This document shows positions 1 to 64,000 of a DNA stretch of 64,000 nt, one piece after another. The stretch covers positions 2,247 to 66,246 of the IMG/VR virus record IMGVR_UViG_3300028485_000003; one strand, given 5' to 3'. Made by a program: the position numbers and the translations under genes. The notes below the pieces were generated by a model. That model worked only from the letters and a program-made list of their open reading frames with translations, was not told where the DNA came from and did not search any database. Position 1 is the stretch's first letter; each line of letters opens with the position of its first letter. The stretch is from a virus. Taxonomy: Duplodnaviria; Caudoviricetes.

Positions 1-337
1 TGTGCTCGGTGACGCCGTCGCAGCGGCGCTGGCACTTGGACCCGGCGTACAGCTCGTACCACTGCGACACCGCGTCCTTCGGCGGGATCAGCACCGGGAG
101 CCGGTTGGCCTTGGAGTACACCTCGAACTCGGCAGGGCCGCCGTTGGCCGGGGTCCACGCCTTGACCTCGCCGCCGTACAGCTCGGCTACCGCGGTGAGG
201 ATCTCTCGGGAAGGGCTGGTGAAGCGGAACTTGTCGAGCTTGGCGGGGCGAGTCTTGCCGTTCGCGGTGGGGACGACGTGGCCGAGACGGATCTCGCCGA
301 GCTGCCGCATCCGGCGCTGCAAGTCGATGATGGGCAT
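1..337 (-). CDS. Conserved actinophage protein (Gp3-like/recombination-associated), 3'-truncated by window edge
   Basis: Own translation MPIIDLQRRMRQLGEIRLGHVV...KLDKFRFTS; ATG at 337 overlaps TGA of the upstream nuclease (TGATG); family assignment from recollection. Confidence 0.6.
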   Translation of the reverse strand, partial: MPIIDLQRRMRQLGEIRLGHVVPTANGKTRPAKLDKFRFTSPSREILTAVAELYGGEVKAWTPANGGPAEFEVYSKANRLPVLIPPKDAVSQWYELYAGSKCQRRCDGVTEH

Positions 338-1278
338 CAGGCAGCCTTCTCTTCGCTGTTCGTGGTGGGCAGGGTGAGGGCGGGACGGATGACCGTCTTC
401 GACAGGCCGGACGTCCACTCGGCGTTGCGCTTCGCGGTGAGGAAGGCGTCGAAGACGGCGTCGTCGGCGACCGCGGGGATGAGCCGGTAGCCCTCCGGCC
501 GTAGGTGCAGCACCACGCCGGACCAGAACGTGGAGGGCATCGGGACCTTCGTGCCGTCCTTGAGCCAGGCGACCTTGGCCTTCCGGTAGGCAGCCATCTG
601 CAGCGAGGCCTCGGGGTAGACGCCCTTCACGTCGAGTTCGCCGCCGGTCTTCGTGTCGCCGCAGAACACCGTGTCGGCGGGGATCTCGGTGTCGAAGTAC
701 GCGGCCAACGCGGCGGTGATGAGCGGGGAGCGGAGGAGGTAGTCGAGGGTGCCGGCGTAGCCCTGCTCCTCGTTGCCGACGACCATCTCGGAGGCCTCGA
801 AGGTGACCTGCCACTCCTCGACGAAGGTGAGGAAGTGGTCGAGGAAGGGGGCCAGTTCCTCGTTGGTCAGCAGTTCGGCGGGCATCGGCGTGCCGAGGAC
901 ATGGGCCTCGATGACGCGGTGTACGGCCGAGCCGACGTCCTTGCGCTCGTCCTTCTTGCGAGTGTGGGCTCGGCGCAGCCAGTCGTAGGCCTCGGTGCGC
1001 TGCTCGGGGTAGAGGCTGCTGTTGACGAGGTAGGGCAGGTTCGCCATGGCAGTCTCGGCGGTGATGTTCCCGGCCCAGAAGGTGAGGGCGTCGCCCTTGG
1101 AGCAGCCTTGTTCGAGGATGGTGGTGACGCGGCGGAGCTTGAGGTCGGTGCCCTTGACGCGGTACCAGCCCTGGCTCGGCTTGGGGATGCGGTCCGTGCC
1201 GGTCGGTGCGCTCACGGTCTTCCGGGAGCGGCGGCCGGCGGCCGGGGCCGAAGCCCCGGCGCGCGCGGTGGACTCCAT
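337..1278 (-). CDS. PD-(D/E)XK exonuclease (Cas4/RecB-like phage recombination nuclease)
   Basis: Motifs GSAVHRVIE, YAGTLD, DTKTG, QMAAY. Confidence 0.8.
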   Translation of the reverse strand: MESTARAGASAPAAGRRSRKTVSAPTGTDRIPKPSQGWYRVKGTDLKLRRVTTILEQGCSKGDALTFWAGNITAETAMANLPYLVNSSLYPEQRTEAYDWLRRAHTRKKDERKDVGSAVHRVIEAHVLGTPMPAELLTNEELAPFLDHFLTFVEEWQVTFEASEMVVGNEEQGYAGTLDYLLRSPLITAALAAYFDTEIPADTVFCGDTKTGGELDVKGVYPEASLQMAAYRKAKVAWLKDGTKVPMPSTFWSGVVLHLRPEGYRLIPAVADDAVFDAFLTAKRNAEWTSGLSKTVIRPALTLPTTNSEEKAA

Positions 1279-1748
1279 CAGGCGGCACCGTCCGCGATCT
1301 CGCTGACGTGAACCAGGTAGCCGAGGCCCTGGACCTTGCCGTAGACGACCTCGTTGTCCGTCGGCAGTCCGGCGATGGCCGACCGCACGGCGTAGGCGAG
1401 GGAGGCGGGGTGGCCCTGCATGTCCATCCAGGACTGTCCGAACAGGCGGTCGTTCCAGTCCTCGACGAGGAAGTCGTGAGGGCCGGTGCCCGACAGCTCA
1501 GCGGTGACGGTGACGGTCTGCCCGGCGAGCGGGTGTGGGCTGGCGTGGTCGTTCACGGGCGGGCGGCCTTCCGTGGTGCGGGTGGTGAGGTCGGTGATGG
1601 CGTCGGCCCACGCCGTGTCCGGGCAGGGCCCCCAGACGTCGTTGCCGTAGGCGGCCTGGTGGCGGGCGGCGATCTGCCGGGCGGCGTCGGCGCCGGCGCG
1701 GACTTCGCCGCGCTCGATCTGGCCGAGGACGCGCTGGGTGTCGGTCAT
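1278..1748 (-). CDS. Hypothetical phage protein (possible internal GTG start at 1556)
   Basis: MTDTQRVLG... in frame to stop at 1278; coupled to nuclease start. Confidence 0.55.
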   Translation of the reverse strand: MTDTQRVLGQIERGEVRAGADAARQIAARHQAAYGNDVWGPCPDTAWADAITDLTTRTTEGRPPVNDHASPHPLAGQTVTVTAELSGTGPHDFLVEDWNDRLFGQSWMDMQGHPASLAYAVRSAIAGLPTDNEVVYGKVQGLGYLVHVSEIADGAA

Positions 1749-1768
1749 GGGGGTGCGGGTGGAGAAGC

Positions 1769-2035
1769 TCACGGCCGGCCGCCCTTCGGGGTGTAGCGGG
1801 CCTCGAGGAGAGTCCCGTCGTCGGTCAGCTGGGTACGGGTCTCGAACGCGCCGGCGGGCGTGTACGGGGTGCCGTAGGCGTGGCTGCCGAATGGATAGCC
1901 GCAGCGGATGCGGCGGGCGATGTCGTCGGCGCTCAGCCGGTTGCGGTACTCCCCGACGGGGAGCCACACGCCGGGCTGTGCCTTGAGGGCGGCGACGACA
2001 GCGGTGTGGTCGGCCCTGCGGTGCCGGGTGGTCAT
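1769..2035 (-). CDS. Hypothetical phage protein
   Basis: MTTRHRRADH...; ATGA-coupled to upstream gene. Confidence 0.6.
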   Translation of the reverse strand: MTTRHRRADHTAVVAALKAQPGVWLPVGEYRNRLSADDIARRIRCGYPFGSHAYGTPYTPAGAFETRTQLTDDGTLLEARYTPKGGRP

Positions 2036-2565
2036 CGGCTGTCCTTCCGGGTTTTGAGCAGGTAGTACTGGCGGCCGGGCTCTTCGTGCCGGGTGAGGTG
2101 GCCCCACGCGGCGAGGTCGCGGAGGTCACCGCGGGCGATGGCACGGAGTTGTGTGTTGGGGATGTGGTCGAGGGTCCGCAGGTGGTCGCGGTAGAAGCGG
2201 AAGGCGGTGACGGTGGTCCAGCGGCCGCGTGCGGTGCGGATGGCGTCGAGGAGTTGGGCGACGCGGCCGGTGGGTCCGGCCGGGACCGTGGTGGTCTGGG
2301 TGCGGGCGGCGGCGGTGTCGGCCTGGTGCTCTTCGAGGAGCTTCCGCACCTGGGTGAGGTCGCCGTGTTCGGCGACGGCGGTGAGGGTGGCGATGAGGCC
2401 GTGGAGCATGGCCAACTCGCCCGGGTACGCCTGCCCGTCCTCGGCAAGCACCTCGGCGCGGACGGCGCTGTACAGCTGCTCGACACGGGCGTCGGTGGTC
2501 TCGCGGGGCGTCCACATGTCGCCGAGGAGGCTGACGTAGCGGCGGAGTTCGTCGCGGGCGCTCAT
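2032..2565 (-). CDS. Hypothetical protein, possible C-terminal winged helix
   Basis: MSARDELRRY...ARGDLRDLAAWGHLTRHEEPGRQYY; coupled overlaps. Confidence 0.6.
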   Translation of the reverse strand: MSARDELRRYVSLLGDMWTPRETTDARVEQLYSAVRAEVLAEDGQAYPGELAMLHGLIATLTAVAEHGDLTQVRKLLEEHQADTAAARTQTTTVPAGPTGRVAQLLDAIRTARGRWTTVTAFRFYRDHLRTLDHIPNTQLRAIARGDLRDLAAWGHLTRHEEPGRQYYLLKTRKDSR

Positions 2566-2927
2566 GCGGCACCCCGCTGACCCGGCACCCGCCGGCCGAA
2601 ACGACCCACCCGGCGCGCCACCACCGTCAACTCGCCCAGCAAACGCCGCACATCCCACATCGACACCCGCACCTGCGCGCTGTCCATGCACGCCACGTCC
2701 TCGACCTCCTCGATCGCCGCGTCCAGCTCGCCCTCCCGGGCCGGGCTGGCGACGACGGCGGCGAGCTCGTCGAGCGCGTCGAGGATCGCGTCCCGATCCT
2801 TCGGCTCGGCCCAGTGCTGGACGAGCTGCACGAGGGTGTCCGTCCGGATGGCGTCGACGCGGAGGACGCCGTCGAGGTGGGTGGTGCCGACCTCGAACGA
2901 CAGGCCCGGCTTGGAGGAGTGACTCAT
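2562..2927 (-). CDS. Hypothetical phage protein
   Basis: MSHSSKPGLSFEVG...; ATGA overlaps at both ends. Confidence 0.6.
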   Translation of the reverse strand: MSHSSKPGLSFEVGTTHLDGVLRVDAIRTDTLVQLVQHWAEPKDRDAILDALDELAAVVASPAREGELDAAIEEVEDVACMDSAQVRVSMWDVRRLLGELTVVARRVGRFGRRVPGQRGAA

Positions 2928-3223
2928 CGGGTGGCCTCCGGTGCAGTGAGGAGCATGAGGATTGCGACGGCGGTGATCCCTGCGTTGCGGGACACCTGCC
3001 GGGCCCGGGCCGTGGTCTCGCGGGTGGTGTGGCGGGTGTTGACCACCGCGATCAGGAGGGGGTCCAGGCGGCCGGACTCGACCGCCCGGCGGATCGCCAG
3101 CCGGGGGTCGAAGTCCTCCGGGTCGGCGTCGACGGTGAGGGAGAACAGGGCGGCGGTGGTGCTGGAGAGCATCAGCGCGATGGAGAGGGCTTCGGCCCAC
3201 TCGGTGGGAGTCGCGGCGGGCAT
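2924..3223 (-). CDS. Hypothetical protein with hydrophobic segments
   Basis: MPAATPTEWAEALSIALML...; coupled overlaps. Confidence 0.55.
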   Translation of the reverse strand: MPAATPTEWAEALSIALMLSSTTAALFSLTVDADPEDFDPRLAIRRAVESGRLDPLLIAVVNTRHTTRETTARARQVSRNAGITAVAILMLLTAPEATR

Positions 3224-4227
3224 CAGGCACCACCCGTCTTGGGCCGGTAGCCGCACTCGTCGGGGTTGTGGTCCGTGTTGCAGCCGGTGCACCACTCGGC
3301 CCGCTGGCGCGGCTCCTCGGTGTCCGGGCCGGGTGCGGTGTTGTGCGCGTGCTGCGCCTCGGCGATCACCTCGCGGACCACGGCGCCGGGCATCACCCGC
3401 CGGGCCTCCGTGACGGCGGTCGAGGCGTCCGGCCAGCAGAACAGCTCCGTGTCCGTCAGGACCGCGCTGTACTGCCATCCGGACGTCGTCCAGCAGCGGC
3501 GGCCCTTGTCCGTGCGGCGGGCCTCCAGCACGCCGAAGCCGGCCGCTCCGGGGGCCCGGCGGATGTACAGGCCATAGCCCGGCTCCCACAGGCGGAACTC
3601 GGTCGCCTGCCCGGCGAGCGTCTCCAGCTCGGTGATGCGGTCGCGGTTCGCGCGCAGCTGCTCGGCCGCCTCGGACAGGGACTCGTTCGTCGAGTGCCGC
3701 TCCGCCTCCAGCTCGGCGACGCATTTCCGCAGCGCCCGCACGTCCCGCTCAGCCTGGACCGCCGACGCCGTGTTCGCAGCCACGATGCCGACCAGGTCCG
3801 GCCACTTCAGGCCCGGCGTGTACCCGACCGCAGCAGACACCTCGTCCTGCCGGGCCGCGCGCTCGGCCCGCAACTCGGCGACGCGGGCGAGCAGCTTCCG
3901 CGCGACCGGGTTCCGGCGCGCCTCGTGTTCCTCCCACGCGGCCTGCACCTCGTCACGGTTCGCGTCATCACGCAGCCACTCCATGACGGCCTTCCACGCA
4001 GCCGTCGTCGAGGAGTTGGAGGCGGCGCCGCCATACGTGACGTAGTCGTGCGTGACGTCCAACACCTCGGGCCACGCGCGATCCACCAGCCCGTGGAACC
4101 GGTCCTCGGGCAGCAGCCACGAGACGCGAGCCACCTCGGGGATCTGCACGTACACCTGCGTCTGACGGCCGGTCGACGCCATGTCGTAGGCGTCCAGCGT
4201 CACGCGGACGATGATCGAGTCGCTCAT
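3223..4227 (-). CDS. Hypothetical coiled-coil phage protein
   Basis: MSDSIIVRVTLD...; central coiled coil, C-terminal CxxC...C. Confidence 0.6.
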   Translation of the reverse strand: MSDSIIVRVTLDAYDMASTGRQTQVYVQIPEVARVSWLLPEDRFHGLVDRAWPEVLDVTHDYVTYGGAASNSSTTAAWKAVMEWLRDDANRDEVQAAWEEHEARRNPVARKLLARVAELRAERAARQDEVSAAVGYTPGLKWPDLVGIVAANTASAVQAERDVRALRKCVAELEAERHSTNESLSEAAEQLRANRDRITELETLAGQATEFRLWEPGYGLYIRRAPGAAGFGVLEARRTDKGRRCWTTSGWQYSAVLTDTELFCWPDASTAVTEARRVMPGAVVREVIAEAQHAHNTAPGPDTEEPRQRAEWCTGCNTDHNPDECGYRPKTGGA

Positions 4228-4601
4228 GCCGCCACCTGCGCGCTCTCCGCCACCGGCAGCGCCACCGTGACCACGACCCGCACGTCCCGCCACACCGACG
4301 ACAACCGGTGAGCCCGCACCTGCCGCCCCTGGTCCTCGTACGTGTTCTGCGCGGCCTGGACGCTCCCGCCGAGCACGTCGGCGTACTGCGACAGCGCCTT
4401 CATGCCGGCGCCGTACACGAAGCCGCGCAGCTCCGCGGTCACGGAGTTGATCGACCACTCGGCGGCGGCCAAGCGGGGGTGCTCCTGGAGGAGCTGCACC
4501 AGCGCGGTCGCCGCGCTGAGCTGAGAGATAGGCTCGGTCTTCAAGGTGACCTCTCTTCTTGGTTGGGGTGGTTGCCGAGTCGTGGGGTCGGTCGGGTGCA
4601 T
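4224..4601 (-). CDS. Hypothetical phage protein
   Basis: MHPTDPTT...LVQLLQEHPRL...; coupled to downstream gene. Confidence 0.55.
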   Translation of the reverse strand: MHPTDPTTRQPPQPRREVTLKTEPISQLSAATALVQLLQEHPRLAAAEWSINSVTAELRGFVYGAGMKALSQYADVLGGSVQAAQNTYEDQGRQVRAHRLSSVWRDVRVVVTVALPVAESAQVAA

Positions 4602-4627
4602 CCGCCGGCCCTTCGGCGTGTGATGGG

Positions 4628-4879
4628 TCAGGCCCGCGCGACACTGCGGGAGGGCAGCGGCACCAGATGCCCGAGCGGGTGCGGGCCGGCCGCCGGCGCC
4701 TTCAAACCCGAGCCGGGCTCGTGGTGGAACTGCGCGTCGATGCGGGCCAGGTCGGCGTCCGTGAAGTAGACGGTCCGGCCGACCTTCGTGTGGGGGAGCC
4801 GCTTGATGTTCTTGCGCAGCCACGACTCCGTGACGCGCAGCTCCTGGGCGGCCTCCGCGTACAGCAGCCGCCGTGTCAT
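4628..4879 (-). CDS. Excisionase-like HTH DNA-binding protein
   Basis: LLYAEAAQELRVTESWLRK...HTKVGRTVYF is an HTH_17/Xis pattern; second gene of the lytic early operon. Confidence 0.75.
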   Translation of the reverse strand: MTRRLLYAEAAQELRVTESWLRKNIKRLPHTKVGRTVYFTDADLARIDAQFHHEPGSGLKAPAAGPHPLGHLVPLPSRSVARA

Positions 4880-5169
4880 GCCGGCACCGCAGCCATGTGG
4901 AGCGGCTCGGTGGGGGCGGTGACGGTGCGGCCGGTGTGCTCCCACAGGACGAGGAGGTCGACTCCAAGCCGTGCGGCAATTGCCAGTGCCTCGGCCAGGG
5001 TGGACTTCTTGCGTCGTCCGTTGCGCAGGGCGTCGATCTTCGAGGGGTGGCATCCGGCGGCTTCGGCGAGGTCGCGGACGCTGACTTCGCGGCCGTCGCC
5101 GGTGCGCTTCATGAGGCGAACCAGAAGGTCAGCGCTGACGAGGACCATGTAGGTCTCGGGGTTACGCAC
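4876..5169 (-). CDS. Cro-like XRE HTH regulator
   Basis: SVRDLAEAAGCHPSKIDALRNG HTH; divergent from repressor. Confidence 0.8.
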   Translation of the reverse strand: MRNPETYMVLVSADLLVRLMKRTGDGREVSVRDLAEAAGCHPSKIDALRNGRRKKSTLAEALAIAARLGVDLLVLWEHTGRTVTAPTEPLHMAAVPA

Positions 5170-5180
5170 GTGATCACCTC

Positions 5181-5404
5181 CGTAGACGGGGTGTGCGTTT
5201 GTGTGAACAGGAACGACAGTACACATCCGTAGACGTGCTGTCTACGGGGACGCACAGGGGACGCACGTGGCGTCAAGATTCGGTCATCACTCCCGGAGGG
5301 GATAGCGTTCATGACCCGTTTGCGTAGACACTTTGTGCCGGGGCGCGAACGGTTGTGCCCTCTGGCCTGGCATTTGCCCAGTAGTCGGGTCTCGCAACGT
5401 AGAC
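5181..5404. promoter_or_regulatory. Repressor/Cro operator region
   Basis: Perfect inverted repeat CCGTAGAC-N5-GTCTACGG at 5227-5247; further CGTAGAC half-sites at 5181, 5323, 5398; GGGGACGCAC twice (5246, 5257). Confidence 0.7.
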
Positions 5405-5438
5405 ATCAGGTGCCACGCGCGGGGAGCGAGAGGGCAGA

Positions 5439-5870
5439 ATGCAGGCCATGACTGAGCAGCGGGCGGACTTCGCAGACCTCGTGCGACAGCGACGCGCAGA
5501 ACTAGGCGCCAGCCTCCGAAAGCTGGCCGACCAGTCGACCGACCCGGAAACCGGCGCCCAGCCGGTCAAGTTCGGATGGCTCAGCAAGCTCGAGCGCGGC
5601 GAGCCCACCGAAGCCCCGTCGCCGGCCGTGCTGCGCGCGCTCCACGTCGGCCTCTCCGTACCCCTGCGCGTCCTTCAGGAGGCGGCGGCCGCCCAGTACC
5701 TGGAGATGGAGTCGTTCATCTGGAGTCAGGACCGGACGACGCGTGTGCTGGCTGCTCACATCGAGGAGATGTCGGACGAGGAGCGGCAGCAGCTTGCGGA
5801 TATCGCAGAGACGTTCGCGCGGAGGCGAGCGCAGCGTGACAGCTCTGGCCAGGGCAAGTCGGAAGAATAG
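5439..5870 (+). CDS. Immunity repressor, XRE HTH
   Basis: FADLVRQRRAELGASLRKLA...WLSKLERG; divergent from Cro-like gene, near integrase; no S24 peptidase domain. Confidence 0.8.
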   Translation: MQAMTEQRADFADLVRQRRAELGASLRKLADQSTDPETGAQPVKFGWLSKLERGEPTEAPSPAVLRALHVGLSVPLRVLQEAAAAQYLEMESFIWSQDRTTRVLAAHIEEMSDEERQQLADIAETFARRRAQRDSSGQGKSEE

Positions 5871-5975
5871 TACGACTTTCCATTACTCAGTGATTCACTC
5901 TGGTCGCACCCTGATCGGTGTGGCATCGTCGGTGCACCGCCTGGGGGGCGCAATCGGACGAATGCACACACGCGC

Positions 5976-5991
5976 TCGAACGTGCGAGCGA
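5976..5991. promoter_or_regulatory. Possible LexA (SOS) box
   Basis: TCGAAC-GTGC-GAGCGA versus actinobacterial consensus TCGAAC-N4-GTTCGA (2 mismatches). Confidence 0.4.
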
Positions 5992-6023
5992 ATGCGCTGT
6001 GTGGTATCTGGGGAGGCAGTGCG

Positions 6024-6308
6024 ATGGCGGACGGGGAACGCGAAGAGTCACGTGACGAACACCCGACTGGACAAGGAACGCCTGACGAGGAGCAGCCCCC
6101 ACTGCACCAGCAGGCCGAAGTCCGAATGGAGATGCGTGACAGCCTGCCAGGCGACCGCGCGGTGATCGGCGTCGAGCAGGACGGCGAGTTCATGTGGCTC
6201 GCCTCGAGGAAGTACGTCCACCCCAAAGCGGTCGAGGAGTTCCAGGATCAGCTGCAGCGCATCGTCGGGCAGCGCATGTGGGTACAGAACTGGCCCGGCA
6301 CCCGCTGA
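6024..6308 (+). CDS. Hypothetical protein downstream of repressor
   Basis: GGGAGG SD then MADGEREES...WVQNWPGTR. Confidence 0.65.
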   Translation: MADGEREESRDEHPTGQGTPDEEQPPLHQQAEVRMEMRDSLPGDRAVIGVEQDGEFMWLASRKYVHPKAVEEFQDQLQRIVGQRMWVQNWPGTR

Positions 6309-6319
6309 ACCCCTTCCAC

Positions 6320-6364
6320 GGCGCCCTCCGAAAGGCCCTCCCCGCAGGCCAGACGGAGGGCGCC
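6320..6364. terminator. Stem-loop between convergent genes
   Basis: GGCGCCCTCCG...CGGAGGGCGCC inverted repeat. Confidence 0.55.
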
Positions 6365-6371
6365 GCGCATC

Positions 6372-7625
6372 TCACACCACCCCGCGAATTCCAGGAGCAG
6401 CCACAGGCCCACTCATCGCCGCCGCGACAGCAGCCCGGATCTCACCATCCAGCGCCTGCACCAGGTGCCCGTACCGGTCCACCGTCGTCGTAATCGACTC
6501 ATGCCCGAGCCGGGCCTGAATCGCCGGCAGCGGAATCCGCTCCGCAATCAGCCACGCCACATGCGTATGCCGCAGATCGTGAATCCGCGGCCGCTTCGGC
6601 AGCCCCTTCACGATCGCCGCCTCCACCGCCGGAACCCAGCGGCGACGCCAGAAGTTGTCGTGCCGCCAACTCTTGCCCAGCCGGGTCTCGAAGAGCAGCC
6701 CTTCCGGCGGCTTACCTGCCATCCGGCGGCGCATCATGTCCATCTGCGCGTCGGTCAGGGCGATCACCCGGCGCGCCTTGCGGGTCTTCGGCGGGCCGAG
6801 GAAGTAGGCGGGCCCGCCGTCGCCCGGCGCCGCACGCTTCCACGAGCGCTGGACGCTCACGGAGTTCCGCGTCAGGCTCACGTCGCGGACCTGGAGGGCG
6901 GTTGCCTCGCCCCACCGCATGCCCGTCCCGACGAGCCAGTCCGCAAGATCCCGGGCGTGAGGGTCGTCGATCTCACTGGAGATGCGGGTGTACTCGTCGT
7001 GCTCGAGGAAGCACATCTCGTCGTCGATGCCGTCGTCCGTGCGGGGAAGCCGGGTGCCGCTGCAGCAGTTCTTGGACCGCAGCGGCGGCTCGGCCACGAT
7101 GGCGGCCTGCACGATCGCCGACAGCAGGCCGTGCCGGTTCGCGACCGACTTCGGCCCCGCCGGCTTGCGCAGCCACCCCTCCGGGTCGGCCGGGTCCCGC
7201 TCGCCGGTCTCCTCCGCGCGCACCCAGTCCTGGACATCGGCCGCAGTCAGGTTGGCGATGGTGGCTGTCACGACACGGCCGGACGGCTCGACATGGTGGA
7301 GGATCGACAGGTGGTTGTCGATGTCGCGTTTGTAGTCGCGGCGGGTGCGCTCGTCGATGCCGGTGAGCCGGTCGGCGTAGCGGTGTGCCCAGTCGGTGAA
7401 CGGCATGTCGCCGGGCGTGGCGGGCTCTTCGACGAACCCTTGCCCTTTCACCCAGCCGGGCGGCCATTGCTGGCCGTGGGCGTCGACCAGCTTCTTGAAC
7501 TGCTTCGCCGAGTCCTCGTCGCCGAACTTCTCGGTCTCCCAGTCGCCGCCGCGCCCGCCTTGGATCCAGCGGACCTGGTAGATCGCGGTGCCGTCCTTGC
7601 GTTCACGCTTCCTGATGCTCGCCAT
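6372..7625 (-). CDS. int: Tyrosine integrase
   Basis: GMRWGEA (R), HDLRHTH (HxxR), LGHESITTTVDRYGHL (H, Y); N-terminal arm-binding region MASIRKR. Confidence 0.95.
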   Translation of the reverse strand: MASIRKRERKDGTAIYQVRWIQGGRGGDWETEKFGDEDSAKQFKKLVDAHGQQWPPGWVKGQGFVEEPATPGDMPFTDWAHRYADRLTGIDERTRRDYKRDIDNHLSILHHVEPSGRVVTATIANLTAADVQDWVRAEETGERDPADPEGWLRKPAGPKSVANRHGLLSAIVQAAIVAEPPLRSKNCCSGTRLPRTDDGIDDEMCFLEHDEYTRISSEIDDPHARDLADWLVGTGMRWGEATALQVRDVSLTRNSVSVQRSWKRAAPGDGGPAYFLGPPKTRKARRVIALTDAQMDMMRRRMAGKPPEGLLFETRLGKSWRHDNFWRRRWVPAVEAAIVKGLPKRPRIHDLRHTHVAWLIAERIPLPAIQARLGHESITTTVDRYGHLVQALDGEIRAAVAAAMSGPVAAPGIRGVV

Positions 7626-7724
7626 GCGGGGCAGCGTAGAGCGCTCTGGCGGGGAGCGTTAGGCCCTTGTTTGGCCGGGCTTTTCGAGGGCTACGCATCT
7701 GTGCAGGTGAGGGGCGCGCGGAGA

Positions 7725-7750
7725 GCGGAGGCGGACGGGAATCGAACCCG
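7725..7750 (-). other. att core (attP-like): 3' end fragment of a tRNA, probably tRNA-Sec
   Basis: Minus strand CGGG-TTCGATT-CCCGT-CCGCCTCC-G: T-arm plus 8-nt acceptor strand and G discriminator; 5' half absent; immediately upstream of int; T(G/C)ACCTGC motifs at 7703-7710 and 7767-7774. Confidence 0.7.
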
Positions 7751-8068
7751 ATTTTTCACCCGTCTGTGACCTGCGATGATGTCGGAAACCGTGACAAATA
7801 AGGGCTGTTCGATGTCGCTCGGTTCCGCTGGATACCCCCGGGCGGCGGTCGGTTTGGCCCCGGCCAAACAGGTCGGCGGGCGCCTGCCCGATCCGGTCCG
7901 GGATGAGTGCAGATAGCGGCAAACGACAGAACCCCCGGCCGCTATGTAGGCGACGGGGGGTTATAGGGCCGCGCCGCCGTTCGCCTGGGGGGCTGGGCGG
8001 CGACGCGGCGGTCTGGTGGGTTCCTATGGCGCGTTGCCGGGATGGACGCGTTCCACACCTGCGTTCAC

Positions 8069-8084
8069 TCGAACGTGTGTTTCC
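8069..8084. promoter_or_regulatory. Possible LexA box; nearby operator-like inverted repeat
   Basis: TCGAAC-GTGT-GTTTCC; also TGTACCA-N4-TGGTACA at 8128-8145 upstream of the XRE gene. Confidence 0.35.
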
Positions 8085-8178
8085 TCGTGGATAGGGTTGC
8101 GACCCGGCCGGAAAGCACCCTCAGAAATGTACCAATGATGGTACAGACACTTGATCACGGTCCGACCAGCGTTGATCC

Positions 8179-8412
8179 GTGCCATCCGATCCGCTGCCCG
8201 ACTGGGTACCCGCCCGCCGACGCCAGATCGGAGACCGTATCCGCGCCACCCGCACCGAGCGGAAACTCTCCCAGGAGAAGCTCGCCGAACGGGCCGGCCT
8301 CGACCGCAAGACGATCAACCGGATCGAGCAGGGCACGCACGCCACGCTCATCGATCACCTGCTGCTCATCGCCGACGCCCTCGACGTGCCCCTCGCGGAT
8401 CTGGTGCGGTGA
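8179..8412 (+). CDS. Small XRE HTH regulator
   Basis: LSQEKLAERAGLDRKTINRIEQG. Confidence 0.85.
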   Translation: MPSDPLPDWVPARRRQIGDRIRATRTERKLSQEKLAERAGLDRKTINRIEQGTHATLIDHLLLIADALDVPLADLVR

Positions 8413-8414
8413 CA

Positions 8415-8450
8415 GGCGGCTGCCCTGGAGCTTCGGCACGGGCAGCCGCC
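8415..8450 (+). terminator. Stem-loop after XRE gene
   Basis: GGCGGCTGCCC...GGGCAGCCGCC, 11-bp stem. Confidence 0.6.
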
Positions 8451-8679
8451 CTCTTCCGGATGGAAGGCCGACACCGAACGGCGTCCCCCTGGCCGGCTGC
8501 CAGGAGTCTGAGTGGGGGCGGCCGCCCCAGGCTCGCAACCGGGCGGCCGCCCTTCCCTTCGCCGGACAGGTGGCAGCGAAGGGAGTTGGGTGAGCGGCCC
8601 GCCCTGACGGGGGCGTAGGGCGAGCCGCTCGAGACCCGCGCCCGGCGCGATCGGCGGACTGCACACCGGGCACGGGAGA

Positions 8680-8898
8680 TCAGGGCCTGACCTGCTGCAC
8701 CACTCGGTGCTCATGGCCCGGGTGCCGCCGGAGCCACACGTTGCAGTCGGAGACCGCGGTCTCGTCGCCCGCCGCCCTGTGCTGCTCCCGCTGGGCAGCC
8801 AGTCGCTGGCAGGTGTCGCAGCCTTCGACCGCCGTCGGCTCGAGGAGCGGTACTCCCAGGACCGGCGCCTCCTCCATAGTGTCCAGCGGCCGGGTCAC
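8680..8898 (-). CDS. Small Cys/His protein
   Basis: VTRPLDTMEE...GCDTCQRL...SDCNVWLRRH; GTGA-coupled. Confidence 0.55.
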   Translation of the reverse strand: MTRPLDTMEEAPVLGVPLLEPTAVEGCDTCQRLAAQREQHRAAGDETAVSDCNVWLRRHPGHEHRVVQQVRP

Positions 8899-9212
8899 AG
8901 GCCGGCCTCCCACATGAGGCGCTGCGCGGCCACGGCAGTCGGACACGACGGGTACACATCGCACCTGGGGGCGTGCGCGAGGAGCAACCGCTGGGCGGCC
9001 TCGCCGGTGCAGCGCTTGCAGCCGCGGGGGAACCAGTCGCCGCCGTCGTCTCGGGGGCGTGGGCCGAGGTCCACGGCCGTCTCGGGGGTGAGGGCGATGC
9101 CGTGCCACACGCAGGTCACGCCGCGTACCTGGGCCTCGGAGAGGTCGTTGATGTCCGGCAGTTCGAGGGTGGTGAGCGCCTGTTGCCGGGCGTCTTGTGT
9201 GGTGCTGGTCAT
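8895..9212 (-). CDS. Small Cys-rich protein
   Basis: TCVWHG...RGCKRC...RCDVYPSCPT. Confidence 0.6.
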   Translation of the reverse strand: MTSTTQDARQQALTTLELPDINDLSEAQVRGVTCVWHGIALTPETAVDLGPRPRDDGGDWFPRGCKRCTGEAAQRLLLAHAPRCDVYPSCPTAVAAQRLMWEAGL

Positions 9213-9305
9213 CGGTCAGGCCTCCACGGTCACGGTGATCCGTCTCACACACGTGACCGTAAAAGCCCGTCGGGCGAGGAAGGGGCAGGAATCCTGCCCC
9301 ATGCC

Positions 9306-10556
9306 TCACACCGCCAGCAGCCCCAGCTTCACCGCAAGATCCGACGCACGCCGACGGCGCTCCGGCTGCCGGGCCTCCGTCTCCTCCAGCACGATCCGCC
9401 GCGCATACCCGTTGTACTTGATCGTCTCAGGGGCGGCCTCGTGCGCCTTGTCCAACGTCGCCAGCGCGGTATCCGGCTGCCCGTCCAACTGGTAGGCGCG
9501 CGCCTCCTCGATACGGTGCCGGGCCCGGCGCGGCCGGGACTTGATGACGGTCTTGTCCGCGCGAGCAGCCTGCCGCACGGACTCCCCGCCCTGGTGCAGC
9601 TCCACGGCGATCGTCACCGCGTGCGCGCCCATGATGGACCGGCTGAAGCTGGTGACCGGGTGGAAGTAGCCAGTGGGTAGCTTATTCGCGGTCTTCTCCG
9701 CCTTGTCCCACCAGCCCCACGCCGCGCCGTTCTCCCCCCGCCGCGCGGCCGTGTACCCGGCCTCGAACTGCAACGCTCCAGCGATCGCCAGGACATCATC
9801 GTCGGCGTCGGGGAGCTGGGGCTCGAGGTAGCGCAGCGCCTCGATCGTGACGGAGTCGGCAGCGTCGAAATGCCCGGGACCGGAGTCGCGGTGTGCCTGA
9901 GCTGTGAGCCACGCGGCGATACCGATGGCGTGCGGGTCTTCGCTGTCCTGGGCGGCGACCATGCCACGCTCGGCCACGCGCCACAGCAGAGCCGCGTCAG
10001 GCTGGTAGGCCACAAAGAACTGGGACAGGGAGTACACCTCGGAGAGGACGGCCTGCGCTGCCCGTCGCTCGCCGGCGGCGCCGGCCTGCCGTGCGGCGAG
10101 TTGCGCGTCGCGGATCAGGTCGGGCAGCAGCTGGCCGACGACCTCTCGGTGGTTCGGTGCCTCGTGGCGTGCTGTCCAGGCGCGGTCGAGGCGGTGCCGC
10201 AGGTGGTGGATGCCGGGCGCCTGCCGGTCCGCGGTGAAGGGGAAGGCGTCGACGGCGGCTTTGACGACGGCGAGGCGGGGGTGGCCCGGGCCGACGAACA
10301 GGTCGATGTGGAGTGTTTGGTCGCCGGTGAGGTCTGCGAGGTTACGGACGCGCAGGAGTTCGGCGATGCGCAGGATCATGGGGAGTTTCGGTGGTTGGAT
10401 CTGGCCGCTCTCGATCTGCTTCACCCATGAGGTGGATTTGCCGAGGAGGCCGGCGAGGACGGGGCGGCTCATTCCTCGGCGTTGGCGGTAGATCTGCATT
10501 CGCTGGCCGAATGCGAGCGGGTTGGTGTACGGGTCGGGGGTAGCATCGGATGGCAC
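9306..10556 (-). CDS. XRE HTH regulator with long helical (TPR-like) C-terminal domain
   Basis: GQRMQIYRQRRGMSRPVLAGLLGKSTSWVKQIESG; GTG start with SD at 10556. Confidence 0.85.
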   Translation of the reverse strand: MPSDATPDPYTNPLAFGQRMQIYRQRRGMSRPVLAGLLGKSTSWVKQIESGQIQPPKLPMILRIAELLRVRNLADLTGDQTLHIDLFVGPGHPRLAVVKAAVDAFPFTADRQAPGIHHLRHRLDRAWTARHEAPNHREVVGQLLPDLIRDAQLAARQAGAAGERRAAQAVLSEVYSLSQFFVAYQPDAALLWRVAERGMVAAQDSEDPHAIGIAAWLTAQAHRDSGPGHFDAADSVTIEALRYLEPQLPDADDDVLAIAGALQFEAGYTAARRGENGAAWGWWDKAEKTANKLPTGYFHPVTSFSRSIMGAHAVTIAVELHQGGESVRQAARADKTVIKSRPRRARHRIEEARAYQLDGQPDTALATLDKAHEAAPETIKYNGYARRIVLEETEARQPERRRRASDLAVKLGLLAV

Positions 10557-10655
10557 GGTCTCGCCCCTCTCTTGCAGCTTCGTCACTGTCAGGGTAGGGG
10601 CGGGGCCATTTTCGTGTGGGGGTGTTGGGGCGGGTGTGCCCGGTAGGCTTGGTCT

Positions 10656-10817
10656 ATGACCCCCGAGCCTGCGTGCCCTGGTTCCGTGCGGTCTGCTGCC
10701 GAGATCAACGCTGAGATCCGTGCCCTGTGGCAGTCCGCCCGCGGCACTCTCACTGCGGATGAGCGGCGTCGGTATAGCGAGCTCCTCGCTGAGTACGCCG
10801 TCGCCCGTGAGGCCTGA
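10656..10817 (+). CDS. Small protein divergent from XRE regulator (53 aa)
   Basis: Own translation MTPEPAC...RSAAEINAEIRALW...ERRRYSELLAEYAVAREA. Confidence 0.5.
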   Translation: MTPEPACPGSVRSAAEINAEIRALWQSARGTLTADERRRYSELLAEYAVAREA

Positions 10818-10826
10818 GCCGCATCC

Positions 10827-11168
10827 TCAGCGGCCGAGCGCCGTCCAGATGCCCAGCCCCACCGCCGTGGCCGACGCGACCACAGCCACCGACTGCAACG
10901 GCCACTGACGGCTCTTCACCGCAGCGATGTCCGCCTTGAGGGGCTTCACCTCGTCCTCGCGGATCTTCCTGACCTCGTCCTCCAACTCCTTCCGGAGGTC
11001 GCGCACATCCTGCTCCGTCCGATCCGAGCGGGCGATCAGCACAGCACACGACGTCTTGATATCGGACAGATCCCGGCCGACCGCGTTGATGTCGCCTCGG
11101 AAACCGTTGATGTCACCCCGCAGGTTGGCGATCTCGACGGTCAGTGCCGACGTTTCCGGTGGCGTCAC
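10827..11168 (-). CDS. Coiled-coil protein with C-terminal membrane anchor (lysis-module type)
   Basis: Heptad-rich body then WPLQSVAVVASATAVGLGIW. Confidence 0.7.
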   Translation of the reverse strand: MTPPETSALTVEIANLRGDINGFRGDINAVGRDLSDIKTSCAVLIARSDRTEQDVRDLRKELEDEVRKIREDEVKPLKADIAAVKSRQWPLQSVAVVASATAVGLGIWTALGR

Positions 11169-11305
11169 GGCTGGGGCTCCTGTCCACGCACGGTGTTTCG
11201 AACGGCAGTCTGACATGCGTATACCCGGTCGCTGCTCCGGCCGTGCTCGCACCTCCCACACCGGATGCATAATGAATTTCAGCCCGCCGCCGAAATGAAT
11301 ACGGA

Positions 11306-11569
11306 GTGGTCATGGAGCAGCAGACCGTGAGCAGAGGCCGAGGCCGCCCCCGCCCCGCCGAGACGATCGAGCGTGATGAGCGCATCCACCAACTGCTGAC
11401 CGCCGGGCCGTGGTCACGCGGCCAGATCGCGCAGGAGACCGGCCTCACCACCGACTTGGTGCACCTCGCGCTGCGGCGGCTGGAGCGTGACGGCCGTGTC
11501 CGCAAGTGCCTGCACCCGGACTTGGGTGTGGTCGTCTGGTCCGTCGCCGACGGCACCCCCTGCCCCTGA
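11306..11569 (+). CDS. Winged-helix DNA-binding protein
   Basis: WSRGQIAQETGLTTDLVHLALRRLERDGRV. Confidence 0.75.
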   Translation: MVMEQQTVSRGRGRPRPAETIERDERIHQLLTAGPWSRGQIAQETGLTTDLVHLALRRLERDGRVRKCLHPDLGVVVWSVADGTPCP

Positions 11570-11580
11570 GGCGGCCCGTC

Positions 11581-11976
11581 GTGAGCATCGTCGAGTTCTT
11601 CTCCGCGGACGACGTCGCCTGGCAGCAGAACGCTCCCTGCGCCACCGCCGACTACGACTTCATCCCCGACCACGAGACCGAGCAAGGTGCCGCAGAGGCC
11701 GAGGCCCGCTGGTGCCGGACCTGCCCCGTCCGTACCCGCTGCCTCGCCTGGGCCATGCTCCACGGCGCCGAAGGCTACTGGGCCGGCACCAGCACCTACC
11801 AGCGCGCGCAGCTCCGGCGGATCCGCACCCGCGCGAAGTGCCCCATCTGCCAGGCCACGAGCCTGGCGTACACCGACCCGCACGAACTGTGTCTCGCGTG
11901 CGGCGCCTCATGGATCCGCGACGTGCGGGAGGCCCCCATCGCTGCTACACCGCTACCGGCAGCCGGAGCGGCGTAG
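11581..11976 (+). CDS. WhiB-family regulator with C-terminal zinc ribbon
   Basis: PCATAD...WCRTCPVRTRCLAWA...GYWAGT, followed by CPIC...CLAC. Confidence 0.85.
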   Translation: MSIVEFFSADDVAWQQNAPCATADYDFIPDHETEQGAAEAEARWCRTCPVRTRCLAWAMLHGAEGYWAGTSTYQRAQLRRIRTRAKCPICQATSLAYTDPHELCLACGASWIRDVREAPIAATPLPAAGAA

Positions 11977-12994
11977 CCCGGTCCAGGCCGACGGCCTTCT
12001 CCCACGCCTCCTGCCACCTCCAGGAGTGGTCGCGCATCCGCAGCTGTGCGGCCACCGCCCGCCCCGCCTCCGACAACTCCTGCCGCATGGCCGCCGACTC
12101 GTGCAGCCGCTTCAGCTCCCGGTACCAGACCCGCGGCCGGTCGGCGAGCACCCCGGCGCCCATCGCGTGCAGGCGCCGGTACTCGGCCCGCGGCGACGCC
12201 ACCCACGGCACCCCCGCTGCACACATCTCCAGCGGCTTCAGCCACGACTTCGCCCGGTTGAACTTCGTGTCGGAGAGCGGCGCGATACCGATCCCCAGCG
12301 AGGCGACCGCCGCCGGCCACTCCTCGATCGCCACCCCGCCGCCAGGCGGATCCGCCGCCAGGCCGAACGCCCGCCCGGCGCCGGTCGGGTCACCGCGCAT
12401 CACGAACGTGGCGCCCTCGTTGACGAGCCGCGCGACCGCCCCACCGACGACCTCCGGGTCGTTGGGGTGGGAGTGGAAGCTGCCGGGCCAGCCGACCACG
12501 TCGGAGTCCTGCCGCTCGACGCCGTAGTACATGTCCGGCAGGTAGTTCGGCAGCACGTGCCCGCGGCCGTGCCGGGCATACACGTCCAGCAGCGCCGGAG
12601 TGGACACCGTCACCAGCGACGCGTTCCGGCACGCCAGCGCCAGGTTGTGCCACGAGTGCAGTCCGGCCCCGGGCCGGTGTACTGCCCACGCCGGATTGGA
12701 CGGGTGGATCGAGGACAGGTCGTCGTCGACGTCGACGATGACGGTGATGCCCTTGGCGCGCATCACGCCGACGGCCTGCGCCATGTAGGCATGCGTGACC
12801 CGCTGGAGGACGACGACGTCGGCGTCGACGAGGACATCGCGGACGGTGTGGCCGTCCATGATGACGCGCACCCGGCGGTCGCCCGGGCCGACCACCTCGA
12901 CGTCGTGTCCGGCCGCGGCGAGGTGCTGGCCGGGCCAGATGGCACGGAAGCTGCCGCAGCCGAACGAGTCGGACGGGTAGACGACGGTTCTCAC
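11945..12994 (-). CDS. Glycosyltransferase, GT-B fold (GT4-like)
   Basis: VDVDDDL, VTVSTPAL, FNRAKSWLKPLEMCAAGVP signature. Confidence 0.8.
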   Translation of the reverse strand: MRTVVYPSDSFGCGSFRAIWPGQHLAAAGHDVEVVGPGDRRVRVIMDGHTVRDVLVDADVVVLQRVTHAYMAQAVGVMRAKGITVIVDVDDDLSSIHPSNPAWAVHRPGAGLHSWHNLALACRNASLVTVSTPALLDVYARHGRGHVLPNYLPDMYYGVERQDSDVVGWPGSFHSHPNDPEVVGGAVARLVNEGATFVMRGDPTGAGRAFGLAADPPGGGVAIEEWPAAVASLGIGIAPLSDTKFNRAKSWLKPLEMCAAGVPWVASPRAEYRRLHAMGAGVLADRPRVWYRELKRLHESAAMRQELSEAGRAVAAQLRMRDHSWRWQEAWEKAVGLDRATPLRLPVAV

Positions 12995-13200
12995 TCGCCG
13001 GTCCCCTTGCGGGCGGTGGCTGCGCGGCGGGGGGCGTTCTCCAGCTTCTCCAGCCGGGCGCGGAGGTCGGCGACTTCCTTCTCCAGCGCGTCCACCCTGT
13101 CCAGGCCGGTGGTCTCCAGCACCGTCGCCGGGGGCGCCCCGGTGAGGGCCTCGGCTTCTTCGCGGGCCAGCTTGCGGATACGTGCGTCGAGGGCGCTCAT
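12991..13200 (-). CDS. Small coiled-coil protein
   Basis: MSALDARIRKLAREEAE...; coupled overlaps. Confidence 0.6.
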   Translation of the reverse strand: MSALDARIRKLAREEAEALTGAPPATVLETTGLDRVDALEKEVADLRARLEKLENAPRRAATARKGTGE

Positions 13201-13382
13201 GCCGTCGGCTCCTTCGTCTTGTTGGGCACGGCGTAGGTGATGCCCCACGCGCCGAGGACAGCGAGGACGATGGTGACGCCCTCCCCGGTGGTGAGTACTT
13301 GGTCCTGGACAGCGGTGACAGCGGCGGCCGCACCGGCGGCCAGGCCGCCGATGATGGACTTGGCGATGCCGGAGATTCCCAT
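13197..13382 (-). CDS. Holin
   Basis: 61 aa, two hydrophobic segments, directly after endolysin, ends YAVPNKTKE. Confidence 0.8.
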   Translation of the reverse strand: MGISGIAKSIIGGLAAGAAAAVTAVQDQVLTTGEGVTIVLAVLGAWGITYAVPNKTKEPTA

Positions 13383-13384
13383 GG

Positions 13385-14272
13385 TCAGTCCTTCAGTCGG
13401 GTGGCGAGGGTGTCGGCGATGGCCTGTGCCAGCGCCGGGTGTGCGGCGACAGCGGCCGCGATCGCCGCGACCTGGTCATCGGTGAGGGGCCTCTGCTCCA
13501 GGCCGGCCACCTTGTCCGCGAGCGCGTCGACCTTCGCGCCGAGGTCGCTGACCCCGGCGTTGGTGCCGCGCAGGTAGGCGTAGGCGTCGCGGTCCTCACC
13601 GCGGCCCTTGTAGGCCCAGTGGTCGTACGGGGTTACGGACACGTCGTTCTCCTTCGGAGGTTCGGGGTCGGCGCCAGCAGGGCGCTTGAGACGGCCGGCA
13701 ACGCGGGCGCGCATGGAGTTCATCGAGAATCCGCGCGGGTCGACCTTGCCGGGCTGCCACTCCAGGTGGCCGATGACGGAGCGCTCGTTCCAGCCGTGCA
13801 GTCTGCACACGGCGGCGGCCGCCTTCTCGATGGCGAGCAGTTGGACGGCGGGCCAGGGGTCTTCGCCGTCGCCGAGGTTCTCGCACTCGAAGCCGTAGAA
13901 GTGCCGGTTGCCGTCGGTGTTCGCCTCGTTGTCGGCGGGCAGGCCCTGCTCTGCGATGACGGCGCGCAGGACGTCGTCGTCTCCGGACCCGGCGTGGTTG
14001 GCGCGGCCGTAGCCGACGAGGTGGACGCGGCCGTCCTTGGTGATGACGCCGTGGCAGAGCGGGCCGGGCAGTGCGGTGTAGCCGTGGCGGCAGATCTCGA
14101 CGGTGTGCTTGCTGCCCTTGGTTACGGTGTGGTGGATCATCACGCCGTGCATCGGGCCGAACAGGCCCTTGTGGTTGCGGTTGTGGTTGCGCCAGTCGCC
14201 GACCTCCACCACGACCAGGCCCTCAGCGCGCAGCGCAGCCAGGAATGCGTTCGCGGATGCGGGTGGTGCCAT
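13385..14272 (-). CDS. Endolysin, N-acetylmuramoyl-L-alanine amidase
   Basis: VMIHHT, GPLCH, ANHAG, YGFECEN, VIGHLEW...KVDP. Confidence 0.9.
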   Translation of the reverse strand: MAPPASANAFLAALRAEGLVVVEVGDWRNHNRNHKGLFGPMHGVMIHHTVTKGSKHTVEICRHGYTALPGPLCHGVITKDGRVHLVGYGRANHAGSGDDDVLRAVIAEQGLPADNEANTDGNRHFYGFECENLGDGEDPWPAVQLLAIEKAAAAVCRLHGWNERSVIGHLEWQPGKVDPRGFSMNSMRARVAGRLKRPAGADPEPPKENDVSVTPYDHWAYKGRGEDRDAYAYLRGTNAGVSDLGAKVDALADKVAGLEQRPLTDDQVAAIAAAVAAHPALAQAIADTLATRLKD

Positions 14273-14285
14273 CAGAAGGCCCCTT

Positions 14286-14807
14286 TCAGTAGGGCAGCAC
14301 AATCAGGCGGCGGCTGGAAAAAGTGCCCGTCCCGGCACCGACCCTGTATTTCAGGGTGAAAGTATTCGTGCCCGCGGTGAGGTCGTCATAGAACACGGCG
14401 TGCGAGCCCTGATGAACGCTGCTCGTGGTCGGCGGATCGAAAACAATCGCGCGCACGTCATTCGCTGCGTTCGAGGTAGCGCCGGACACCTCCACGCTGG
14501 TCACCGTGGTCGCGTTCGCCGTCGAGTTCGACGACGACACACCCCAGATCACGAGCGCCAACTCGCCCGTCTCCACCGTCACCGACGGGCCAGTCGTGGC
14601 CAGGTTGGTGTACGAGGTGGACGTGGTGGTCTGGCTGGTGGTGATGGTCTGCCGGGAGCCGACCCGCTCCACAATCTCGTTCAGTGTGGACGTGACGAAA
14701 TATCCACCCGTCGTGGCCGCTTTCGCCGGGGCGGTCTCATTCAAATTGTCGCGAACGAACGTATTGAATTGCGCGGCGGTGAAAACAGAACTCGCTACCG
14801 CTGTCAT
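14286..14807 (-). CDS. Minor tail / tail-tip protein, paralog B
   Basis: FTAAQFNTFVRDNLNETAPAKA...; Ser/Thr-rich beta protein. Confidence 0.75.
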   Translation of the reverse strand: MTAVASSVFTAAQFNTFVRDNLNETAPAKAATTGGYFVTSTLNEIVERVGSRQTITTSQTTTSTSYTNLATTGPSVTVETGELALVIWGVSSSNSTANATTVTSVEVSGATSNAANDVRAIVFDPPTTSSVHQGSHAVFYDDLTAGTNTFTLKYRVGAGTGTFSSRRLIVLPY

Positions 14808-14840
14808 AGGTGCTGACCAGGCGATTTCAATCAGCCCCTT

Positions 14841-15380
14841 TCAGAAAGGCATAACCATGATGCGGCGGCTGGAAAAAGTCCCCGTGCCCGAACTCACCCG
14901 GTACTGCGCGGTGAACACGTTCGTGCCCGGGGTAAGCCCGCGGACCAGAGACACATCGGAGACGCCCACGTTGACGCCCGCCACGCCGAACACGTGCAGG
15001 CCCCGGTTGTCGGCGGCGGCCTGGCTCGTCGCGCCGGAGATCGCGTACGCCATGCGGGAGCTGCCCGTGCCGGAGTTCTCCAGGGAGCAGCGGACGATGA
15101 CGAACGCCGCAGTCCCCGTCTCGACCGTGCATGCCGGGCCGACGGACGTGCCGGCGAGGTTGCCGAAAGTAGCGACGGTGCGGATGCCGGAGGAGAGGTC
15201 GGCGGCGCTGTCGGCACGCCGTTCGGCGATGCTGTTGACGCCGTCGGCCGCGAAGTACGAGGAGGTGGCGGTGGCCTTCGCCGGGGCGGTCTCGTTCAGG
15301 TTGTCGCGGACGTAGGTGTTGAACTGGGCGGCCGTGAACGTGCTGTTGGCGACCGCAGTCATGGGCGCTGACCAGGCCAT
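14841..15380 (-). CDS. Minor tail / tail-tip protein, paralog A
   Basis: MAWSAPMTAVANSTFTAAQFNTYVRDNLNETAPAKA... Confidence 0.75.
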   Translation of the reverse strand: MAWSAPMTAVANSTFTAAQFNTYVRDNLNETAPAKATATSSYFAADGVNSIAERRADSAADLSSGIRTVATFGNLAGTSVGPACTVETGTAAFVIVRCSLENSGTGSSRMAYAISGATSQAAADNRGLHVFGVAGVNVGVSDVSLVRGLTPGTNVFTAQYRVSSGTGTFSSRRIMVMPF

Positions 15381-15730
15381 CAGCCCACCGCCCCGTCGTC
15401 CAGGGCCTCGTACTCGCGCTGCTCGGCGCGCAGCTCGGCCGGGCTCTGTGCGTGCGGGATGCCGAGCCGGACGGCCTCGACGTGCCCGTCCGGATACCAG
15501 TTGCGGGTCGACGGCACCGGCCGCTCCAGCAGCGCCTCCCAGATCCCGTCGGGGTCGGCCGGCCATTCCAGGGGGGCGACCTGCTGGCAGCCGCCTTCTC
15601 CGGCGCAGTGGAACGTGCTCTGGCCGGGCGTGAGTTTGACCGCGTTGGCGCAGTAGCGGCGCGGGCAGTCGGCGATCCACCTGCCGTGGTTGACGCGGGC
15701 CCGGGCGCGGGCGGTGAGGAGTTGGGCCAT
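15380..15730 (-). CDS. Cys-rich tail-region protein
   Basis: ADCPRRYCAN...HCAGEGGC; TGATG-coupled to paralog A. Confidence 0.65.
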   Translation of the reverse strand: MAQLLTARARARVNHGRWIADCPRRYCANAVKLTPGQSTFHCAGEGGCQQVAPLEWPADPDGIWEALLERPVPSTRNWYPDGHVEAVRLGIPHAQSPAELRAEQREYEALDDGAVG

Positions 15731-15737
15731 GGCGTGG

Positions 15738-15770
15738 ACGGTAGGACGCCCCGCGCGAAGATCGTTCCGG
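15738..15770 (-). promoter_or_regulatory. Putative late promoter (leaderless)
   Basis: CCGGAACGAT-N17-TACCGT-N7-ATG(15730). Confidence 0.7.
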
Positions 15771-15775
15771 AGTGG

Positions 15776-18574
15776 TCAGGTGCCGAAGCGGCCCAGGTCG
15801 AACTGGCCCTGTGTCGGATGGTCGAAGATGAACACCGCGTCCGGGTCATCGGCGGCGGTCGGGTCGAACACGCCGTCGTCGAAGCCCAATCCGGCCACGT
15901 CGAACGTGAACGGGTTCGGCGGCACGATCAGGCCGGTGCGCTCGCAGCCCAGCGTGGCGTAGTGGACGCGCTGCTCGCAGTCCACGGTCTCCTGCTCGGT
16001 GGAGGGCATGCGGGCGATGGTGTGCTCGATGCTCTCCACGTGGAAGCCTGCGTTCAGGCCGAGCTCACCGTGGGAGATGGTGATCAGGTCGGAGATGGTG
16101 CGGGTCAGGATCTGCAGCAGGTGCTCCTCGTCGGAGGACACCAGCCGCAGCTGCACCGTCGGCCGGCGCTGCGCGTAGTGGGCCAGCAGCAGCAGAGCGA
16201 CCGCGTAGGCGTCGTGGGTGCCGGACCAGGGGGCGTCGTTCGGGTTGGAGCGCTGGCCGTGGCGTTGGATGGACACCGAGTCGGAGGCGCTGACCTTGGT
16301 GGTGCGCGGGGAGGGGATCGCGCGGGCGCGCAGGGCAATGCGGGTGATGGTGACGGTCCCGCCGACAGCGGTGATGCTGATGGTGGTGGACTGGCCGGAC
16401 GTGCGGGTGATGGCTGCGGCGACGGTCCCGACGCCGTGATACAGGATGTCGGTTCCGGCGACAGGGGTGATGGCCTCCCGGAACGGATCGGATGCTTTGG
16501 CCTGGATCTGGATGCTCTGGCCGAGGGCGAGGGTCAGGGTGTCGGTGCTCTCCCACACCACGTCCGGGTTGGGGTCGGGGCGGCGTTCGTCGATGTCGAA
16601 GGAGACGTCGTTGACGATGTCGCGCCAGCCGTGGGAGTAGCCGAACGGCGGCAGGAACGACAGGCCCGTCACCGGCGGGGCGGTGCAGTCGACTTCCTGC
16701 GCAGCGAACGCGGCCTGCGGGGTCAGCGACGCCGGCCGCTGGAGGCGGTGGTGTCGGTCGCGGAAGACGAACGTGCCGTCCGGGCTCACGTAGGCGATGG
16801 AGGGCGGGCCCTCGGACTCGAGGAGGTCGGTGAGGGCCTGGAAGGCGTCGGTCTCCTCCAGCCACCACCACGGCACGAACGTGGCGCCGAGGTCGATGTC
16901 GCGGGGGAGGGTCCAGCCGATGGTGTCGAGGATGATGTCGATGAGGATGCCGGTGCGCTGCGCCTCGTACAGCTCGGTGCTGATTTTCGTGCCTTGGAGG
17001 AGTGCGAGGAGGTCGAGGGCAGTGATGTCGATGCTGCGGTTGTCGCGGTCGGGGTGGACGTCGAGGTCGTCGACGCGGCCCACGAACAGCGGGTACAGCA
17101 CGTCGTCGTAGACGGTTTCGACGACGACGGGGGCGGCCGGGCTCATGTCGTCAGCGATCGGCGACTCCGCATTCTCCGGGCTGTAGATGCGGTCCGCGTT
17201 GCACAAGGTCATCGCCAGGGAGCCCACCTTGGGTGGGGCGAGCTGGCGTGCCTGGTCGCGGCCGTACCCGAAGGTGACCGGTCCTCGTTGGAGGACATCG
17301 CTGGTGACGTCGTCATGCGGTCCGTCGAAGTCGCCGTCCGCCACCCAGTCGACGGCCACTGTGTAGCCGGGCGGCAGGACAGGGGTGACGTTGAAGTCGT
17401 CGAAGTAGGCGTAGTCGCTGGAGGCGGGGCCGCCGGTGACGAGCGGCGTGCAGTGCGCCAGCAGCTGCACGGAGAGGTTGTTCTGCGCCGTCCAGGCCGG
17501 GGCATCCTCCGCATGCTGGGTGGTCCACTCCCGGCCGTCGGGGCTGGTCTCCCAGGACAGGATCGACGCGGACTCCCGGATCCGCAGCCACGCGTGCGCG
17601 ACCGGATCGTAGGGCACCGTGTCGGCGTTCTCGTCGATGTAGTTCTCGTGGACGGCCATCAGCAGCAGGTTCGTCGCGGCGTCCACCTCGAACACGATCT
17701 GCGTGCCGGTCACATCGGACAGGACGAGGAGTTGGGCGTAGGCCTCCAGATGGCCCGGCCCGGGCGGCGGCGTCAGGTGGACGCGGACCTCGGAGTCCTG
17801 GAGACGGTAGATGTCCGCGGAGGCGTAGGCGGCGAACCCTTCGTCGCAGGGCACGCGGGCGCGGCCGTCGGGCTGGTCGGGGAGCGTCCCGCTCGGTGCG
17901 GTGTTGTAGTTGTTCGGCCACTTCCCGGTGTCGACCGTGGGTGCGGTGAACGTGTCGGTGAGGTCGGTGAACACCGCCGTCGACGGGGTCGGCGTGACCG
18001 GCAGGTTGAAGTTGTCGAACTCCGCCACATCCGGCGTACCGCCGTCGCGGTGGGAGATGAGCTGGACCTCCAGGTCCGCGTCCCCCACCCACGACGGCGA
18101 GGTGGCGGCCCGCTGCTCCGTCCACGTCTCCCCGTCGCCGCTGGTGTCCCAGTACAGGGTGCCCGACTCCTCCCGGATGCGGAGCCACCGGTGCTCGTCC
18201 GGGTCGTAGGTCAGCGTTTCGGCGTCCGGGTCGAAGTAGCTCGCGCGGACGGCCATGTTCAGCAGCCCCGACACCGCGTTCACCTCGATGATCGCGTCGG
18301 TGCCCGCCGTCGAGGAGGTGACGAGGAGCTGCGCCCACGCCTCCGCCGCCGCACCCCCGGCCGCCGGCGGGTACATCTCCACCAGCGCGTAGGAGTCGGC
18401 GAGGGTGTAGGAGCCGCCGCTGGCGAACGCCGCGAACCCCGTGTCGCACGGCACCTGCGCGCGGCCGCCGGCCTCGGTGGGTGCGGCGCCTGCGGTGTTG
18501 TAGTTCGACGGCCACTTGGCCGCGTCGACGGTGCCGTCGTCGAAGTCATCGGTGAGGGTGTCCAGCAGTGCCAT
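15776..18574 (-). CDS. Large minor tail protein with two tandem N-terminal beta-sandwich domains
   Basis: Follows tape measure gene; two ~190-aa repeats (KWPSNYNTA.../KWPNNYNTA...) then tail hub-like region. Confidence 0.8.
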   Translation of the reverse strand: MALLDTLTDDFDDGTVDAAKWPSNYNTAGAAPTEAGGRAQVPCDTGFAAFASGGSYTLADSYALVEMYPPAAGGAAAEAWAQLLVTSSTAGTDAIIEVNAVSGLLNMAVRASYFDPDAETLTYDPDEHRWLRIREESGTLYWDTSGDGETWTEQRAATSPSWVGDADLEVQLISHRDGGTPDVAEFDNFNLPVTPTPSTAVFTDLTDTFTAPTVDTGKWPNNYNTAPSGTLPDQPDGRARVPCDEGFAAYASADIYRLQDSEVRVHLTPPPGPGHLEAYAQLLVLSDVTGTQIVFEVDAATNLLLMAVHENYIDENADTVPYDPVAHAWLRIRESASILSWETSPDGREWTTQHAEDAPAWTAQNNLSVQLLAHCTPLVTGGPASSDYAYFDDFNVTPVLPPGYTVAVDWVADGDFDGPHDDVTSDVLQRGPVTFGYGRDQARQLAPPKVGSLAMTLCNADRIYSPENAESPIADDMSPAAPVVVETVYDDVLYPLFVGRVDDLDVHPDRDNRSIDITALDLLALLQGTKISTELYEAQRTGILIDIILDTIGWTLPRDIDLGATFVPWWWLEETDAFQALTDLLESEGPPSIAYVSPDGTFVFRDRHHRLQRPASLTPQAAFAAQEVDCTAPPVTGLSFLPPFGYSHGWRDIVNDVSFDIDERRPDPNPDVVWESTDTLTLALGQSIQIQAKASDPFREAITPVAGTDILYHGVGTVAAAITRTSGQSTTISITAVGGTVTITRIALRARAIPSPRTTKVSASDSVSIQRHGQRSNPNDAPWSGTHDAYAVALLLLAHYAQRRPTVQLRLVSSDEEHLLQILTRTISDLITISHGELGLNAGFHVESIEHTIARMPSTEQETVDCEQRVHYATLGCERTGLIVPPNPFTFDVAGLGFDDGVFDPTAADDPDAVFIFDHPTQGQFDLGRFGT

Positions 18575-21500
18575 CAGGCGATCGCCTTCCGCAGCGAGGT
18601 GGGCAGCCGGCCGGTGCGCGCCAAGTTGTCGAGGGACTTGGCGAGCCAGTCCTGCATCTGGATCTGGGAGCCGATGACGCCGTGGTTCTCGACGACGACG
18701 GTGATGTTGGTGTCGCCGACCGGCGCGGACGCGCTGCTGCCCGAGCGGAGGCCGGAGCCGAGGGTGCCGCGCGGGATCTGCCGTCGGTTGAGTGCGGCCA
18801 TGGTGGGCACGCCGTAGTAGGCCACGGCGGCGTTGCTCATCATGAACTCGCGGTTGGAGGCGAGGATGGGCACGCTGTCCGAGGTGGACGTGCCGGGCCC
18901 CGTGATGAGTCCGCCGGACGCGTACTTGCCGTACCGGCCGTACTTGCCGAAGTTGCCCCAGTCGCCGAAGTTCCGGCCGTAGGGGTTGCCCTTCCAGATC
19001 TGGGCGATCATGTCGTGGAAGCGGCCCACGTTGGCGGACATGCCCTTGTAGGTCATGTCCTCGAAGACCTTCTTGCCGGACTTCACCGCCTTCTTGATCT
19101 CGTTCACCGCAGCCCAGAACCCATCGGCCACCCGCATCTGCTGGGCGCCGAAGTTCTTCGACATGCCCTGGAACGAGACGTCCTCGAACAGCAGCGAGCC
19201 CTTCTTCGACCAGCGGCCGGAGTCCACCAGCCGCTGCAACTCCGCGACCGCAGCCGTGAAGCCCGTCCGCGGCGCGCTGCCCTTCCCCCCGCCGCCACCA
19301 CCGCCGGCCGACCCGCCGGCCGCCGCGGTCACCTTCTTCGCCACCGCCGCAACCTTCGGCATCGCCGCCTGCAGCCCCGCGACCAGACCCCGGCCGATGT
19401 CCCGGCTCAGCGCATCCACCGTCGACGCCGCCAGCGCGCGCGCCCGCTCCGCCGCCGCCGTCATCGTCGACCGCATCATCGACACCACCGCCGAAGCGAT
19501 GCTGCTCATCGAGCCCATGCCGGCCGCGCTGCTCGTGGTGCCCGTCTGGAGGCGGCCCTCGTTGATGGCGCGCAGGATCGGCAGGTACTGACGCGTCCTC
19601 CGGGCGTTGATGACGAACTCGTTCTTCGACAGCCACGGCGCGTACACGCTGTCCGACGTCTCCGTGCCCGGACCGTCGACGAGGCCGCCGTCGGCGTAGC
19701 CGCGGTGCTTGAAGCCGCTGCCGGTGTACAGGCCGCCGGTGGCGCCGACAATGTCGTGCACCGACCGGTAGGTTTTCGACCGGTTGATGATCTCGTTGAT
19801 CGTCTTGACGGTGTGCGTGGTGTACGTCCGCGCCGTCTTCCCATTCAGCCGGTTCAGCGCCGACGACACCGCACCGATCGAGCCGATCGCCTGCCCGTTC
19901 GCCGTGGTCACCTTCGTCCGGCCGTCGGGCAGCCGCTCCGTCTTGTAGCCCACCGCTTCCAGCGCTTTGATCGCCGCCGCGTTCAGCGTCGTCACCGTGA
20001 TCGACTTCGCCTTGGGCGTCTTCCGGATCTCCGCCTGCACCTGCTGCAGTCCGGTGATCGCGTCCGCGCGTTCCGCCTTGACCAGCGTCTTGATCTCGCC
20101 CGGCGTTCCCAACAGGGTGTTGATGTACTCCTGGGCCTTCCGCTTGTTCCCGTCGAATGCGTCCAGGGCCAGGCGCATCATCGACTCGCGGAGCTTGTCG
20201 CTCTTGCCGGTCATCGAGGCCAGCGACTCGTTCGCTGCGACCCCGTTGGCGATGAGTTCGTCCCGGGCTTTCGCGGCGGCCGACATGGCGTCGCGGTTGG
20301 CGCGGCCCGCCTCCGTGTTGGCCGAGAGGGTGGCGCCGTTTTCCTTGAACGAGGCGTTGAGCGCGTCGACACTCTCCCCGAAGCGGGTCTGCGCGTCGTG
20401 CGCACTGCGGTTGACGTCGTTCAGCGCGACGATCGCCTCGCGCAGTCCGTCCGCGTTGACCTTCTGCGCGGCCAACTTGGCGGACGTCGCCTGGGCCTGC
20501 TCCCCGAAGGAGCCCATCGCGCGGGCGGCGATCTCCAGCTCCGACCTGTGCGCGTCCAGGGCGTCGTTGTACTCGTCCATCTGGCCACGGAACTTCGCCT
20601 GCTCGTCGGCGTTGCCCGAGTACTTCTGCGCGAGGATGTCGAGGGCGGCGCCCGCCTCCTTGATCTTTCCGCCCTGCACCAGGTTCGTGAGGCTGTCATC
20701 GATCGCGTCGAGGGCCTGCTGCGCGTTCGAGCTCGCGGTCGAGTTGACCTGCCCGAGCGTCAGGATCTTGACGAAGCCGTTCTGCACCTGGTCCGCGAAC
20801 GAGGGGTCGGTGATGTTGCGGACCTTGTCGTACAGCTGATCCAGGTCTTCTCCGAACGCCTTCGCCGCCTCACCGGACACCTTCCCCGACGAGCCCAGCC
20901 TGCCCAGCGACGTCGTCAGCCGGTCCACATCCGGCGGCGCGGTCTTCCCGATGTCCGCCAGCTTCGCCAGACCGATCACCAGCAGACCGATACCCGTCCC
21001 CGCCAGGCCGATCTTCGCCGCCCGCGACAGAGCACCGATCGCCGCCGTCACCCGGCCGACCCGCCCGGACGCCGTACTCGACGCCGCACCCATCGCCGTC
21101 ACAGCAGCACCGATCGCCGCGACCCGGCCGGACACCATCGCCGCACCGGCCGCCGCCAAGGAGACCGCCTTGATGGCCAGCGCCAGCTGCAGCATCGTCG
21201 TGAGGACCTCGGGCGGGATCGCCGCCGCCACACCCGCCAGCGCGTTCACCAGCGTGAGCAGACCAGGGCCGGCGTTCGCTGCCGCCTCGAGGATGTTCCC
21301 CACGGCCTCACCCAGCTTGGACAGGGTGTCGGAGACCAGCGGCCCATTCTCCCGCGCGTACTCCATGAACGCGCTGATACCGCCGGACACCTGCCCGGAC
21401 TGCATGCTCGTCACGAATCGGATCAGGCCATCGTTCGCCCGCTCCAACACGCCGGTGGAGAACTCGGCGAACGACTCCATGAACCGGTCGAAGCCCGGGG

Positions 21501-22605
21501 AGGCGATCCCGCCGGCGGCGATCGTCACGAACCGGTCCAGCTGCGCGCCCGCCCCCCGCACCACCGGCGTCAACTTCGGGAACAGCGCCCCGAACGTCTG
21601 GAACGCCTTCGTCGCCACCGGCATCGTGCTGTCCGCCAGGCTGTCCGACCACTCGCGGTACTGGTCCTTCATCGACGACAGGGCCGCGGCCGCCCGCTGT
21701 GTCGGCGCGGGCATATCCGCCACCGTCCGCGCGTAGGCGAGCTGCGCCTGCCCGGCCTCCTTCGACCCGGCCCCGTGCTCGCGGATCGCCTCGTTGTACT
21801 TCTTCTCCGCCTCCGACGCGTCAGACAGCGCGGACACCTGCCCGGCCAGGGCGGCGGCGAACACCGTCACCGCGGCCCCTGCGGCGCCCACGGAGGCGGC
21901 GATCGGCAGGGCCTGCGCGGCGATGGGGACCAGCGCAGGGCTCAGCAGGAGAGCGGCCCGAACCAGTCCCCTGACTGCGCCGGACGCTGCACCGGCCCCG
22001 GCGCTGAGGGTGCCGAGCCGTCCACGGAGCCCGCCCATGCCGGCCCCGGTGCGGCGGATCGACCCGTCGAGGTCGTCCATCTCCCCGCGCAGGGTGCGGG
22101 CGGCGGCACCGAGGGCGACGAGCGCGGCGGTGGCGGTGGTGGCGCGGGTGGCGAGCGTCCCCAGAGCGCGGGCGGTACCGCGGGCGGCCTGCTGCAGGTC
22201 GCGCAGCGCGGAGGAAGCGTTGGCGATGGCGACCGGGTCGACGTCGACGCTGGTGTCGATACGGATGGGGCCCAGGCGCTGGAGCCGGGCGACGGTGGTC
22301 TGGACGGTGCGGGCGCCGCGGCGGGTGCCGTCGACGATCTGTACAGGGATCCGGACCGGGCCTGCGCTTTGGAGGCTGGTGATGGCGGCGCGGGCGGCGC
22401 GGGCGCCTGTGCTGGTCTGGTCGTCGACGGTGACGGCGACTGATGTGCCGCGCAGGCTACGGAGGGCGGCGGCGGTCTGGGTGACGCGTCGTTCGACGGT
22501 GCGCAGTGCGCTGTCGGCCTGGGTGGAGAAGCGGCGGATCTGCCGGACGGCCGTGGCCGTGGGCATGTCGACGCGGATGCTGGCGGTGCCGATCAGGTCA
22601 GCCAC
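18574..22605 (-). CDS. Tape measure protein
   Basis: 1343 aa, Ala/Gly-rich helical, after tail chaperones; GGLVDGPGTETSDSV motif. Confidence 0.9.
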   Translation of the reverse strand: MADLIGTASIRVDMPTATAVRQIRRFSTQADSALRTVERRVTQTAAALRSLRGTSVAVTVDDQTSTGARAARAAITSLQSAGPVRIPVQIVDGTRRGARTVQTTVARLQRLGPIRIDTSVDVDPVAIANASSALRDLQQAARGTARALGTLATRATTATAALVALGAAARTLRGEMDDLDGSIRRTGAGMGGLRGRLGTLSAGAGAASGAVRGLVRAALLLSPALVPIAAQALPIAASVGAAGAAVTVFAAALAGQVSALSDASEAEKKYNEAIREHGAGSKEAGQAQLAYARTVADMPAPTQRAAAALSSMKDQYREWSDSLADSTMPVATKAFQTFGALFPKLTPVVRGAGAQLDRFVTIAAGGIASPGFDRFMESFAEFSTGVLERANDGLIRFVTSMQSGQVSGGISAFMEYARENGPLVSDTLSKLGEAVGNILEAAANAGPGLLTLVNALAGVAAAIPPEVLTTMLQLALAIKAVSLAAAGAAMVSGRVAAIGAAVTAMGAASSTASGRVGRVTAAIGALSRAAKIGLAGTGIGLLVIGLAKLADIGKTAPPDVDRLTTSLGRLGSSGKVSGEAAKAFGEDLDQLYDKVRNITDPSFADQVQNGFVKILTLGQVNSTASSNAQQALDAIDDSLTNLVQGGKIKEAGAALDILAQKYSGNADEQAKFRGQMDEYNDALDAHRSELEIAARAMGSFGEQAQATSAKLAAQKVNADGLREAIVALNDVNRSAHDAQTRFGESVDALNASFKENGATLSANTEAGRANRDAMSAAAKARDELIANGVAANESLASMTGKSDKLRESMMRLALDAFDGNKRKAQEYINTLLGTPGEIKTLVKAERADAITGLQQVQAEIRKTPKAKSITVTTLNAAAIKALEAVGYKTERLPDGRTKVTTANGQAIGSIGAVSSALNRLNGKTARTYTTHTVKTINEIINRSKTYRSVHDIVGATGGLYTGSGFKHRGYADGGLVDGPGTETSDSVYAPWLSKNEFVINARRTRQYLPILRAINEGRLQTGTTSSAAGMGSMSSIASAVVSMMRSTMTAAAERARALAASTVDALSRDIGRGLVAGLQAAMPKVAAVAKKVTAAAGGSAGGGGGGGKGSAPRTGFTAAVAELQRLVDSGRWSKKGSLLFEDVSFQGMSKNFGAQQMRVADGFWAAVNEIKKAVKSGKKVFEDMTYKGMSANVGRFHDMIAQIWKGNPYGRNFGDWGNFGKYGRYGKYASGGLITGPGTSTSDSVPILASNREFMMSNAAVAYYGVPTMAALNRRQIPRGTLGSGLRSGSSASAPVGDTNITVVVENHGVIGSQIQMQDWLAKSLDNLARTGRLPTSLRKAIA

Positions 22606-22981
22606 CGAGGCTCACTCCCATCGCAGCGAGGAAGGACTGGGATGCGTCCTCGGCTCCGGTCCACCACCAGGGCGCTCCGTCGTCGGGTGTCTGCTGCACG
22701 GGCCGGCGTTCGCGGCCGGGGGTGGCCCATGCCGAGACGCCGAGGTCGGCGTCGAACTTGGCGCGCGCCTGTTCCTCGGTCTGGCCGTCTCGGATGATCA
22801 GCCGCTGCAGCATTTCGAAGTAGATCGCGTTCAGGAAGCGGTCTGCGGGGAGGGCTGCGAGGTCGACTCCTCGGGCTGTGTACTCTCCGTCGAGCTGGTG
22901 CCAGACTCCGGGCTCGCAGGCCCATCCGACGAGGGCTGCGACGGCTGTGTAGGGCGCATGCCGTACTCCTCCAGCAGCCAC
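22598..22981 (-). CDS. Tail assembly chaperone, frameshift extension
   Basis: ORF in -1 frame overlapping the end of the chaperone; LPADRFLNAIY; no clear start of its own. Confidence 0.65.
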   Translation of the reverse strand: MAAGGVRHAPYTAVAALVGWACEPGVWHQLDGEYTARGVDLAALPADRFLNAIYFEMLQRLIIRDGQTEEQARAKFDADLGVSAWATPGRERRPVQQTPDDGAPWWWTGAEDASQSFLAAMGVSLGG

Positions 22982-23313
22982 AGGACGACGTCGCCCATCT
23001 GATCGTCGTCGATGGGGTTGGCGTGGTCCTTGAGCCGTGCGGCGAACCGCTCGTAGGAGTCGGGGAGGAGTACCAGGGAGAGGGCGTGCTTCAGCGCGTC
23101 GTGCGTCTGCTGGTAGTCGTCGGTTTCGGCGCGGCCGTTGTAGGTGGTGATGAACTCGGCGAAGACGTCGCCGGGGATGACGGATGCGGCTGTGAAGGTG
23201 TCGGTGTCGATGGTGAAGTCGAGGCGCTTGCGCTTCTTGGTGAAGTCACGGGCCGCCGGTGGGGCAGGCGGTGTGGGCGCGATGCCGTTCGGGGACGTGA
23301 GGAGGTCGGTCAT
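22831..23313 (-). CDS. Tail assembly chaperone
   Basis: Position before tape measure; ...LLEEYGMRPT then low-complexity tail. Confidence 0.75.
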   Translation of the reverse strand: MTDLLTSPNGIAPTPPAPPAARDFTKKRKRLDFTIDTDTFTAASVIPGDVFAEFITTYNGRAETDDYQQTHDALKHALSLVLLPDSYERFAARLKDHANPIDDDQMGDVVLWLLEEYGMRPTQPSQPSSDGPASPESGTSSTESTQPEESTSQPSPQTAS

Positions 23314-23320
23314 GCGGGTG

Positions 23321-23353
23321 ACGGTAGGTTCGCCCCGCGCATGATCGTTCCGG
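23321..23353 (-). promoter_or_regulatory. Putative late promoter (leaderless)
   Basis: CCGGAACGAT-N17-TACCGT-N7-ATG(23313). Confidence 0.7.
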
Positions 23354-23355
23354 AG

Positions 23356-23733
23356 CTACAGGGCGGCGGGCAGCGCCTTGTTGAGAAAATCATTGGCCTG
23401 GGTGCCTGGATGATTTACCAGCTTGGCGAAGACGACCCGGCCGCCCACGGTGAAGCGGAGCGCCTTCTTCGTGCGGGGCCGGATCTGGTGCGGGCGGGTC
23501 CCGTTGATGACGTAGCCGACGGCAGGGTGCCGGACCGTGATGTCCGCCGAAGGCCCGTCGGCGCTGCGTTGCACGATCGGTGGGGCGATGCGTTCGCTCA
23601 TGCTGCCGGGTGCGAACTGGCGGGCGCGTGCGGCGGTGCGGTCGGCGCGTTGCTGGCAGTTCCGGCCGACCGTGCCGGTGGGGCTGTTGAGCATGTGGTT
23701 CACGGCTGCCCAGTCGATACGGAGGATCGCCAT
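23356..23733 (-). CDS. HK97 gp10-like head-tail completion protein
   Basis: VINGTRPHQIRP...VNHPGTQANDFL. Confidence 0.7.
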   Translation of the reverse strand: MAILRIDWAAVNHMLNSPTGTVGRNCQQRADRTAARARQFAPGSMSERIAPPIVQRSADGPSADITVRHPAVGYVINGTRPHQIRPRTKKALRFTVGGRVVFAKLVNHPGTQANDFLNKALPAAL

Positions 23734-23734
23734 G

Positions 23735-24253
23735 TCAGTTCCTCATCAGGGAGACGAGGGCGCGGAGTTCGGTGCCGACACAGCCGCCCTGCGGACCCTG
23801 GGTGACCTGCGGCCGGATGAGGTAGTCGGCGATGTCTCGGACCTCGTTCATCTCGCACAACTCCAGGGAGACGGCGAGCAGGGTCTCGTGGGCGTCGCGG
23901 GCGACCTGCTGGGCGGAGGCGTCGAGGGCGGCCGTGGTCGGGTAGAGGCTCTGGCCTTCGGCGTTCGGGGCGCAGCGGATGACCTGGACGACGACCTCGG
24001 CGACCTCCCATGGGGCCTGGCAGGCACCGAAGGGCGTGGCCTGCGGGGCGGGGAACGTCTCGGACGGGTACACCTGGGCGACGCTGACGGCGAGCATGCC
24101 GCAGTCGCAGGCGTCCCAGGCGATGGCGCCGGGGACGACGCCGTGCCGGTCGGGGGTGTCGGTGAGCGCCTCGTAGACCGCGGTCTCCAAGCGGGAGGCG
24201 ACGGTGTACCACTTCAGCTCGCCGGTGATCACGTGCGCTCCGGCCAGTGCCAT
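23735..24253 (-). CDS. Putative tail terminator / neck protein
   Basis: Position and size (172 aa); WDACDCGMLAV. Confidence 0.55.
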   Translation of the reverse strand: MALAGAHVITGELKWYTVASRLETAVYEALTDTPDRHGVVPGAIAWDACDCGMLAVSVAQVYPSETFPAPQATPFGACQAPWEVAEVVVQVIRCAPNAEGQSLYPTTAALDASAQQVARDAHETLLAVSLELCEMNEVRDIADYLIRPQVTQGPQGGCVGTELRALVSLMRN

Positions 24254-24495
24254 GTGCCGCCCGTACGCACGCCCTCGGAGTGACGGCACCGCTGGTTGAA
24301 GAACATGCCCTCCGGGTTCAGCACGGCCAAGCCGACCTCCTCCGGGCCGTTCATGTTGGCCAGACTGCCGTCACCCTCGCTCGGGTGGACGGAGGTGATG
24401 ATGGCCGCCCGGCACTGCGAGGTGTATTCCCCGCCCGGGGTCCCATAGCTCACGTAGTGGACGATCCGCCCTACCGACGGCTTCTGCTCGCTCAT
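24229..24495 (-). CDS. Small conserved phage protein
   Basis: KPSVGRIVHYV...CRAAIIT...GTWHWPER. Confidence 0.65.
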   Translation of the reverse strand: MSEQKPSVGRIVHYVSYGTPGGEYTSQCRAAIITSVHPSEGDGSLANMNGPEEVGLAVLNPEGMFFNQRCRHSEGVRTGGTWHWPERT

Positions 24496-25322
24496 GTCCC
24501 TGTCCTCCGTACTGTCGGCCGGTCCACCCGGTACACCCGCGACCGCTGCCGCAGCCCCGCCGGATTCCACGTCGCCACGAACATATCCACCAGATACAGA
24601 CCCGTCCGGCCCTTCGCGAACAGCTCCCCGACGTCGGGATACGAGATCGTCACGCCCTGCCGCACCAGCTGCTGCACCCCAGCAGGCAGTCGGCAATCAC
24701 CCCCGTCGGCGGCCTTCGCGATCTCGCACGCCAGCTCGCCCATCGCCAGCGCCGCCCCATCCGGCACCGGCTCCCCGAACGAGGCGGTCACCGACCACGC
24801 GCCCTCGCCGGAGTCCACGGACAAGTCATTGCAGCGCGGCCAACTCGCCCCGTCCGTCCGCACCAGCAGCCGGTTGTTGTCCAGCCGGTACGCCGACGAG
24901 GAGAGGACCGCCCCATCGATGACTACCTCCGTCACCTCGTACACCGGCGCAGGCAGCCGCACCTCCGACACCGACGTGCACGAGCAGTCCGCGCACGACC
25001 CGCAGGTGAGGTTGAACCACAGGCCGCCGATCAGTGCGGGCTGCGGATACGAGCGCGCGCCCGTCCACGGCGGGCCGAAGTCGTCGTAGAAGCGGCCGTC
25101 GTCGCAGCCGGACGCGCACGGTCGCAGCGTCACCGAGCACAGCCCGAACCGCATCCCGGTCAAGGCCCACAGCGTCTCGGTCGCCATCGACACCGCCACC
25201 CCGGTCACCGCCGGGTTCAGCGTCGACAGGTCACACACCCACTGCACCGGCCAGTCCGCGCACGGCCCGGACATGCTCCCGGTGCCGGACGGCTGGCTGA
25301 CGATCGGATTGATGACCGGCAC
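24492..25322 (-). CDS. Putative head-to-tail adaptor
   Basis: ATETLWALTGMRFG...LACEIAKA...TGLYLVDMF; position after major tail gene. Confidence 0.6.
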   Translation of the reverse strand: MPVINPIVSQPSGTGSMSGPCADWPVQWVCDLSTLNPAVTGVAVSMATETLWALTGMRFGLCSVTLRPCASGCDDGRFYDDFGPPWTGARSYPQPALIGGLWFNLTCGSCADCSCTSVSEVRLPAPVYEVTEVVIDGAVLSSSAYRLDNNRLLVRTDGASWPRCNDLSVDSGEGAWSVTASFGEPVPDGAALAMGELACEIAKAADGGDCRLPAGVQQLVRQGVTISYPDVGELFAKGRTGLYLVDMFVATWNPAGLRQRSRVYRVDRPTVRRTGT

Positions 25323-25333
25323 GGCTTCCCCTT

Positions 25334-26125
25334 TTACGCGGTGGTGCTGTCGGTGACGAGGCCGAGCCCGGCGAGCGCGGTGAGGAGAGAGGCGAGGGCT
25401 GCGTTCCCGCCGCGGGATCCGCTGACGGTGGGCTTCGTGGTGGCGGCGGCCCCGTAGAAGCCGAGGCTCGTGCCCAGGTGCCGCAGCGCCAGCGCCACGG
25501 TGAGACCGTCGTCCGTGCGCAGCACGTTCGCCGCGTCCCGGTACAGGACCGTGTCCCGGGCCGCGTTGCCCGGCCCCCACTCCAGGCGGCCGTCGGCGTA
25601 CTGCCGGAACCGGTCGAAGGCGTCGCCGCCGACCAGGCTCGCCCGCGCGGTCGCGCCCGCGGTGCCCAGCGTGGAGTTGATGGTGCCGGTCATCGTCCCG
25701 CCGGCCAGGGGAAGCAGCGCGGCCAGGGCGGCGGCCAGCCCAGTGACCTGCGCCTGAGCCAGCGTCACCGGGTCGTCGCCCGCGGCCGCGTGGCGGGCGG
25801 CGTGGAGGAGCTGCGCGTAGGCGGCGTCCGCTCGGGTCTCCTCGTCGAGGATGTCCTGCTGGGTGGCGGGCTGCGCGGCTGCGCCCACCGCGATGTCGAA
25901 GGCCTCCGAGTCGATGTGGACCCAGTAGCGGCCCTCCTCTACCCAGAACTCCAGGCGGCCGGTGCCGGACGTGCTGGCTGGGTTCGCCAGCGGTACCGTC
26001 CCGGCCGCGTCGGCGTACAGGGTGGCGAGGGTGTTCGTGCTGTGCAGGAACACCCTCGCGGTCACGCTGGTGGCCAGGTCCCCGGAGGGGAACCAGAACA
26101 GCTCGCTGTACTGGGCAAGCGCCAT
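25334..26125 (-). CDS. Virion fibre/decoration-like protein
   Basis: LYADAAGTVPLANP...LLPLAGGTMTG...RDTVLYRDAAN, fibre-type motifs. Confidence 0.55.
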   Translation of the reverse strand: MALAQYSELFWFPSGDLATSVTARVFLHSTNTLATLYADAAGTVPLANPASTSGTGRLEFWVEEGRYWVHIDSEAFDIAVGAAAQPATQQDILDEETRADAAYAQLLHAARHAAAGDDPVTLAQAQVTGLAAALAALLPLAGGTMTGTINSTLGTAGATARASLVGGDAFDRFRQYADGRLEWGPGNAARDTVLYRDAANVLRTDDGLTVALALRHLGTSLGFYGAAATTKPTVSGSRGGNAALASLLTALAGLGLVTDSTTA

Positions 26126-26149
26126 CGGTTCCCTCCCCGGGCCTGTCGG

Positions 26150-26821
26150 TTACAGCGTGGTCGGGTCGCAGGCGATCGTCGGCGGAGCCGTCGTCGTCAC
26201 GTTCCACACCCAGTGCTCGTCGTCGTCGATGGTCTCCCCGGCCGGCAGGTAGTCGGAGGCGACCTGCGCCACCCACTGCGCGGAGGCGCCCTTCGTCTCC
26301 GAGGTGGTCTCCAGGGTGGAGCGGCCGTTCTCGATGACGTACGCGCCGAGCTGGGTGGCGCCGACGTTGGGCCACGCGTTGTAGATGTACCGCTGCTGCC
26401 CGGACGCGTCGCAGGCCCCGGCGCCGGCGACTTCCTGCCACACCTCCAGGCTGTATCGGCGGGTGGGGTTGCCCTCGGCGACCGCGAAGCCGGTGCCGGT
26501 CGTCGGGGTGCCGGAGGTGAGCTCGCGGGCGGAGATCATGAGGGCGACGGCGGACGCGTTGACCTCACAGAACTGCGACGTGAGGTTCATGCGCTTGAGG
26601 GTGGGGTCGTCCTTCTGGTTCACGCACGGTGAGCCGTCCGCGGTCCTCTCGAAAAATTCCACCCCATCTTCGTACTGCGGCTCCATGTTGACCTGCACGA
26701 AGCCCTTGGTGACGGACACCTGCCCGTCGGTGCCGGTGACGGGGACACCGCACGTGTCGAGTTCGATGATCCTCATGTGCGTGCCCTTGATGGGCGTGGC
26801 GCACGTCGAGTGAGTTGCCAT
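26150..26821 (-). CDS. Major tail protein
   Basis: MRIIELDTCGVP...GFVQVNMEPQYEDG; position after capsid genes. Confidence 0.7.
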   Translation of the reverse strand: MATHSTCATPIKGTHMRIIELDTCGVPVTGTDGQVSVTKGFVQVNMEPQYEDGVEFFERTADGSPCVNQKDDPTLKRMNLTSQFCEVNASAVALMISARELTSGTPTTGTGFAVAEGNPTRRYSLEVWQEVAGAGACDASGQQRYIYNAWPNVGATQLGAYVIENGRSTLETTSETKGASAQWVAQVASDYLPAGETIDDDEHWVWNVTTTAPPTIACDPTTL

Positions 26822-26833
26822 GGTCCTGTTCTC

Positions 26834-27712
26834 CTACTCGGTGGGCACGCCCAGGGCGATGTGTGCGGCCAGCAGGCAGCACTCGAAGCCGATCAGGTAC
26901 GTCCGCTCCGCCTGCATGCGCAGCGTGTTGGTGGACCGGTCCAGGGAGTCGCGGACCTGCGTGAAATACACGTCCGACCGGTAGCCGAACGCGGCACCGG
27001 TCGCGTAGATCCACGACGTTCCCGCAGCAGGAGTACTGCCGTCCGGACCGCTGCCCGTGTAGCCGCCCCCGGCGACGATCAGATTCCCGGACGGAGTCAC
27101 CAGCCGGCCGTCGTCGTCGACGCGTGCGAGCTTCCACGCGGCCAGCGTCGGCAGCACTGACCGGGGCACGTGGATCAGGCCCTGGCCCTTGTAGCAGTCG
27201 GCGAGTTCCTGCTCCAGCGCTCCCAGAGCGGTCGCTACGTCCGCGCCGGTGACGACCGGGCTGGCCACCGGCTGCAGAACAACGTCCCCGTCCGTGACCT
27301 CACCGTCTGCGGCGAGGTGCGGGAACACCACCTGCTGCTCGGCGGCGGCACCGGTCCAGAACGCGGTCTCGACCTGGTGCTGCTCGATCCGGATGAGGGC
27401 GTCACGGGCGACGGTCTGTGCGTCGGCCAGCCCGACCGGGGTGCACTGGAACTCGGCGATCACCGTGAACGGCAGCGCCCCCCGATGCTCCTGCTCGACG
27501 TTGGGGGTCTTCGCGGGCGGGGCAGGCGGGGCGCCGGTCCCGGTGACGGACAGGCACTCGTCGTAGGTGGTCGCGCCGGTAGGGCAGCGGTCGGTCCAGG
27601 TGACGCCGCCCTGCCAGTGAGGCCCGTCCGAGGTGGCCTGCTGGATGGTGTCCCACAGGCCGTGCGGCAGGGTGGTGAACACCGTCGGCAGGTCGATCAT
27701 CTGTCGTGCCAT
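26834..27712 (-). CDS. Second capsid protein (putative pentamer protein)
   Basis: 292 aa directly after major capsid gene; WQGGVTW...QHQVETAFWTG. Confidence 0.6.
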   Translation of the reverse strand: MARQMIDLPTVFTTLPHGLWDTIQQATSDGPHWQGGVTWTDRCPTGATTYDECLSVTGTGAPPAPPAKTPNVEQEHRGALPFTVIAEFQCTPVGLADAQTVARDALIRIEQHQVETAFWTGAAAEQQVVFPHLAADGEVTDGDVVLQPVASPVVTGADVATALGALEQELADCYKGQGLIHVPRSVLPTLAAWKLARVDDDGRLVTPSGNLIVAGGGYTGSGPDGSTPAAGTSWIYATGAAFGYRSDVYFTQVRDSLDRSTNTLRMQAERTYLIGFECCLLAAHIALGVPTE

Positions 27713-27757
27713 CAGCGGTCACCACCCTTCAGCGTCGGTTCGGTTCACGGCAGCCGG

Positions 27758-29512
27758 TCAGACTCGGACGGTGCCGGTCAGCAGCGCCGACGAGGAGCCG
27801 TTGACGTTGAAGCCGACCGTGTACCGGCGGGACTCGTGCCCGACCTTCGCGATCAGGTGCGCCTCCTCCGACCACGCCGCCGTGTGATCGTTGGTCGAGT
27901 TGAGGACGCTGTCGCGGACGACGCCGAGGTCGAGGGTCATGCCGTTGCCGTGGATGAACGTGCCGGCGGCGTAGATGAGGAAGTCCACCGTGGTCGGCCA
28001 GGCGGTCATCTTGGTGGCGTTGCCGAACTGGCTGGTGCCGCGGACCTGCCAGTCGTTGACCCACTGGACGGCGATGTTCCGCGAGGTGAAGTACCGGTTC
28101 ACCTCGCTGAGCGGGATGTCGCCCAGTTCGACGCCGGCCTTCCAGGCGAGGTCGGCCTGGATGACGTCGCGGACCCAGTACGGGAAGACGACCTCGAGGA
28201 CGTCCTCGATGCACATGCCGTAGCGGGCCCGGTAGTCGGTGGCGGCGAGGCCGACCGCGTTGTAGATCCGTGGGGCCGCGGCGTCGGTGGCGGTGCCGCC
28301 GATGGAGGTCGCGGAGGTGGAGCGGGCGAGCATGAGCGCGATGAGGCGGGCGTTGATGACGTGCGCGTGCGCGGCCATCAGGAGTTGCAGGGTGTTCTGC
28401 GTCGACTCCGGGTAGGCGTCGTCGGTGAGGTTGCCCGCGGTCAGGCAGTAGCCGTATGCCTCGAGCCTCTCCTCGTCGAAGTCGGGGCAGGGGACGCGCA
28501 TGCACGGCTTGGTGGGGGAGCCGGTGGCGGCGGCGATGTCGTCGGCCTCGGTCCACAGCCACGGGTTCGACTCGTTGCTGAACGTGGCGGCGAATCCAGC
28601 GAAGGCGTCGCCGCCGGCGAGGGCGTCGGCGAGGCTCGGGGAGACGGGGAACTGGATGCCGCCGCGGGTGACGCCGAAGGTCGGCAGGTCGATCATGCCG
28701 GACTCGCAGGCGATGTTGAAGAAGTCGTAGCGCGTCTCGGACGGCGCGCACCAGCCGCCGCCTGCGACGAGCGCGGCCTGCTTGTCGGGACCGGTGAGGT
28801 AGTGGATGAGGTCCTTGATCTCGCCGCGGGTGGTGCGGTTGTCGACGCTGTGGGAGAAGTCGTTGCGGACGGACGCGACGAGCTGCTCGCTGGGCTGCCC
28901 GGAGGTGACCGGCATCGACTTGGCCTTGCGGGCCGTGACCTCGGCGAGCGCGGTGAGGCTGGTGATGCCCTCGCCGCGGGCGACGCCGGGGATGTCGACG
29001 GAGGCGGTGACGGCCAGGCGCTGCTCGCGGACCTGGGGGGTGGGGGCGTGCTGCGCGGTCTCGGCGAGGCTGGCGGTGGCGCGGCGGGCGATCTCCTCGG
29101 GGCGGACGCTGCCGCCCTTGCGGTCCATCATCAGCGTGGCCATGCCGGCGGTGACACCGCGTGCGGCGGCGGCGGCGATGGCTTCGATGTCGACGGCCGG
29201 GGCCTGCTCGGCCTGGGCCTGGGCGGTGGGGGCGCCGTTGACGCGGGCCTGGAGCTGGGAGAGCTGGTCGGCGACGCGGGCCTGCTGGAGGGAGGCCTGC
29301 TGTTCGGCGCGGACCTCGCGGACGCGGAGTTCGGCGCGGATGCGGTCGAGGTCGTCGGTCAGGCGCATCGCGTAGGCGAGCGTGTCGGGCTCGACGTTGT
29401 CGAGGCCGCTGACGCGCTCGAACTCGGTGACCGCGCGGGTCTCCAGCTCGGTGAGGTCGGTGTCGGACGCGAGGGTGAGATCGGACGGGGCGCTGAACAG
29501 CTCGTCGGCCAC
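27758..29512 (-). CDS. Major capsid (hexamer) protein with N-terminal scaffold-like region
   Basis: Coiled-coil N-terminus; ALVAGGGWCAPSE, GVTRGGIQF motifs recalled from mycobacteriophage cluster-B-type capsids. Confidence 0.8.
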   Translation of the reverse strand: MADELFSAPSDLTLASDTDLTELETRAVTEFERVSGLDNVEPDTLAYAMRLTDDLDRIRAELRVREVRAEQQASLQQARVADQLSQLQARVNGAPTAQAQAEQAPAVDIEAIAAAAARGVTAGMATLMMDRKGGSVRPEEIARRATASLAETAQHAPTPQVREQRLAVTASVDIPGVARGEGITSLTALAEVTARKAKSMPVTSGQPSEQLVASVRNDFSHSVDNRTTRGEIKDLIHYLTGPDKQAALVAGGGWCAPSETRYDFFNIACESGMIDLPTFGVTRGGIQFPVSPSLADALAGGDAFAGFAATFSNESNPWLWTEADDIAAATGSPTKPCMRVPCPDFDEERLEAYGYCLTAGNLTDDAYPESTQNTLQLLMAAHAHVINARLIALMLARSTSATSIGGTATDAAAPRIYNAVGLAATDYRARYGMCIEDVLEVVFPYWVRDVIQADLAWKAGVELGDIPLSEVNRYFTSRNIAVQWVNDWQVRGTSQFGNATKMTAWPTTVDFLIYAAGTFIHGNGMTLDLGVVRDSVLNSTNDHTAAWSEEAHLIAKVGHESRRYTVGFNVNGSSSALLTGTVRV

Positions 29513-29703
29513 GGTGTCCTCCGGATCGAAGGGTGTTGTGCGCCCAGATGTTGGCGCCCTTTTGACCGGAGGTTAGCGCATAGCACACAGACCGGCAAAG
29601 ATCAAAATATCTTCACCGGTCCGCATAATAGAAGGTCAGAGGCTTGCCGGAGGCGGAGGCGGAGGCTTCGGCCGCCGCTTCTTATTGCAACTGCACACGC
29701 TGT

Positions 29704-32661
29704 TCACCTCCCCCCAGGATGGACCCGACGCGACAGCATCCGCATCACGATCCGCACCGCATCCCGCTCCAGATCCGACTGCGACCGCCCCCACGCCACC
29801 GTCGGCCGGCCCGCCGCAAGCAGCGCCTGCGGCTCCCCACTGGCCACCCGCGCGCGCATCTTCGGCACCGGGAAACCAGGCACGTTCACCGCCAGCAGCC
29901 CGACGAGCCGCAACTGGCCGCCGATCCGCCGCCAGTCGCCGGACACCTGGCCCGCGGCCTGGAGCTCGTACACCTTCAGCGGATCCGCGCCCGGCCGGAC
30001 CGCACCCGCCACCCAGATCCCGTTCGCGTCGTTGCCGACCGCCACATCCGCCACCGCGGCGCCGGTGTTGTCGTAGTGCTCCGCCGCCGGTGACGCCCCC
30101 AGGTGCAGCGGCGCGTGCCCGGTACCCACGGTGATCTGACCGACCGCCACCCGCGTCCCGTCCGCGCACACGACCTCGCCGGTGCGGTAGTACGGGTGCT
30201 GCTCTTCGTGCGGCGGCTGCACGCACACGTCCTCCTGCCCGATGTGGCAGGCCCCCCACTGCGCGGCGTGCCCGTAGATCCGGCCGTCGTCCGTGACCGT
30301 GATCGGCGTCGGCAGCGACAGATTCGGGTCGGAGAACCAGGCGGCCGGAGGGCGCCACATCTCCGCGGACGCGGTCAGCTCGGGCACGGACCGCAGCGGC
30401 TCCCGCTCCTCGTCTCCGGCGCCCTGGAGTTCCAGGAGTTCGGCCGCGGTGACGGGCTGCCCGCCGGCCACGACCGCACCGGCCTCGTCGAGGAGCGCGA
30501 TGTACGCCTCGGCGAACGCCGGGATATCCACGAGGGTCGCGGCACGGATCCGGCCGCCGTGGAAGATGACCTTCTCGGGCTGGGCGAACAACATCTCGAA
30601 CATGTCCGGCTCGTCGCCCTGGTCGTCGCTGTCGCCGGTTCCGGCGTTGACGTCGTCGGGCCACACGAACTCCGTGTCCGCGTCGGCGATGGAGTCGGCG
30701 TCGATGCTCACCCCGCGGAGGAACTTGCCTTCGATCTTCGCGTGGACGCGGCGGCCGTCCTCGTCGGACAGGTCGAGGACTCCGGAGCCCATGACCTTGC
30801 TGCCGTCGCGCCAGATCCGGTCGATGCGGCCCACGTTGACGGCGATGGTGCGGGGCTCGCCGCCGTGGGAGTCTTCCTTGTTCCAGCGCAGGGGGATGGG
30901 CAGGTCGGCCCAGGTGAGGGCGCCTTCGGCGAACTCGCGGCCGTCGCCGGTGACGATGCCCTCAACGGCGAGGGGGCCCTCCCACGGGGCGGTCTGGCCG
31001 CCGTAGTCCATGCTGTCGTCGTCGGGCTTGTTGTCCTCGCTCTTGTCGTCGTCCATCTCGGCGCACGCCGCGTCGGCCTCCGCCTGCGTGGCGAAGCAGC
31101 CCGCGAGTTCGCCGTCTTCGTCGGTGACGGCCCACGGCGTTTCGGCACCGCAGTCCGGGTGGTCCTGCACTGTGCGGAACACGGTGCCTCCCTGCTCGTG
31201 ATCGTTGGGTGGGATTGTGGCCGCAGCAAGCGCCATGATCGTTCCGGCCGCGTCCTGCTCGGCGTCTTCGTCCTCGTTCCACACCGCGACCACGAACCCC
31301 CGGCAGCGGTCGCCGCCCTGGCAGTCGGTGTAGCCGCCCGTCGGGTACGCCGCGCGCGCTTCGGCCAGCGACGCGTAGCGGGTGCCGTCCACATCCCGGC
31401 ACGGGCCGCATGAGCTCTTGTCGAGGGCTTCCGTACTCACATAGGTTCCGGGCGGGGCGACCGCGAGGACGGCCATGCGGCCCTCGTTCTGCGCCGCCGA
31501 CATCGCACCCCCGACCGCCTGCCGCACCGAAGCGTCGGACAGGTCGGCGAGGTGCTCGTCGACCTGAGCCGCAACCTGGTCGGGGCTGCCGGAGCCGAAC
31601 AGGCGCATCGCCCGGCGCACCCCCGAGGCGACGAGGTTCGCCCCGGTGAGGCGGGCCGTCGTCCGGGCCACCTGCCTGATCCGATCCCGGAACGCCGCCG
31701 CGACGACAGCCTCGTCGTCCAGCGACCACTCCGGCACCGTGACGCCCTGCGCTTCGGCCTCCGCCTGCTGGGCTTCTCCCGCCTCCCGCGCGTAGCGGAT
31801 CATGCGTGCGGTCAGCAGGGCGGCGGCCGATTCGGTGTCCACGGTCAGGTCGTCCAGCGCGGCCAGGTTGTCAGCCTCGGCGGCAGCCTGGACAGCAACG
31901 GTGATCTCCTCGCGCTGCGCCCGCTGGATGTCCGCCCACGCTGCGATCGTGTCGTCGACGGCCTGGTGCCAGGCCTGGTCCATGGCGGCGAAGTCGATGC
32001 GGGAGCGGGTCTCCAGGTCGGTGGGCTGACGGCGCAGCGGCCCGGCCGCAGCGGTGATGCTGCCGCTGAGGGGGATGTCCGTGTGGTCCCCGGCGAACGC
32101 GACCCGCACCCGGTCGAAGGTGACCGGGCCGAGACGCTCCTCCAGCGCGATGATCAGGTCCAGCTCGGACGAATACGCTGCACAGACGTGGGCGACCCAG
32201 GGCGTATGCGGCGCGGGCAACTCCACGTCCATCGGCGCCATCAGCAACGCCTCTTCGGCCATCTCGTGCGCGGCCTCCAGCGAAGGGCCTTGCTCCGCAT
32301 CGTCGCCGACGGACCACACCCACGACGGCTCGTCACCGTTGCCGTTCCAGTGCGCGGCGCCGAACAGCTTCGACCTGATCGGCGGCATTCCCTGGGCGAG
32401 ATGGCGCACGGAGTCCACGATCGTGGCGCGCGCGCTCTCGTCGAAATCGGCGCCCTTGCCCAGGTATCGGAGCGTGCAGTGCAGCTGCTCGGCGTCCTCG
32501 CCGCCCTCGATCGCCAGCCGGGCCGCGTCCTCCGCCGTGGGCATCAGCGCGATCATTGCGCCGGATGTGTGCGAGCCGTCTGCCGCCGCAGTCAGCTGCG
32601 CCAGACCCTCCCGGCTCACGAAGTCCCGGAGGTCCGGCCGGCTACCTGCGCGCGTACCCAT
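29704..32661 (-). CDS. 2H phosphoesterase + MuF-like + maturation protease/scaffold fusion
   Basis: N-terminal HCTL and HVCA motifs; MuF-type QNEGR...CGPC...CQGGDRCRG; C-terminal domain positioned between portal and capsid genes. Confidence 0.7.
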   Translation of the reverse strand: MGTRAGSRPDLRDFVSREGLAQLTAAADGSHTSGAMIALMPTAEDAARLAIEGGEDAEQLHCTLRYLGKGADFDESARATIVDSVRHLAQGMPPIRSKLFGAAHWNGNGDEPSWVWSVGDDAEQGPSLEAAHEMAEEALLMAPMDVELPAPHTPWVAHVCAAYSSELDLIIALEERLGPVTFDRVRVAFAGDHTDIPLSGSITAAAGPLRRQPTDLETRSRIDFAAMDQAWHQAVDDTIAAWADIQRAQREEITVAVQAAAEADNLAALDDLTVDTESAAALLTARMIRYAREAGEAQQAEAEAQGVTVPEWSLDDEAVVAAAFRDRIRQVARTTARLTGANLVASGVRRAMRLFGSGSPDQVAAQVDEHLADLSDASVRQAVGGAMSAAQNEGRMAVLAVAPPGTYVSTEALDKSSCGPCRDVDGTRYASLAEARAAYPTGGYTDCQGGDRCRGFVVAVWNEDEDAEQDAAGTIMALAAATIPPNDHEQGGTVFRTVQDHPDCGAETPWAVTDEDGELAGCFATQAEADAACAEMDDDKSEDNKPDDDSMDYGGQTAPWEGPLAVEGIVTGDGREFAEGALTWADLPIPLRWNKEDSHGGEPRTIAVNVGRIDRIWRDGSKVMGSGVLDLSDEDGRRVHAKIEGKFLRGVSIDADSIADADTEFVWPDDVNAGTGDSDDQGDEPDMFEMLFAQPEKVIFHGGRIRAATLVDIPAFAEAYIALLDEAGAVVAGGQPVTAAELLELQGAGDEEREPLRSVPELTASAEMWRPPAAWFSDPNLSLPTPITVTDDGRIYGHAAQWGACHIGQEDVCVQPPHEEQHPYYRTGEVVCADGTRVAVGQITVGTGHAPLHLGASPAAEHYDNTGAAVADVAVGNDANGIWVAGAVRPGADPLKVYELQAAGQVSGDWRRIGGQLRLVGLLAVNVPGFPVPKMRARVASGEPQALLAAGRPTVAWGRSQSDLERDAVRIVMRMLSRRVHPGGR
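31214..31247 (-). promoter_or_regulatory. Putative internal late promoter within the MuF fusion gene
   Basis: CCGGAACGAT-N18-CACAAT, followed by GGAGG SD and in-frame GTG at 31182. Confidence 0.5.
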
Positions 32662-34438
32662 TGCTGCTCCGAGTCGTCGTCGAGAAGAAGCCGCTGGTGT
32701 CCATGAGCGGGGCGTGCCGGCCGATCGTGAACCGGCCGAAGCTGTCGAGGCGGGCCTCGTACACCCCGGACGTCCCCGGCCGCGGCAAGCTGTGGAGCTT
32801 CAAGGCGGCGTGCGTGAACGGACAGCTGTAGGCGTGCTGTGCGCACAGGCCCGGGTGCAGCAACTCCGGCGGCCGGCCCGTCGCGAACTTCACCGCGTGC
32901 AGCACCTGCGCCTGCTGCACCAGTCGTTCCTGACGCGCGGCCGCCGCAGCCTGCCGGGCCTGCTCCGCCCCCGGTGGCTCCCCGGCGTTCGGTGCGTCCC
33001 GGGCGTCCGGCTCTGGCGGCTCGGGCTGGTCGGCCTGCTCCGCGGCCTCGGCTGGTGTGGCCGCGGCGACGGGGGTGATGTCGACGCGCTCGCCGATGAG
33101 GGTGGACAGTGCGGACCCGGCGCCGGACGGCAGCGTTTTGATGATGACCTTGAGGGCTTGCTCCTTGAGTTCCTCGTCGCTCGGCTTGTCCGCTTCGTCG
33201 AAGCCGGTCTCGCGGCGAAGCGCGGCGCCGTCGATCTCCAGCCGGTCGTACAGCTGGATGGCGTTGTCGGAGCGGTCGGGGCGCAGGGTGAGCTCGGACA
33301 TGTCGTACCAGACGACCCACGACGCCCAGTCCTCCACATGGGAGGCGCGGAGGCGGGGCTGAAGGTAGCCGGTGGTGATTGCCTGGCAGATCGTCTCGGC
33401 GTCCGGCGCGATGTTCACCTTCAGCGATGTCTCGTCGACGGCCCAGGCGTTCCAGTGGTTGAGATCGCCCATGCCGAGGAGGACTTCGGGCGGGATGTTC
33501 AGCTGGGTCGCGAGCCGCTTGATTGCGGACTCGCGCTTGTCGATGATCTTGTCGTCGATCTGCAGGGTGAAGTCCAGGTGCCGGATCTTGTCGACGTACT
33601 CGGCAGGCACCTTGATCGGGATCGGCACCGTCGCGGCCGCCGTCCCTGGGGTGCGGATCGCCTCCGCCGCGATCTCGATCCACTCCGCCATGAACGGATC
33701 CGGCGCGTCCGCGAACTCCTCCCGCACCGGAAATGTGATCTCGTCCGGGACCAGCCACACACCGGCCGACGCCAGCCGGGACAGGTACTGGGCGACGATG
33801 TGCCGGTTGACCAGCTCTAGCTCACGCATCGTCGTGCGCGCCGCCCGGGCGGGGCTGTCGGCGAGGTGGTGATATCGCTTGTTCGGCTTCCACACCCGGA
33901 TGGGCGGCATCGAGTCCTGGGCGAGGGGCCGCCAGTTGTGGCCGGTGGTGGGGCTGTTCTCGTCGATGACCTCGTAGTGGCCGCGCGCCGCCCGCACCTC
34001 GTCGATGGAGCGGACGGACCACTTCTCGATACCGCTGGCGTTCTCGACGATGAGGTAGCCCTCGCCGGGCACGGTGAGCTGGGTGCCGAGCCCGTCCATG
34101 ATCTGAGCCTGTCCGGCCGGGCCGCCCGCGAACTGCGTCATCAGGTCCACGGCGGTGCCGGCCTTCGCGCGGACGGGCTCGTCGACGCCGGGCTCGAGCT
34201 TCGCCGCGTAGAGGCGGACGCGGGAGAGCATCTTCGATTCCCAGTCGACTGCGTACCGGAATTCGCCGAGGGCGTCGTGGAATTGCCAGACCTCCTCCTG
34301 CCACATGTCGGTGGTGCGGAGGAGGTGGGTGCGGGGTTCTTTGACGGGGGCTGCGGCGGCGGTGAGGGCTGGTGGCTGGAGGGGTGGGGCTGCGGCGGGC
34401 AGGGGGCCGCGTCGAGTAAAGGTGTGCCACCAGGCCAC
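32642..34438 (-). CDS. Portal protein
   Basis: About 598 aa after terminase; SRLASAGVWLVPDE, LNIPPEVLLGMGDLNHW; GGAGG SD before GTG. Confidence 0.85.
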   Translation of the reverse strand: MAWWHTFTRRGPLPAAAPPLQPPALTAAAAPVKEPRTHLLRTTDMWQEEVWQFHDALGEFRYAVDWESKMLSRVRLYAAKLEPGVDEPVRAKAGTAVDLMTQFAGGPAGQAQIMDGLGTQLTVPGEGYLIVENASGIEKWSVRSIDEVRAARGHYEVIDENSPTTGHNWRPLAQDSMPPIRVWKPNKRYHHLADSPARAARTTMRELELVNRHIVAQYLSRLASAGVWLVPDEITFPVREEFADAPDPFMAEWIEIAAEAIRTPGTAAATVPIPIKVPAEYVDKIRHLDFTLQIDDKIIDKRESAIKRLATQLNIPPEVLLGMGDLNHWNAWAVDETSLKVNIAPDAETICQAITTGYLQPRLRASHVEDWASWVVWYDMSELTLRPDRSDNAIQLYDRLEIDGAALRRETGFDEADKPSDEELKEQALKVIIKTLPSGAGSALSTLIGERVDITPVAAATPAEAAEQADQPEPPEPDARDAPNAGEPPGAEQARQAAAAARQERLVQQAQVLHAVKFATGRPPELLHPGLCAQHAYSCPFTHAALKLHSLPRPGTSGVYEARLDSFGRFTIGRHAPLMDTSGFFSTTTRSSNGYARR

Positions 34439-34468
34439 GGTCGCCTCCAGTGCGTGGGTCTGGGGCGC

Positions 34469-34501
34469 AGGGTAGGTACGGGCTGACGAAGATCGTTCCG
34501 G
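34469..34501 (-). promoter_or_regulatory. Putative late promoter
   Basis: CCGGAACGAT-N17-TACCCT upstream of portal. Confidence 0.65.
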
Positions 34502-34635
34502 GGTGTGAGTGAGGGCCGTCCGTGATGCGCGACACGGACGGCCCTCAACCACCACACCCCGGAGCCCGCCAGGCCCCGGGTCTCCTACCCGCCGCGAATG
34601 CTACGGCCCTCCGCGCCCACCGCGTTCCGGACGGA

Positions 34636-35070
34636 TCACGCCCACTCCTGCGCCGCCAGCAACGCGCCCGCGCCCCACACCGCCGCCCACACCAACACCG
34701 GCAGCGGCAGACCGGCCGTCGCCCACACCCCTGCCGTCACCCCGGCCGCGACCCAACCCGACGCGCACCAGGGGCAGGAGATCAGCTCAGCCAGCCAGAA
34801 CGGCGACCGCTTCCACCGACGCCCGTAGATCTGCAACTCCCCGTCGACGAGGCTGAACATGCCGAGACCAGCGACGGCCCTCAGACAGCCCTCCTCGACT
34901 TCCCCCTGCGGGTACAGATCGTGGTGCTGCTCCTTCATCGTCGGCTCGCGCCACCCGCCGACGAGCCGGTCCCGCAGCCACAGCACCGGCGGAAACGTGT
35001 CCTCCACCACCAACTTCGTCCCCCGGTACGTCGCCAGCGACATCACAACCAGCAGCAGCCACACATCCAT
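34636..35070 (-). CDS. DUF1360-like membrane protein
   Basis: LATYRGTKLVVEDTF...LISCPWCASGWVA. Confidence 0.7.
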   Translation of the reverse strand: MDVWLLLVVMSLATYRGTKLVVEDTFPPVLWLRDRLVGGWREPTMKEQHHDLYPQGEVEEGCLRAVAGLGMFSLVDGELQIYGRRWKRSPFWLAELISCPWCASGWVAAGVTAGVWATAGLPLPVLVWAAVWGAGALLAAQEWA

Positions 35071-35732
35071 CACACGCCACCCCTCAACCACACCGACTTC
35101 TGGTGAGTCGTCGGAACGGCGCAGTCCACATGCACCGGCACGCCCACACAGCCCAGCCGCCAGCAGAACGACAGATCCTCACCCACCAGATTCCCCGCCC
35201 CATCGACCACTGGGTCGAACCACGACCCGTACTCAACTCGATCCAGCGCCATCCGGTGCACCAGCAGGCAGGCCGCACCCGTCCCCGCCACCCGCACCAG
35301 TCCCGACGGCACAGGCCCTTCCCACTCCGTGAAGACCTTCGCCTCCTCGGCTCGGCCGTGCAGCGTCGGGAAGACCCGCGTCACCACACCACCCATATCG
35401 TCCGGCTCGCCCTCGACCACCCCGTAGCAGAGCGCACCCACCACCGGCCGCTCCCGCGGGTCAGCGGTCGCGAGCAGCTGGTGCAGCGCGTCCGGCCGGA
35501 AACCCATGTCCGTGTCGACGAACCACAGCCACTCCCCGTCTCCCGCCAGGAACTCGGCGACCGCCTGGTTGCGGACGTGGGCGATCCCGGCCGGCCGGAA
35601 CCGCACCGGCATCACCCCGACAATCACCGGCCCGTCCGACGAGCGGTCGTGGCTCATGGCCAACATCAGCGACTGCATGAACGTGTGCTGCACCCACCCG
35701 GGATGCACATAGGTGACGACGACTCCGCGCAT
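35070..35732 (-). CDS. Glycosyltransferase, GT-A fold (GT2-like)
   Basis: VRNQAVAEFL...WLWFVDTDM...GAACLLVHR...GEDLSFC. Confidence 0.8.
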   Translation of the reverse strand: MRGVVVTYVHPGWVQHTFMQSLMLAMSHDRSSDGPVIVGVMPVRFRPAGIAHVRNQAVAEFLAGDGEWLWFVDTDMGFRPDALHQLLATADPRERPVVGALCYGVVEGEPDDMGGVVTRVFPTLHGRAEEAKVFTEWEGPVPSGLVRVAGTGAACLLVHRMALDRVEYGSWFDPVVDGAGNLVGEDLSFCWRLGCVGVPVHVDCAVPTTHQKSVWLRGGV

Positions 35733-35737
35733 GCCGG

Positions 35738-37147
35738 TCACCGTATCCGTCCTCCGGCGATCTGCTTTCTGGCCAGATCCCCGCCCAACGAACCCTGCCC
35801 GCGGGTCATCGTGCCGACCAGCCGCATGTGCCATGGTCCCCAAACGGCTGCGTCGAGGCGATCCGGTGACCAGCCCAGCTCGGGATACCAGGTGCACAGC
35901 TGCTCTTCGAGCTCCTCGAACTTCCCGGCATGGTGCCAGCGTCCCTGCGCCGACAGTGCGGCGACCGGCTGTGCCCGCACGGCCTTGCCCTGTGTCGCGC
36001 GTACCTTCCGCACCGGGATGTCCACGCCGACCTTCTCCATCGCCGTCCGAATCACAGCGATCGCTTGGTCCCCTCCGTAGTTAATTTCTACGCATATGTC
36101 CTCGGCCTCCCAGTCGATCGCGGCCCGCACCGCACGCTCGCCCCACCCCTCCGGCGGCAGGTGGCACGACCGGTCGTCCAGGACAAACCCGTGGTGCTGC
36201 GGACGCTGCTGCACCGGCCGCGCCTCGTCCGGGTCCGGGTCAGGCGCCGGCAGGGCGCCGGGCAGGAACAGCCCGGACTTCGCGGTGACGACGATGCCCT
36301 GCTCCCCGGCACCGCCGGACGGGTCGACGCCGACGGTGCGGCGGATCGTGCCGGGCAGATCGTCCAGCCGGATCCGTGAGGCGGCCAGGTTTTTCCTACG
36401 CCAGAAGGCGTTGGCCATCTCGTCGAGGATTTGCCCGTACAGCTCCTGCTCGCCGAGGTCGGTACCGCCGTAGGCGTCCTCGAGCATCTGCCGGATGTGC
36501 TCGGGGAGGTGGGGGTTGTTGTACATGGTGGCGTGGGTGGTGACCACGCCGGGGATCTCTCCGGCTTTCAGCCGGCCCAGGAGCGGCTTCGGCTTGGGGG
36601 TGGTGGAGGCGACCCAGTGCGGGCGTGGCCCGGAGCGGAGGCCGAACCGCAGTTGATCGAAGGACTGCTGCATGTACCGCCAGGCGGCGAACTCTTCCAG
36701 CCAGGCGACGCAAGTATTTCCCCCGGCCCGGAGTCGCTCTACGTCCTCGGGGTTGCTGGCCCCGTACAGCTTGGCCTGGCTGCCGTTAGCCCAGCGGACG
36801 ACGGTGCCGCCCGCGGTGGTGATGGGGCCGGATGCGGTGGGGTCGTGGGCTTTGATGCCGGACGGGCCGGACACGCAGGCGGTGACGGCGTCGCCTTGGG
36901 TGGGGGCGATGATGCCGACCCAGTGGGGGATGGGGCCGGGGAGGCAGGGTGGTCCGGCGACGTGGCGGGCGATGTATTCGGCGCAGGCGTCGGTTTTCCC
37001 GGCGCCGCGGCCGGCGAGGAGGAGCCATCCGTACCAGTTGCCGGGGGGCGGTATCTGGTGCGGGAGCGGCGTCCAGCTCGGCTTGAGTTGGGCAGCGAGG
37101 AGGGCGGCGGCGCGTTGTGCGATGCGGGCCCGGTCCTCGGTGGTCAT
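35738..37147 (-). CDS. Terminase large subunit
   Basis: Walker A AGRGAGKT, Walker B WLEEF, nuclease GVDP...PDRLDA. Confidence 0.92.
   Translation of the reverse strand: MTTEDRARIAQRAAALLAAQLKPSWTPLPHQIPPPGNWYGWLLLAGRGAGKTDACAEYIARHVAGPPCLPGPIPHWVGIIAPTQGDAVTACVSGPSGIKAHDPTASGPITTAGGTVVRWANGSQAKLYGASNPEDVERLRAGGNTCVAWLEEFAAWRYMQQSFDQLRFGLRSGPRPHWVASTTPKPKPLLGRLKAGEIPGVVTTHATMYNNPHLPEHIRQMLEDAYGGTDLGEQELYGQILDEMANAFWRRKNLAASRIRLDDLPGTIRRTVGVDPSGGAGEQGIVVTAKSGLFLPGALPAPDPDPDEARPVQQRPQHHGFVLDDRSCHLPPEGWGERAVRAAIDWEAEDICVEINYGGDQAIAVIRTAMEKVGVDIPVRKVRATQGKAVRAQPVAALSAQGRWHHAGKFEELEEQLCTWYPELGWSPDRLDAAVWGPWHMRLVGTMTRGQGSLGGDLARKQIAGGRIR
35740..35772 (-). promoter_or_regulatory. Putative late promoter variant (leaderless)
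   Basis: CCAGAAAGCA-N17-TACGGT-N7-ATG(35732), overlapping the terminase 3' end. Confidence 0.45.
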
Positions 37148-37153
37148 GGGTGG

Positions 37154-37186
37154 ATTGTGGCTTCCGGTTGAGGCGGGGCTTTCCGG
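37154..37186 (-). promoter_or_regulatory. Putative late promoter variant (leaderless)
   Basis: CCGGAAAGCC-N17-CACAAT-N6-ATG(37147). Confidence 0.55.
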
Positions 37187-37253
37187 AACGGGGCCGGGCC
37201 GTCTGCTCGTACGCTGGAGAGGCGCCAGGGTTCATGAGGCCCCATTGACCCGT

Positions 37254-37285
37254 TGGCGGCCCGGGAAGAAGCGCGCAGGCCGCCA
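37254..37285 (-). terminator. Stem-loop at end of the sugar operon
   Basis: TGGCGGCC...GGCCGCCA immediately after the TAA at 37287. Confidence 0.45.
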
Positions 37286-37286
37286 C

Positions 37287-37910
37287 TTATCGACGTAGGC
37301 GCCCGCGGGTTCTGGCTCCGGGGCGGGCGTCGCCGCGGTTGGGTTGGCCGCTGGAGTTCGCGCCGTGGTGGTGCCAGGTCCACGTGCGCGCGGGGTGGTG
37401 GACGATGCGCGCTCCGGCGGCGAGGCATCCGAGGGTGAAGTGCCAGTCCTCCCCGCCTCGCTGGCCGCCGACCATGCTGCCGGCGGGCGGCTGGCGGAAG
37501 CCCACCTGTTGGGCGAGGTCGGTGCGCACCAGGATGGTGATGGTGGTCTGGTGGGGGTGGGCGTCGTCCCAGGGCTTCCCGAAGAACATGGGGAAGGGGT
37601 CGGAGCCGCCCTTCACGCGGAACCAGGGGTACACGTAGTCGGCGCTGGTGTCGCGGGCGCAGGCGAGGAGCTGCTCGATGTGGTCCGCGTCCATCTCGTC
37701 GTCTGAGTCGAGGAACGCGGTCCACTCGGTGTCGACGAGTTCGAGGCCTGCTTGTCGGGTGGTGGCGGCACCCTTGCGGTGGATGTCCTCGGCGAGTTGG
37801 AGGTGGACGGGGATGGTCTGCTGTTGGACGGAGCGGGTGGCGCGGTCGAGGAGTCCGCTGCGCCGTCGGGCCTCATGAAACGGGACGACGACGGTGACGC
37901 CGGGCTTCAC
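37287..37910 (-). CDS. Glycosyltransferase family 2
   Basis: VTVVVPFH, WTAFLDSDD (DxD), GGEDW. Confidence 0.85.
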   Translation of the reverse strand: MKPGVTVVVPFHEARRRSGLLDRATRSVQQQTIPVHLQLAEDIHRKGAATTRQAGLELVDTEWTAFLDSDDEMDADHIEQLLACARDTSADYVYPWFRVKGGSDPFPMFFGKPWDDAHPHQTTITILVRTDLAQQVGFRQPPAGSMVGGQRGGEDWHFTLGCLAAGARIVHHPARTWTWHHHGANSSGQPNRGDARPGARTRGRLRR

Positions 37911-38089
37911 GGCGCGTCCTCGCCGCCGTCCTCGGCAGCAGCGTGCTCCGCTAGGTGCTCCTGGACTGAGGCTGTGCTGAACGTGACCGATGCCGTGGCG
38001 CGGCCCGTCATGCGGAGGGTGAGCGGGATGGTCAGGGTCTTGCCGCAGCCAGGGCAGTCCACCTGCGCGGTTGCGTCGTCTGCTCTCAT
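37907..38089 (-). CDS. Small zinc-ribbon-like protein
   Basis: VDCPGCG...EHLAEH; coupled within the sugar operon. Confidence 0.55.
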   Translation of the reverse strand: MRADDATAQVDCPGCGKTLTIPLTLRMTGRATASVTFSTASVQEHLAEHAAAEDGGEDAP

Positions 38090-38523
38090 CGCGGCGTCCC
38101 CTTCCACAGGATCTCGTTGTCGCCTTGCACCCGCAGCTCCAGCGTCTTCCACAGCCGGATGCCGTAGTCGGCGTTCGCCGCGAAGTGCCCGTCGAAGTAG
38201 TGGAACGACTCCACGCACCAGAAGCTGACGTGCGTCGGATCCGCCCACGCATGCCACGTCCCGCTGAGCGCGTTCGGCACCCGAACCTCGAACACGCCGC
38301 CCGGGCGCAGCACCCGGTGCGCCTCGTTCATCACCGCCAGCCGCGGATCCCCGGCCGGGATGTGCTCCATCACGTGCGCGGCCCGGATCGCCTCCACCGT
38401 CCGGTCGCCGGTCGGCCACGGGGTGTCCTGCGCCAACCGCTTCCAGTCGCCGTGTCCGTTGCGGGAGTCGAGGTTCGTCCACCCCGCAGGCACGATGTGC
38501 CCGCCGCCGATCTCCAGCTTCAC
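38086..38523 (-). CDS. Class I SAM-dependent methyltransferase
   Basis: KLEIGGG motif I, AHVMEHI, RVLRPGG. Confidence 0.85.
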   Translation of the reverse strand: MKLEIGGGHIVPAGWTNLDSRNGHGDWKRLAQDTPWPTGDRTVEAIRAAHVMEHIPAGDPRLAVMNEAHRVLRPGGVFEVRVPNALSGTWHAWADPTHVSFWCVESFHYFDGHFAANADYGIRLWKTLELRVQGDNEILWKGTPR

Positions 38524-39182
38524 GAGTGCCGTCCGCTTCCCTCGTACCGCAGCCACTGGTTCCCCAGGTGCGAGCCCGGGAGCGCGGCCGGGCGGAGCCG
38601 CGTCTTACGCAGCACGTACGGCTGTGACACCTGGTCCCGCGACGACCCGGCCTCGATCTCCTTCGCCCACATCGCACCCATCCGCTTCACCGCCGGCGTG
38701 TGCTGGCGGGCGATCACCCCGGACGCCCACAGCCCCCACTGCTCGGGGTGCTTCGCCTTCCGGTACCGGGCCACCTGCCATGCGGCGATGCCGTCCGGGT
38801 CCATGCCCAGCCGGGCGACCTCGGCGGCCTCGCTGTAGAGGCAGTCCCGCCACGGGTGGACGAACTGGGCGATCGGGTCGGCGAGGGCCAGGACTTCGAG
38901 GGCGAAGGTGGGCGAGGTGATGCGGTAGCTGGCGTCCACCCAGATGCTGGCGGGGGCGTCGGTGTACCGCCAGGGTTCCAGCTTCGGCGTCTTCGCTGCG
39001 CGCACCGGGGGGAGCTCCGGCCGGGGCTCGTGCACGACCGTCCACCCGCGCGCCGCGTCGGCGTCCGGGACGGTGTCGGTGACGAGGATCCACTCCACGT
39101 CCACACCCGACTGCCGCAGCACCGGCTTCACCGTGTCGTACCCGTCGAAGACTGCGCTGATGATCGCTACGTCTGCGGTCAC
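38520..39182 (-). CDS. DUF616-like putative glycosyltransferase
   Basis: FDGYD, IWVDAS, HPWRDCLYSEA, RDQVSQPYVL. Confidence 0.7.
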   Translation of the reverse strand: MTADVAIISAVFDGYDTVKPVLRQSGVDVEWILVTDTVPDADAARGWTVVHEPRPELPPVRAAKTPKLEPWRYTDAPASIWVDASYRITSPTFALEVLALADPIAQFVHPWRDCLYSEAAEVARLGMDPDGIAAWQVARYRKAKHPEQWGLWASGVIARQHTPAVKRMGAMWAKEIEAGSSRDQVSQPYVLRKTRLRPAALPGSHLGNQWLRYEGSGRHS

Positions 39183-40009
39183 TTGTACCACCTCACCACT
39201 TCTGCGATCCGGTCCCAGTCCAGGCCGGGCTTCCAGTCCAGCCGCTCCCAGCCCTCGCCCTCCGCGGTGATCTGCACCGGCACCTCACCCGGCCGCATCG
39301 GCAGGTGCTCGACACCGGCCGTGGACCCGGTCACCTCCAGCACGAACGCGGCCAGCTCGTTGACCGTCACCGGCACCCCGGTCCCGGCGTCGAACGTGAC
39401 ATCGTCGCCGTGCTCCACAGCCTCGACGAGCATGCGGCCCACGTCGTCGGAGTGCACGAGGTCGATGGCCTGCTCCCCATCACCCCAGATCGGCAACGGG
39501 CGCCCCTCCCACGCGGCACGCGCGAACGTCGGCACGATCTTCTGCGGGTGCCCGGGCCCGTGCGCCTGGTGGGGGCCGTATCCGTTGAACGCGCGGACGG
39601 TGGCCACGCGCAGTCCGTACGCCTGATGCCAGGCGGTCGTCAGCCGGCGGGCGGCGACCTTCGTCGCGGTGTACACGCTGGGGAAGGGGTCCGGCATGCT
39701 GATGCCGACGTAGCCGGCGTGGTGGTCGCGGCACCACTGCAAGATGCGGAGGGTGCCTTTGATGTTGACGTCGAGGGCGGTCTCCGGCATGTCGAACAGC
39801 TCGGACGTGCCGAGGACTCCGGCGAGGTGGATGACCACATCGGCGTCGGCGAGGGCGTCGAGTGAGCCGAGGACGTCGTGGCCGAGGGTGTAGTCGAACG
39901 GCCACACCTCATGCCCGGCGGCCTCGGCGGCCTGGATGGTGGCGCGGCCGAAGAAGCCGGCCCCGCCGGTGACTGCGAGTTTCAAGGGTGTCTCCTGGTT
40001 GTTCACCAT
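39179..40009 (-). CDS. NAD-dependent sugar epimerase/dehydratase/reductase (extended SDR)
   Basis: TGGAGFFG, YTATK (YxxxK), FNGYGP. Confidence 0.88.
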   Translation of the reverse strand: MVNNQETPLKLAVTGGAGFFGRATIQAAEAAGHEVWPFDYTLGHDVLGSLDALADADVVIHLAGVLGTSELFDMPETALDVNIKGTLRILQWCRDHHAGYVGISMPDPFPSVYTATKVAARRLTTAWHQAYGLRVATVRAFNGYGPHQAHGPGHPQKIVPTFARAAWEGRPLPIWGDGEQAIDLVHSDDVGRMLVEAVEHGDDVTFDAGTGVPVTVNELAAFVLEVTGSTAGVEHLPMRPGEVPVQITAEGEGWERLDWKPGLDWDRIAEVVRWYK

Positions 40010-40680
40010 GGGGTGCGGCCCCACTTCTGTCGGAAGGTCTCCCGGTCCCGCACGGTCTGCGCTTCGAGCTCGGGCCGCTCGTACAGGGAGCCGTTCGGGC
40101 ACCGGTGGTCCACCGGGATGCCGGGCACGAGGAGCGCACCGCCTGCCTCACGGGCCTGCCAGTCGAGATCATCGTCCGAGTACCACCAGGCCATGGACTC
40201 GTCGAGGCGCAGCCCGTGCTCGCCGCGCAGCATGTACGCGAAGCCGGTGATCCGCTGCCGCAGATCGATCGGGCCGGCCTTCGTGTGGAGGATCTGCTGT
40301 CGGCCGCCGTGCTGGTCGGGGAAGGCGAGGACCGCGGTGGTGCAGCGCATCGCGGTCGACAGTGACTCCACCCAGCCGGGCGGGACGACGACGTCGTTGT
40401 TGAAGACGGCGATGTCCCACGCCGTAGCGCCGGCCGCGTGCGCGTTGCTGTCGGCGAGGGCGATGCCCACGTTCCAGAACGTGGAGATGTTCGGCGGATC
40501 CAGGGGGAGCCGGACAACAGCCACCTTGCCGTGCCACTGCTCCGCGTCCACCGGCGGATCGGACAGGTTGTCGACGATGATGACCTGGTCGACCTGATCC
40601 ACGACCGAGCCGACGCACTCGGTGAGGAGATCATGCCGGTCCCGGGTGGGGATCACCGCAGCCCTGAACGCGCCGCTCAC
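40003..40680 (-). CDS. Glycosyltransferase family 2
   Basis: VIPTRDR, IIVDN, VFNNDVV, WYSDDDL. Confidence 0.85.
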   Translation of the reverse strand: MSGAFRAAVIPTRDRHDLLTECVGSVVDQVDQVIIVDNLSDPPVDAEQWHGKVAVVRLPLDPPNISTFWNVGIALADSNAHAAGATAWDIAVFNNDVVVPPGWVESLSTAMRCTTAVLAFPDQHGGRQQILHTKAGPIDLRQRITGFAYMLRGEHGLRLDESMAWWYSDDDLDWQAREAGGALLVPGIPVDHRCPNGSLYERPELEAQTVRDRETFRQKWGRTPW

Positions 40681-41339
40681 CGGGCGTCCGCCTGCGCGTG
40701 CACCGCGGCCCGCAGCAGCGAGTCCGGCGTACCCATGTCCGACCACACACCCGGCACCTCGTGCACGTCCATGAGGCCGTGCTGCAGGTACCAGTTGTTG
40801 ACGTCGGTGATCTCCAGCTCGCCGCGCGCCGACGGCACCAGACCACGGACCACGTCGAACACCCGGTCGTCGTACACGTACAGGCCAGTCACCGCGAGGT
40901 CCGAGGTGGGGTCCTTGGGCTTCTCCACGATCCGGCCGGTGCCCGGCTCGTACACACCGAACGCCTCCGGCCGCTCCGTGCGGGCCGTGTAGATCGCAGG
41001 CCGGTCCGGCATCGTCATGTCGGCGGCGAAGTAGTTGTCGCCGAGGACTACCGGGAACAGGCCGTCGGTGAAACCCTCCGCCTGCGCGAGCGCCCCCGCG
41101 ATCCCGTCGGGCCGGTCCTGCACCCGGTAGGTGAAGCCCGAGCCGAGCAGCTGCGCGAACCCGCCGACGTTCTCCCCGCCGGTCACGATGAGGATGTCGG
41201 TACAGCCCATCGCCTGGAGCGTGGCGATCGGGTAGTAGATCATCGGCCGGTCGTAGACGGGCAGCAGATGCTTGTTGACCACGCGGGTGGTCTCGCCGAG
41301 CCGGGTACCGCGGCCACCCGCGAGGATCACGCCCCTCAC
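40677..41339 (-). CDS. rmlA: Glucose-1-phosphate thymidylyltransferase-like nucleotidyltransferase
   Basis: ILAGGRGTRL...NKHLLPVYDRPMIYYP, QDRPDGIAGA, LGDN, VEKP, GELEITD. Confidence 0.85.
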   Translation of the reverse strand: MRGVILAGGRGTRLGETTRVVNKHLLPVYDRPMIYYPIATLQAMGCTDILIVTGGENVGGFAQLLGSGFTYRVQDRPDGIAGALAQAEGFTDGLFPVVLGDNYFAADMTMPDRPAIYTARTERPEAFGVYEPGTGRIVEKPKDPTSDLAVTGLYVYDDRVFDVVRGLVPSARGELEITDVNNWYLQHGLMDVHEVPGVWSDMGTPDSLLRAAVHAQADAR

Positions 41340-42364
41340 GACTGCACCTGGGCAGGCTCCAGCCACGCCGGCCGGTCGCAGTACCAGTCGACGATGTCCT
41401 TCAGCGTCTCCTCGAGGGGGCGGCTGGGCCGCCATCCGGCATCGGCGAGTTTCGTCCCGTCGAGTGCGTACCGCAGGTCGTGTCCGGGGCGGGAGGCGTG
41501 GAAGGACACCAGCTCGTAGTGGAGGGGCTTGCCGATGATGTCGGCGATGATCTGCGCGACTTCGAGGTTGGAGCGCTCCTCGCCGACGATGTGCCACATC
41601 GACGGCCGGTCGTGGGTGGGGTAGCGCTGCGGTGTGGTGTGGTCGAGGAGGTGCATCCAGGCTGCGGCGAACTCGCGGGTGTCGATCCAGTAGCGGCTGC
41701 CGGGTACGCCGTCCGGGGACGAGTAGATCGGCACGGTCTCACCGGCGAGGACTTTCCGGATGACGGTGGGTACGAGTTTCTCTCCGCCCTGCCCGGGGCC
41801 GATGAGGTTCATCGTGCGGGTGAGGACGACGGGCACGCCGTAGGTGCGCCACCAGGCGGTCGCGAGCGCGGACTGGCTTGCCTTGGAGGCGGCGTATGGG
41901 TTGGAGGGGATGATCGGGTCCCATTCGCGGTGGGCGTATCCGGTGGGGGCTGGGCCGTACACCTCGTCGGTGTCCATCTGGAGGAACGCTCGGGGTTGTA
42001 CGCGGCGCGCGTACTCCAGGAGGTTCGTCATCAGCTCGGTGTTGTTGCGGACGAAGCTGACGGGGTTGGCGATGGAGTCCTCGACGCCGCTGTTGGAGGC
42101 CACGTTGAGGATGTAGTCGATGGGGCCGATCTCGCGGGCGAGGCTGTCGGGGATCGGGGTGGCGAGGTCGTGCATGACGGTGACGACTCGCTGATTCCAC
42201 GCGCCGGGCTCGGGGGCGTGATCGAGGGCGTCGGTGACGCGTTGGGAGTTGCCGCGGTGGCGCAGCGTCCATGGCAGGACGATGTCGGCGTCGGTGTGGG
42301 TGAGGAGGTGGGTGAGGACGTGGGAGCCGACGAATCCGCTGGCGCCGGTGAGGAGGATACGCAT
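41336..42364 (-). CDS. rmlB: dTDP-glucose 4,6-dehydratase-like
   Basis: TGASGFVG, TDEVYG, PSNPYAASKA, RPGHDLRYALD. Confidence 0.88.
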   Translation of the reverse strand: MRILLTGASGFVGSHVLTHLLTHTDADIVLPWTLRHRGNSQRVTDALDHAPEPGAWNQRVVTVMHDLATPIPDSLAREIGPIDYILNVASNSGVEDSIANPVSFVRNNTELMTNLLEYARRVQPRAFLQMDTDEVYGPAPTGYAHREWDPIIPSNPYAASKASQSALATAWWRTYGVPVVLTRTMNLIGPGQGGEKLVPTVIRKVLAGETVPIYSSPDGVPGSRYWIDTREFAAAWMHLLDHTTPQRYPTHDRPSMWHIVGEERSNLEVAQIIADIIGKPLHYELVSFHASRPGHDLRYALDGTKLADAGWRPSRPLEETLKDIVDWYCDRPAWLEPAQVQS

Positions 42365-42371
42365 GGCGGGG

Positions 42372-42404
42372 ACGGTAGAAGCCGCCCCGGCATGATCATT
42401 CCGG
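42372..42404 (-). promoter_or_regulatory. Putative late promoter (leaderless) of the sugar operon
   Basis: CCGGAATGAT-N17-TACCGT-N7-ATG(42364). Confidence 0.7.
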
Positions 42405-42953
42405 GGTGGTGGGCTCTCCTGCTCCGAGGAGGTGCTGCTGGGCTGCGCCGAGGGCGAGGACGCGCTGTTCGTGGTCGAGGCCGAGGGTGTCCATGGCGGC
42501 GGACAGTGCGGAGGCGACGAGTTCGCCTTCCATGTCGAGGCGGCGTTCCAGGGCGACCATGACGCCGGCGTCGACGGCCTGCTTGGCGGTGGTGGCGGCG
42601 AGTTTGCGTTCTTCGCGGGACTGCCGCATCCACGGCAGGAGTTCCTGCGGTGGGTTGAGGGGGTCGCCTCCGGCAGCGACGTGGTCGCGGAGCCGCTCTG
42701 TGATGATCGTGTCGACGTAGGCGGCCCGCCCGGTCGCGGTCCGGACGAGGCCGAGGAGCGCCTCGTGTGGGGTGACGTTCCGTTCGGCGGCGATCTCTTG
42801 TGCCATGGCCCATGCCTCCTCGACGTGCCGGTGTGCGCCTTTGTGCCAGCTGCAGGTTCCGTACCCGGGGTGGTTGGTGTTGTGGCCGGCGCGGTGGGAG
42901 CACATGCGGCCGTTGAGGTTGCGGGCGGGGCAGCGGGCCGGGTAGGCGGGCAT
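42396..42953 (-). CDS. Putative terminase small subunit
   Basis: C...C..RAG..T.HPGYGTCSWHKG zinc-knuckle-like N-terminus plus helical body; first gene of the late region. Confidence 0.55.
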   Translation of the reverse strand: MPAYPARCPARNLNGRMCSHRAGHNTNHPGYGTCSWHKGAHRHVEEAWAMAQEIAAERNVTPHEALLGLVRTATGRAAYVDTIITERLRDHVAAGGDPLNPPQELLPWMRQSREERKLAATTAKQAVDAGVMVALERRLDMEGELVASALSAAMDTLGLDHEQRVLALGAAQQHLLGAGEPTTPE

Positions 42954-42959
42954 GGGGTC

Positions 42960-42992
42960 ATTGTGGCCCGGCTGGGGCGGGTGATCTTCCGG
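42960..42992 (-). promoter_or_regulatory. Putative late promoter (leaderless)
   Basis: CCGGAAGATC-N17-CACAAT-N6-ATG(42953). Confidence 0.6.
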
Positions 42993-43045
42993 ACATGGCG
43001 GAGGCCCGCACCCGGTGCAGGTGTGGGCCTCCAGTTCGTGCGCGG

Positions 43046-43255
43046 TCAGTTGAGGTCGCGTCCCTCCAGCCACGCCTCCAGCGTCGGGCTGCTGTCCTGC
43101 ACCTCCTCCGCCGAGACGTCGCCGCAGGCGGACTTCACCATCTCCAGCACGAACTCGACGACGTCCTTACGGAAGGCGTTGAGCAGCATGTCCAGCTCGT
43201 CGGCGTGCTCCTCGGTGGGGAGCAGGGCGTGGATACGGGCGCGGGGACCGGTCAT
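43046..43255 (-). CDS. Hypothetical protein
   Basis: 69-aa ORF with GGAG SD. Confidence 0.6.
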   Translation of the reverse strand: MTGPRARIHALLPTEEHADELDMLLNAFRKDVVEFVLEMVKSACGDVSAEEVQDSSPTLEAWLEGRDLN

Positions 43256-43292
43256 CGGGGTCTCCTATCGGGTTGGTGGTTGGTCGGGTTGG

Positions 43293-44030
43293 TCAGGGCT
43301 GGATGTCGGCGACCAGGACGGTCGCGTTGTCGGCGTGCGGGTCGACGACGGCGCGGGCGGTGGCGACGGCCGTGTCGACGAAGTGGCGGGCGGCCTCACC
43401 CGGCATGCCGATCACCTGGTCGGCGAGGTGGTGGCCGACGTCCTCGTGGGGCTCGTAGGCGCCGTCGGAGGCGAGGAGCAGCCGGAACTCGTCCGCGCGG
43501 TAGACGGCGGTCTCGATGGCGGGGTGCCCGTACTGGTTGCGGTTCTCCTCGTCGGTTTCGACCGCACCGAGGCAGGAGGTGATGATGTTGCGGTTGCCGC
43601 CGGGGCTGCCGTTGCGGGGCGGGAAGAGGCGGCGGAGGTTGTGGTCGTTGGTGAGCGGGTCGACGCTGCTGCCGCGGATGGCGTAGGCGCGGGCGTCACC
43701 GCACCAGGCGACGGTGAGGGGCCGGCCGGGGGCGGTGACGGCGACGACCGCGCACGCCTTGGCGCCGATGCCCCAGGGGCCGTGCCGGTCCGGGTCGGCC
43801 GCGTAGCGGTTGTACACGGCGCGCAGGCCGGCCTCGGCGTCACCGCGGCGGGCGGCTGCGCGGGCGACCTGGCGGGCGGCGTTGCGGGTCCAGTCGCGGA
43901 CTTCATCGGTGGAGCCGATGCCGTCGAGGAGGACGTAGGCGCGGGCCCCGGACGGGGCGGTCGAGACGGCGGTGGCGTCGCACTGGTGGGTGCGGTCGCC
44001 GATGAGCTGGGCGGTGGCGTAGGTACGCAT
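43293..44030 (-). CDS. PP2C/PPM-family Ser/Thr protein phosphatase
   Basis: QCD, LLDGIG, AWCGDARAY, LTNDH, LLASDG, DNATV. Confidence 0.85.
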   Translation of the reverse strand: MRTYATAQLIGDRTHQCDATAVSTAPSGARAYVLLDGIGSTDEVRDWTRNAARQVARAAARRGDAEAGLRAVYNRYAADPDRHGPWGIGAKACAVVAVTAPGRPLTVAWCGDARAYAIRGSSVDPLTNDHNLRRLFPPRNGSPGGNRNIITSCLGAVETDEENRNQYGHPAIETAVYRADEFRLLLASDGAYEPHEDVGHHLADQVIGMPGEAARHFVDTAVATARAVVDPHADNATVLVADIQP

Positions 44031-44069
44031 GAAGGGGTCCCCCGGTTTCGGACGTGCGGTGGTGGGTGG

Positions 44070-44411
44070 TCAGGCGGCGGGCCGGTAAGGGCCCATGGTG
44101 CGCAGCGTCGTGTTGTGCGGCCGGTCCTCCAGCTCGACCGGCAGGTCCGACCACACGAGGTGCGTCGTGCCGAGGTCGAGGGCGGCGGCGACGCGGTGGT
44201 GGCCATCGACGAGCCACGGCTGGCCTTCGACCGTGCGGATCATGATGGGGAGGGCCATGCCGTCCCGGCGGATCTCCTCCAGCAGGACGGCGTAGTGCTC
44301 CGACGCCCGCTTGTGGGGCAGGACGTCGCGGACGTACAGGCAGTCGGGGGTGTCGTCGTCGTCCGGGGTGAGCATGTCGAGGACAGTCTCGATGGCGATG
44401 TATCCGAGCAT
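44070..44411 (-). CDS. Stand-alone ParB/sulfiredoxin-like domain protein
   Basis: IRRDGMALPIMI...LVDGHHRVAAA. Confidence 0.75.
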   Translation of the reverse strand: MLGYIAIETVLDMLTPDDDDTPDCLYVRDVLPHKRASEHYAVLLEEIRRDGMALPIMIRTVEGQPWLVDGHHRVAAALDLGTTHLVWSDLPVELEDRPHNTTLRTMGPYRPAA

Positions 44412-44449
44412 GACGGGTTCCTAGGCGGTGAGGGTGGGGCGGTAACGCA

Positions 44450-44477
44450 CCGCGCCCGGCTGGGGGACCGGGCGCGG
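44450..44477. terminator. Stem-loop
   Basis: CCGCGCCCGG...CCGGGCGCGG. Confidence 0.5.
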
Positions 44478-44490
44478 CGCAGGGGCCGTG

Positions 44491-44955
44491 TCAGGACGCG
44501 ATGGCCTGCATGAGGGGCAGCTCGTCGCGGTTGCCGTACTTGGCGAGGTCGTCGCACCAGCCGGTGATCGCGGTGGCGGGGCCGACGCCGGGGATGTCGA
44601 CGGTGACGGTGATCTCCTCCTCGGTCCAGCTGGTGCCGTCGCTGCTGGTGCGCTCGACCTGTGCGGTGGTGACGATGCCGCCGACCCGCTTGTACAGGTC
44701 GTTCAGCTCCAGCTGCGACCACATGGAGATACGGGTCTCGGTCTCGCCGATGTAGTGGTCCGGCCGCCAGTTGGGCAGGCCCAGCGCGGTGCGGACGCGG
44801 GCGACGAGGGCCTCGTCGAAGACGGGCTCGGGGGCGGGCGCCGGCTCGGGGATGTCGTGGGCGTCGTTGAGGTCGCGGACGACGGCCGCGGGGATGGGGG
44901 CGAGGACGACGGCGGTACCGGCGACGGTGATGGCGGCGAGGTCGATGGTGGTCAA
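44491..44955 (-). CDS. Hypothetical protein
   Basis: 154-aa ORF with GGGAG SD. Confidence 0.6.
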   Translation of the reverse strand: MTTIDLAAITVAGTAVVLAPIPAAVVRDLNDAHDIPEPAPAPEPVFDEALVARVRTALGLPNWRPDHYIGETETRISMWSQLELNDLYKRVGGIVTTAQVERTSSDGTSWTEEEITVTVDIPGVGPATAITGWCDDLAKYGNRDELPLMQAIAS

Positions 44956-45012
44956 GGCGGGCTCCCTACAGGTCTGGCTGGTGGTGGTCGTCTGGTGCGC
45001 CGTGAAGTTGGT

Positions 45013-45810
45013 TCAGGCGGCCTCCGAGTACGAGGCGCGGAGGAGGTGGCGGGTGCCCTTGTAGGAGCGGAGGCCGGCGTAGAGGGCTTCGTCGAGCGGG
45101 AAGTACACGTGGACGTGGATCCACTTGCCGGTGGTGCGGTGCTGGGCCCAGACCTTGAGGGGGTCGCCGCCGTGCTGGGCGCGGTAGGCCTTCTTGACGT
45201 GGCGGCCGTACCAGGACTGCTGTCCGTCGGGGAGGTCGCTGCCGCCGATGCGGTTGAGGAAGTCGCCGGTGCGGACGAGCCGGCCGGTCGCGACGTGGGA
45301 GGCGATGATGCCGGAGAGGGTGCGGTAGCCGAGGGCGTGGCTGGTGCGGGCGGCGGTGCGGAGGGTGTTGCGGCGGGTGCGGGTGGCGGCGCGGCGCAGG
45401 CCACCTGCACCCTGCGGCGCCATCGCCGGGGAGGCGACCTTCGCGTCGTCGGTGTCCTCGGCGAGTTCGGCTAGGACAATCCAGGCGACAGTCTCGCCGT
45501 AGAGGCGGCGGCTACCGGACTCGCGGCACATGCGGTCGATGCTGATGTTGGTGGCGCCGGGGGTGTTGCGGGCGGTGTTGAGGGCGTAGGCGCGGGCCTC
45601 GTCCTCGGTGTCGAAGTCGGGGGTGGTGATGTTGACGGTGGGGTCGATGCCGAGGGCGTCCTGGCGGGTGATGCGGGCGTTGTACTTGCCGATGCGCTCG
45701 TGGTCGGCGAGTTCGTTCTCGGGGGTGTTGGCGTGCGGGTCGGGCTTGATGAAGTCCTCCATCCGGAAGCCCTTGTTGTTGGCCCACATGTTCTTGCGGG
45801 TGTTCTGCAT
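45013..45810 (-). CDS. Hypothetical protein
   Basis: MQNTRKNMW...; AAGGGG SD; divergent from small regulators. Confidence 0.65.
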   Translation of the reverse strand: MQNTRKNMWANNKGFRMEDFIKPDPHANTPENELADHERIGKYNARITRQDALGIDPTVNITTPDFDTEDEARAYALNTARNTPGATNISIDRMCRESGSRRLYGETVAWIVLAELAEDTDDAKVASPAMAPQGAGGLRRAATRTRRNTLRTAARTSHALGYRTLSGIIASHVATGRLVRTGDFLNRIGGSDLPDGQQSWYGRHVKKAYRAQHGGDPLKVWAQHRTTGKWIHVHVYFPLDEALYAGLRSYKGTRHLLRASYSEAA

Positions 45811-45854
45811 TGCTGCCCCCTTGGTGCGGTTCCCTCTGGCGATGACTCCAGTAT

Positions 45855-45912
45855 GTAGGCCTACGCATTGCCCTGTCAATAGGCCTACACGTATCTCTTA
45901 CGGTAGGGCTAC
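45855..45912. promoter_or_regulatory. Triple operator-like repeat
   Basis: Palindrome GTAGGCCTAC (45855), ATAGGCCTAC (45879), GTAGGGCTAC (45903), spaced 24 bp. Confidence 0.65.
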
Positions 45913-45933
45913 GCATCGTGCCAAGATGGGGGC

Positions 45934-46209
45934 ATGCCAAAGGACTACGCGCCGCCCCGAGACGCCGCCGACACGTTCGCCCGCTACAAGGCCCACTACG
46001 AAGGCGAGCGCGCACTCAAGCCCGACATGCTGGAGTTCGCCGACCGCGAGCTGAAGGCCGGCGCCACCGTCGGCCAGCTCGCCGCGTGGACCGGGCTCAC
46101 ACCCGAGGTGTTCCGCCGCCGCGCCCGCGCGCTGGGGGTCGAACGGAAGAGGCCACCGACCGTGGGCAAGCTCGCGCGCCCGGCGAGCAGCGAGGAGACG
46201 ACCACATGA
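45934..46209 (+). CDS. Small HTH-like protein
   Basis: GATVGQLAAWTGLTPEVFRRRAR. Confidence 0.65.
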   Translation: MPKDYAPPRDAADTFARYKAHYEGERALKPDMLEFADRELKAGATVGQLAAWTGLTPEVFRRRARALGVERKRPPTVGKLARPASSEETTT

Positions 46210-46532
46210 GCGAGCGCCCTCGGCGCGCCAACGAACTCGGCCCCACCGGCATACGGCTCGCCGGAAACGTCCGCCGGATCAGGGCTTCACGCCCAATGAC
46301 CACAGAGCAACTCGCGGAGCGCGTAACGACGCTTGGGCGTCCGATGTACGCGAACACGATCACGAAGATCGAGAAGCGGCAACGCCGAGTCGACGTCGAC
46401 GACCTGACCGCCCTAGCAGCCGCCCTGCAGGTGACCGTGCAGCGGCTCCTCGACCCGCCATCAGACTGCCCGACCTGCCACGGCGCGCCGCCGCCTGGTT
46501 TCATCTGCGCCGCCTGCTCAACCACGGCATGA
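46206..46532 (+). CDS. XRE HTH regulator with C-terminal CxxC/CxxC
   Basis: TTEQLAERV...TITKIEKRQRRVDVDDL; CPTC...CAAC. Confidence 0.8.
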   Translation: MSERPRRANELGPTGIRLAGNVRRIRASRPMTTEQLAERVTTLGRPMYANTITKIEKRQRRVDVDDLTALAAALQVTVQRLLDPPSDCPTCHGAPPPGFICAACSTTA

Positions 46533-46533
46533 C

Positions 46534-46567
46534 GAAGGCCCCGCCCGGAATCCGGTGCGGGGCCTTC
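46534..46567. terminator. Bidirectional terminator-like stem-loop
   Basis: GAAGGCCCCGC...GCGGGGCCTTC between convergent genes. Confidence 0.65.
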
Positions 46568-46580
46568 GCGACGACAGCGC

Positions 46581-46988
46581 CTAGCCGAGATTCTCCGCCA
46601 TCTTCAGCTTGTCGAACCGTCCGTCCTCGTCCGTCCACCCCAACCCGTTGATCGCCTTGGCCATGAGCAGCACGGTGTAGTCGTCCTCCGACAGTGACTC
46701 GCACGCCTCCGGCCGGCCCTTCCCGCCCTCCTCGGTCTTCCTGTCCAACGTGTCGGACGCTTCCCGGGCCACGCCCTGATACCCGGTGCGGACCATGTCC
46801 GCGAGGGTCTTGTCGAGCGCGTCGACCCGCTCCTCCGCTTCGCTGATGGTCGGCGTGTCGGCGGGGTTGCTGCTGGTCTGTTCGGTGAGTGCGGCTGTGC
46901 AGGCCTTGGCGTTCTCGTCGGATTGCGAGCAGCCGACTGCTCCGGCGGCGAGTAGGGCGGCGGCGGCCAGGATGGTAGTACGGCGCAT
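46581..46988 (-). CDS. Lipoprotein
   Basis: MRRTTILAAAALLAAGAVG-C signal peptide II with lipobox. Confidence 0.8.
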   Translation of the reverse strand: MRRTTILAAAALLAAGAVGCSQSDENAKACTAALTEQTSSNPADTPTISEAEERVDALDKTLADMVRTGYQGVAREASDTLDRKTEEGGKGRPEACESLSEDDYTVLLMAKAINGLGWTDEDGRFDKLKMAENLG

Positions 46989-47111
46989 GGTTTCCCCCCA
47001 GGCGTGTGGTGTGGTGGGCGGGATCGTATCGGTGGGCGCCGACAGGGCGGGCCGGAACGGCGAAGGCCCCACTGTCCCGAGGGAACAGCGGGGCCTCCCG
47101 GGGACCGTCGG

Positions 47112-47582
47112 TCAGCTGTGGCCCTTCTGCTCCTCGGCACCCACCCACGTGTTCACGGCGTGCTGTGCCGTCTCGGCGCCGGTCCACAGCGGGCCCTCGG
47201 CGGTTGGCGCCGGGCGGCCGGCGAGCAGCTCCCGCACGACGATGACGACCACGGCGGGATCGGCCCACCGCGGCAACGAGGCCAGGAACGCCGGCTCGTT
47301 CAGCAGTTGGCCGTGGTCCTTCTGCGGCGCCCACTGCCACTGCTCGGCCGGGTGGTCCCACATCAGTGCGATGCCGTGGCGGTGGGTGCTGGTGTCGACG
47401 GCCGGGTGTTCGTCGTCCCAGGTGAGTACGGCGTTCAGCATGCAGGCGGCGCCGGACAAGCTGTCGTCGCGGTAGCGGTCCAGTTCGCCGTCGTCGGTCC
47501 AGGCCTCGGTGGGTGCGAGGTCGGCGGCGGTGAGCGCGTCGGTGACCTGGGTGATGTACAGGTCGTGCGGGAGGGTACTCAT
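47112..47582 (-). CDS. Hypothetical protein
   Basis: 156-aa ORF with several W-containing motifs. Confidence 0.6.
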   Translation of the reverse strand: MSTLPHDLYITQVTDALTAADLAPTEAWTDDGELDRYRDDSLSGAACMLNAVLTWDDEHPAVDTSTHRHGIALMWDHPAEQWQWAPQKDHGQLLNEPAFLASLPRWADPAVVVIVVRELLAGRPAPTAEGPLWTGAETAQHAVNTWVGAEEQKGHS

Positions 47583-47583
47583 G

Positions 47584-47721
47584 TCAGCCCTTCTTCGGCT
47601 TGCCGGGGGTGGCCTTCTTCGCGGGCTTCAGCCAGCCGCCGCGCGACGCCTTGTAGGTCGTCTCGTGCCCGTCGAGGCGGGGGTCGTCGGCGGGGATGGG
47701 GCGCTTGAATCCGAGTGCCAT
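47584..47721 (-). CDS. Small basic protein (45 aa)
   Basis: Own translation MALGFKRPIPADDPRLDGH...; AGGA SD. Confidence 0.45.
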   Translation of the reverse strand: MALGFKRPIPADDPRLDGHETTYKASRGGWLKPAKKATPGKPKKG

Positions 47722-47803
47722 GATGGCGGTCCTGTCCTGTGGTTGGGATGGGAACCGGGGCGGCCGGTAGCTGGCAGGCGCGGGCCGCCCCGGGGCTTTG
47801 TGG

Positions 47804-48052
47804 TCAGCGGCCCCAGCAGTTCGCCAGGACCGCGAAGATCAGAAACGCGACGAACAGAAAGCTCCCCGACGGCAGGCACCCGTCGCCGCGGGCCGCATCG
47901 TGAACCCGCCGGACCTCGTCCCCCGCCGCCGGCGCCAGCCCTCCGTGCGCGGCACGCCGGTGCTCGACGAGGTCGTCCTCGGCGTCCGCGCTGCGGTCGC
48001 GCCGCTCCGGGGAGACGGCTTCGCACTGGCGGCACCGGTACTCGTAGGGCAT
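47804..48052 (-). CDS. Zinc-ribbon protein with C-terminal membrane segment
   Basis: YEYRCRQC...; FLFVAFLIFAVLA. Confidence 0.6.
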   Translation of the reverse strand: MPYEYRCRQCEAVSPERRDRSADAEDDLVEHRRAAHGGLAPAAGDEVRRVHDAARGDGCLPSGSFLFVAFLIFAVLANCWGR

Positions 48053-48074
48053 GGCGGGGGTCCTTCCGGGCGGG

Positions 48075-48716
48075 TCAGTCTGCGGGTGTAGGAGGCGTAG
48101 CTACGCCCGTAGCGGCCTCGTAGAAACAGCTGGTCAGGGGCGTAGCGGATCCGTAGCTACGGGATTCGGAGGGGCCCGCGGGCGGGATCGGGGAGCGGGC
48201 CTGCTCCCAGGCCTCCAGGTCGTCGCGGTGCACCCCCTGGTTGACCTTCCCATCGGCGCCGCGGACGGATGCTCGCCAGGGGATGCCGCGGCGGGCGAGT
48301 CCGGCCTTCACGTCGGCCGCCGAGGAGTCCTCTTCCCAGCCGTTCTCATGGAGCCAGGTGACGACGCGCTTCACGTGTACGCCGGGGGCGTCGCCGATGA
48401 GGTCCCACAGGATCTCCGGGAGCGGGTCGTATGGGATCTCGGCGGAGGGCTCCTCCTCCCCTGCCTTCTCGGTCTGCTGCTCTTCGGCCGGGGCTGGGGC
48501 GTGCATCCACGAGGCCGCACACCAGAGGGCGAGGAGCCAGCCGAACGCGGTCCGGTACCGGAGGATGGCGAACACGACGACGACGGCACCGGCAAGAACC
48601 GTCTTCCACCCGAACCGGCCGACCAGGCGCAGCAGCAGCACGCGGGAGCCCGCGCCGAGCGGGCCGAGGATGACCAGCGCGGCGCGGACCTTGTCGGCGA
48701 CATGGCGGATGACCAT
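48075..48716 (-). CDS. Membrane protein with soluble C-terminal domain
   Basis: Two hydrophobic helices, then a charged domain. Confidence 0.6.
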   Translation of the reverse strand: MVIRHVADKVRAALVILGPLGAGSRVLLLRLVGRFGWKTVLAGAVVVVFAILRYRTAFGWLLALWCAASWMHAPAPAEEQQTEKAGEEEPSAEIPYDPLPEILWDLIGDAPGVHVKRVVTWLHENGWEEDSSAADVKAGLARRGIPWRASVRGADGKVNQGVHRDDLEAWEQARSPIPPAGPSESRSYGSATPLTSCFYEAATGVATPPTPAD

Positions 48717-49120
48717 CAGGCCACCTGCTGCCCGAGGTTCGCGATCGCCTCGGACAGCGTGCCCCACAGGCCGCCCGCGCCGGACGCGGCGTACCAGAAC
48801 ACGATGCCCAACAGCGCGACCTGCTTGGTGTCGAGCTTTTTGAACAGGATGACGATCGCCAAGGTCAGGGCCACTGCGGGCATGGTCACGCCGGGGACGA
48901 TGCCCTGGGCGACGTCGAGGCCGGCCCCGACGAGGTCGGGGATGAGCTTGAAGACGCCTCCGGCGGCCGCGTAGGCGGACCCGGCGAGCATGCCGAGGAT
49001 GAGGCAGGGCCACCAGCCGAGGGGCTTGACCTTGCCGCCGCCCTTGATGCCGACGAGGAGCAGCACGGTGAGGGCGACGGCCAGGCCGACGATGCCGAGG
49101 TTGCCGAACACGCTGTTCAC
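48716..49120 (-). CDS. Multi-pass membrane protein
   Basis: 134 aa, about four hydrophobic segments. Confidence 0.7.
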   Translation of the reverse strand: MNSVFGNLGIVGLAVALTVLLLVGIKGGGKVKPLGWWPCLILGMLAGSAYAAAGGVFKLIPDLVGAGLDVAQGIVPGVTMPAVALTLAIVILFKKLDTKQVALLGIVFWYAASGAGGLWGTLSEAIANLGQQVA

Positions 49121-49132
49121 GGCGGGGAGTCC

Positions 49133-49813
49133 TTACGGGGTGGGGGCGTACAGAAGTACGCCGGCGGTGATGGAGGAGACGGGGATCGTGGCGGCCCAGG
49201 CGACGGGCCAGAACCAGGTGCGGGTCCGGCGGTGGAGGGTGATGGCGCCGATACCGAGGCCGTAGCAGACCCAGGCGGAGGGGGCGGTCCAGTTGCCTGC
49301 GGCGAACCAGGCGGCGGTGTTGCTGCCCCAGCCGACGAGGCCGATGGGCCATCCGGCGGCTGCGGCGGTCGCGTGGTGGATGAGCCAGCGGGTGCGAGGT
49401 CGGATGCTGTCCCAGGCATCGAGGAGGGACTGGGGCGGGGCGTGCCGCCGTGCCGCTGGGCGTGCCGGAGGCTGTGCCGGAGGCGTGTCGGGCTTGGCGG
49501 TCGGCACCGTGACGGCGGGTGGAGTGCTGGTCGGGGGCGTGACGGGGGGTGTGACGGGCGCGGCGGCTGCCGCCGGGTCGGGGGTTTGCTCGGTGAGGTC
49601 TTCGGGCTTGTCCCGCCACCAGTCCGGGAGCCGCGGTGAGGGCCGGCGGGGCGGGGCGGGCTCGTCGGCGTACAGCTCGTCCCACCACGAGTCGTCCTTG
49701 GCGGTCGGCTGCCGGGCGGGCGCCGGGGCGGGCGCGGGCGCGGCGTCGGGGCCGACGCCCATGGTGACGAGGAGGCTGCGGATGCGCCGCTCGTCGGCGC
49801 CTTGGCTGGTCAT
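49133..49813 (-). CDS. Pro-rich protein with C-terminal membrane segments
   Basis: MTSQGADERRIR...WWDELY...LPDWWR...; hydrophobic C-terminus. Confidence 0.6.
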   Translation of the reverse strand: MTSQGADERRIRSLLVTMGVGPDAAPAPAPAPARQPTAKDDSWWDELYADEPAPPRRPSPRLPDWWRDKPEDLTEQTPDPAAAAAPVTPPVTPPTSTPPAVTVPTAKPDTPPAQPPARPAARRHAPPQSLLDAWDSIRPRTRWLIHHATAAAAGWPIGLVGWGSNTAAWFAAGNWTAPSAWVCYGLGIGAITLHRRTRTWFWPVAWAATIPVSSITAGVLLYAPTP

Positions 49814-49982
49814 GCGACGGTCCTCACGGGGTGGTTGGGGCAGGTCGGGGTCTGCTCGCCGGGTCTGCAGGAGTGCTGCTCGCCGGGTCACTCGCCGTCC
49901 CTGGGCCGACTGCTTCCGGCAGTCGCAGCGAGGGCCAGAACCGGGGGTGCTGGCGCTCACTGGTGGTGCCGGATGCCGGGTC

Positions 49983-51092
49983 TCATTCGCCCGCGGGCGC
50001 GGTCTCTTCCTTCGTCAGCAGGGCGGCCCAGACGCGGCGGACGCGCTCCTCGCTGCCGACGAACCCGCGGGTGCGGAAGTCGTCACGGGCTTGCCGGTAA
50101 GAGCGGGGCGGGTCGTCGGTGTAGCGCAGGTGCCGCAGGACGACGTCCAGCTGTGCGTCGGTGAGGGGCTCGCCCGGCACGGGGGTCGGCACGCCCGCGA
50201 CGGTGGCGAGGTCGGCGAGCGTGACGGGGTGTGCCGGGGGCGTGTCGGCCGTGCCGGTGGCCCGGGCGCCAGGGGTGGTGGCCTGCGTGCCGGTGTCCGT
50301 GACGGGCGTCGGGGCGGCCGTGTCGAGGGCGGGCTTGCCGGTGTGGGCGGGGCTGTTGCCGGGGCGGTCCGTGCCGGTGGGGAGGGCGGGTGTGCCGGGG
50401 GCCGTGACGGTCAGGGTGAGGGACCGTGCCGCGAACGCGGACGCCTTCGTGCCGTGCTTCTTGTCGGCCTCCTCCAGACGCTTCTCCGCCTTGGCGCGGG
50501 CCTTGCTGATTCGGGCCTCCGCCTTCGTCAGGGTCTCGGCGCGGGCGATATGCCGCTGCATCTCGCCGAGGTGGCCGGCGGTCTCCGTCACGACGTCGGT
50601 GACCGCGGTGGTGCGGAGGTGGCGGGCGTCGGCGCGGGCGAGGGCGCGGGCGCGGCGGTCGGCGGCGTCCTGGGCGGCGATGGTGGTGGCGGTGTCGGTG
50701 TCGGCGAGGACGTGGGCGGCGAAGATCCGCAGGCTCATGAAGAGGGCGGCGGCGAGGGGCACGAACGCGAACACCTTGGCGTGCCCGAGGACGAGGAGCG
50801 TGCCGGTGGAGACGCCGACTGCGACTCCGGACAGGCCGAGCATCACGGCCATGCCAACCCGGGACCGCTGCCGGATCGCAGCCTCCGACATGCGGAGCGC
50901 GCCGATCCACAGGGCGTCGTAGACGAGGGCGATGGACCATCCGGCGACCTGGCCGAGGCTGCCGGTCAGGCCGAGGAGGGGGCCGAGCTGGGAACCGACG
51001 GTGACGGCGACGAGGGTGAGGGCGGCGAGGGTGAGGAGGGTTTCGACGATGGCGAACACGTCGAGGCGGCGGATGCGGGCGAAGTGCTTCAC
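49983..51092 (-). CDS. Membrane protein with coiled coil and C-terminal HTH-like region (Spd-like architecture)
   Basis: Four N-terminal hydrophobic segments, coiled coil, Thr/Pro linker, RSYRQARDDFR...SEERVRRVW. Confidence 0.65.
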   Translation of the reverse strand: MKHFARIRRLDVFAIVETLLTLAALTLVAVTVGSQLGPLLGLTGSLGQVAGWSIALVYDALWIGALRMSEAAIRQRSRVGMAVMLGLSGVAVGVSTGTLLVLGHAKVFAFVPLAAALFMSLRIFAAHVLADTDTATTIAAQDAADRRARALARADARHLRTTAVTDVVTETAGHLGEMQRHIARAETLTKAEARISKARAKAEKRLEEADKKHGTKASAFAARSLTLTVTAPGTPALPTGTDRPGNSPAHTGKPALDTAAPTPVTDTGTQATTPGARATGTADTPPAHPVTLADLATVAGVPTPVPGEPLTDAQLDVVLRHLRYTDDPPRSYRQARDDFRTRGFVGSEERVRRVWAALLTKEETAPAGE

Positions 51093-51114
51093 GGTGGCGT
51101 CTCCGGGTGCGTGG

Positions 51115-51216
51115 TCAGTGGCGGGCGCGGCGGCGGATGCGGGCGGTGATGCTGGGGGCGATGCCGAGGACGATTCCGATGGCGCCGAGGGTGGCGATGG
51201 CGGCGAGGTACGGCAT
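51115..51216 (-). CDS. Small membrane peptide (33 aa)
   Basis: Own translation MPYLAAIATLGAIGIVLGIAPSITARIRRRARH; AGGAG SD. Confidence 0.45.
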   Translation of the reverse strand: MPYLAAIATLGAIGIVLGIAPSITARIRRRARH

Positions 51217-51282
51217 GTGGTGCTCCTGGGGTAGGCCGCGGCCCCGTGGGGGGATGGTCACGGGGCCGCGGCGGTCTGTGGG

Positions 51283-51477
51283 TTATCGGGCGGGGCGGTA
51301 CCAGCGGCGGCCGCGTTCCTGCTGGCGGTCGCGGTCCTCCCATGCCTGGCCTTCGCGGGCGGCGCGGCGGGCGCCGGTGGTCTTGGCGCGGCGGAACCGG
51401 CCGGCGTCGCCGGTGACGCTGGTGCCGGCGGCCGGGTAGTCGCGGGTGGACTGCTGGCGGCGGGAGAAGAGGGCCAT
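51283..51477 (-). CDS. Small basic protein
   Basis: 64 aa; TGATG coupling. Confidence 0.55.
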   Translation of the reverse strand: MALFSRRQQSTRDYPAAGTSVTGDAGRFRRAKTTGARRAAREGQAWEDRDRQQERGRRWYRPAR

Positions 51478-51683
51478 CAGCAGCCTCCGGCGAGGGTGCG
51501 GAGCCGGGCCGCGTACTCGGAGTGGGTGGCTCCGTCCGGGTGTGGGAGGAGGTTGGTCCAGTCGCCGGAGAGGCCGGCGCTGCGGGCCCAGCCGCGGATG
51601 TCGAAGACGTCTGCGGGTCGGTTGGGCTGCTGGTCGAGCCGGTCGGCGAGCGTGTGGAGCGCGACGCTGGCGGAGGTGGGCAT
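51477..51683 (-). CDS. Hypothetical protein
   Basis: MPTSASVAL...YAARLR; coupled. Confidence 0.5.
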   Translation of the reverse strand: MPTSASVALHTLADRLDQQPNRPADVFDIRGWARSAGLSGDWTNLLPHPDGATHSEYAARLRTLAGGC

Positions 51684-51793
51684 CAGATCCGTCCCTCCGG
51701 GTCCGGGGCGGTGCCCGGGTCGCACCAGGCGCCGCACTTGCTGCACACGTACTGGCTGCCGTCTTGGGTCATGGGCTGTCCGCAGCAGGTCAT
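51683..51793 (-). CDS. Micro zinc ribbon (36 aa)
   Basis: MTCCGQPM...YVCSKCG; coupled overlaps. Confidence 0.45.
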   Translation of the reverse strand: MTCCGQPMTQDGSQYVCSKCGAWCDPGTAPDPEGRI

Positions 51794-51927
51794 CGGCGGC
51801 CGTCCTGGGCGTGTCGGGCGGCCTCCGCAGCGGCAGCGGCAGCGCGGGCGGCCTCGATGCGCTGCCGGGTTTGCTCGGTGAGTGCGCGGGCGGCGGCGCC
51901 CTGATCGGCGGGGGTCTGGGTGCTCAT
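51790..51927 (-). CDS. Small helical protein (45 aa)
   Basis: MSTQTPADQGAAARAL...; coupled overlaps. Confidence 0.4.
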   Translation of the reverse strand: MSTQTPADQGAAARALTEQTRQRIEAARAAAAAAEAARHAQDGRR

Positions 51928-52217
51928 CCGGACACCGCCATCTCGCCGAGACGGTCCGCGTACTCGCCGACGGTGCCGGCCACCGGGAGGAGCATGGCGC
52001 GGGCGGCGGCCTGGACGAGGTCGTGGGAGGAGCGGGGGCGCACCGTGTCGAGGACGGCGTCCTGGGCGCGGCGGATGGCGTCGTCCAGGAGGTGCTCGTT
52101 CATGCAGTGCGTGGGGTGGGAGTGCTGGCGGAGGTGGTCGGCGGCGAGGGCGATGATGCGGTCAGCCGCGGCCTGCGGGGGGCTGGGCTGCTGGTCGGGC
52201 TGGTGGATACGATCCAC
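51924..52217 (-). CDS. Hypothetical protein
   Basis: VDRIHQ...GEYADRL; first gene of the leftward operon. Confidence 0.5.
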   Translation of the reverse strand: MDRIHQPDQQPSPPQAAADRIIALAADHLRQHSHPTHCMNEHLLDDAIRRAQDAVLDTVRPRSSHDLVQAAARAMLLPVAGTVGEYADRLGEMAVSG

Positions 52218-52327
52218 GGCAGGGCCTGCCTTTTCGTGATGGTTGAGGTGGGCCTGGCCCCGACCGGCAGGGTGAGAACTTCCGGTCGGGGCCGTACTTG
52301 TTGGTGGCGCGGGCTCACACCCGGCCA

Positions 52328-52361
52328 TGTAAGGTGACCTTACACCGTTGGGTCACCTTAC
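52328..52361. promoter_or_regulatory. Operator-like inverted repeat
   Basis: TGTAAGG-TGA-CCTTACA (52328-52344) plus partial copy GGTCACCTTAC (52351-52361). Confidence 0.6.
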
Positions 52362-52406
52362 GCACCCCGGAGTGAGGCAGCCCGCCTGAATCAGGAAGGT
52401 GCGGGC

Positions 52407-52730
52407 GTGGCAGAGGACGAGGAGGTACAGCGCGTGTTCGAAGCTCTCGACGCCGTGGAACGCATCGCCGACCCAGAGGCCCGGTCGCGCGCTCAGGCGC
52501 AGATCACGGCGAAGACGAGGGAGCGGAGCGCGAAGTGGAACGCGCAGCGCGCCGAGCTGGCTCAGCAGATGAAGGCCGAGGGCGAGTCGGTACGTGGGAT
52601 CGCTAAGCGTCTGGGGGTGAAGCCGGGCACCGTTCAGGACCTATTGCGCGGCTACAAGGGGTCGGGAAGGGAGCGTCCGCTGGCGGCTTCCGTGGAGGAC
52701 ACAGACGCCGAGGGATCTCAGAGTGGCTGA
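52407..52730 (+). CDS. Small HTH regulator
   Basis: GESVRGIAKRLGVKPGTVQDLL. Confidence 0.75.
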   Translation: MAEDEEVQRVFEALDAVERIADPEARSRAQAQITAKTRERSAKWNAQRAELAQQMKAEGESVRGIAKRLGVKPGTVQDLLRGYKGSGRERPLAASVEDTDAEGSQSG

Positions 52731-52881
52731 CCTTGTGAAGCTCCTGCACCGTCTTCTGCTCTGCCCCCTGCGCGGGCACGTCCCGGAGTCGCAGTTCGCG
52801 TCGGGCGTCTGTGGCGACTGCGGGAAGCTGTTCTGGGGAACGCGCCGGTACGTCCGTCCCATGCAGTAGCCCCAAGCAGAT

Positions 52882-52914
52882 AGCAGCCCCCGGTCGTTTC
52901 GGCCGGGGGCTGCT
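52882..52914. terminator. Stem-loop terminator
   Basis: AGCAGCCCCCGG...CCGGGGGCTGCT, 12-bp stem. Confidence 0.65.
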
Positions 52915-52977
52915 CGTTGTCCGCGCTCGGCCTACCCCCGGGTGCGCGCGCGCCAGCTAGCGTTCACGCTGGACGGT

Positions 52978-53193
52978 ATGGCCGACATCCCGCCCGTCGT
53001 CGTCTACCCGCCCGATGAGACCGGCGGCCGGCGTGTCCGTATCGACGGGACGATCCGCGGGCGGGCGTTCTCCGTGCAGGACGTGGCCCGGTTCATGCAG
53101 GAGGCCGGTCTGCAGGAGTTCGACGAGATGGACGTGGTCCGCTCGCTGCTGATCGAGTGGCGGGGCGGCGGCCCGGACGTGTGGACGCACTGA
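52978..53193 (+). CDS. Small hypothetical protein
   Basis: MADIPPVVVYPP...EWRGGGPDVW. Confidence 0.6.
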   Translation: MADIPPVVVYPPDETGGRRVRIDGTIRGRAFSVQDVARFMQEAGLQEFDEMDVVRSLLIEWRGGGPDVWTH

Positions 53194-53239
53194 CACGGAC
53201 CAACCACAGAGCCCCGACCCGTCGACCAACCCTTCGGGG

Positions 53240-53806
53240 TCAGTGCGGGTAGCTGCAGGGGTAGCCGGCCTTCCACTCAGCGAGCGACCGCGGATGCCAG
53301 TTCACCGTCACCAAGGCGCCCGCCAGAGGGAACCAGGAGCAGAAGACCCCGTCCCACTGGTCCATGAAGTGCGTGGGCCCGTACTCGCCGTCGTAGGCGG
53401 GCTGCCCGCAGGAGGCGCACACGAAGGCCTGCCGGGTGGAGTCCCGGAACCGGTCCCGGCGATGGTGGCCAGCGCACGTGGCGTTCGCGGAGACAGACGG
53501 CCACGGGTACTCGTCCTTGACGCAGTCGAGCGAGTAGGAGATGTCCCAGTCCATCCTCAGCAGGCCGGCCGCGGCGGGGAACGCAGGGCAGTACACGCCG
53601 CCGTCTTGTTCACGGAAGTGGCTGGGGCCACTCGTGCTGTCGTAGGCCGGCTGGCCGCAGGTGTTGCAGATGTAGATCTCGCTGGTGTGGTCGCGGATGC
53701 TCGCGCCGGGCGGGCTGATGGCTGCGCGGCGGGTGCGGGTGTAGCGGTCGCCGGTGGTGGCGCTGGCCGCGCGGATGTGGTGCTTGCGGCGGCGGTTCTG
53801 GGTCAT
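53240..53806 (-). CDS. Protein with tandem Cys/His domains
   Basis: CNTCGQPAYD...HF...YC and CASCGQPAYD...HF...FC; GGAGGA SD. Confidence 0.65.
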   Translation of the reverse strand: MTQNRRRKHHIRAASATTGDRYTRTRRAAISPPGASIRDHTSEIYICNTCGQPAYDSTSGPSHFREQDGGVYCPAFPAAAGLLRMDWDISYSLDCVKDEYPWPSVSANATCAGHHRRDRFRDSTRQAFVCASCGQPAYDGEYGPTHFMDQWDGVFCSWFPLAGALVTVNWHPRSLAEWKAGYPCSYPH

Positions 53807-54151
53807 GAGGGGGTCCTCCTTGGCGCGCCCACGCCCGCGCCGAAGCGAGGAGTTGTTCTGTGGTGGTGTGCGCGATTCGGGGAACCTTGTCCGCCTGCGG
53901 GGCGTGGGTGCTGGTCCGCGGGGAGTCTGGCGTGCGCTGCCGCCTCGCCGGGGATCATACATGCGCTGAGCGCCCGACTGGTGGGTCGGGCGCTCGGGGT
54001 TTGGCGGTCGTGCCCGTTGGCCGCGGGCCATCGCCTCTGAGCACCACCCGGGTGGCGCGTCAGTTGTGGGGCCAGTGGCCCCGCGTCCGGTGCCGTACGG
54101 GACCGCTGGTCTGAGCACCCCACACCGGACCGCTTCAGGATGCCACGCCGG

Positions 54152-54394
54152 TCACGTCGGCTGCTGCTCCTCAGTCGCCTCCGGGCTGTCGGGCGGGTTG
54201 AGCGCCTCGTCCCACACGAAGTCGCAGCGCCAGCACTCACGCTCCAGACGCTCGCCCTTCGGTGACGGGCCGAACGTAGGAACGTCGCCGGAGCCGTGCT
54301 CGCCGGCGGCACGGCGGCGGGTGATGGCGCCTTGGTGGGAGCACTTGGGGCAGGTGGGGTTGTCGCCGGAGTAGGGCGGCAGGGTGTCGGGCAT
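54152..54394 (-). CDS. Zinc-ribbon protein
   Basis: TCPKC...CWRCDFVW. Confidence 0.55.
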   Translation of the reverse strand: MPDTLPPYSGDNPTCPKCSHQGAITRRRAAGEHGSGDVPTFGPSPKGERLERECWRCDFVWDEALNPPDSPEATEEQQPT

Positions 54395-54396
54395 GG

Positions 54397-54870
54397 TCAG
54401 GCCTCCGTGGGTTGGTCGGTCGCTTCGGTCGCTGTCAGTGCCGGTTCGATGTCCTGTTCTCCGTCGAGGGCTTCGCGGAGTCGGTTGGCGGTGTCGTGGT
54501 GGTTGGCGGTCCAGGGTGCGCCGGCGTCGATGAGGTCGGCGACGTGGTGGGCGCGGGCGATGGCGGCTTCGGCCTGGTCGGCTCGGAGGGCGTCGGTGCT
54601 GGGTGGGGTGGTGGTGGTTTCGGTGTGGTGGCGGAGGGTTTCTTCGGCGTCGTCGAGGCGCTGCTGCAGCTGCTCGTGGGTGGGCCGGGCGGGGGCGGTG
54701 TCGGCTATGGCGTCGCGGGCTTCGGCGAAGACGGTCTCGACGGTCGTGTCGAACTCGGCGGCGAGGGCGTGGGCGAGCCGGTTGGCGAGTTGGTCGCTGG
54801 CTTCGGCGCGTTCGTACAGGGCGTCGAGGGCGTCGCTGGTGAGGTCGTCGAGTGGGATGCGGTCGCTCAT
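54397..54870 (-). CDS. Hypothetical protein
   Basis: MSDRIPLDDLTSDALDALYER... Confidence 0.6.
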   Translation of the reverse strand: MSDRIPLDDLTSDALDALYERAEASDQLANRLAHALAAEFDTTVETVFAEARDAIADTAPARPTHEQLQQRLDDAEETLRHHTETTTTPPSTDALRADQAEAAIARAHHVADLIDAGAPWTANHHDTANRLREALDGEQDIEPALTATEATDQPTEA

Positions 54871-55313
54871 GGGGTGGTCTCCGGGTCGGTGTGCCGGCGG
54901 GTGGTGTCGGTGCATCGGTGGTTGTGGGCTGTGCCGTGGGTGGCACGGCTGAGAGAGCAGCAGGGGTCGAGGGGTGGCGGGTTGTGGCCGAGGGCGTGGC
55001 GTCTGGCCCAGTGATGCTCGGCGATGGTGCGGCGGTGGTGGGCGTGTTCTCGGGTTGCGATCCAGGTGAAGAGGATCGTGGTGTAGGTGAGGGCGGCGGC
55101 GAACAGCCAGTGCTGGTGGGTGGCGAGCCAGGCCGCGGCGGTGAGGGTGGCGGCGGCGGTGAGGGTGGCGGCTTGGGCGTAGCGGAGGGCGGGGGTCATC
55201 GGCCGGTCCTTCCGGTAGTGGTTGGTGAGGGCGCGCCCTCCTCGGTGGATGCCGAGGAGGAGCGCGGAGATGAAGGGGGCGAGCACGATGGCGATGCCGA
55301 GGGCTCGGCCCAT
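54867..55313 (-). CDS. Membrane protein
   Basis: Hydrophobic segments; coupled overlaps. Confidence 0.5.
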   Translation of the reverse strand: MGRALGIAIVLAPFISALLLGIHRGGRALTNHYRKDRPMTPALRYAQAATLTAAATLTAAAWLATHQHWLFAAALTYTTILFTWIATREHAHHRRTIAEHHWARRHALGHNPPPLDPCCSLSRATHGTAHNHRCTDTTRRHTDPETTP

Positions 55314-55579
55314 CAGGCGGCTTCGTCGTAGTCGAGTGGTTGGCTGTGGGACCAGAGAGGGCGTGTGCGCCTCTGTGTGGCGTTGGGGGCGGGTTCGGTG
55401 TCCGCAGAGTCCCGAGAGAGGGCGTTCGTCGCTCCAGCGGGCGTGCAGCGGGTCTCTCGGGTGCGCCAGGCCGTGACCGTCCGCCACGCCTGTGTGAGGG
55501 GGAAGGGTTGGGTGGCGTGGCCGCAGAGGCCGGCGGCGAGGGTGACGATGGCTGCGGCGACGATGACGACGTCGATCAC
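55313..55579 (-). CDS. Small membrane-anchored protein
   Basis: VIDVVIVAAAIVTLAAGL...; coupled. Confidence 0.45.
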   Translation of the reverse strand: MIDVVIVAAAIVTLAAGLCGHATQPFPLTQAWRTVTAWRTRETRCTPAGATNALSRDSADTEPAPNATQRRTRPLWSHSQPLDYDEAA

Positions 55580-56382
55580 TGGGTGGCCCCGTCCTGCCGC
55601 GCCCCGGCGGCGGGCTGCTCCTCGAAGGTGCACAGGTTGTGCCCGGCAGGCTTCTGGCACTGGAGGCCGTACCCGTCACCCTCGCTGCGCGGGCACTGCT
55701 CGGGCGGCCGATGCGGGTTGTTGATGCAGGTGTCCGGGTCGACGCCCTCGCAGTTCGGGCAGGCGTGCGTTTCGGCGGTTGCCGTCTCGTCGGCCATACG
55801 GCGCAGCTCGTCCCGCACGTCGGTGCCGGTGCGGAACGTGCCGTCGGCCACCGGGTAGACGGCCACGGTGTCGGACCAGTGGAAGCCGTGCTCGTCGGTG
55901 TGGGCGGTGCGCTGGTGCTGCGCGGCACGGATGCAGAGGCGGGCCTGGTACGCGCCGTGGTACTGGGCGGAGCAGGTCGCGGCGGGCGGCAGGTCGTCGG
56001 CGGCCTGGGTGGGTGGGGCCACGGCAGCAGACACAGCGGTGGGCTGCGGGTTGTCCGCCATGCGGCGTAGCGTTCCGGCGGCCCGGTGGATGGCGACGTG
56101 TTCGGCTGCGGCGCTCTCGCTGAGTCCGCCGAGGCGTTCGTTCTCCTCGTCGTCGAGCCGGTGCTGCTCGGCTTCGATGGCGTTGGCTGCTTCGTGCAGG
56201 TTGGCGGCGCGGCGTTCGGCCAGTTCGGCGTCGGCGACGGTGAGCACCGCATCGAGGACGAGGTCCATCTCGTGCACGACCTGCTCGGTGCGCTCGCCGT
56301 CCCAGCCGTTCTGCCGCATGATCGCGTAGAGGGGGATCGCGTAGCGCTGGCGTCGGGCGTCGGTCTCGGGCTGGCTGTTCAT
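55576..56382 (-). CDS. Hypothetical multi-module Cys/His protein
   Basis: 268 aa; short C/H clusters (CIRAAQH, CPNC, CQKPAGH). Confidence 0.6.
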   Translation of the reverse strand: MNSQPETDARRQRYAIPLYAIMRQNGWDGERTEQVVHEMDLVLDAVLTVADAELAERRAANLHEAANAIEAEQHRLDDEENERLGGLSESAAAEHVAIHRAAGTLRRMADNPQPTAVSAAVAPPTQAADDLPPAATCSAQYHGAYQARLCIRAAQHQRTAHTDEHGFHWSDTVAVYPVADGTFRTGTDVRDELRRMADETATAETHACPNCEGVDPDTCINNPHRPPEQCPRSEGDGYGLQCQKPAGHNLCTFEEQPAAGARQDGATQ

Positions 56383-56432
56383 CGTGGTCTCCGGGTGGTG
56401 GGGCCGCCCCGTGGTGGGGGCGGCCGGGCGGG

Positions 56433-56666
56433 TCAGGGACGGGCGGCGGCGTTGATCCGGCGGGCCACAGCCAGGGCGCGCGTGAGGTGGGTCGGGTGGG
56501 TGGCACTGCCCTCGGTCAGGTAGTCGGTCTCACCTACCAGCAGCTCGGCGAGCGCGTCTGCGACGTCCGGGCGCAGCCGGATGGCAACGGTGTGGGCGGC
56601 GATGGCGGGCGAGGACGGGCGCAGCTTGGCGGCTGCGGCGCGGAGTTCGTCGGCGGGTGTGGTCAT
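56433..56666 (-). CDS. Hypothetical protein
   Basis: MTTPADELRAAAAKLR...ALAVARRIN; AGGAG SD. Confidence 0.55.
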   Translation of the reverse strand: MTTPADELRAAAAKLRPSSPAIAAHTVAIRLRPDVADALAELLVGETDYLTEGSATHPTHLTRALAVARRINAAARP

Positions 56667-56737
56667 GTCTGCTCCTGGGGTGGTTGTCTGACGGGAGGCC
56701 CGCGGCGGATAGCCGCCGCCGCGGGCCGGCCTACGGG

Positions 56738-57196
56738 TCACGCGACGGGCACTACACGCTCAAGCCAGAAGCCGTCGCCGTGTTCGTCGCGGTGGCGGCG
56801 GCCGATCTCCCAACCGTCCAAGCGGGCCAGGTCCTGCCACGTCCACCGCTGCGCTAGCGACGCCCACCCGTCCTCCGGACGGTTCATCAGATACGGCCGA
56901 CGGTCCGACGGGTGCACGCGGGCGAGGACCCGGCCGTCGAGCGCGGCCAGGGTCCGGGGAGCGGACTGAAGGATCGGGCACTCCATGCAGTTGCCGCCCG
57001 AGATGCACGGGCCGTACCCGCCGTAGCGGGCACGCCTCGTGTCCTGCGACTCGCGCAGGTGGCTGTAATCGCGGGGCCGGAGCGCGCACTGGTCGTCGAC
57101 CAGGACGCCCATAGAGTTCACGGAGAGCCGCGTCCAGCCGCGCCCGTCCGGACCACCATTGGCGGGCGTCGGCGCCTTGAGGTAGATCGGCATCAC
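56738..57196 (-). CDS. Hypothetical protein
   Basis: 152-aa ORF in coupled operon. Confidence 0.6.
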   Translation of the reverse strand: MMPIYLKAPTPANGGPDGRGWTRLSVNSMGVLVDDQCALRPRDYSHLRESQDTRRARYGGYGPCISGGNCMECPILQSAPRTLAALDGRVLARVHPSDRRPYLMNRPEDGWASLAQRWTWQDLARLDGWEIGRRHRDEHGDGFWLERVVPVA

Positions 57197-57390
57197 TCGG
57201 CCCTCGCTTCGGCGATCAGCCGGTCGATGAGGGTGCAGGCCGTTTCGAGGCTGTAGCCGTAGGCGGCGAGGGCGTGTTCGATCACGGGCCGTGCGCTGTC
57301 CCCTGGTGTGACGGTTGGGGTCTGCTCGGCGGGCGCCTGCCAGAAGGCGCTTCCGTCACGGACGGCGGTGACGCCGTGTCCCACGTTCAT
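57193..57390 (-). CDS. Small hypothetical protein
   Basis: MNVGHG...LIDRLIAE; coupled. Confidence 0.45.
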   Translation of the reverse strand: MNVGHGVTAVRDGSAFWQAPAEQTPTVTPGDSARPVIEHALAAYGYSLETACTLIDRLIAEARAE

Positions 57391-57584
57391 CGGATGTCTC
57401 CTTCGGTCGGGTCGGTCAGGTGCCAGCCGCCGCAGGCGGTGCACTGTCGGGGTGTCAGGTCGATCGGCCAACCCGGCGACAGCCACGCCAGACGGCGCGA
57501 CGCATACCGGGCCAGACCCGTCGTCGGGCAGGTGAGCGGCGGCCGCACCACCGCAGGCGGATACCGCGGCAGCCAGCGGGCCAT
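57387..57584 (-). CDS. Small zinc-finger-like protein
   Basis: CPTTG...CTACGGWHLT. Confidence 0.5.
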   Translation of the reverse strand: MARWLPRYPPAVVRPPLTCPTTGLARYASRRLAWLSPGWPIDLTPRQCTACGGWHLTDPTEGDIR

Positions 57585-57799
57585 CAGCCGACCTCCCGCC
57601 GGACTTGCCACGCCGCGACCACCCGGTGGGGCAGGCTGCCGCCGGGCGGGCAGTCGATACCGTTCGCGACAGCCCAGGCGCGGATGATCCTCGACTCGAG
57701 GACCGGATCCGGCAGGTCGAGCCGGCCAGCACGCGCGGCGGCCGCACCGCCCTGCAGGTCGATCTCGGCGAGGAGCCGACGCAACGCGGTGACGGTCAC
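57584..57799 (-). CDS. Lsr2-like DNA-binding domain protein (RGR motif altered)
   Basis: IRAWAVANGIDCPPGGSLPHRVVAAW resembles the Lsr2 C-terminal domain. Confidence 0.6.
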   Translation of the reverse strand: MTVTALRRLLAEIDLQGGAAAARAGRLDLPDPVLESRIIRAWAVANGIDCPPGGSLPHRVVAAWQVRREVG

Positions 57800-58584
57800 C
57801 GGCTGCTCCTCTCCACGTAAGCCGGCGGCAGGCTGCCGTCAGGGCTCGCCAGCACGTCGCCGACGATCACGTTGCGGTCCATGAAGCCGAACGGCGGCCG
57901 CCCGCCCACCTCCAGCCACAGCGCGGTCCGCGTCAGGTCGACGGCGACGGGGTCGATGTCCACGCCGTACAGGCACTCCGTCATCACCACCGGCAGCGCC
58001 GCCCGCACGTGCACCTCCGGCGGCGGGTCCTGCCCGGACACGCGGACGGCGAGCCGGCCGGTGATGTAGCGGGCGGCGTCGATGAGGAGGACGCCGGCCC
58101 CACAGGCGGGGTCGATGACGGCCAGGTCGAACACCGCTCCCGGATCGTCGTCGGCGACCAGCTGCTCGAGGGCCAGGCCGATGGACAGGCGGCTCATGGC
58201 GGCGGATATCTCCGGCGGCGTGTACCAGGCCCCCTGACTGTCACGGCGGCCCTGGGTGGGGCGGGTCGCCCGCACCGTGCCGTCCCGTCCGGTGACGGGC
58301 GTGAGCTCGAGGAGCAGCTGGTGCACCTCCCCGAGGTCGGCGACCTCCCAGCCGGTGAGCGGCCCGAGTTCGTCCAGGGCGGTCTCTGCGGCGGGCACCG
58401 TCGGGCGGGGCAGGCCGGGGGCGGGCATGCCTCGGGCGGTGATCAGGCGGTCGATGCAGGAGCGGACGGTGTGGTGGACAGCGTCCGGCCAGGCGGCGCC
58501 TGCGGTGGCGCGGAGCTCCGCTGTTCGGGTACATACGGTCGCGGCGCGCTTGAGGTTGAAGGTGGTGGCTAGGGCTGTTGTCAC
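57796..58584 (-). CDS. Amino-DNA methyltransferase-like protein, C-terminally truncated (no NPPY)
   Basis: GAWYTP, VIDPACGAG, LYGVDIDP, NVIVGD, then stop. Confidence 0.7.
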   Translation of the reverse strand: MTTALATTFNLKRAATVCTRTAELRATAGAAWPDAVHHTVRSCIDRLITARGMPAPGLPRPTVPAAETALDELGPLTGWEVADLGEVHQLLLELTPVTGRDGTVRATRPTQGRRDSQGAWYTPPEISAAMSRLSIGLALEQLVADDDPGAVFDLAVIDPACGAGVLLIDAARYITGRLAVRVSGQDPPPEVHVRAALPVVMTECLYGVDIDPVAVDLTRTALWLEVGGRPPFGFMDRNVIVGDVLASPDGSLPPAYVERSSR

Positions 58585-58661
58585 TGGTCCGCGTCCTGTT
58601 CTTCGAGGGGGAGTTGCCCGTCGATCTCGTCGAGGAGCTCACGGAGCGCGGCCACGGTCAC
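58581..58661 (-). CDS. 26-aa peptide resembling the N-terminus of the Lsr2-like gene
   Basis: VTVAALRELLDEIDGQ vs MTVTALRRLLAEIDLQ; GTGA-coupled. Confidence 0.4.
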   Translation of the reverse strand: MTVAALRELLDEIDGQLPLEEQDADQ

Positions 58662-58876
58662 GACACCTCCCCGCCGGCGGCACCGGGGCAGGCGTGGGCG
58701 GGGTGGGACTGCCGCATCGACTTCGCGTGGGGCCAGGCGTGCTCCTCGCAGGCCGGGTTGATGGTGGCCTGGATGATGAGTCCGCAGGCGGCCTGCGGGC
58801 AGGGGCAGTCGTCCTCGGCCTGGTGGCCGGTGAAGGCGCGGCCGAGGTGGTCTCCGGCCCATACGGCGGCGCTCAC
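58658..58876 (-). CDS. Small Cys/His protein
   Basis: CPCPQAAC...CEEH...HPAHAC. Confidence 0.55.
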   Translation of the reverse strand: MSAAVWAGDHLGRAFTGHQAEDDCPCPQAACGLIIQATINPACEEHAWPHAKSMRQSHPAHACPGAAGGEVS

Positions 58877-59235
58877 CGGGAGCCCTCCGCGTTCACGAGC
58901 TCCAGCAGTACGTCGACGTGGCAGGGCAGCTCGGGCGGGCACCAGCACATGAGGTCCCGGCCGCGGAGTTCGACGCGGGCTCGGTCGGCCAGCTTGGGGT
59001 TGGCCTTGAGGTGCGCGCGGTACGCCTCGACAGCGAACCGGTGGGCCTCACGTTTGGAGGCGAAGACGCCGACGCTGCTGCCGTTGTCGTGGTTGACGTT
59101 CCAGCCGTTGGTGGCGGTCTGGGTGATCTGGTTGGGGTTGCCCCAGCGGGTGCCGCGGCCGACGTATCTGGCGCCGGCGGGTGCGCGCCAGCCACGGGTC
59201 CGCTCTCGTTTGATCCTTCGGGGTGTGGTGGTCAT
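58873..59235 (-). CDS. DUF4326-like protein
   Basis: YVGRGTRWGNP...LRGRDLMCWCP...CHVDVL. Confidence 0.8.
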   Translation of the reverse strand: MTTTPRRIKRERTRGWRAPAGARYVGRGTRWGNPNQITQTATNGWNVNHDNGSSVGVFASKREAHRFAVEAYRAHLKANPKLADRARVELRGRDLMCWCPPELPCHVDVLLELVNAEGSR

Positions 59236-59303
59236 GGTGGGCCTTTCGGCTGGTTGTTACTGGGGGGTCAGGTGTCGCGCGTTAGTGATCACGCGGGGGT
59301 GGT

Positions 59304-59954
59304 TCAGGCGGGGGTTTCGCCGTGCTCGAAACGGGCCGAACGGGCCGCCTGGTAGGCGTCGGCAACGCGGCGCTGCACGTCGGTGGGCCGCGTATCGCCG
59401 TCGAAGATCAGCGATCCGGTGCCAGTAAGAGCGCCCCACTCCGAACCGCGGGTGTCCCAGAAGACCTCGGGGGCGTCGCTCCCAACTCGGCCACCGGCGG
59501 CGTCCTCGTGATTGATGCTGCCGTCGGCGTCGAACCAGGCGCTGGTCTGGAGAATGTCGCCCTTCCAGAAGCTGAGCACGGCGTGGACGGGTTGGACGTT
59601 GATGTACCGGTGCTCCGGGATGGGGCCGAGAACCAGTAGCCGCGGGCCGGCGTGGCTGGGGTCGGGGTGCGGTGTTCCGTCGGCGTCGTAGGGCAGGCCG
59701 CTGTGTGCGGTGGCTGCGGCAACAAGGAGGTCCATATCGAGGGCGTCTTCACTTCCTTTGACCTCCACCCAGAGGCGTTCCCTGGGGAGGTAGAAGTCCG
59801 GGAGGTAGGGGCGCTGGTTGCAGCCGACGAGATAGCCCTGGGGCTCGTATTGCCACTTGATGCCGAGCGTCTTGAAGAAGTGGGCCCAGCGGGCTTCGAG
59901 GCGGCTGCGGAAGTGGTGGCCGGCGTAGCGGGTTTCGATGGCCTGGATGGTCAT
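59304..59954 (-). CDS. Restriction-endonuclease-like PD-(D/E)XK protein
   Basis: FRSRLEARWA...YEPQG...YLPDF...VEVKG. Confidence 0.75.
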   Translation of the reverse strand: MTIQAIETRYAGHHFRSRLEARWAHFFKTLGIKWQYEPQGYLVGCNQRPYLPDFYLPRERLWVEVKGSEDALDMDLLVAAATAHSGLPYDADGTPHPDPSHAGPRLLVLGPIPEHRYINVQPVHAVLSFWKGDILQTSAWFDADGSINHEDAAGGRVGSDAPEVFWDTRGSEWGALTGTGSLIFDGDTRPTDVQRRVADAYQAARSARFEHGETPA

Positions 59955-59967
59955 GGCGGAGTTCCGA

Positions 59968-60228
59968 TCAGACGGGGCGGGCGAGCTGGATCACTTCGTG
60001 CTGGCGTCGGCACATTCCTCCGCAGCCGGTGTCGTCGATGACGGTCTTCATCTCCTGGGCGTCTTCGGGGGTGAGGCAGAGCTGGACGGTGGTGCCGCGG
60101 CCGCAGCGGGCGACGCTGGCGTAGGGGCCGTTGCCGTGGATCCAGATGGCTCGAGGCCAGATGCATTTGGCGAGGGTGGTCCAGGTGCGGTGGGTGCGGG
60201 TGCAGTTGTGGCGGCGGTAGGTCTTCAT
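59968..60228 (-). CDS. Small Cys/His protein
   Basis: CTRTH...C...CGGMCRRQH. Confidence 0.6.
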   Translation of the reverse strand: MKTYRRHNCTRTHRTWTTLAKCIWPRAIWIHGNGPYASVARCGRGTTVQLCLTPEDAQEMKTVIDDTGCGGMCRRQHEVIQLARPV

Positions 60229-60276
60229 GGGGTGGCTCCTGGGTGGGGTGTGGCGGGTGCGGCGGACGACGCTCGT

Positions 60277-60571
60277 CCTCGTCCCCCTATAAGGCGGGGG
60301 ACGAGGGACGAGGTCGTTGTGTCCTCGTCCCGACCTCGTCCCGGACGAGGTGGGACGAGGTCAAGCGATCAAGGGATGTGCTGGTGGGAGGGGGTGCGAC
60401 CTCGTCCCGTGACGGGTCGTCAGGTCGGGACGAGGTGGCTTTCAAGATCGGGACGAGGTCGTTAAGGCTGTGACCTGCGGTTTCCTCTCCACCTCGTCCC
60501 GGCCGGTTCAAGATCGGGACGAGGTCGGGACGAGGTCGTCCCGCAGTCCGGGACGAGGTGCGGACGAGGTC
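60277..60571. repeat. Iteron cluster, probable phage replication origin
   Basis: About 15 copies of GGACGAGG/CCTCGTCC in both orientations; TTCAAGATCGGGACGAGGTC twice; directly downstream of the helicase gene. Confidence 0.8.
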
Positions 60572-60573
60572 GC

Positions 60574-62157
60574 TCACGCCTTCTCACCGTCCGCGGGCAG
60601 CGTGTGCAGAGCGGCCCCGCGCGGGCCCTTCTCGACGACGACACGGTCCGCGTGGACGAGCCGCGTCAGCGCCCGGCGGGTGACCGAGGCGCGGCCCGGG
60701 ATGAGCTCCTCGAGGGCGGCCTTGCTCATCGGCTCGGTGGCCTTCGCGAGGGCGGCGAGGACGGCGCCCTCCCGGTCCTTGATGTCGGCCTCCTCCTGGG
60801 CGGCCTTGTCCTTGACGGCCGCGGCTTCCTGCGGGTCGTCGTCGTGCTGGATGGGCGGGTACAGGTGGGCGTCGGCGAAGTCGTCTCCTTCGGAGCGGAT
60901 GACGAGGTCGGCGAACCAGTGCATGGGGTTGCGGCCGCCGGGGAGGGCGTGCCGGCGGATCTGTGCGGGCCGGTCCTTGGCGATGCGCAGGCGGCTGCGG
61001 CCTTCGGTGTTGATGCCGAAGGGGCGGACGGCTTCGAGCATGTACTGGACGCCGTCGACGGCATTGAGCTTGTGGACGCCGCCGAGGCTGTAGCGGCCTC
61101 TGCTCTCGTTGTTCTTGACGACGTGGTCGAGGGGGACGACGGCGGCGCCGGTGTCGGCGAGGGGGCGCAGGAGGAGTCGGCCGAACTTGGCGATGTCGGT
61201 GTTCTCTTTGAGTTCCAGGCCCATCATCACCATGGCTTCGGTGACGCCGTCGACGATGGCGAGGGAGGGGCCGAGGTCGCCTATGCGGGTGATGAACTGC
61301 CGCAGCTGTGCGGGGGTGGGGGTGGTGCCGGGGCGGACGTAGTGGAACAGGCGGTGGATGTCGTCGGGGCGGGCGCCGATGAGGAGGAGGCGGGAGACGA
61401 CGCCTTCCTCGGAGTCTTCGAAGTCCATGTAGACGACGTGGTTGCCGCGGTTGATCTCGACGAGGCAGGAGATGAGGGCGACCCAGGACTTGCCTGCCTC
61501 CGATTCGCCCTGGATGCCGTTGACGCGGCCGGGGTAGAACATGCCGATGCCGTCGTCGCGGGCGCCGATGGTGGGCTGCTGGGGTTTGTGGGTGCCGTCG
61601 AGGACGGCGGTGAGGTCGGAGAAGGTCCAGCCGGTGGGGTCGGTGCCGGCGGTGCGTGGGGTGGAGCCTTCGACGGCGCGGCTGATCTTCTCTTGGACGA
61701 GGTCGAGGACGTCGGCGAGTTCGCCTTCGCCGGAGCGCAGGAGGTGGTCGGCTTCGCCGGTGGCGCGCAGGACGTCGCGGCGGACGGAGGCGGCGTGGAC
61801 TTTTTCGGCGTAGTAGGGGGCGTTGGCGGCGGAGGGGGCGGCGCCGGGGAGTTCGTGGAGGTAGGCGGGGCCGCCGACGCGGGTGAGGTCGCCGGTGCGG
61901 CGGAGTTCGTCGGCGAGGGTGATGGGGTCGACGGGTTGGCCGCTGGTGGCGAGGGCGACGATCGCGTTGTAGACGGTTTCGTGGACGGGCCAGTAGAACT
62001 CGGGGCCTTCGAGGATGTCGACGACGTCGGGGATGACGTCTGGGGAGAGGAGCATGCCGCCGAGGACCGCGCGTTCGGCGGCCTGGTCCCGGGGGGGTGT
62101 GCGGTCCGGGACGTCCTCGTCCGCCGTGGTGCGCGGGAAGGGGCGGACGTTGTCCAC
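60574..62157 (-). CDS. Replication protein: DnaB N-terminal domain + AAA/RecA-type helicase + C-terminal wHTH-like region
   Basis: PPRDQAAERAVLGGML (DnaB-N), GESEAGKS Walker A, IVDGV Walker B. Confidence 0.85.
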   Translation of the reverse strand: MDNVRPFPRTTADEDVPDRTPPRDQAAERAVLGGMLLSPDVIPDVVDILEGPEFYWPVHETVYNAIVALATSGQPVDPITLADELRRTGDLTRVGGPAYLHELPGAAPSAANAPYYAEKVHAASVRRDVLRATGEADHLLRSGEGELADVLDLVQEKISRAVEGSTPRTAGTDPTGWTFSDLTAVLDGTHKPQQPTIGARDDGIGMFYPGRVNGIQGESEAGKSWVALISCLVEINRGNHVVYMDFEDSEEGVVSRLLLIGARPDDIHRLFHYVRPGTTPTPAQLRQFITRIGDLGPSLAIVDGVTEAMVMMGLELKENTDIAKFGRLLLRPLADTGAAVVPLDHVVKNNESRGRYSLGGVHKLNAVDGVQYMLEAVRPFGINTEGRSRLRIAKDRPAQIRRHALPGGRNPMHWFADLVIRSEGDDFADAHLYPPIQHDDDPQEAAAVKDKAAQEEADIKDREGAVLAALAKATEPMSKAALEELIPGRASVTRRALTRLVHADRVVVEKGPRGAALHTLPADGEKA

Positions 62158-62343
62158 GTACGGTCTCCTTGGTGCGGGTCTGGTGGGTTGAAGGCGCGGG
62201 AAAGAAACTGGTCAGGGCGGTTTCACCGGCGTCCCACCTGTCACCCAGTCTACCCCGGGGTGTGTAGGCACCCGCAATACGTACGGCATACAGTTTCGCG
62301 ACTGGGGGTGTGTGCTGGGTGCACGGTCAGCTACGCTGGCGTC

Positions 62344-62535
62344 ATGACGACGAAGGGCACGCCCGGCCGGATGATCCGCATCGACAACGAGGTGTGGGCG
62401 GCGTACGGGCAACTGTGCGAGGAGGAAGGAACCTCCCGCGCCGACGACGTCCGTCGTCACATCCACGCCCGGGTGAACGCGTGGCGTAAGCGCCAGCGCG
62501 ACGCCGGCGCCGCGAAGAACATCGCGAAGGACTGA
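62344..62535 (+). CDS. Ribbon-helix-helix-like small regulator
   Basis: RMIRIDNEVW...GTSRADDVRRHI; TACGCT -10 just upstream. Confidence 0.65.
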   Translation: MTTKGTPGRMIRIDNEVWAAYGQLCEEEGTSRADDVRRHIHARVNAWRKRQRDAGAAKNIAKD

Positions 62536-62537
62536 CG

Positions 62538-62873
62538 TCACCACATCGCCCCCTCAGGCCGGCGCCCCCACTGGCGCGCCTCCGGCGGGCACTGATGGCC
62601 GATCACCGTTCCGTGCCCGCACACCGTTTGGCACCGCCACAGCAGCTCCAGATCCCCGGACCGGCGCACGGCCAGGCACCACACGAGCCGGTGCGGTGTC
62701 CGTAGGGCCATGGCGTCCTCGCGGGGGATGGGGTTGGCGTCGGCGGTGACGTGGAGTGCGGCGCGCTGGCCGACGAGCTGGGTGAGCACGGGTGTGCCGC
62801 AGTGGGGGCAGGGGCGTGGCCCGGCCGCAGGGCGGCGCGGGTCGCCGCCTTTCTGCGGCCGGGCGGCGGACAT
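62538..62873 (-). CDS. Zinc-binding hypothetical protein
   Basis: CPHCG...C...HQC. Confidence 0.6.
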   Translation of the reverse strand: MSAARPQKGGDPRRPAAGPRPCPHCGTPVLTQLVGQRAALHVTADANPIPREDAMALRTPHRLVWCLAVRRSGDLELLWRCQTVCGHGTVIGHQCPPEARQWGRRPEGAMW

Positions 62874-63196
62874 CAGGCGACCTCGTCCTCGTCGCGCTGG
62901 AAGAGGGTGCCGCCGGAGGTGCGCCGGTCGTACATCTCCCGCTGGACGCCGCGGAGCCGGCCGCCGGTGATCTCGTCGGCGGCGACTTCGATCGAGGTGA
63001 CGCGCAGCTTTACGGTGGGCTGCTTGTCCTCGTCGGGGCCGGGCTCGGTGCGCTCGACGTGGGCGAGTTCGACGACGGCCATCCAGCGGCCGCGGCGCTG
63101 CTGGAACATTTCGGTGGAGTGGGGTTCGAGGGCTTCGGCGACGTCGGTGAGGATCTTGGAGTCGAACTTGACGTCGGCGTCGATGTGGATGGTCAC
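62873..63196 (-). CDS. Hypothetical protein
   Basis: VTIHIDADVKF...; AGGAAAGG SD. Confidence 0.6.
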   Translation of the reverse strand: MTIHIDADVKFDSKILTDVAEALEPHSTEMFQQRRGRWMAVVELAHVERTEPGPDEDKQPTVKLRVTSIEVAADEITGGRLRGVQREMYDRRTSGGTLFQRDEDEVA

Positions 63197-63315
63197 GGTG
63201 TGCCTTTCCTGTTTGGTGCGGTGGTTGGGGTCCGGGAGCCCGCCGGGGGGAAGGGGCGGGCTCCCGGGGTGGCGGCCGCCGCGTAGGGGGTGCCGGCGGC
63301 CGCCGATTCGGGTGG

Positions 63316-63645
63316 TCAGCTGTAGTCGTGCAGGACCAGCCAGGCCGGTTCGGGGTGCAGCTCGTGCCCGAGGCGGACGGCCACGTTGTGGAGGACGGTG
63401 GTCCAGACGGGCACCTCGTACCGCTGGCAGTCCGCGAGGGTGACGCGGGCGAACTCGTTGGCCTTGACCTCCTCGCAGACGGTGTGGAGGAAGAGCTGCT
63501 CGAAGTCGCCGAGGTACGTGTGCTCGACTCGGCCGAGGCGTTCGCCGTCGGGCTGGTCGGCGAGGACGGTGTCGAGGTGCTCGAAGTCGGTGGTGGCGGG
63601 GACTTCGAAGCCGTATGCGCGGTAGGTGGAGTGGTAGAGGCCCAT
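63316..63645 (-). CDS. Hypothetical protein
   Basis: MGLYHSTYRAYG...WLVLHDYS; TGATG coupling. Confidence 0.6.
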   Translation of the reverse strand: MGLYHSTYRAYGFEVPATTDFEHLDTVLADQPDGERLGRVEHTYLGDFEQLFLHTVCEEVKANEFARVTLADCQRYEVPVWTTVLHNVAVRLGHELHPEPAWLVLHDYS

Positions 63646-63941
63646 CAGGTCCGTTCCTTCTGCTGGTGGTCGACCGCGGCCTGGGCCGCGCGGTAGGCGT
63701 TCGGATGGGAGCGGCGCTTGCCGGAGGCGACCGCCCGCGCGTCGGCCACACGGGACTCGTTCAGCGGCGACGGCGTCGTCCACGCCGCGGCAGGCCAGCC
63801 GGGGCCGGGCTCGTTCTCGTCCAGGCCCTTGAGGGCACGCGGGGTGTGTGCCGGGCAGCGGTCGCCGGTGAGGTACGGGCGGACGTCGTCGGTGGCGTGG
63901 CAGTGGCGGTGTTCGGCGCCGATCCAGTGCGTGCACCTCAT
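63645..63941 (-). CDS. Small Cys/His protein
   Basis: CTHW...C...CPAHTP. Confidence 0.6.
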   Translation of the reverse strand: MRCTHWIGAEHRHCHATDDVRPYLTGDRCPAHTPRALKGLDENEPGPGWPAAAWTTPSPLNESRVADARAVASGKRRSHPNAYRAAQAAVDHQQKERT

Positions 63942-64000
63942 GACGCCAGCGCCTTGGTGGTGCCGGTCCGGCGCAGCCGGTTGTCCCGGTCGGTGTTCGC

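Follow-up and report, generated by a model that had tools for sequence, protein, structure and literature searches.

We found a short sequence box that recurs ahead of the late genes of a temperate actinophage lineage, and we propose, with a probability of about 75% as judged from the sequence, that these boxes are late promoters at which the host primary sigma factor works together with a dedicated box-bound factor. That the box marks a dedicated late-gene promoter, with an mRNA often starting at the start codon itself, is very probable on the comparative evidence. From this arrangement we infer promoter activity, late timing and activator dependence, and we favour an activator that works alongside the host primary sigma factor. 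The sites described here lie in a window of 64,000 nucleotides, the whole stretch of viral DNA that was analysed.

The box and its sites in the late module

When the window was scanned with the composite CCGGAA-N21-YACNNT, eight exact matches were obtained; 100 dinucleotide shuffles gave a mean of 0.15 (maximum 2). Six of the eight, at 15738, 23321, 34469, 37154, 42372 and 42960, all on the minus strand, belong to the original prediction, which had listed eight copies; its seventh, at 31214-31247, was rightly given with an N22 spacer, but its eighth, a CCAGAA copy at 35740-35772, is unsupported. The two other matches, both absent from that prediction, look like chance: the one at 19994 lies inside the tape-measure gene, and the one at 37183, on the plus strand, overlaps TTCCGGAA of the TerL site. 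The motif as first defined is thus real, but the box is longer, since the fuller signal reads CCGGAA(Y)GATC(W)T over 11-13 nt, with a YANNNT -10 hexamer 21-22 nt after CCGGAA; the TerS copy has one base deleted, and the TerL copy is a half box.

The exact 11-mer CCGGAAYGATC occurs five times, always on the minus (gene) strand and never on the other, compared with about 0.06 expected by a rough estimate from base composition. Every copy of the box lies on the gene strand in the late module at 15.7-43 kb, and no copy was found outside it, in the early and lysogeny regions, anywhere in the 66,246-bp genome. The comparison with early regions and shuffled sequence that had been put forward with the prediction therefore came out in its favour. 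Counted with the A of the ATG as +1, the box occupies about -40 to -28, the place of a -35 element. No TTGACA-like -35 was found at a spacing of 16-18 nt, the sequence at 16-19 nt reading AYGATC, AAYGAT, GAAYGA or GGAAYG, and a generic sigma-70 promoter scan detected none of the box sites.

The putative TerS promoter (42951-42992; minus strand, as for all sites below) carries CCGGAAGATC at 42983-42992, with the Y deleted, and the -10 hexamer CACAAT at 42960-42965, 6 nt from the ATG at 42953, in leaderless geometry. The same variant, CCGGAAGATCACC...CCACAAT-N6-ATG, is also present in the relatives G001-G005. The name TerS rests on gene position alone; there is no Pfam match, and the gene falls into phrog_3678, a family of unknown function. 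The sugar-pathway promoter (42362-42404) has CCGGAATGATC at 42394-42404 and TACCGT at 42372-42377, 7 nt from the ATG at 42364, again leaderless in geometry; the gene at this ATG encodes an NAD-dependent epimerase/dehydratase, and the relatives keep the promoter before genes starting MRILLTGA.... This conservation places the glycan genes in the box set, as had been predicted. At the TerL promoter (37145-37186), the half box CCGGAA (37181-37186), without GATC, is followed by CACAAT at 37154-37159 and, 6 nt on, by the ATG at 37147, in leaderless geometry. The form CCGGA(A/C/G)-N21-CACAAT-N6/7-ATG is retained in G001, G003 and G004, and CACAAT-N6/7-ATG in G002 and G005.

Two sites have a leader. 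The portal promoter (34436-34501) consists of CCGGAACGATC at 34491-34501 and TACCCT at 34469-34474, with a leader of about 30 nt that contains the Shine-Dalgarno (SD) sequence GGAGG before the GTG at 34438; among relatives with a portal identity of at least 66%, essentially all have the box about 70 nt ahead of the portal start. The second lies inside the 985-aa ORF of a MuF fusion (31180-31247), where CCGGAACGATC at 31237-31247 is followed after N22 by CACAAT at 31214-31219, a leader with the SD GGGAGG and an in-frame GTG at 31182 (codon 494). The ORF reads through this site in 7/7 genomes, all of which retain box, hexamer and SD.

The two tail sites both have leaderless geometry with an interval of 7 nt. 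The tail-operon promoter (23311-23353) combines CCGGAACGATC at 23343-23353 with TACCGT at 23321-23326 and the ATG at 23313, whose gene lies just upstream of the tape measure and is a chaperone by position. The distal tail promoter (15728-15770) combines CCGGAACGATC at 15760-15770 with TACCGT at 15738-15743 and the ATG at 15730 of a gene for a 116-aa Cys-containing protein, and is kept before MAQLL/MVQLI...RARARV..DCPR genes in G002, G004, G005 and many IMG/VR contigs.

The doubtful copy (35730-35772) reads CCAGAA-N21-TACGGT-N7-ATG and lies within the 3'-terminal part of TerL, ahead of a glycosyltransferase gene specific to the window. It has CCAGAA only and no GATC, an alternative SD-led start (GGAGG with GTG at 35741) is present, and the glycosyltransferase gene is absent from 10/10 relatives.

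Hairpins lie directly upstream of two boxes. At TerS, a GC-rich, terminator-like hairpin without a U tract (42999-43033, minus strand) has an energy of -28.8 kcal/mol, against a background with a mean of -15.4 and a 5th percentile of -23.9 kcal/mol, and equivalent hairpins of -27 to -30 kcal/mol occur in G001-G004. At the portal box, a strong hairpin (34506-34551, minus strand; -34.7 kcal/mol) has counterparts in G001 (-28.7), G003 (-35.3) and G010 (-29.4 kcal/mol). A U-tract terminator scan gave no terminator excess, and no Rfam family matched in the 11-44 kb region.

Conservation of box, hexamer and start codon

This temperate Streptomyces-type phage and more than 100 uncultured relatives carry the box ahead of blocks of virion and sugar-pathway genes. 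It occurs at orthologous junctions (putative TerS, epimerase, portal, inside the MuF fusion, chaperone and a small gene of the tail region), even in relatives with only 52% portal identity; box, hexamer and the distance between them stay fixed amid diverging flanks and spacer sequences. Five full relatives have exactly four copies apiece, all on the gene strand. The tail-operon copy has the widest conservation: G006-G009, at a portal identity of 52-58%, still carry it with 0-1 mismatch; an exact-match scan misses the box of these distant relatives, and a mismatch-tolerant scan detects it before the tail operon. In IMG/VR, 86 of the 88 matches belong to this phage family. A megablast search against cultured phages returned no close relative, and the portal protein is at most 40% identical to that of any cultured phage. 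Our literature searches, by box string and by promoter-class topics, found no paper describing the box or the promoter class.

The YANNNT hexamer is present in 139 of 143 unique box instances, at N21 in 103 and N22 in 36. TACCGT (80, a count inflated by the search pattern used in collecting instances), CACAAT (34) and TACCCT (10) are the main types, among others. Two classes of 69 instances each stand out. In the leaderless class, the start codon follows the hexamer by 6-7 nt and is ATG in 65 and GTG in four (94% ATG), with no SD; the leadered class has 34 ATG and 35 GTG (49% ATG), with an SD. Likewise, no SD precedes the five leaderless genes of the window. This difference bears out the leaderless geometry of the original prediction, and its distance of 6-7 nt from hexamer to ATG in six copies proved correct, the glycosyltransferase variant included. 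A -10 hexamer of the TANNNT type, as in actinobacterial primary-sigma leaderless promoters, is thus found at a fixed spacing.

Candidate readers and competing explanations

In the mechanism that we propose, host RNA polymerase with the principal sigma factor (HrdB type) would read the -10 hexamer, and a dedicated factor on the box would provide the missing -35 contact, with transcription starting 6-7 nt after the hexamer. At five junctions the start would be the A of the ATG, yielding a leaderless mRNA, and at the portal gene and inside the MuF fusion it would yield a leader of about 30 nt with an SD. The 30-kb late region would be split into seven units, namely TerS, the sugar genes, TerL, portal, an internal MuF/protease product, tail chaperone with tape measure, and distal tail, two of them preceded by hairpins that may act as terminators. 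The idea of many activator- or sigma-dependent late promoters passed the comparative tests as a promoter reading, but a dedicated sigma factor is unlikely, because the -10 is of primary-sigma type, the spacing is unlike that of ECF promoters and no sigma gene was detected among the scanned ORFs, the only sigma-like signal being a Sigma70_r4_2 match below threshold in an HTH_23 protein that is not conserved.

The early and immunity regions of the relatives are unrelated, and the late module, a WhiB-like gene and a winged-helix gene are common to all ten. Since they are the only regulators shared family-wide, the WhiB-like and winged-helix proteins appear to be the best candidate readers. The winged-helix protein (11306-11569, plus strand; 87 aa; Pfam DprA_WH/HTH_24) has an N-terminal GRPR motif and is encoded opposite to the late genes; its gene occurs in 10/10 full relatives and adjoins the WhiB gene in six. 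The WhiB-like protein (11581-11976, plus strand; 131 aa; PF02467, E 8e-11) carries, besides a basic stretch, an additional zinc-ribbon-like Cys4 motif at its C terminus, and its gene is present in 10/10 relatives beside a homologue of the glycosyltransferase gene at 11945-12994. By PDB profile it matched WhiB1 (4e-11) and S. venezuelae WhiB (4e-9) over residues 10-87 only, and C20, C45, C48 and C54 together with the GYWGG turn (G65-Y-W-G-G69) are invariant or nearly so among 30 WhiB-like homologues. An AlphaFold2 model from a 30-sequence alignment had a pLDDT of 53, with less than 50 in the C-terminal half, which is too poor to judge the C-terminal domain. The form combining WhiB with the zinc motif was absent from the cultured-phage collection. 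The candidate genes neighbour the lysogeny genes at the distal end of the late module and are read in the opposite direction to it, an arrangement that is unusual but not unprecedented for a late activator.

Box and WhiB-like gene occur together in 11/11 full family genomes, but two Streptomyces genomes described below have box-bearing elements and no phage-type WhiB match; the box is too invariant, even at 52% identity, for its variants to show any covariation with the candidate readers. We tentatively suggest, at somewhat less than even odds, that the reader is the WhiB-like/zinc-ribbon protein bound to sigma region 4, possibly with its GRPR winged-helix neighbour. A more elaborate scheme is possible, though we hold it rather doubtful: the WhiB-like Fe-S and zinc-ribbon protein, alone or with the winged-helix protein, would appropriate the principal sigma factor through region 4, read CCGGAAYGATC in place of a -35 and switch on all virion and virion-glycosylation genes, and box-bearing elements without this cassette would be satellites pirating the activator of a helper phage. 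Such elements carry a TerS-like stretch, an HTH-Cys4 gene and a tape-measure-like gene.

The alternative that survives best, which we nevertheless regard as unlikely, is that a host protein, either an alternative sigma factor or a conserved actinobacterial transcription factor, reads the box, the phage borrowing a host signal and needing no phage-encoded activator. ECF-type sigma promoters have a GGAAY-like -35, which the GGAAY of the box resembles, and the early regions of the relatives share no gene, which would make a host factor a simple explanation of the invariance. Furthermore, the Streptomyces genomes G034 and G176 contain box-bearing secondary elements with intact leaderless geometry, and no phage-type WhiB was found in them at E<=1e-12; the reader may accordingly be a host factor or be supplied in trans by a helper phage. 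However, the GGAAY-to-CGT distance is 23 nt as against 16-17 nt in ECF promoters, and the CGT is not conserved (CACAAT, TACCCT and others). A YANNNT hexamer with the start 6-7 nt downstream is of the primary-sigma type, and the invariant block of 11-13 bp is longer than a -35 element. In addition, a scan of 300 other Streptomyces genomes, which demanded the exact 11-mer and beyond whose reach a degenerate host regulon lies, gave matches in 33, mostly single ones, and 11 of the matches represent one conserved host coding sequence. The exact composite was not found as a host regulon in these 300 genomes, being essentially absent apart from phage-like contexts and that coding sequence, and in prophage-bearing hosts 13 of 19 matches fall inside the prophage.

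It is very improbable that the boxes are L5-type stoperators silencing late genes in the lysogen. Like stoperators and the start-associated sequences of cluster K mycobacteriophages, they are short, asymmetric repeats in actinophage intergenic gaps, many per genome, in a single orientation relative to transcription. Cluster A stoperators (the L5 gp71 sites), however, occur throughout the genome and are tied to the immunity repressor, whereas the box is late-only and independent of repressor type: relatives with an invariant box have different cI/Cro-like genes and a different early region (the cI-like gene at 5439-5870 recurs in only 1/10). It is also rigidly coupled to the -10 hexamer and, in half of the instances, to an ATG 6-7 nt on. 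The view that the repeats are not transcription signals, but recombination or module-boundary, packaging or translation signals or mere duplication copies, is equally improbable: three copies (15738, 23321 and 42372) are alike over about 45 nt, spacer included, and the genome is a mosaic with copies at its module junctions, yet spacers diverge freely around a fixed box, hexamer and spacing, the in-frame coding copy is followed by an SD and start codon in 7/7 genomes, the ATG bias fits leaderless initiation, no Rfam family matches, and the leaderless copies have no SD-like content, unlike the cluster K sequences, which include the ribosome-binding region.

Relation to known systems and significance

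The proposed activator-dependent promoters resemble T4 middle promoters, which, as outlined in PMC6755090, combine a MotA box with AsiA-remodelled sigma-70. In both, a phage box stands in place of the -35 before an ordinary primary-sigma -10, and many copies each precede a block of one temporal class. The match is one of architecture only, and Pfam and PHROG scans covering most called ORFs revealed no MotA or AsiA homologues. T4 differs in several respects: its box is centred near -30, whereas the present one is centred near -35 and belongs to phages of an actinobacterial host; half of the present copies are leaderless; and they serve late virion genes instead of middle genes.

Wbl proteins are known to attach to region 4 of sigma-A and to contact DNA adjacent to the -35; at sepX, where WhiB partners the helix-turn-helix protein WhiA, the promoter is leaderless as well (PMC10243135). 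According to a 2021 survey, the sole phage WhiB studied functionally is that of TM4, which acts on host whiB2 (PMC8612146). The present system is similar in that a WhiB-like protein is the most conserved regulator of the phage family. It differs in having a box that matches neither the GACAC motif of WhiA nor an AT-rich WhiB7 site, and an extra C-terminal Cys4 module outside all solved Wbl structures.

The proposed arrangement also resembles that of the small late activators P2 Ogr, P4 delta and Mu C of temperate phages, which serve several late promoters without a good -35; Ogr binds zinc, its sites are dyads near -55, and ogr, like the candidate genes, is found where the late region ends, near att. 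The satellites P4 and SaPIs carry helper-type late promoters, and the box-bearing elements without the cassette resemble them in this respect. Staphylococcal RinA is likewise a late-gene activator of temperate phages (PMC3152322). Unlike the Ogr and RinA systems, the box occurs at seven promoters, is asymmetric and overlaps the -35 position; RinA controls one promoter, before terS. No sequence relationship to P2 Ogr, P4 delta, Mu C or RinA was found.

To our knowledge, few actinobacteriophage late promoters have been characterised. The box provides a precise, family-wide consensus with exact predicted transcription starts, and brings virion assembly and a phage sugar-nucleotide and glycosyltransferase pathway into one regulon. 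With its internal in-frame promoter, the MuF-fusion gene should yield an additional product. The activator can now be sought between two small conserved proteins, one of them WhiB-like. If the reader is confirmed, box and activator would form a compact, orthogonal and tightly off/on expression switch for Streptomyces, and the box would serve as a marker for prophages and possible satellites of this lineage.

Probable late promoter boxes in a temperate actinophage

The single virus record is 66,246 bp long with 70% G+C, the 64-kb window covers nearly all of it, and almost every gene lies on the minus strand. Gene functions were assigned by scanning against Pfam and PHROG, and the resulting map is read along this strand. 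An early and replication region, with a DnaB-like helicase, a DNA methylase, an Lsr2-like protein and a PP2C-like phosphatase, runs from ~64 kb down to 43 kb, and the late module extends from 42,992 down to ~12 kb. In the late module, seven sugar-pathway genes (37287-42364, minus strand), encoding an epimerase/dehydratase, a nucleotidyl transferase, two GT2 glycosyltransferases, a second epimerase, a TOD1/MUCI70-like protein and a methyltransferase, lie between the putative small terminase gene (TerS, named by position only) and the large terminase gene (TerL), and are followed after TerL by genes for a glycosyltransferase and a DUF1360 protein. The head genes encode the portal, a 985-aa fusion protein, the major capsid protein and head-tail connector proteins, and the tail and lysis end holds a chaperone-position gene and genes for the tape measure, minor tail proteins, an endolysin and a further glycosyltransferase. 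Two genes are counter-oriented to the late genes, one at 11306-11569 for a winged-helix protein and one at 11581-11976 for a WhiB-like protein; a tyrosine integrase gene (6372-7625), with accessory genes alongside, and a cI/Cro-like switch near 5.2-5.9 kb were also mapped. The functional gene map thus identifies a temperate actinophage, whose record is cut at an arbitrary point inside the early region.

The original prediction was that eight copies of CCGGAA-N21-YACNNT mark the late genes, more often than in early regions or shuffled sequence. As a result of our scans, both comparisons bore this out: the pattern gave 8 matches versus 0.15 expected from shuffles, and every copy lies on the gene strand between 15.7 and 43 kb, with only scattered two-mismatch intragenic hits elsewhere in a whole-genome mismatch-tolerant scan. 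Among the eight proposed copies, six are exact and the N22 site at 31214 is real, whereas the CCAGAA site at 35740 is weak: GATC is lacking, the site falls inside the end of TerL, and the downstream gene, missing from 10/10 relatives, starts with an ordinary SD and GTG. Two extra pattern matches, one within the tape-measure gene and one on the plus strand over a palindromic TTCCGGAA, look like chance. Alignment of the sites revealed a longer signal than had been stated, an 11-mer box that is present as exact CCGGAACGATC at 15760, 23343, 31237 and 34491, as CCGGAATGATC at 42394, as CCGGAAGATC with one base deleted before TerS, and as a half box, CCGGAA alone, before TerL.

Geometry and conservation of the probable promoters

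We then analyzed the 143 unique 11-mer instances across all related loci. A YANNNT hexamer follows in 139 of them, at N21 (103) or N22 (36). The start codon lies 6-7 nt past the hexamer in 69 instances (ATG 65, GTG 4), and an SD-bearing leader is present in 69 instances, with near-equal start codons (ATG 34, GTG 35). Leaderless translation in actinobacteria requires a strong ATG preference and no SD, and the 6-7-nt class, with its strong ATG bias and no SD, appears from its sequence to offer what such translation requires. With the A of ATG as an assumed +1, the box falls at ~-40 to -28 and the hexamer at -13 to -8 (or -12 to -7). At the box sites, no TTGACA-like hexamer could be placed at 16-19 nt, and a generic promoter scan missed all of them. 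Judged by its sequence, the -10 is of the primary-sigma type. An ECF-sigma reading failed, with 23 nt to a CGT that is not conserved. No sigma-factor gene was found among the scanned ORFs, the lone match being a sub-threshold region-4 hit in a non-conserved HTH protein. In the most economical model, an activator on the box would work with the host principal sigma. Furthermore, GC-rich hairpins lie directly upstream of the TerS and portal boxes in both the window and the relatives (-27 to -35 kcal/mol versus a background mean of -15), consistent with separate transcription units; the remaining boxes are without an upstream hairpin of that kind, and may serve as boosters within longer transcripts.

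T4 middle promoters are alike in that a box replaces the -35 beside an ordinary -10, and late promoters under P2 Ogr, Mu C or RinA share a similar working principle. However, no homologues of the factors behind these systems were found in the phage (for T4 MotA and AsiA, in Pfam and PHROG scans of most called ORFs), the box position and symmetry differ, and the box promoters are not members of these classes. In the library that was searched, no paper reports either the box or an activator of late genes in this lineage.

Searching with the portal protein brought up 57 loci in IMG/VR and 5 in genomes; among the latter are a Nocardioidaceae MAG and three Streptomyces prophages. A prophage belonging to the family lies in Streptomyces caniscabiei NE06-02D (NZ_JABXWI010000010.1, ~246-268 kb). 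Where relatives have a portal identity of 66% or more, the 11-mer CCGGAA[CT]GATC is confined to the gene strand and occupies fixed places: ~70 nt upstream of the portal start, ~3.1-3.3 kb beyond that copy inside the 985-aa gene homologue, ahead of the epimerase gene and ahead of the chaperone-position gene. Indeed, five complete relatives carry exactly four copies apiece and zero on the opposite strand, and the TerS variant box and TerL half box are kept in those forms. A mismatch-tolerant scan of relatives at 52-58% portal identity, two of which are visibly lower in G+C, found the box with 0-1 mismatch and leaderless geometry before the tail operon. Because upstream flanks and spacers vary freely between relatives while the box stays, its conservation reads as a phylogenetic footprint.

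In three prophage-bearing host genomes, 13/19 hits of the composite (box plus hexamer) are inside the prophage. The composite occurs in 33 of 300 further Streptomyces genomes, nearly always as one hit per genome; 11 of these hits are a single conserved host coding sequence and ~4 are promoter-like. A stricter TACCGT pattern, searched in 2.9 million IMG/VR contigs, yielded 88 stretches, 86 of which encode late proteins of this phage family. From these host-genome and IMG/VR counts, we regard the exact composite as characteristic of this phage lineage. At least 11 species among the 300 genomes have the 11-mer inside the one conserved host coding sequence (CCGGAATGATCGGCAAGAGCT..GACGGCACC.T); as a promoter this copy was rejected, being a chance overlap with the composite pattern.

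Candidate readers of the box

We compared every window protein with ten complete or near-complete relatives in a tblastn matrix. In the early, replication and immunity regions there is essentially no relationship to the relatives, and all ten share the late module together with the winged-helix gene (41-56% identity) and the WhiB-like gene (42-82%). For the box to stay invariant amid unrelated early genes, its reader must come either from the host or from the common module. Past its four cluster cysteines and a GYWGG turn, the WhiB-like protein continues with a basic stretch that is invariant and then a second Cys4 motif, a part that no solved Wbl structure covers, and the winged-helix protein has a conserved N-terminal GRPR motif. 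Since known Wbl proteins bind sigma-A region 4 and touch DNA beside the -35, and WhiB partners with the HTH protein WhiA, whose joint target sepX is leaderless (PMC10243135), this two-gene cassette is the best candidate reader, at a probability of roughly 40%. A 2021 survey names the WhiB of TM4 as the only one from a phage whose function had been studied (PMC8612146). The counter-orientation of the cassette and its place beside lysogeny genes speak against it as the reader.

The main alternative, a host factor reading the box, draws on small phage-like elements in Streptomyces chromosomes that bear related box promoters with leaderless geometry: L104 (G012:C89, ~68.5-70 kb), L102/L103 (G011:C17, both contig ends), L193 (G034:C1, ~4.254 Mb) and L194 (G176:C361, ~29.8 kb). 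Their box promoters precede a ~298-aa MerR/excisionase-like HTH protein (HTH-Cys4) with CRWC...CxxCGPG motifs. A second box in L104 lies ahead of a tape-measure-like gene, L193 and L194 likewise encode tape-measure-like proteins, and a TerS-like stretch is just upstream in L104 and L194. No phage-type WhiB or winged-helix gene was found near the elements in the four genomes, or by search anywhere in G034 or G176, which counts against the cassette as reader. The elements could be satellites or remnants relying on a helper phage, or could just as well point to a host reader. Against the host reader, the exact composite was not found as a regulon in the 300 Streptomyces genomes, in a scan that demanded the exact 11-mer and would miss a degenerate host motif.

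Stoperator-like repressor sites are unlikely, since the boxes are late-only and rigidly coupled to a -10 and start codon, and stay invariant though repressors differ between relatives. Purely structural or recombinational repeats are likewise improbable, as box, spacing and hexamer are fixed while spacers diverge, and one intragenic copy is kept with an SD and in-frame start codon in 7/7 genomes. As judged from sequence comparison, the box sites thus appear to be a real, conserved and lineage-specific class of late promoters, with the cassette as a candidate reader only.

The AT-rich region upstream of the winged-helix gene (~11240-11305, plus strand) contains TGCATAATG..TTCAG..N..A(A/G)TGAAT, conserved in several relatives. 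Within it are a -10-like hexamer, CATAAT, and recurring ATGAAT words, and the region may be a control point timing the cassette.

Mosaicism and other elements of the genome

Mosaicism against the ten relatives is extreme over the whole genome: the late module is common to all at 45-90% protein identity, and almost no early, replication or immunity genes are common to any two relatives. In the early region, three TAGGCCTAC-type palindromes (one degenerate; ~45811-45933) surround a TTGACA-N18-CATACT promoter-like site in the gap between the divergent genes 45013-45810 (minus) and 45934-46209 (plus), an arrangement resembling an operator/promoter switch.

The major capsid gene has its own ordinary-type promoter-like element, TTGCCG-N17-TAACCT (29570-29598, minus strand), ~60 nt upstream of its start (GTG 29512) and followed by a structured leader. 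It differs from the box promoters and is conserved in close relatives; distant relatives have comparable elements. The glycosyltransferase gene at 35070-35741 (minus strand; phrog_34859), missing from 10/10 relatives, appears to have been inserted recently between TerL and the DUF1360 gene. The sugar-nucleotide and glycosyltransferase block keeps its position, whole or partial, in most relatives examined, which suggests that virion glycosylation is a lineage trait.

Finally, the 985-aa ORF (29704-32661, minus strand) has an RNA-ligase/2H-like N-terminus, a middle part resembling a protease and a MuF/phrog_859-like C-terminus, and contains an in-frame nested gene with an internal start at GTG 31182. 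In 7/7 genomes the box (encoding A-G-T/M-I), a CACAAT hexamer, an SD and GTG/ATG lie within one continuous frame, an arrangement that predicts a separate C-terminal product of ~490-610 aa.

Follow-up and report, generated by a model that had tools for sequence, protein, structure and literature searches.

A nucleotide-sugar and glycosyltransferase cassette embedded in the packaging operon of a temperate Streptomyces phage

Gene content and organization of the locus

The window analysed here (the whole stretch of 64,000 nucleotides) belongs to a 66-kb IMG/VR record of a temperate Streptomyces phage, and since the completeness of this record was estimated to be only 75%, gene absences in it are not absolute. 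In the order of transcription we found a terS-like gene, an RmlB-type 4,6-dehydratase (SDR1), a short-form RmlA (NT), a GT2 glycosyltransferase (GT2a), an atypical short SDR (SDR2), a TOD1/MUCI70 (DUF616)-like glycosyltransferase, a 145-aa methyltransferase (MT), a 60-aa CxxC protein and a second GT2 enzyme (GT2b), followed by the large terminase (TerL), a further glycosyltransferase (GT3), a DUF1360 membrane protein and the portal. The cassette genes, which had been proposed in a first-pass annotation, proved to be real and are supported by HMM and PHROG matches (Table 1). A GC3 frame plot places all of them on the minus strand, and thus transcription proceeds from position 42953 to 35070.

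Table 1. Positions of the cassette genes, their neighbours and related features in the window
Feature	Position	Strand	Length (aa)	Supporting matches and motifs
terS-like gene	42396..42953	minus	185	phrog_3678 (unknown function) 1e-07
SDR1, NDP-glucose 4,6-dehydratase (RmlB-type)	41336..42364	minus	342	PF01370 Epimerase 1.8e-41
NT, short-form glucose-1-phosphate thymidylyltransferase (RmlA-type)	40677..41339	minus	220	PF00483 NTP_transferase 6.7e-39
GT2a, soluble GT-A glycosyltransferase	40003..40680	minus	225	PF00535 2.4e-07; phrog_22332
SDR2, atypical short extended SDR	39179..40009	minus	276	PF01370 Epimerase 2e-34
TOD1/MUCI70 (DUF616)-like glycosyltransferase	38520..39191	minus	223	PF04765 TOD1_MUCI70 3.4e-09; phrog_26101 1e-13
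MT, minimal class I SAM methyltransferase	38086..38523	minus	145	Methyltransf_23 2.3e-06, Methyltransf_11; phrog_6636 2.5e-08
CxxC protein ("zinc ribbon")	37907..38089	minus	60	phrog_2622 2e-07
GT2b, GT-A glycosyltransferase	37287..37910	minus	207	phrog_14775 1.3e-47; DxD motif FLDSDDE
TerL, large terminase	35738..37147	minus	469	phrog_2 2.4e-18
GT3, accessory GT-A glycosyltransferase	35070..35741	minus	223	phrog_34859 4e-11; PF00535 only 15 bits; DxD motif FVDTD
DUF1360 membrane protein, conserved neighbour	34636..35073	minus		PF07098 4.9e-09; phrog_781
Major capsid (hexamer-type) protein	27758..29512	minus		phrog_777 4.5e-126; Ser/Thr-rich C-terminus
Major tail protein candidate	26150..26821	minus		phrog_792 3.2e-36; Thr-rich C-terminus
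Further glycosyltransferase adjoining the endolysin	11945..13333	minus	462	phrog_7162 2.5e-30

The translational coupling claimed for the operon was borne out by nine gap-free stop-to-start junctions, namely all from SDR1 to GT2b as well as TerL/GT3 and GT3/DUF1360. Seven of them are GTGA or ATGA overlaps; these include the SDR1/NT and NT/GT2a junctions (both GTGA), both ends of the 60-aa gene (ATGA/GTGA) and either side of GT3 (GTGA). GT2a and SDR2 overlap by 7 nt, and SDR2 and the TOD1-like gene either abut or overlap by 13 nt. Spacers of 31 nt and 139 nt precede SDR1 and TerL, respectively. A consensus scan, which captures Streptomyces promoters poorly, detected neither a sigma70-like promoter nor an intrinsic terminator inside or flanking the cassette; the sole sigma70-like site (45879-45850, same strand) is located 3.5 kb upstream. 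The first cassette gene had been thought to share a promoter-like motif with the structural genes, but its 31-nt spacer contains no above-chance motif in common with other upstream regions. Taken together, these data support the conclusion that a cassette of NDP-sugar, multiple glycosyltransferase and methyltransferase genes is embedded in the packaging and structural operon and is probably co-transcribed with the packaging genes. From the operon structure alone, late expression would be expected. A ParB-like DNA-binding gene lies upstream of the cassette.

For the 185-aa terS-like protein, Pfam and NCBIfam searches returned no match. Its nearest named protein-atlas clusters are small terminases (0.83/0.77, a weak lead) and thus, on position and these clusters, its assignment as small terminase is a lead only. 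In every relative (L003-L007, L012), the conserved gene immediately precedes the cassette. TerL is 42-43% identical to the TerL proteins of Streptomyces phages mu1/6 and OnionKnight, and the DUF1360 gene was found in the relatives reaching that far, including one with a different cassette (L006).

Conservation of the cassette among relatives

The cassette is part of an extensive lineage made up of prophages of Streptomyces and phages from soil. It occupies the corresponding position in many contigs from soil and in three prophages, those of S. caniscabiei, S. chartreusis and Streptomyces sp. NBC_00444. The conserved core comprises GT2a, SDR2, the TOD1-like glycosyltransferase, MT and GT2b, and NT and SDR1 were gained or lost independently: four relatives carry NT and SDR2 and lack the dehydratase, and the S. 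chartreusis prophage has SDR1 together with SDR2 and lacks NT. Since some relatives involve just one of the two, RmlA and RmlB are accessory parts of the cassette. One relative has a P4H-type 2OG-Fe(II) oxygenase at this site, a hint that the substrate may be a protein. What lies between the terS-like gene and TerL varies across the lineage, and this interval can be regarded as a glycan island.

Enzymes of nucleotide-sugar supply

SDR1 was matched by TIGR01181 (5.5e-58, 196.6 bits, under the equivalog cut-off of 365), and dTDP-glucose 4,6-dehydratases take all of its best 10 PDB places (E-values from 8e-44 upwards), the TDEVYG motif being aligned; the YxxxK motif (PYAASK) is also present. NT carries the GGRGTRL motif and was matched by TIGR01207 (1.8e-53, 181.5 bits, under the cut-off of 360.65); its top PDB match is the 269-residue glucose-1-phosphate thymidylyltransferase chain 3hl3/4ecm (2.3e-54). 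The earlier view that viral NDP-sugar synthesis is best known from giant viruses is weakened, since such genes are not confined to these viruses: a glucose-1-phosphate thymidylyltransferase is annotated in many coliphage records, namely in Phapecoctavirus and its relatives (phAPEC8, ESCO5). These enzymes share 43% identity with NT, Escherichia phages form the largest group of phage SDR1 matches by host, and the Mimivirus R141 4,6-dehydratase (PDB 6vlo) matches SDR1 at 1.2e-28. The coliphage and giant-virus pathways resemble the present one in that the virus encodes the first steps of the dTDP/UDP-6-deoxyhexose route. In contrast, the pair described here belongs to a temperate actinophage, in whose head and packaging operon it is chained to four or five glycosyltransferases and a methyltransferase, and close relatives can do without it.

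SDR2, which has relatives of at least 66% identity in at least 120 clusters, retains GGxGF, D39, S104, Y113 and K117, and the loop that links strand 5 to YxxxK has been cut down to 9 residues. It had been proposed that this enzyme either reduces or epimerises the dehydratase product. In Foldseek searches with the AF2 model (pLDDT 86.7), the nearest structures were mostly NDP-sugar 4-epimerases, which took the top ranks (Mth375, GalE of T. thermophilus and T. maritima, UDP-GlcNAc 4-epimerases, Rv3634c), and the first reductase appeared at rank 15. Judged by this model, SDR2 resembles a 4-epimerase no less than a ketoreductase, and the reductase part of the proposal is weakened.

With chances we put just short of even, SDR2 may be an NDP-hexose 4-epimerase, with host RmlC and RmlD finishing the SDR1 product to dTDP-L-rhamnose; the glycan would then be of galactose and/or rhamnose type, no novel 6-deoxyhexose would be made and the pathway would not be self-sufficient. 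Apart from the structural ranking, the four dehydratase-free relatives argue for this scenario, as do two rmlC genes of the S. caniscabiei lysogen host, each of which has short stretches of DNA matching the phage NT region within 2 kb. However, the E-values for epimerases, dehydratases and reductases lie within less than three orders of magnitude, an SDR fold does not fix function, and the shortened substrate loop differs from characterised epimerases. Moreover, the S. chartreusis gene set is in keeping with a dehydratase that is paired with a reductase and receives its substrate from host RmlA. The idea of a self-sufficient deoxysugar pathway is therefore only partly supported: RmlA, RmlB and SDR2 are encoded and, as noted before, RmlC is absent from the 66-kb record, but NT and SDR1 vary among relatives, SDR2 may be an epimerase and a host supplies its own rmlC.

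Glycosyltransferases, methyltransferase and candidate acceptors

GT2b is the most conserved glycosyltransferase of the slot (651 clusters at E<=1e-5, many Streptomyces species). The TOD1-like enzyme matches profile positions 141-290 of PF04765 with 36.9 bits (cut-off 21.4), and a sequence search found no PDB relative of it. Among the compared relatives, GT3 is present in L005 only and is missing from the S. caniscabiei prophage. The 462-aa enzyme next to the endolysin possibly belongs to the system; gp6 of Streptomyces phage KimJongPhill falls into the same PHROG and is located in an SDR-MT-GT set just upstream of TerL. No hydrophobic stretches were seen by eye in the glycosyltransferase translations, and the cassette yielded no match to a polyprenyl-phosphate glycosyltransferase, flippase or ligase.

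The translation of MT shows motif I (LEIGGG) and motif III (LRPGG). In the 60-aa protein a single CxxC is visible, and its Zn_ribbon_Brz score (17.2 bits) stays under the Pfam cut-off of 27.9. This protein was unmatched by tblastn in all of L003-L007, and its gene segment has no DNA match in the S. caniscabiei prophage.

Two structural proteins have Ser/Thr-rich C-termini. The capsid motif NGS(S/T)SALL(T/S)GTVR recurs in the S. caniscabiei prophage, and the tail-protein motif WN(V/I)TTT(A/P)PPTxAC(D/N)P(T/S)TL is conserved in five phages (window and four relatives). By analogy to Che8 and Corndog, we infer that these tails are candidate glycan acceptors.

Discussion

Mycobacteriophages Che8, Corndog and Myrna reportedly carry virion O-glycosylation operons, which involve gp108-110 in Che8 and gp35-38 in Corndog (Freeman et al., 2023, Cell Host Microbe 31:1216, as cited in PMC12619734 and PMC13313380). 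In Che8 and Corndog, as here, small phage glycosyltransferases and a methyltransferase are clustered in or beside packaging and head genes, a glycosyltransferase gene adjoins the methyltransferase gene, and the C-termini of capsid and tail proteins contain Ser/Thr residues. In Corndog, a methyltransferase and three glycosyltransferases fill the interval from gp34 to gp39, immediately ahead of the major head gene; in Che8, the operon occupies the right end of the genome, and terS and TerL are genes 1-2 at the left end. GT2b and residues 6-193 of Che8 gp108 share phrog_14775 (1.3e-47 and 1.2e-36; hhalign E 9.8e-05). Gp108 is a GT-MT fusion, and here MT lies just upstream of GT2b with the 60-aa gene alone between them. 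However, pairwise similarity of the cassette enzymes to those of Che8 and Corndog is weak or nil, phrog_854 (gp110/gp38) and phrog_1721 (gp109/gp37) are matched by no glycosyltransferase of the window, and MT comes from another family, with no similarity to Corndog gp35. The present cassette adds NDP-sugar supply and tailoring (RmlA, RmlB, SDR2) and the TOD1/MUCI70-like enzyme, its host is Streptomyces, and glycosylation is predicted here from genes, whereas it is proven there.

Closer orthologues occur in Streptomyces phages KimJongPhill and Zuko (Zukovirus; genes 4-6 and 106/107-109, annotated only). An SDR1 orthologue (46% identical) is followed there by a methyltransferase and a glycosyltransferase, two genes upstream of TerL and portal (genes 4-6, with TerL as gene 8 in KimJongPhill), and a GT-MT-GT set includes orthologues of GT2a (57%, KimJongPhill gp109) and GT2b (65%, gp107); the phrog_7162 glycosyltransferase is shared as well. 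Unlike the present cassette, their genes are divided between both genome ends and lack an RmlA-type enzyme, SDR2 and the TOD1-like glycosyltransferase.

Our best reading, which we hold at a probability of roughly 0.5, is that the cassette glycosylates the phage's own virion proteins. NT would convert host glucose-1-phosphate to dTDP-glucose and SDR1 would form dTDP-4-keto-6-deoxyglucose from it, as suggested by family membership and catalytic motifs, respectively; both may be accessory to the supply of precursor, whose flux they would boost or uncouple. SDR2, the core enzyme, would yield a 6-deoxyhexose by reducing the 4-keto sugar, or else epimerise an NDP-hexose at C4. A short glycan might then be assembled in the cytoplasm by three to five small, soluble enzymes of the GT-A type (GT2a, the TOD1-like enzyme, GT2b, accessory GT3 and perhaps the phrog_7162 enzyme), and MT might O-methylate a sugar. 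If Che8 and Corndog are a guide, the likeliest acceptors would be the major capsid and major tail proteins, at their conserved Ser/Thr-rich C-terminal tails. Virion glycosylation fits best because the position is Corndog/Che8-like, GT2b falls into the Che8 gp108 PHROG, orthologues occur in an integrase- and recombinase-negative phage and only soluble GT-A enzymes are present. On the other hand, such enzymes can also work on lipid-linked intermediates at the cytoplasmic membrane face, S/T-rich C-termini are unspecific as evidence for glycosylation, and the modelled fold of GT2b is closest to wall-teichoic-acid glycosyltransferases; the glycan coat proposed in the first-pass annotation is thus retained with this reservation.

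The structural matches suggest a different, rather unlikely target, the host envelope. The glycosyltransferases might add sugars to a wall glycopolymer of Streptomyces, which would be teichoic-acid-like or some other polymer built on a lipid carrier at the cytoplasmic face. Either in the lysogen or late in infection, this would mask receptors against superinfection or keep progeny from adsorbing to debris. The AF2 model of GT2b (pLDDT 81.9) has TarP and TarS of S. aureus and RmlT of L. monocytogenes as nearest PDB structures (E about 1e-10, TMq 0.65-0.69, sequence identity 15-21%), which share the GT-A catalytic domain; TarP is encoded by S. aureus prophages, and RmlT uses a dTDP-sugar (dTDP-rhamnose), a typical kind of donor for wall polysaccharides. 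The temperate lifestyle with prophage copies in three Streptomyces genomes, the glycosyltransferase adjoining the endolysin and the host rmlC genes near NT-like matches are in line with this function. However, GT2b is a bare GT-A domain of 207 aa, whereas the targets comprise about 300-600 residues (TMt 0.24-0.47), and their extra residues, which include C-terminal oligomerisation and acceptor regions in TarP and TarS, have no GT2b counterpart. GT2b lies in a late packaging operon and not in a lysogenic-conversion position. Since the cassette is translationally chained in this operon and neither a promoter nor a terminator was detected for it, prophage expression is unlikely. No tyrosine integrase or serine recombinase match was found in KimJongPhill, and its orthologues therefore argue against lysogenic conversion as a general role. 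The absence of flippase, polyprenyl-phosphate glycosyltransferase and ligase, and the PHROG shared with a Che8 virion-glycosylation enzyme, also speak for virion proteins.

Hypermodification of phage DNA with sugars as a means to evade restriction appears highly improbable. According to PMC12619734, where the work is cited, phage glycosyltransferases encoded with NDP-sugar genes hypermodify DNA (Pyle et al., 2024), and the proximity of packaging genes and of the ParB-like gene would suit such a role. However, no thymidylate-synthase-family (ThyA) hydroxymethylase was found in the 66-kb record (estimated 75% complete), so that no 5-hydroxymethyl pyrimidine would be available for glycosylation. 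Furthermore, as a prophage this DNA is replicated by the host, and the combination of a methyltransferase with multiple GT-A enzymes looks like a glycan-building set.

Genome setting and organization of the cassette

The parent record of the window is a linear IMG/VR sequence of 66,246 bp with a G+C content of 70% and an estimated completeness of 75%. From the codon-position GC plot it can be seen that the minus strand holds every gene from about 46 kb to 12 kb, and thus the gene order of the first-pass annotation is the order of transcription, running from high to low coordinates. A plus-strand reading of the cassette region was ruled out by the GC3 frame plot, which placed all genes on the minus strand; the long plus-strand open reading frames are high-GC artefacts. 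Gene starts were set at frame transitions, and the assignments listed in the table are backed by Pfam, PHROG and NCBIfam, except for the terS-like gene. PHROG matches were obtained for TerL, portal, a MuF/protease fusion, a hexamer-type major capsid protein, a major tail protein, a head-tail adaptor and an endolysin. This gene content marks the region as the late genes of a siphovirus-like actinophage. No cultured phage is closely related; the identity of the capsid protein to those of cultured phages does not exceed 34%.

Genes of the cassette region and its flanks in the window (SDR, short-chain dehydrogenase/reductase; NT, nucleotidyltransferase; GT, glycosyltransferase; MT, SAM-dependent methyltransferase)
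Feature	Coordinates	Strand	Length
terS-like	42396-42953	-	185 aa
SDR1	41336-42364	-	
NT	40677-41339	-	
GT2a	40003-40680	-	
SDR2	39179-40009	-	276 aa
TOD1/MUCI70-like GT	38520-39191	-	
MT	38086-38523	-	
CxxC protein	37907-38089	-	60 aa
GT2b	37287-37910	-	207 aa
TerL	35738-37147	-	
GT3	35070-35741	-	
DUF1360 membrane protein	34636-35073	-	
portal	32642-34306	-	

The earlier description of these genes as a translationally coupled operon was confirmed, since stop and start codons overlap as GTGA or ATGA at seven junctions and no intergenic gap is present at the remaining two. The small terminase that had been proposed upstream fared less well. Its position and a weak lead from the protein atlas speak for this assignment, but the gene has no family match in Pfam or NCBIfam.

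The four glycosyltransferases of the cassette region comprise 207-225 amino acids, and DxD-type motifs are present in GT2a, GT2b and GT3. When the translations were judged by eye, no hydrophobic stretch was seen in any of the four. The TOD1-like enzyme matched PF04765 (the former DUF616) with 36.9 bits, which is above the gathering threshold of 21.4, but the alignment is confined to positions 141-290 of the profile, which has 314. For GT2b we counted 651 protein clusters at E<=1e-5, with names from many Streptomyces species. According to Pfam, MT is a minimal class I enzyme.

An additional glycosyltransferase of 462 amino acids (11945-13333, minus strand; phrog_7162, 2.5e-30) adjoins the endolysin gene, 24 kb away from the cassette. 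In the Streptomyces phage KimJongPhill, gp6 also belongs to phrog_7162 and is located in an SDR-MT-GT set just upstream of TerL. The 462-residue enzyme may belong to the same glycosylation system. PDB sequence searches with this protein, the TOD1-like enzyme and GT3 gave no match.

Relatives of the cassette and variability of the slot

Five IMG/VR contigs share the order terS-like gene, SDR1, variable cassette, GT2b, TerL, DUF1360 gene and portal, and one of them carries terminal repeats and is rated 100% complete. A prophage of Streptomyces caniscabiei NE06-02D is collinear with the window for about 18 kb at 70-80% nucleotide identity and, except for GT3, has the full set; no other full-set relative is closer. 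In the neighborhoods inspected, a core of GT2a, SDR2, TOD1-like GT, MT and GT2b occupies the same slot between the terS-like gene and TerL (relative L006 lacks this core), while the genes for sugar supply differ. The window, the relatives L003 and L004 and the S. caniscabiei prophage carry SDR1 and NT, the S. chartreusis prophage (CP108114) carries SDR1 only, and NT only is present in two soil contigs with DNA (L024, L025), in two more soil contigs without DNA and in the prophage of Streptomyces sp. NBC_00444 (CP107916). In relative L005, SDR1 is accompanied by a P4H-type 2OG-Fe(II) oxygenase that replaces NT (L005:2462-3115; PF13640, 1e-14). L006 combines SDR1 with a UDP-glucose/GDP-mannose dehydrogenase-like gene (L006:11208-12962) and GT2b, the core being replaced. 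The cassette is real and conserved across the lineage, and its slot acts like a glycan island whose content can be swapped.

Two mobile insertions were also seen in the relatives. An intein (PF14890) lies within the MuF/protease-like gene of soil contig L024 (L024:16861-20816), and in the NBC_00444 prophage TerL and the DUF1360 gene are separated by an inserted Endonuclease VII-type gene (L026:14971-15498).

Nucleotide sugar supply

NT matched PF00483 (NTP_transferase) with 6.7e-39 and carries the nucleotide-binding motif GGRGTRL at residues 7-13. Its best PDB match was a glucose-1-phosphate thymidylyltransferase chain (3hl3/4ecm, 269 residues), the Bacillus anthracis enzyme; the alignment covers residues 1-213 (2.3e-54). 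Against the TIGR01207 equivalog NT scored 181.5 bits, below the cut-off of 360.65, and since this match stops at position 235 of 286 (positions 1-235), NT lacks the C-terminal subdomain of long-form RmlA. NT is a short-form RmlA with the sugar-binding core of this family. SDR1, an extended SDR, exhibits the TDEVYG dehydratase motif and the YxxxK pair (PYAASK) in an alignment with PH0414 (2hun), and its ten best PDB matches are all dTDP-glucose 4,6-dehydratases. Its score against the TIGR01181 equivalog was 196.6 bits, which is below the cut-off of 365.1. Together, motifs and scores characterize SDR1 as a divergent RmlB-type member that may use dTDP or UDP as nucleotide.

The first-pass annotation had recognized no rmlC, and indeed PF00908 was not found in the 66-kb record, and a control search recovered this family from 11 of 14 genomes. 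SDR2 scored 17 bits against RmlD_sub_bind (cut-off 27), and a complete RmlABCD (dTDP-L-rhamnose) pathway was not found in the 66-kb record. The host of the S. caniscabiei prophage has two rmlC genes of its own, and within 2 kb of each lie short stretches of DNA that match the NT region of the phage. Because the supply genes vary among the relatives and the host provides rmlC, NT and SDR1 would act as accessory boosters. The self-sufficient pathway proposed earlier applies at best to the window variant, and there only on condition that SDR2 acts as a reductase; across the relatives NT and SDR1 are accessory.

SDR2 is an unusual enzyme. Its GGxGF motif, D39, S104, Y113 and K117 are conserved, but the serine and the tyrosine are only nine residues apart. 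When a confident AF2 model (pLDDT 86.7) was used for a fold search, NDP-sugar 4-epimerases matched first and GDP-4-keto-6-deoxymannose reductase followed at rank 15. These E-values are little separated, and thus SDR2 may either reduce the SDR1 product or epimerize an NDP-hexose. Homologs of SDR2 with 66% identity or more make up at least 120 protein clusters.

Proposed target of glycosylation

In our judgment the best reading of the cassette is virion glycosylation with dTDP-sugar precursors that are partly supplied by the phage, and we assign a probability of about 0.5 to it. To our knowledge, a few mycobacteriophages are the only phages for which experiments have demonstrated glycosylation of the virion, and the gene sets of Corndog and Che8 are reportedly proven examples. 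The window resembles these systems in having a glycosyltransferase cluster with a methyltransferase that is embedded in, or adjacent to, the genes for packaging and the head. In Corndog, gp34 and gp39 enclose a methyltransferase and three glycosyltransferases, and this set immediately precedes the major head gene; in Che8, the glycosyltransferases are located at the right end of the genome, with terS/TerL at its left end. GT2b (1.3e-47) and residues 6-193 of Che8 gp108 (1.2e-36) both match phrog_14775, and direct comparison of GT2b with the gp108 glycosyltransferase domain gave a BLASTP E-value of 4.7e-04 and a marginal profile-sequence alignment (hhalign E 9.8e-05, probability 58%). However, the families that Che8 and Corndog share (gp110/gp38, phrog_854; gp109/gp37, phrog_1721) are unmatched by the window enzymes, which match phrog_22332, 26101, 14775, 34859 and 7162 only, whereas the two mycobacteriophages match phrog_854, 1721 and 4447. 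BLASTP of GT2b against Corndog gp38 returned an E-value of 5.2, that of MT against Corndog gp35 returned nothing, and a tblastn search of 50,697 phage records with GT3, MT, GT2b and the TOD1-like GT as queries gave no mycobacteriophage match. Pairwise similarity of the cassette enzymes to mycobacteriophage enzymes is weak or nil. In the library of papers that we searched, none dealt with virion glycosylation in Streptomyces phages, with Zukovirus glycosylation genes or with the cassette itself.

Several other observations count for a virion target. KimJongPhill (82.5 kb) carries orthologs of SDR1, GT2a and GT2b beside TerL and at the genome end, and matches neither recombinase family (tyrosine integrase, serine recombinase); if this phage is lytic, lysogenic conversion could not be the general role of these genes. 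The glycosyltransferases are not accompanied by membrane or carrier-lipid enzymes, the oxygenase in the L005 slot is of the protein-hydroxylase type, and the capsid and tail proteins have conserved Ser/Thr-rich C-terminal tails, that of the tail protein being Thr-rich. The C-terminal peptide is NGSSSALLTGTVRV in the major capsid protein and NVTTTAPPTIACDPTTL in the major tail protein. By analogy with Che8 and Corndog, these C-termini are candidate sites for O-glycans on capsid and tail subunits.

Modification of the host envelope by the same glycosyltransferases ranks after virion glycosylation, and we consider it rather unlikely. It stays alive because the nearest solved structures of the GT2b model are the teichoic-acid glycosyltransferases TarP, TarS and RmlT. 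These enzymes combine a GT-A catalytic domain with a C-terminal oligomerization and polymer-binding domain, but GT2b (207 aa) has no counterpart of their extra residues; the catalytic domain alone matches (TMq 0.65-0.69, TMt 0.24-0.47) and the full domain arrangement was not recovered. Glycosylation of the phage DNA ranks last and appears very improbable. The record, which is about 75% complete, lacks a ThyA-family dNMP hydroxymethylase (PF00303), an enzyme that would be expected for DNA glycosylation based on 5-hydroxymethyl-pyrimidines; a control search recovered this family from 10 of 14 genomes. In addition, the phage has a prophage lifestyle.

Returning to virion glycosylation, we tentatively propose a more specific model, which we regard as somewhat short of an even bet. 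Here, the slot between the terS-like gene and TerL would be a swappable "glycan serotype" island of a large lineage of temperate Streptomyces phages, uncultured and prophage, with its own precursor supply (short RmlA, RmlB and, in relatives, UDP-glucose dehydrogenase or a P4H-type oxygenase). The product would be a methylated, possibly 6-deoxyhexose-containing glycan on the Thr/Ser-rich C-termini of tail and capsid proteins, and the conserved SDR2, with its 9-residue Ser-Tyr spacing, would represent a novel class of minimal NDP-sugar 4-reductases or 4-epimerases.

If the cassette glycosylates virions, glycosylated particles would be common among temperate Streptomyces phages (hundreds of protein clusters, prophages in many species), and these phages would carry part of the nucleotide sugar supply and vary the glycan through cassette swaps. 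This would bear on phage-host recognition and defense in soil and on the shielding or stabilization of phage particles. The cassette would also be a source of compact soluble glycosyltransferases, together with an SDR and a sugar methyltransferase of minimal size. With the sequenced lysogens of S. chartreusis and Streptomyces sp. NBC_00444, the question of the target is directly testable.

A fiber-like protein of 263 amino acids (25334-26125, minus strand) is inserted where the genes for the major tail protein and the head-tail adaptor meet, and it is absent from this position in the S. caniscabiei prophage. Its N-terminal 92 residues match the N-terminus of a "polysaccharide deacetylase" PHROG and its middle part matches a tail-fiber PHROG; the C-terminus consists of a Leu/Ala-rich motif followed by TDSTTA.

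Transcription signals

The first-pass annotation had placed the same promoter-like motif before the first cassette gene as before the structural genes. This did not hold: a comparison of the 31-nt spacer ahead of SDR1 with other upstream regions gave no similarity beyond chance, and pattern searches with this spacer, a direct-repeat scan and a consensus promoter/terminator scan revealed no promoter motif above chance at the cassette. The only sigma70-like site of the consensus scan (TTGACA, 18 nt, CATACT) is located at 45879-45850 on the minus strand, 3.5 kb upstream of the cassette on the same strand and with tightly packed genes in between. No other plausible promoter was detected ahead of the cassette. 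The site lies among three GCGTAGGCCTAC-type elements (45850-45914, minus strand), each with the 10-bp palindrome GTAGGCCTAC and spaced by exactly 24 nt, and the whole region separates a small plus-strand gene (45934-46209) from the long minus-strand operon. The region looks like an operator array or a genetic switch.

A G+C-rich hairpin (GGCGGCC, 16-nt loop, GGCCGCC) without a T-run was found at 37255-37284 (minus strand), 3 nt past the GT2b stop codon and within the 139-nt spacer ahead of TerL. RNA processing or attenuation at this hairpin could separate the cassette from TerL. The major capsid gene is preceded by an untranslated region of 190 nt (29513-29703, minus strand) that is unusually A+T-rich for a genome with 70% G+C, and it may act as an internal promoter or a leader that raises capsid expression to a high level.
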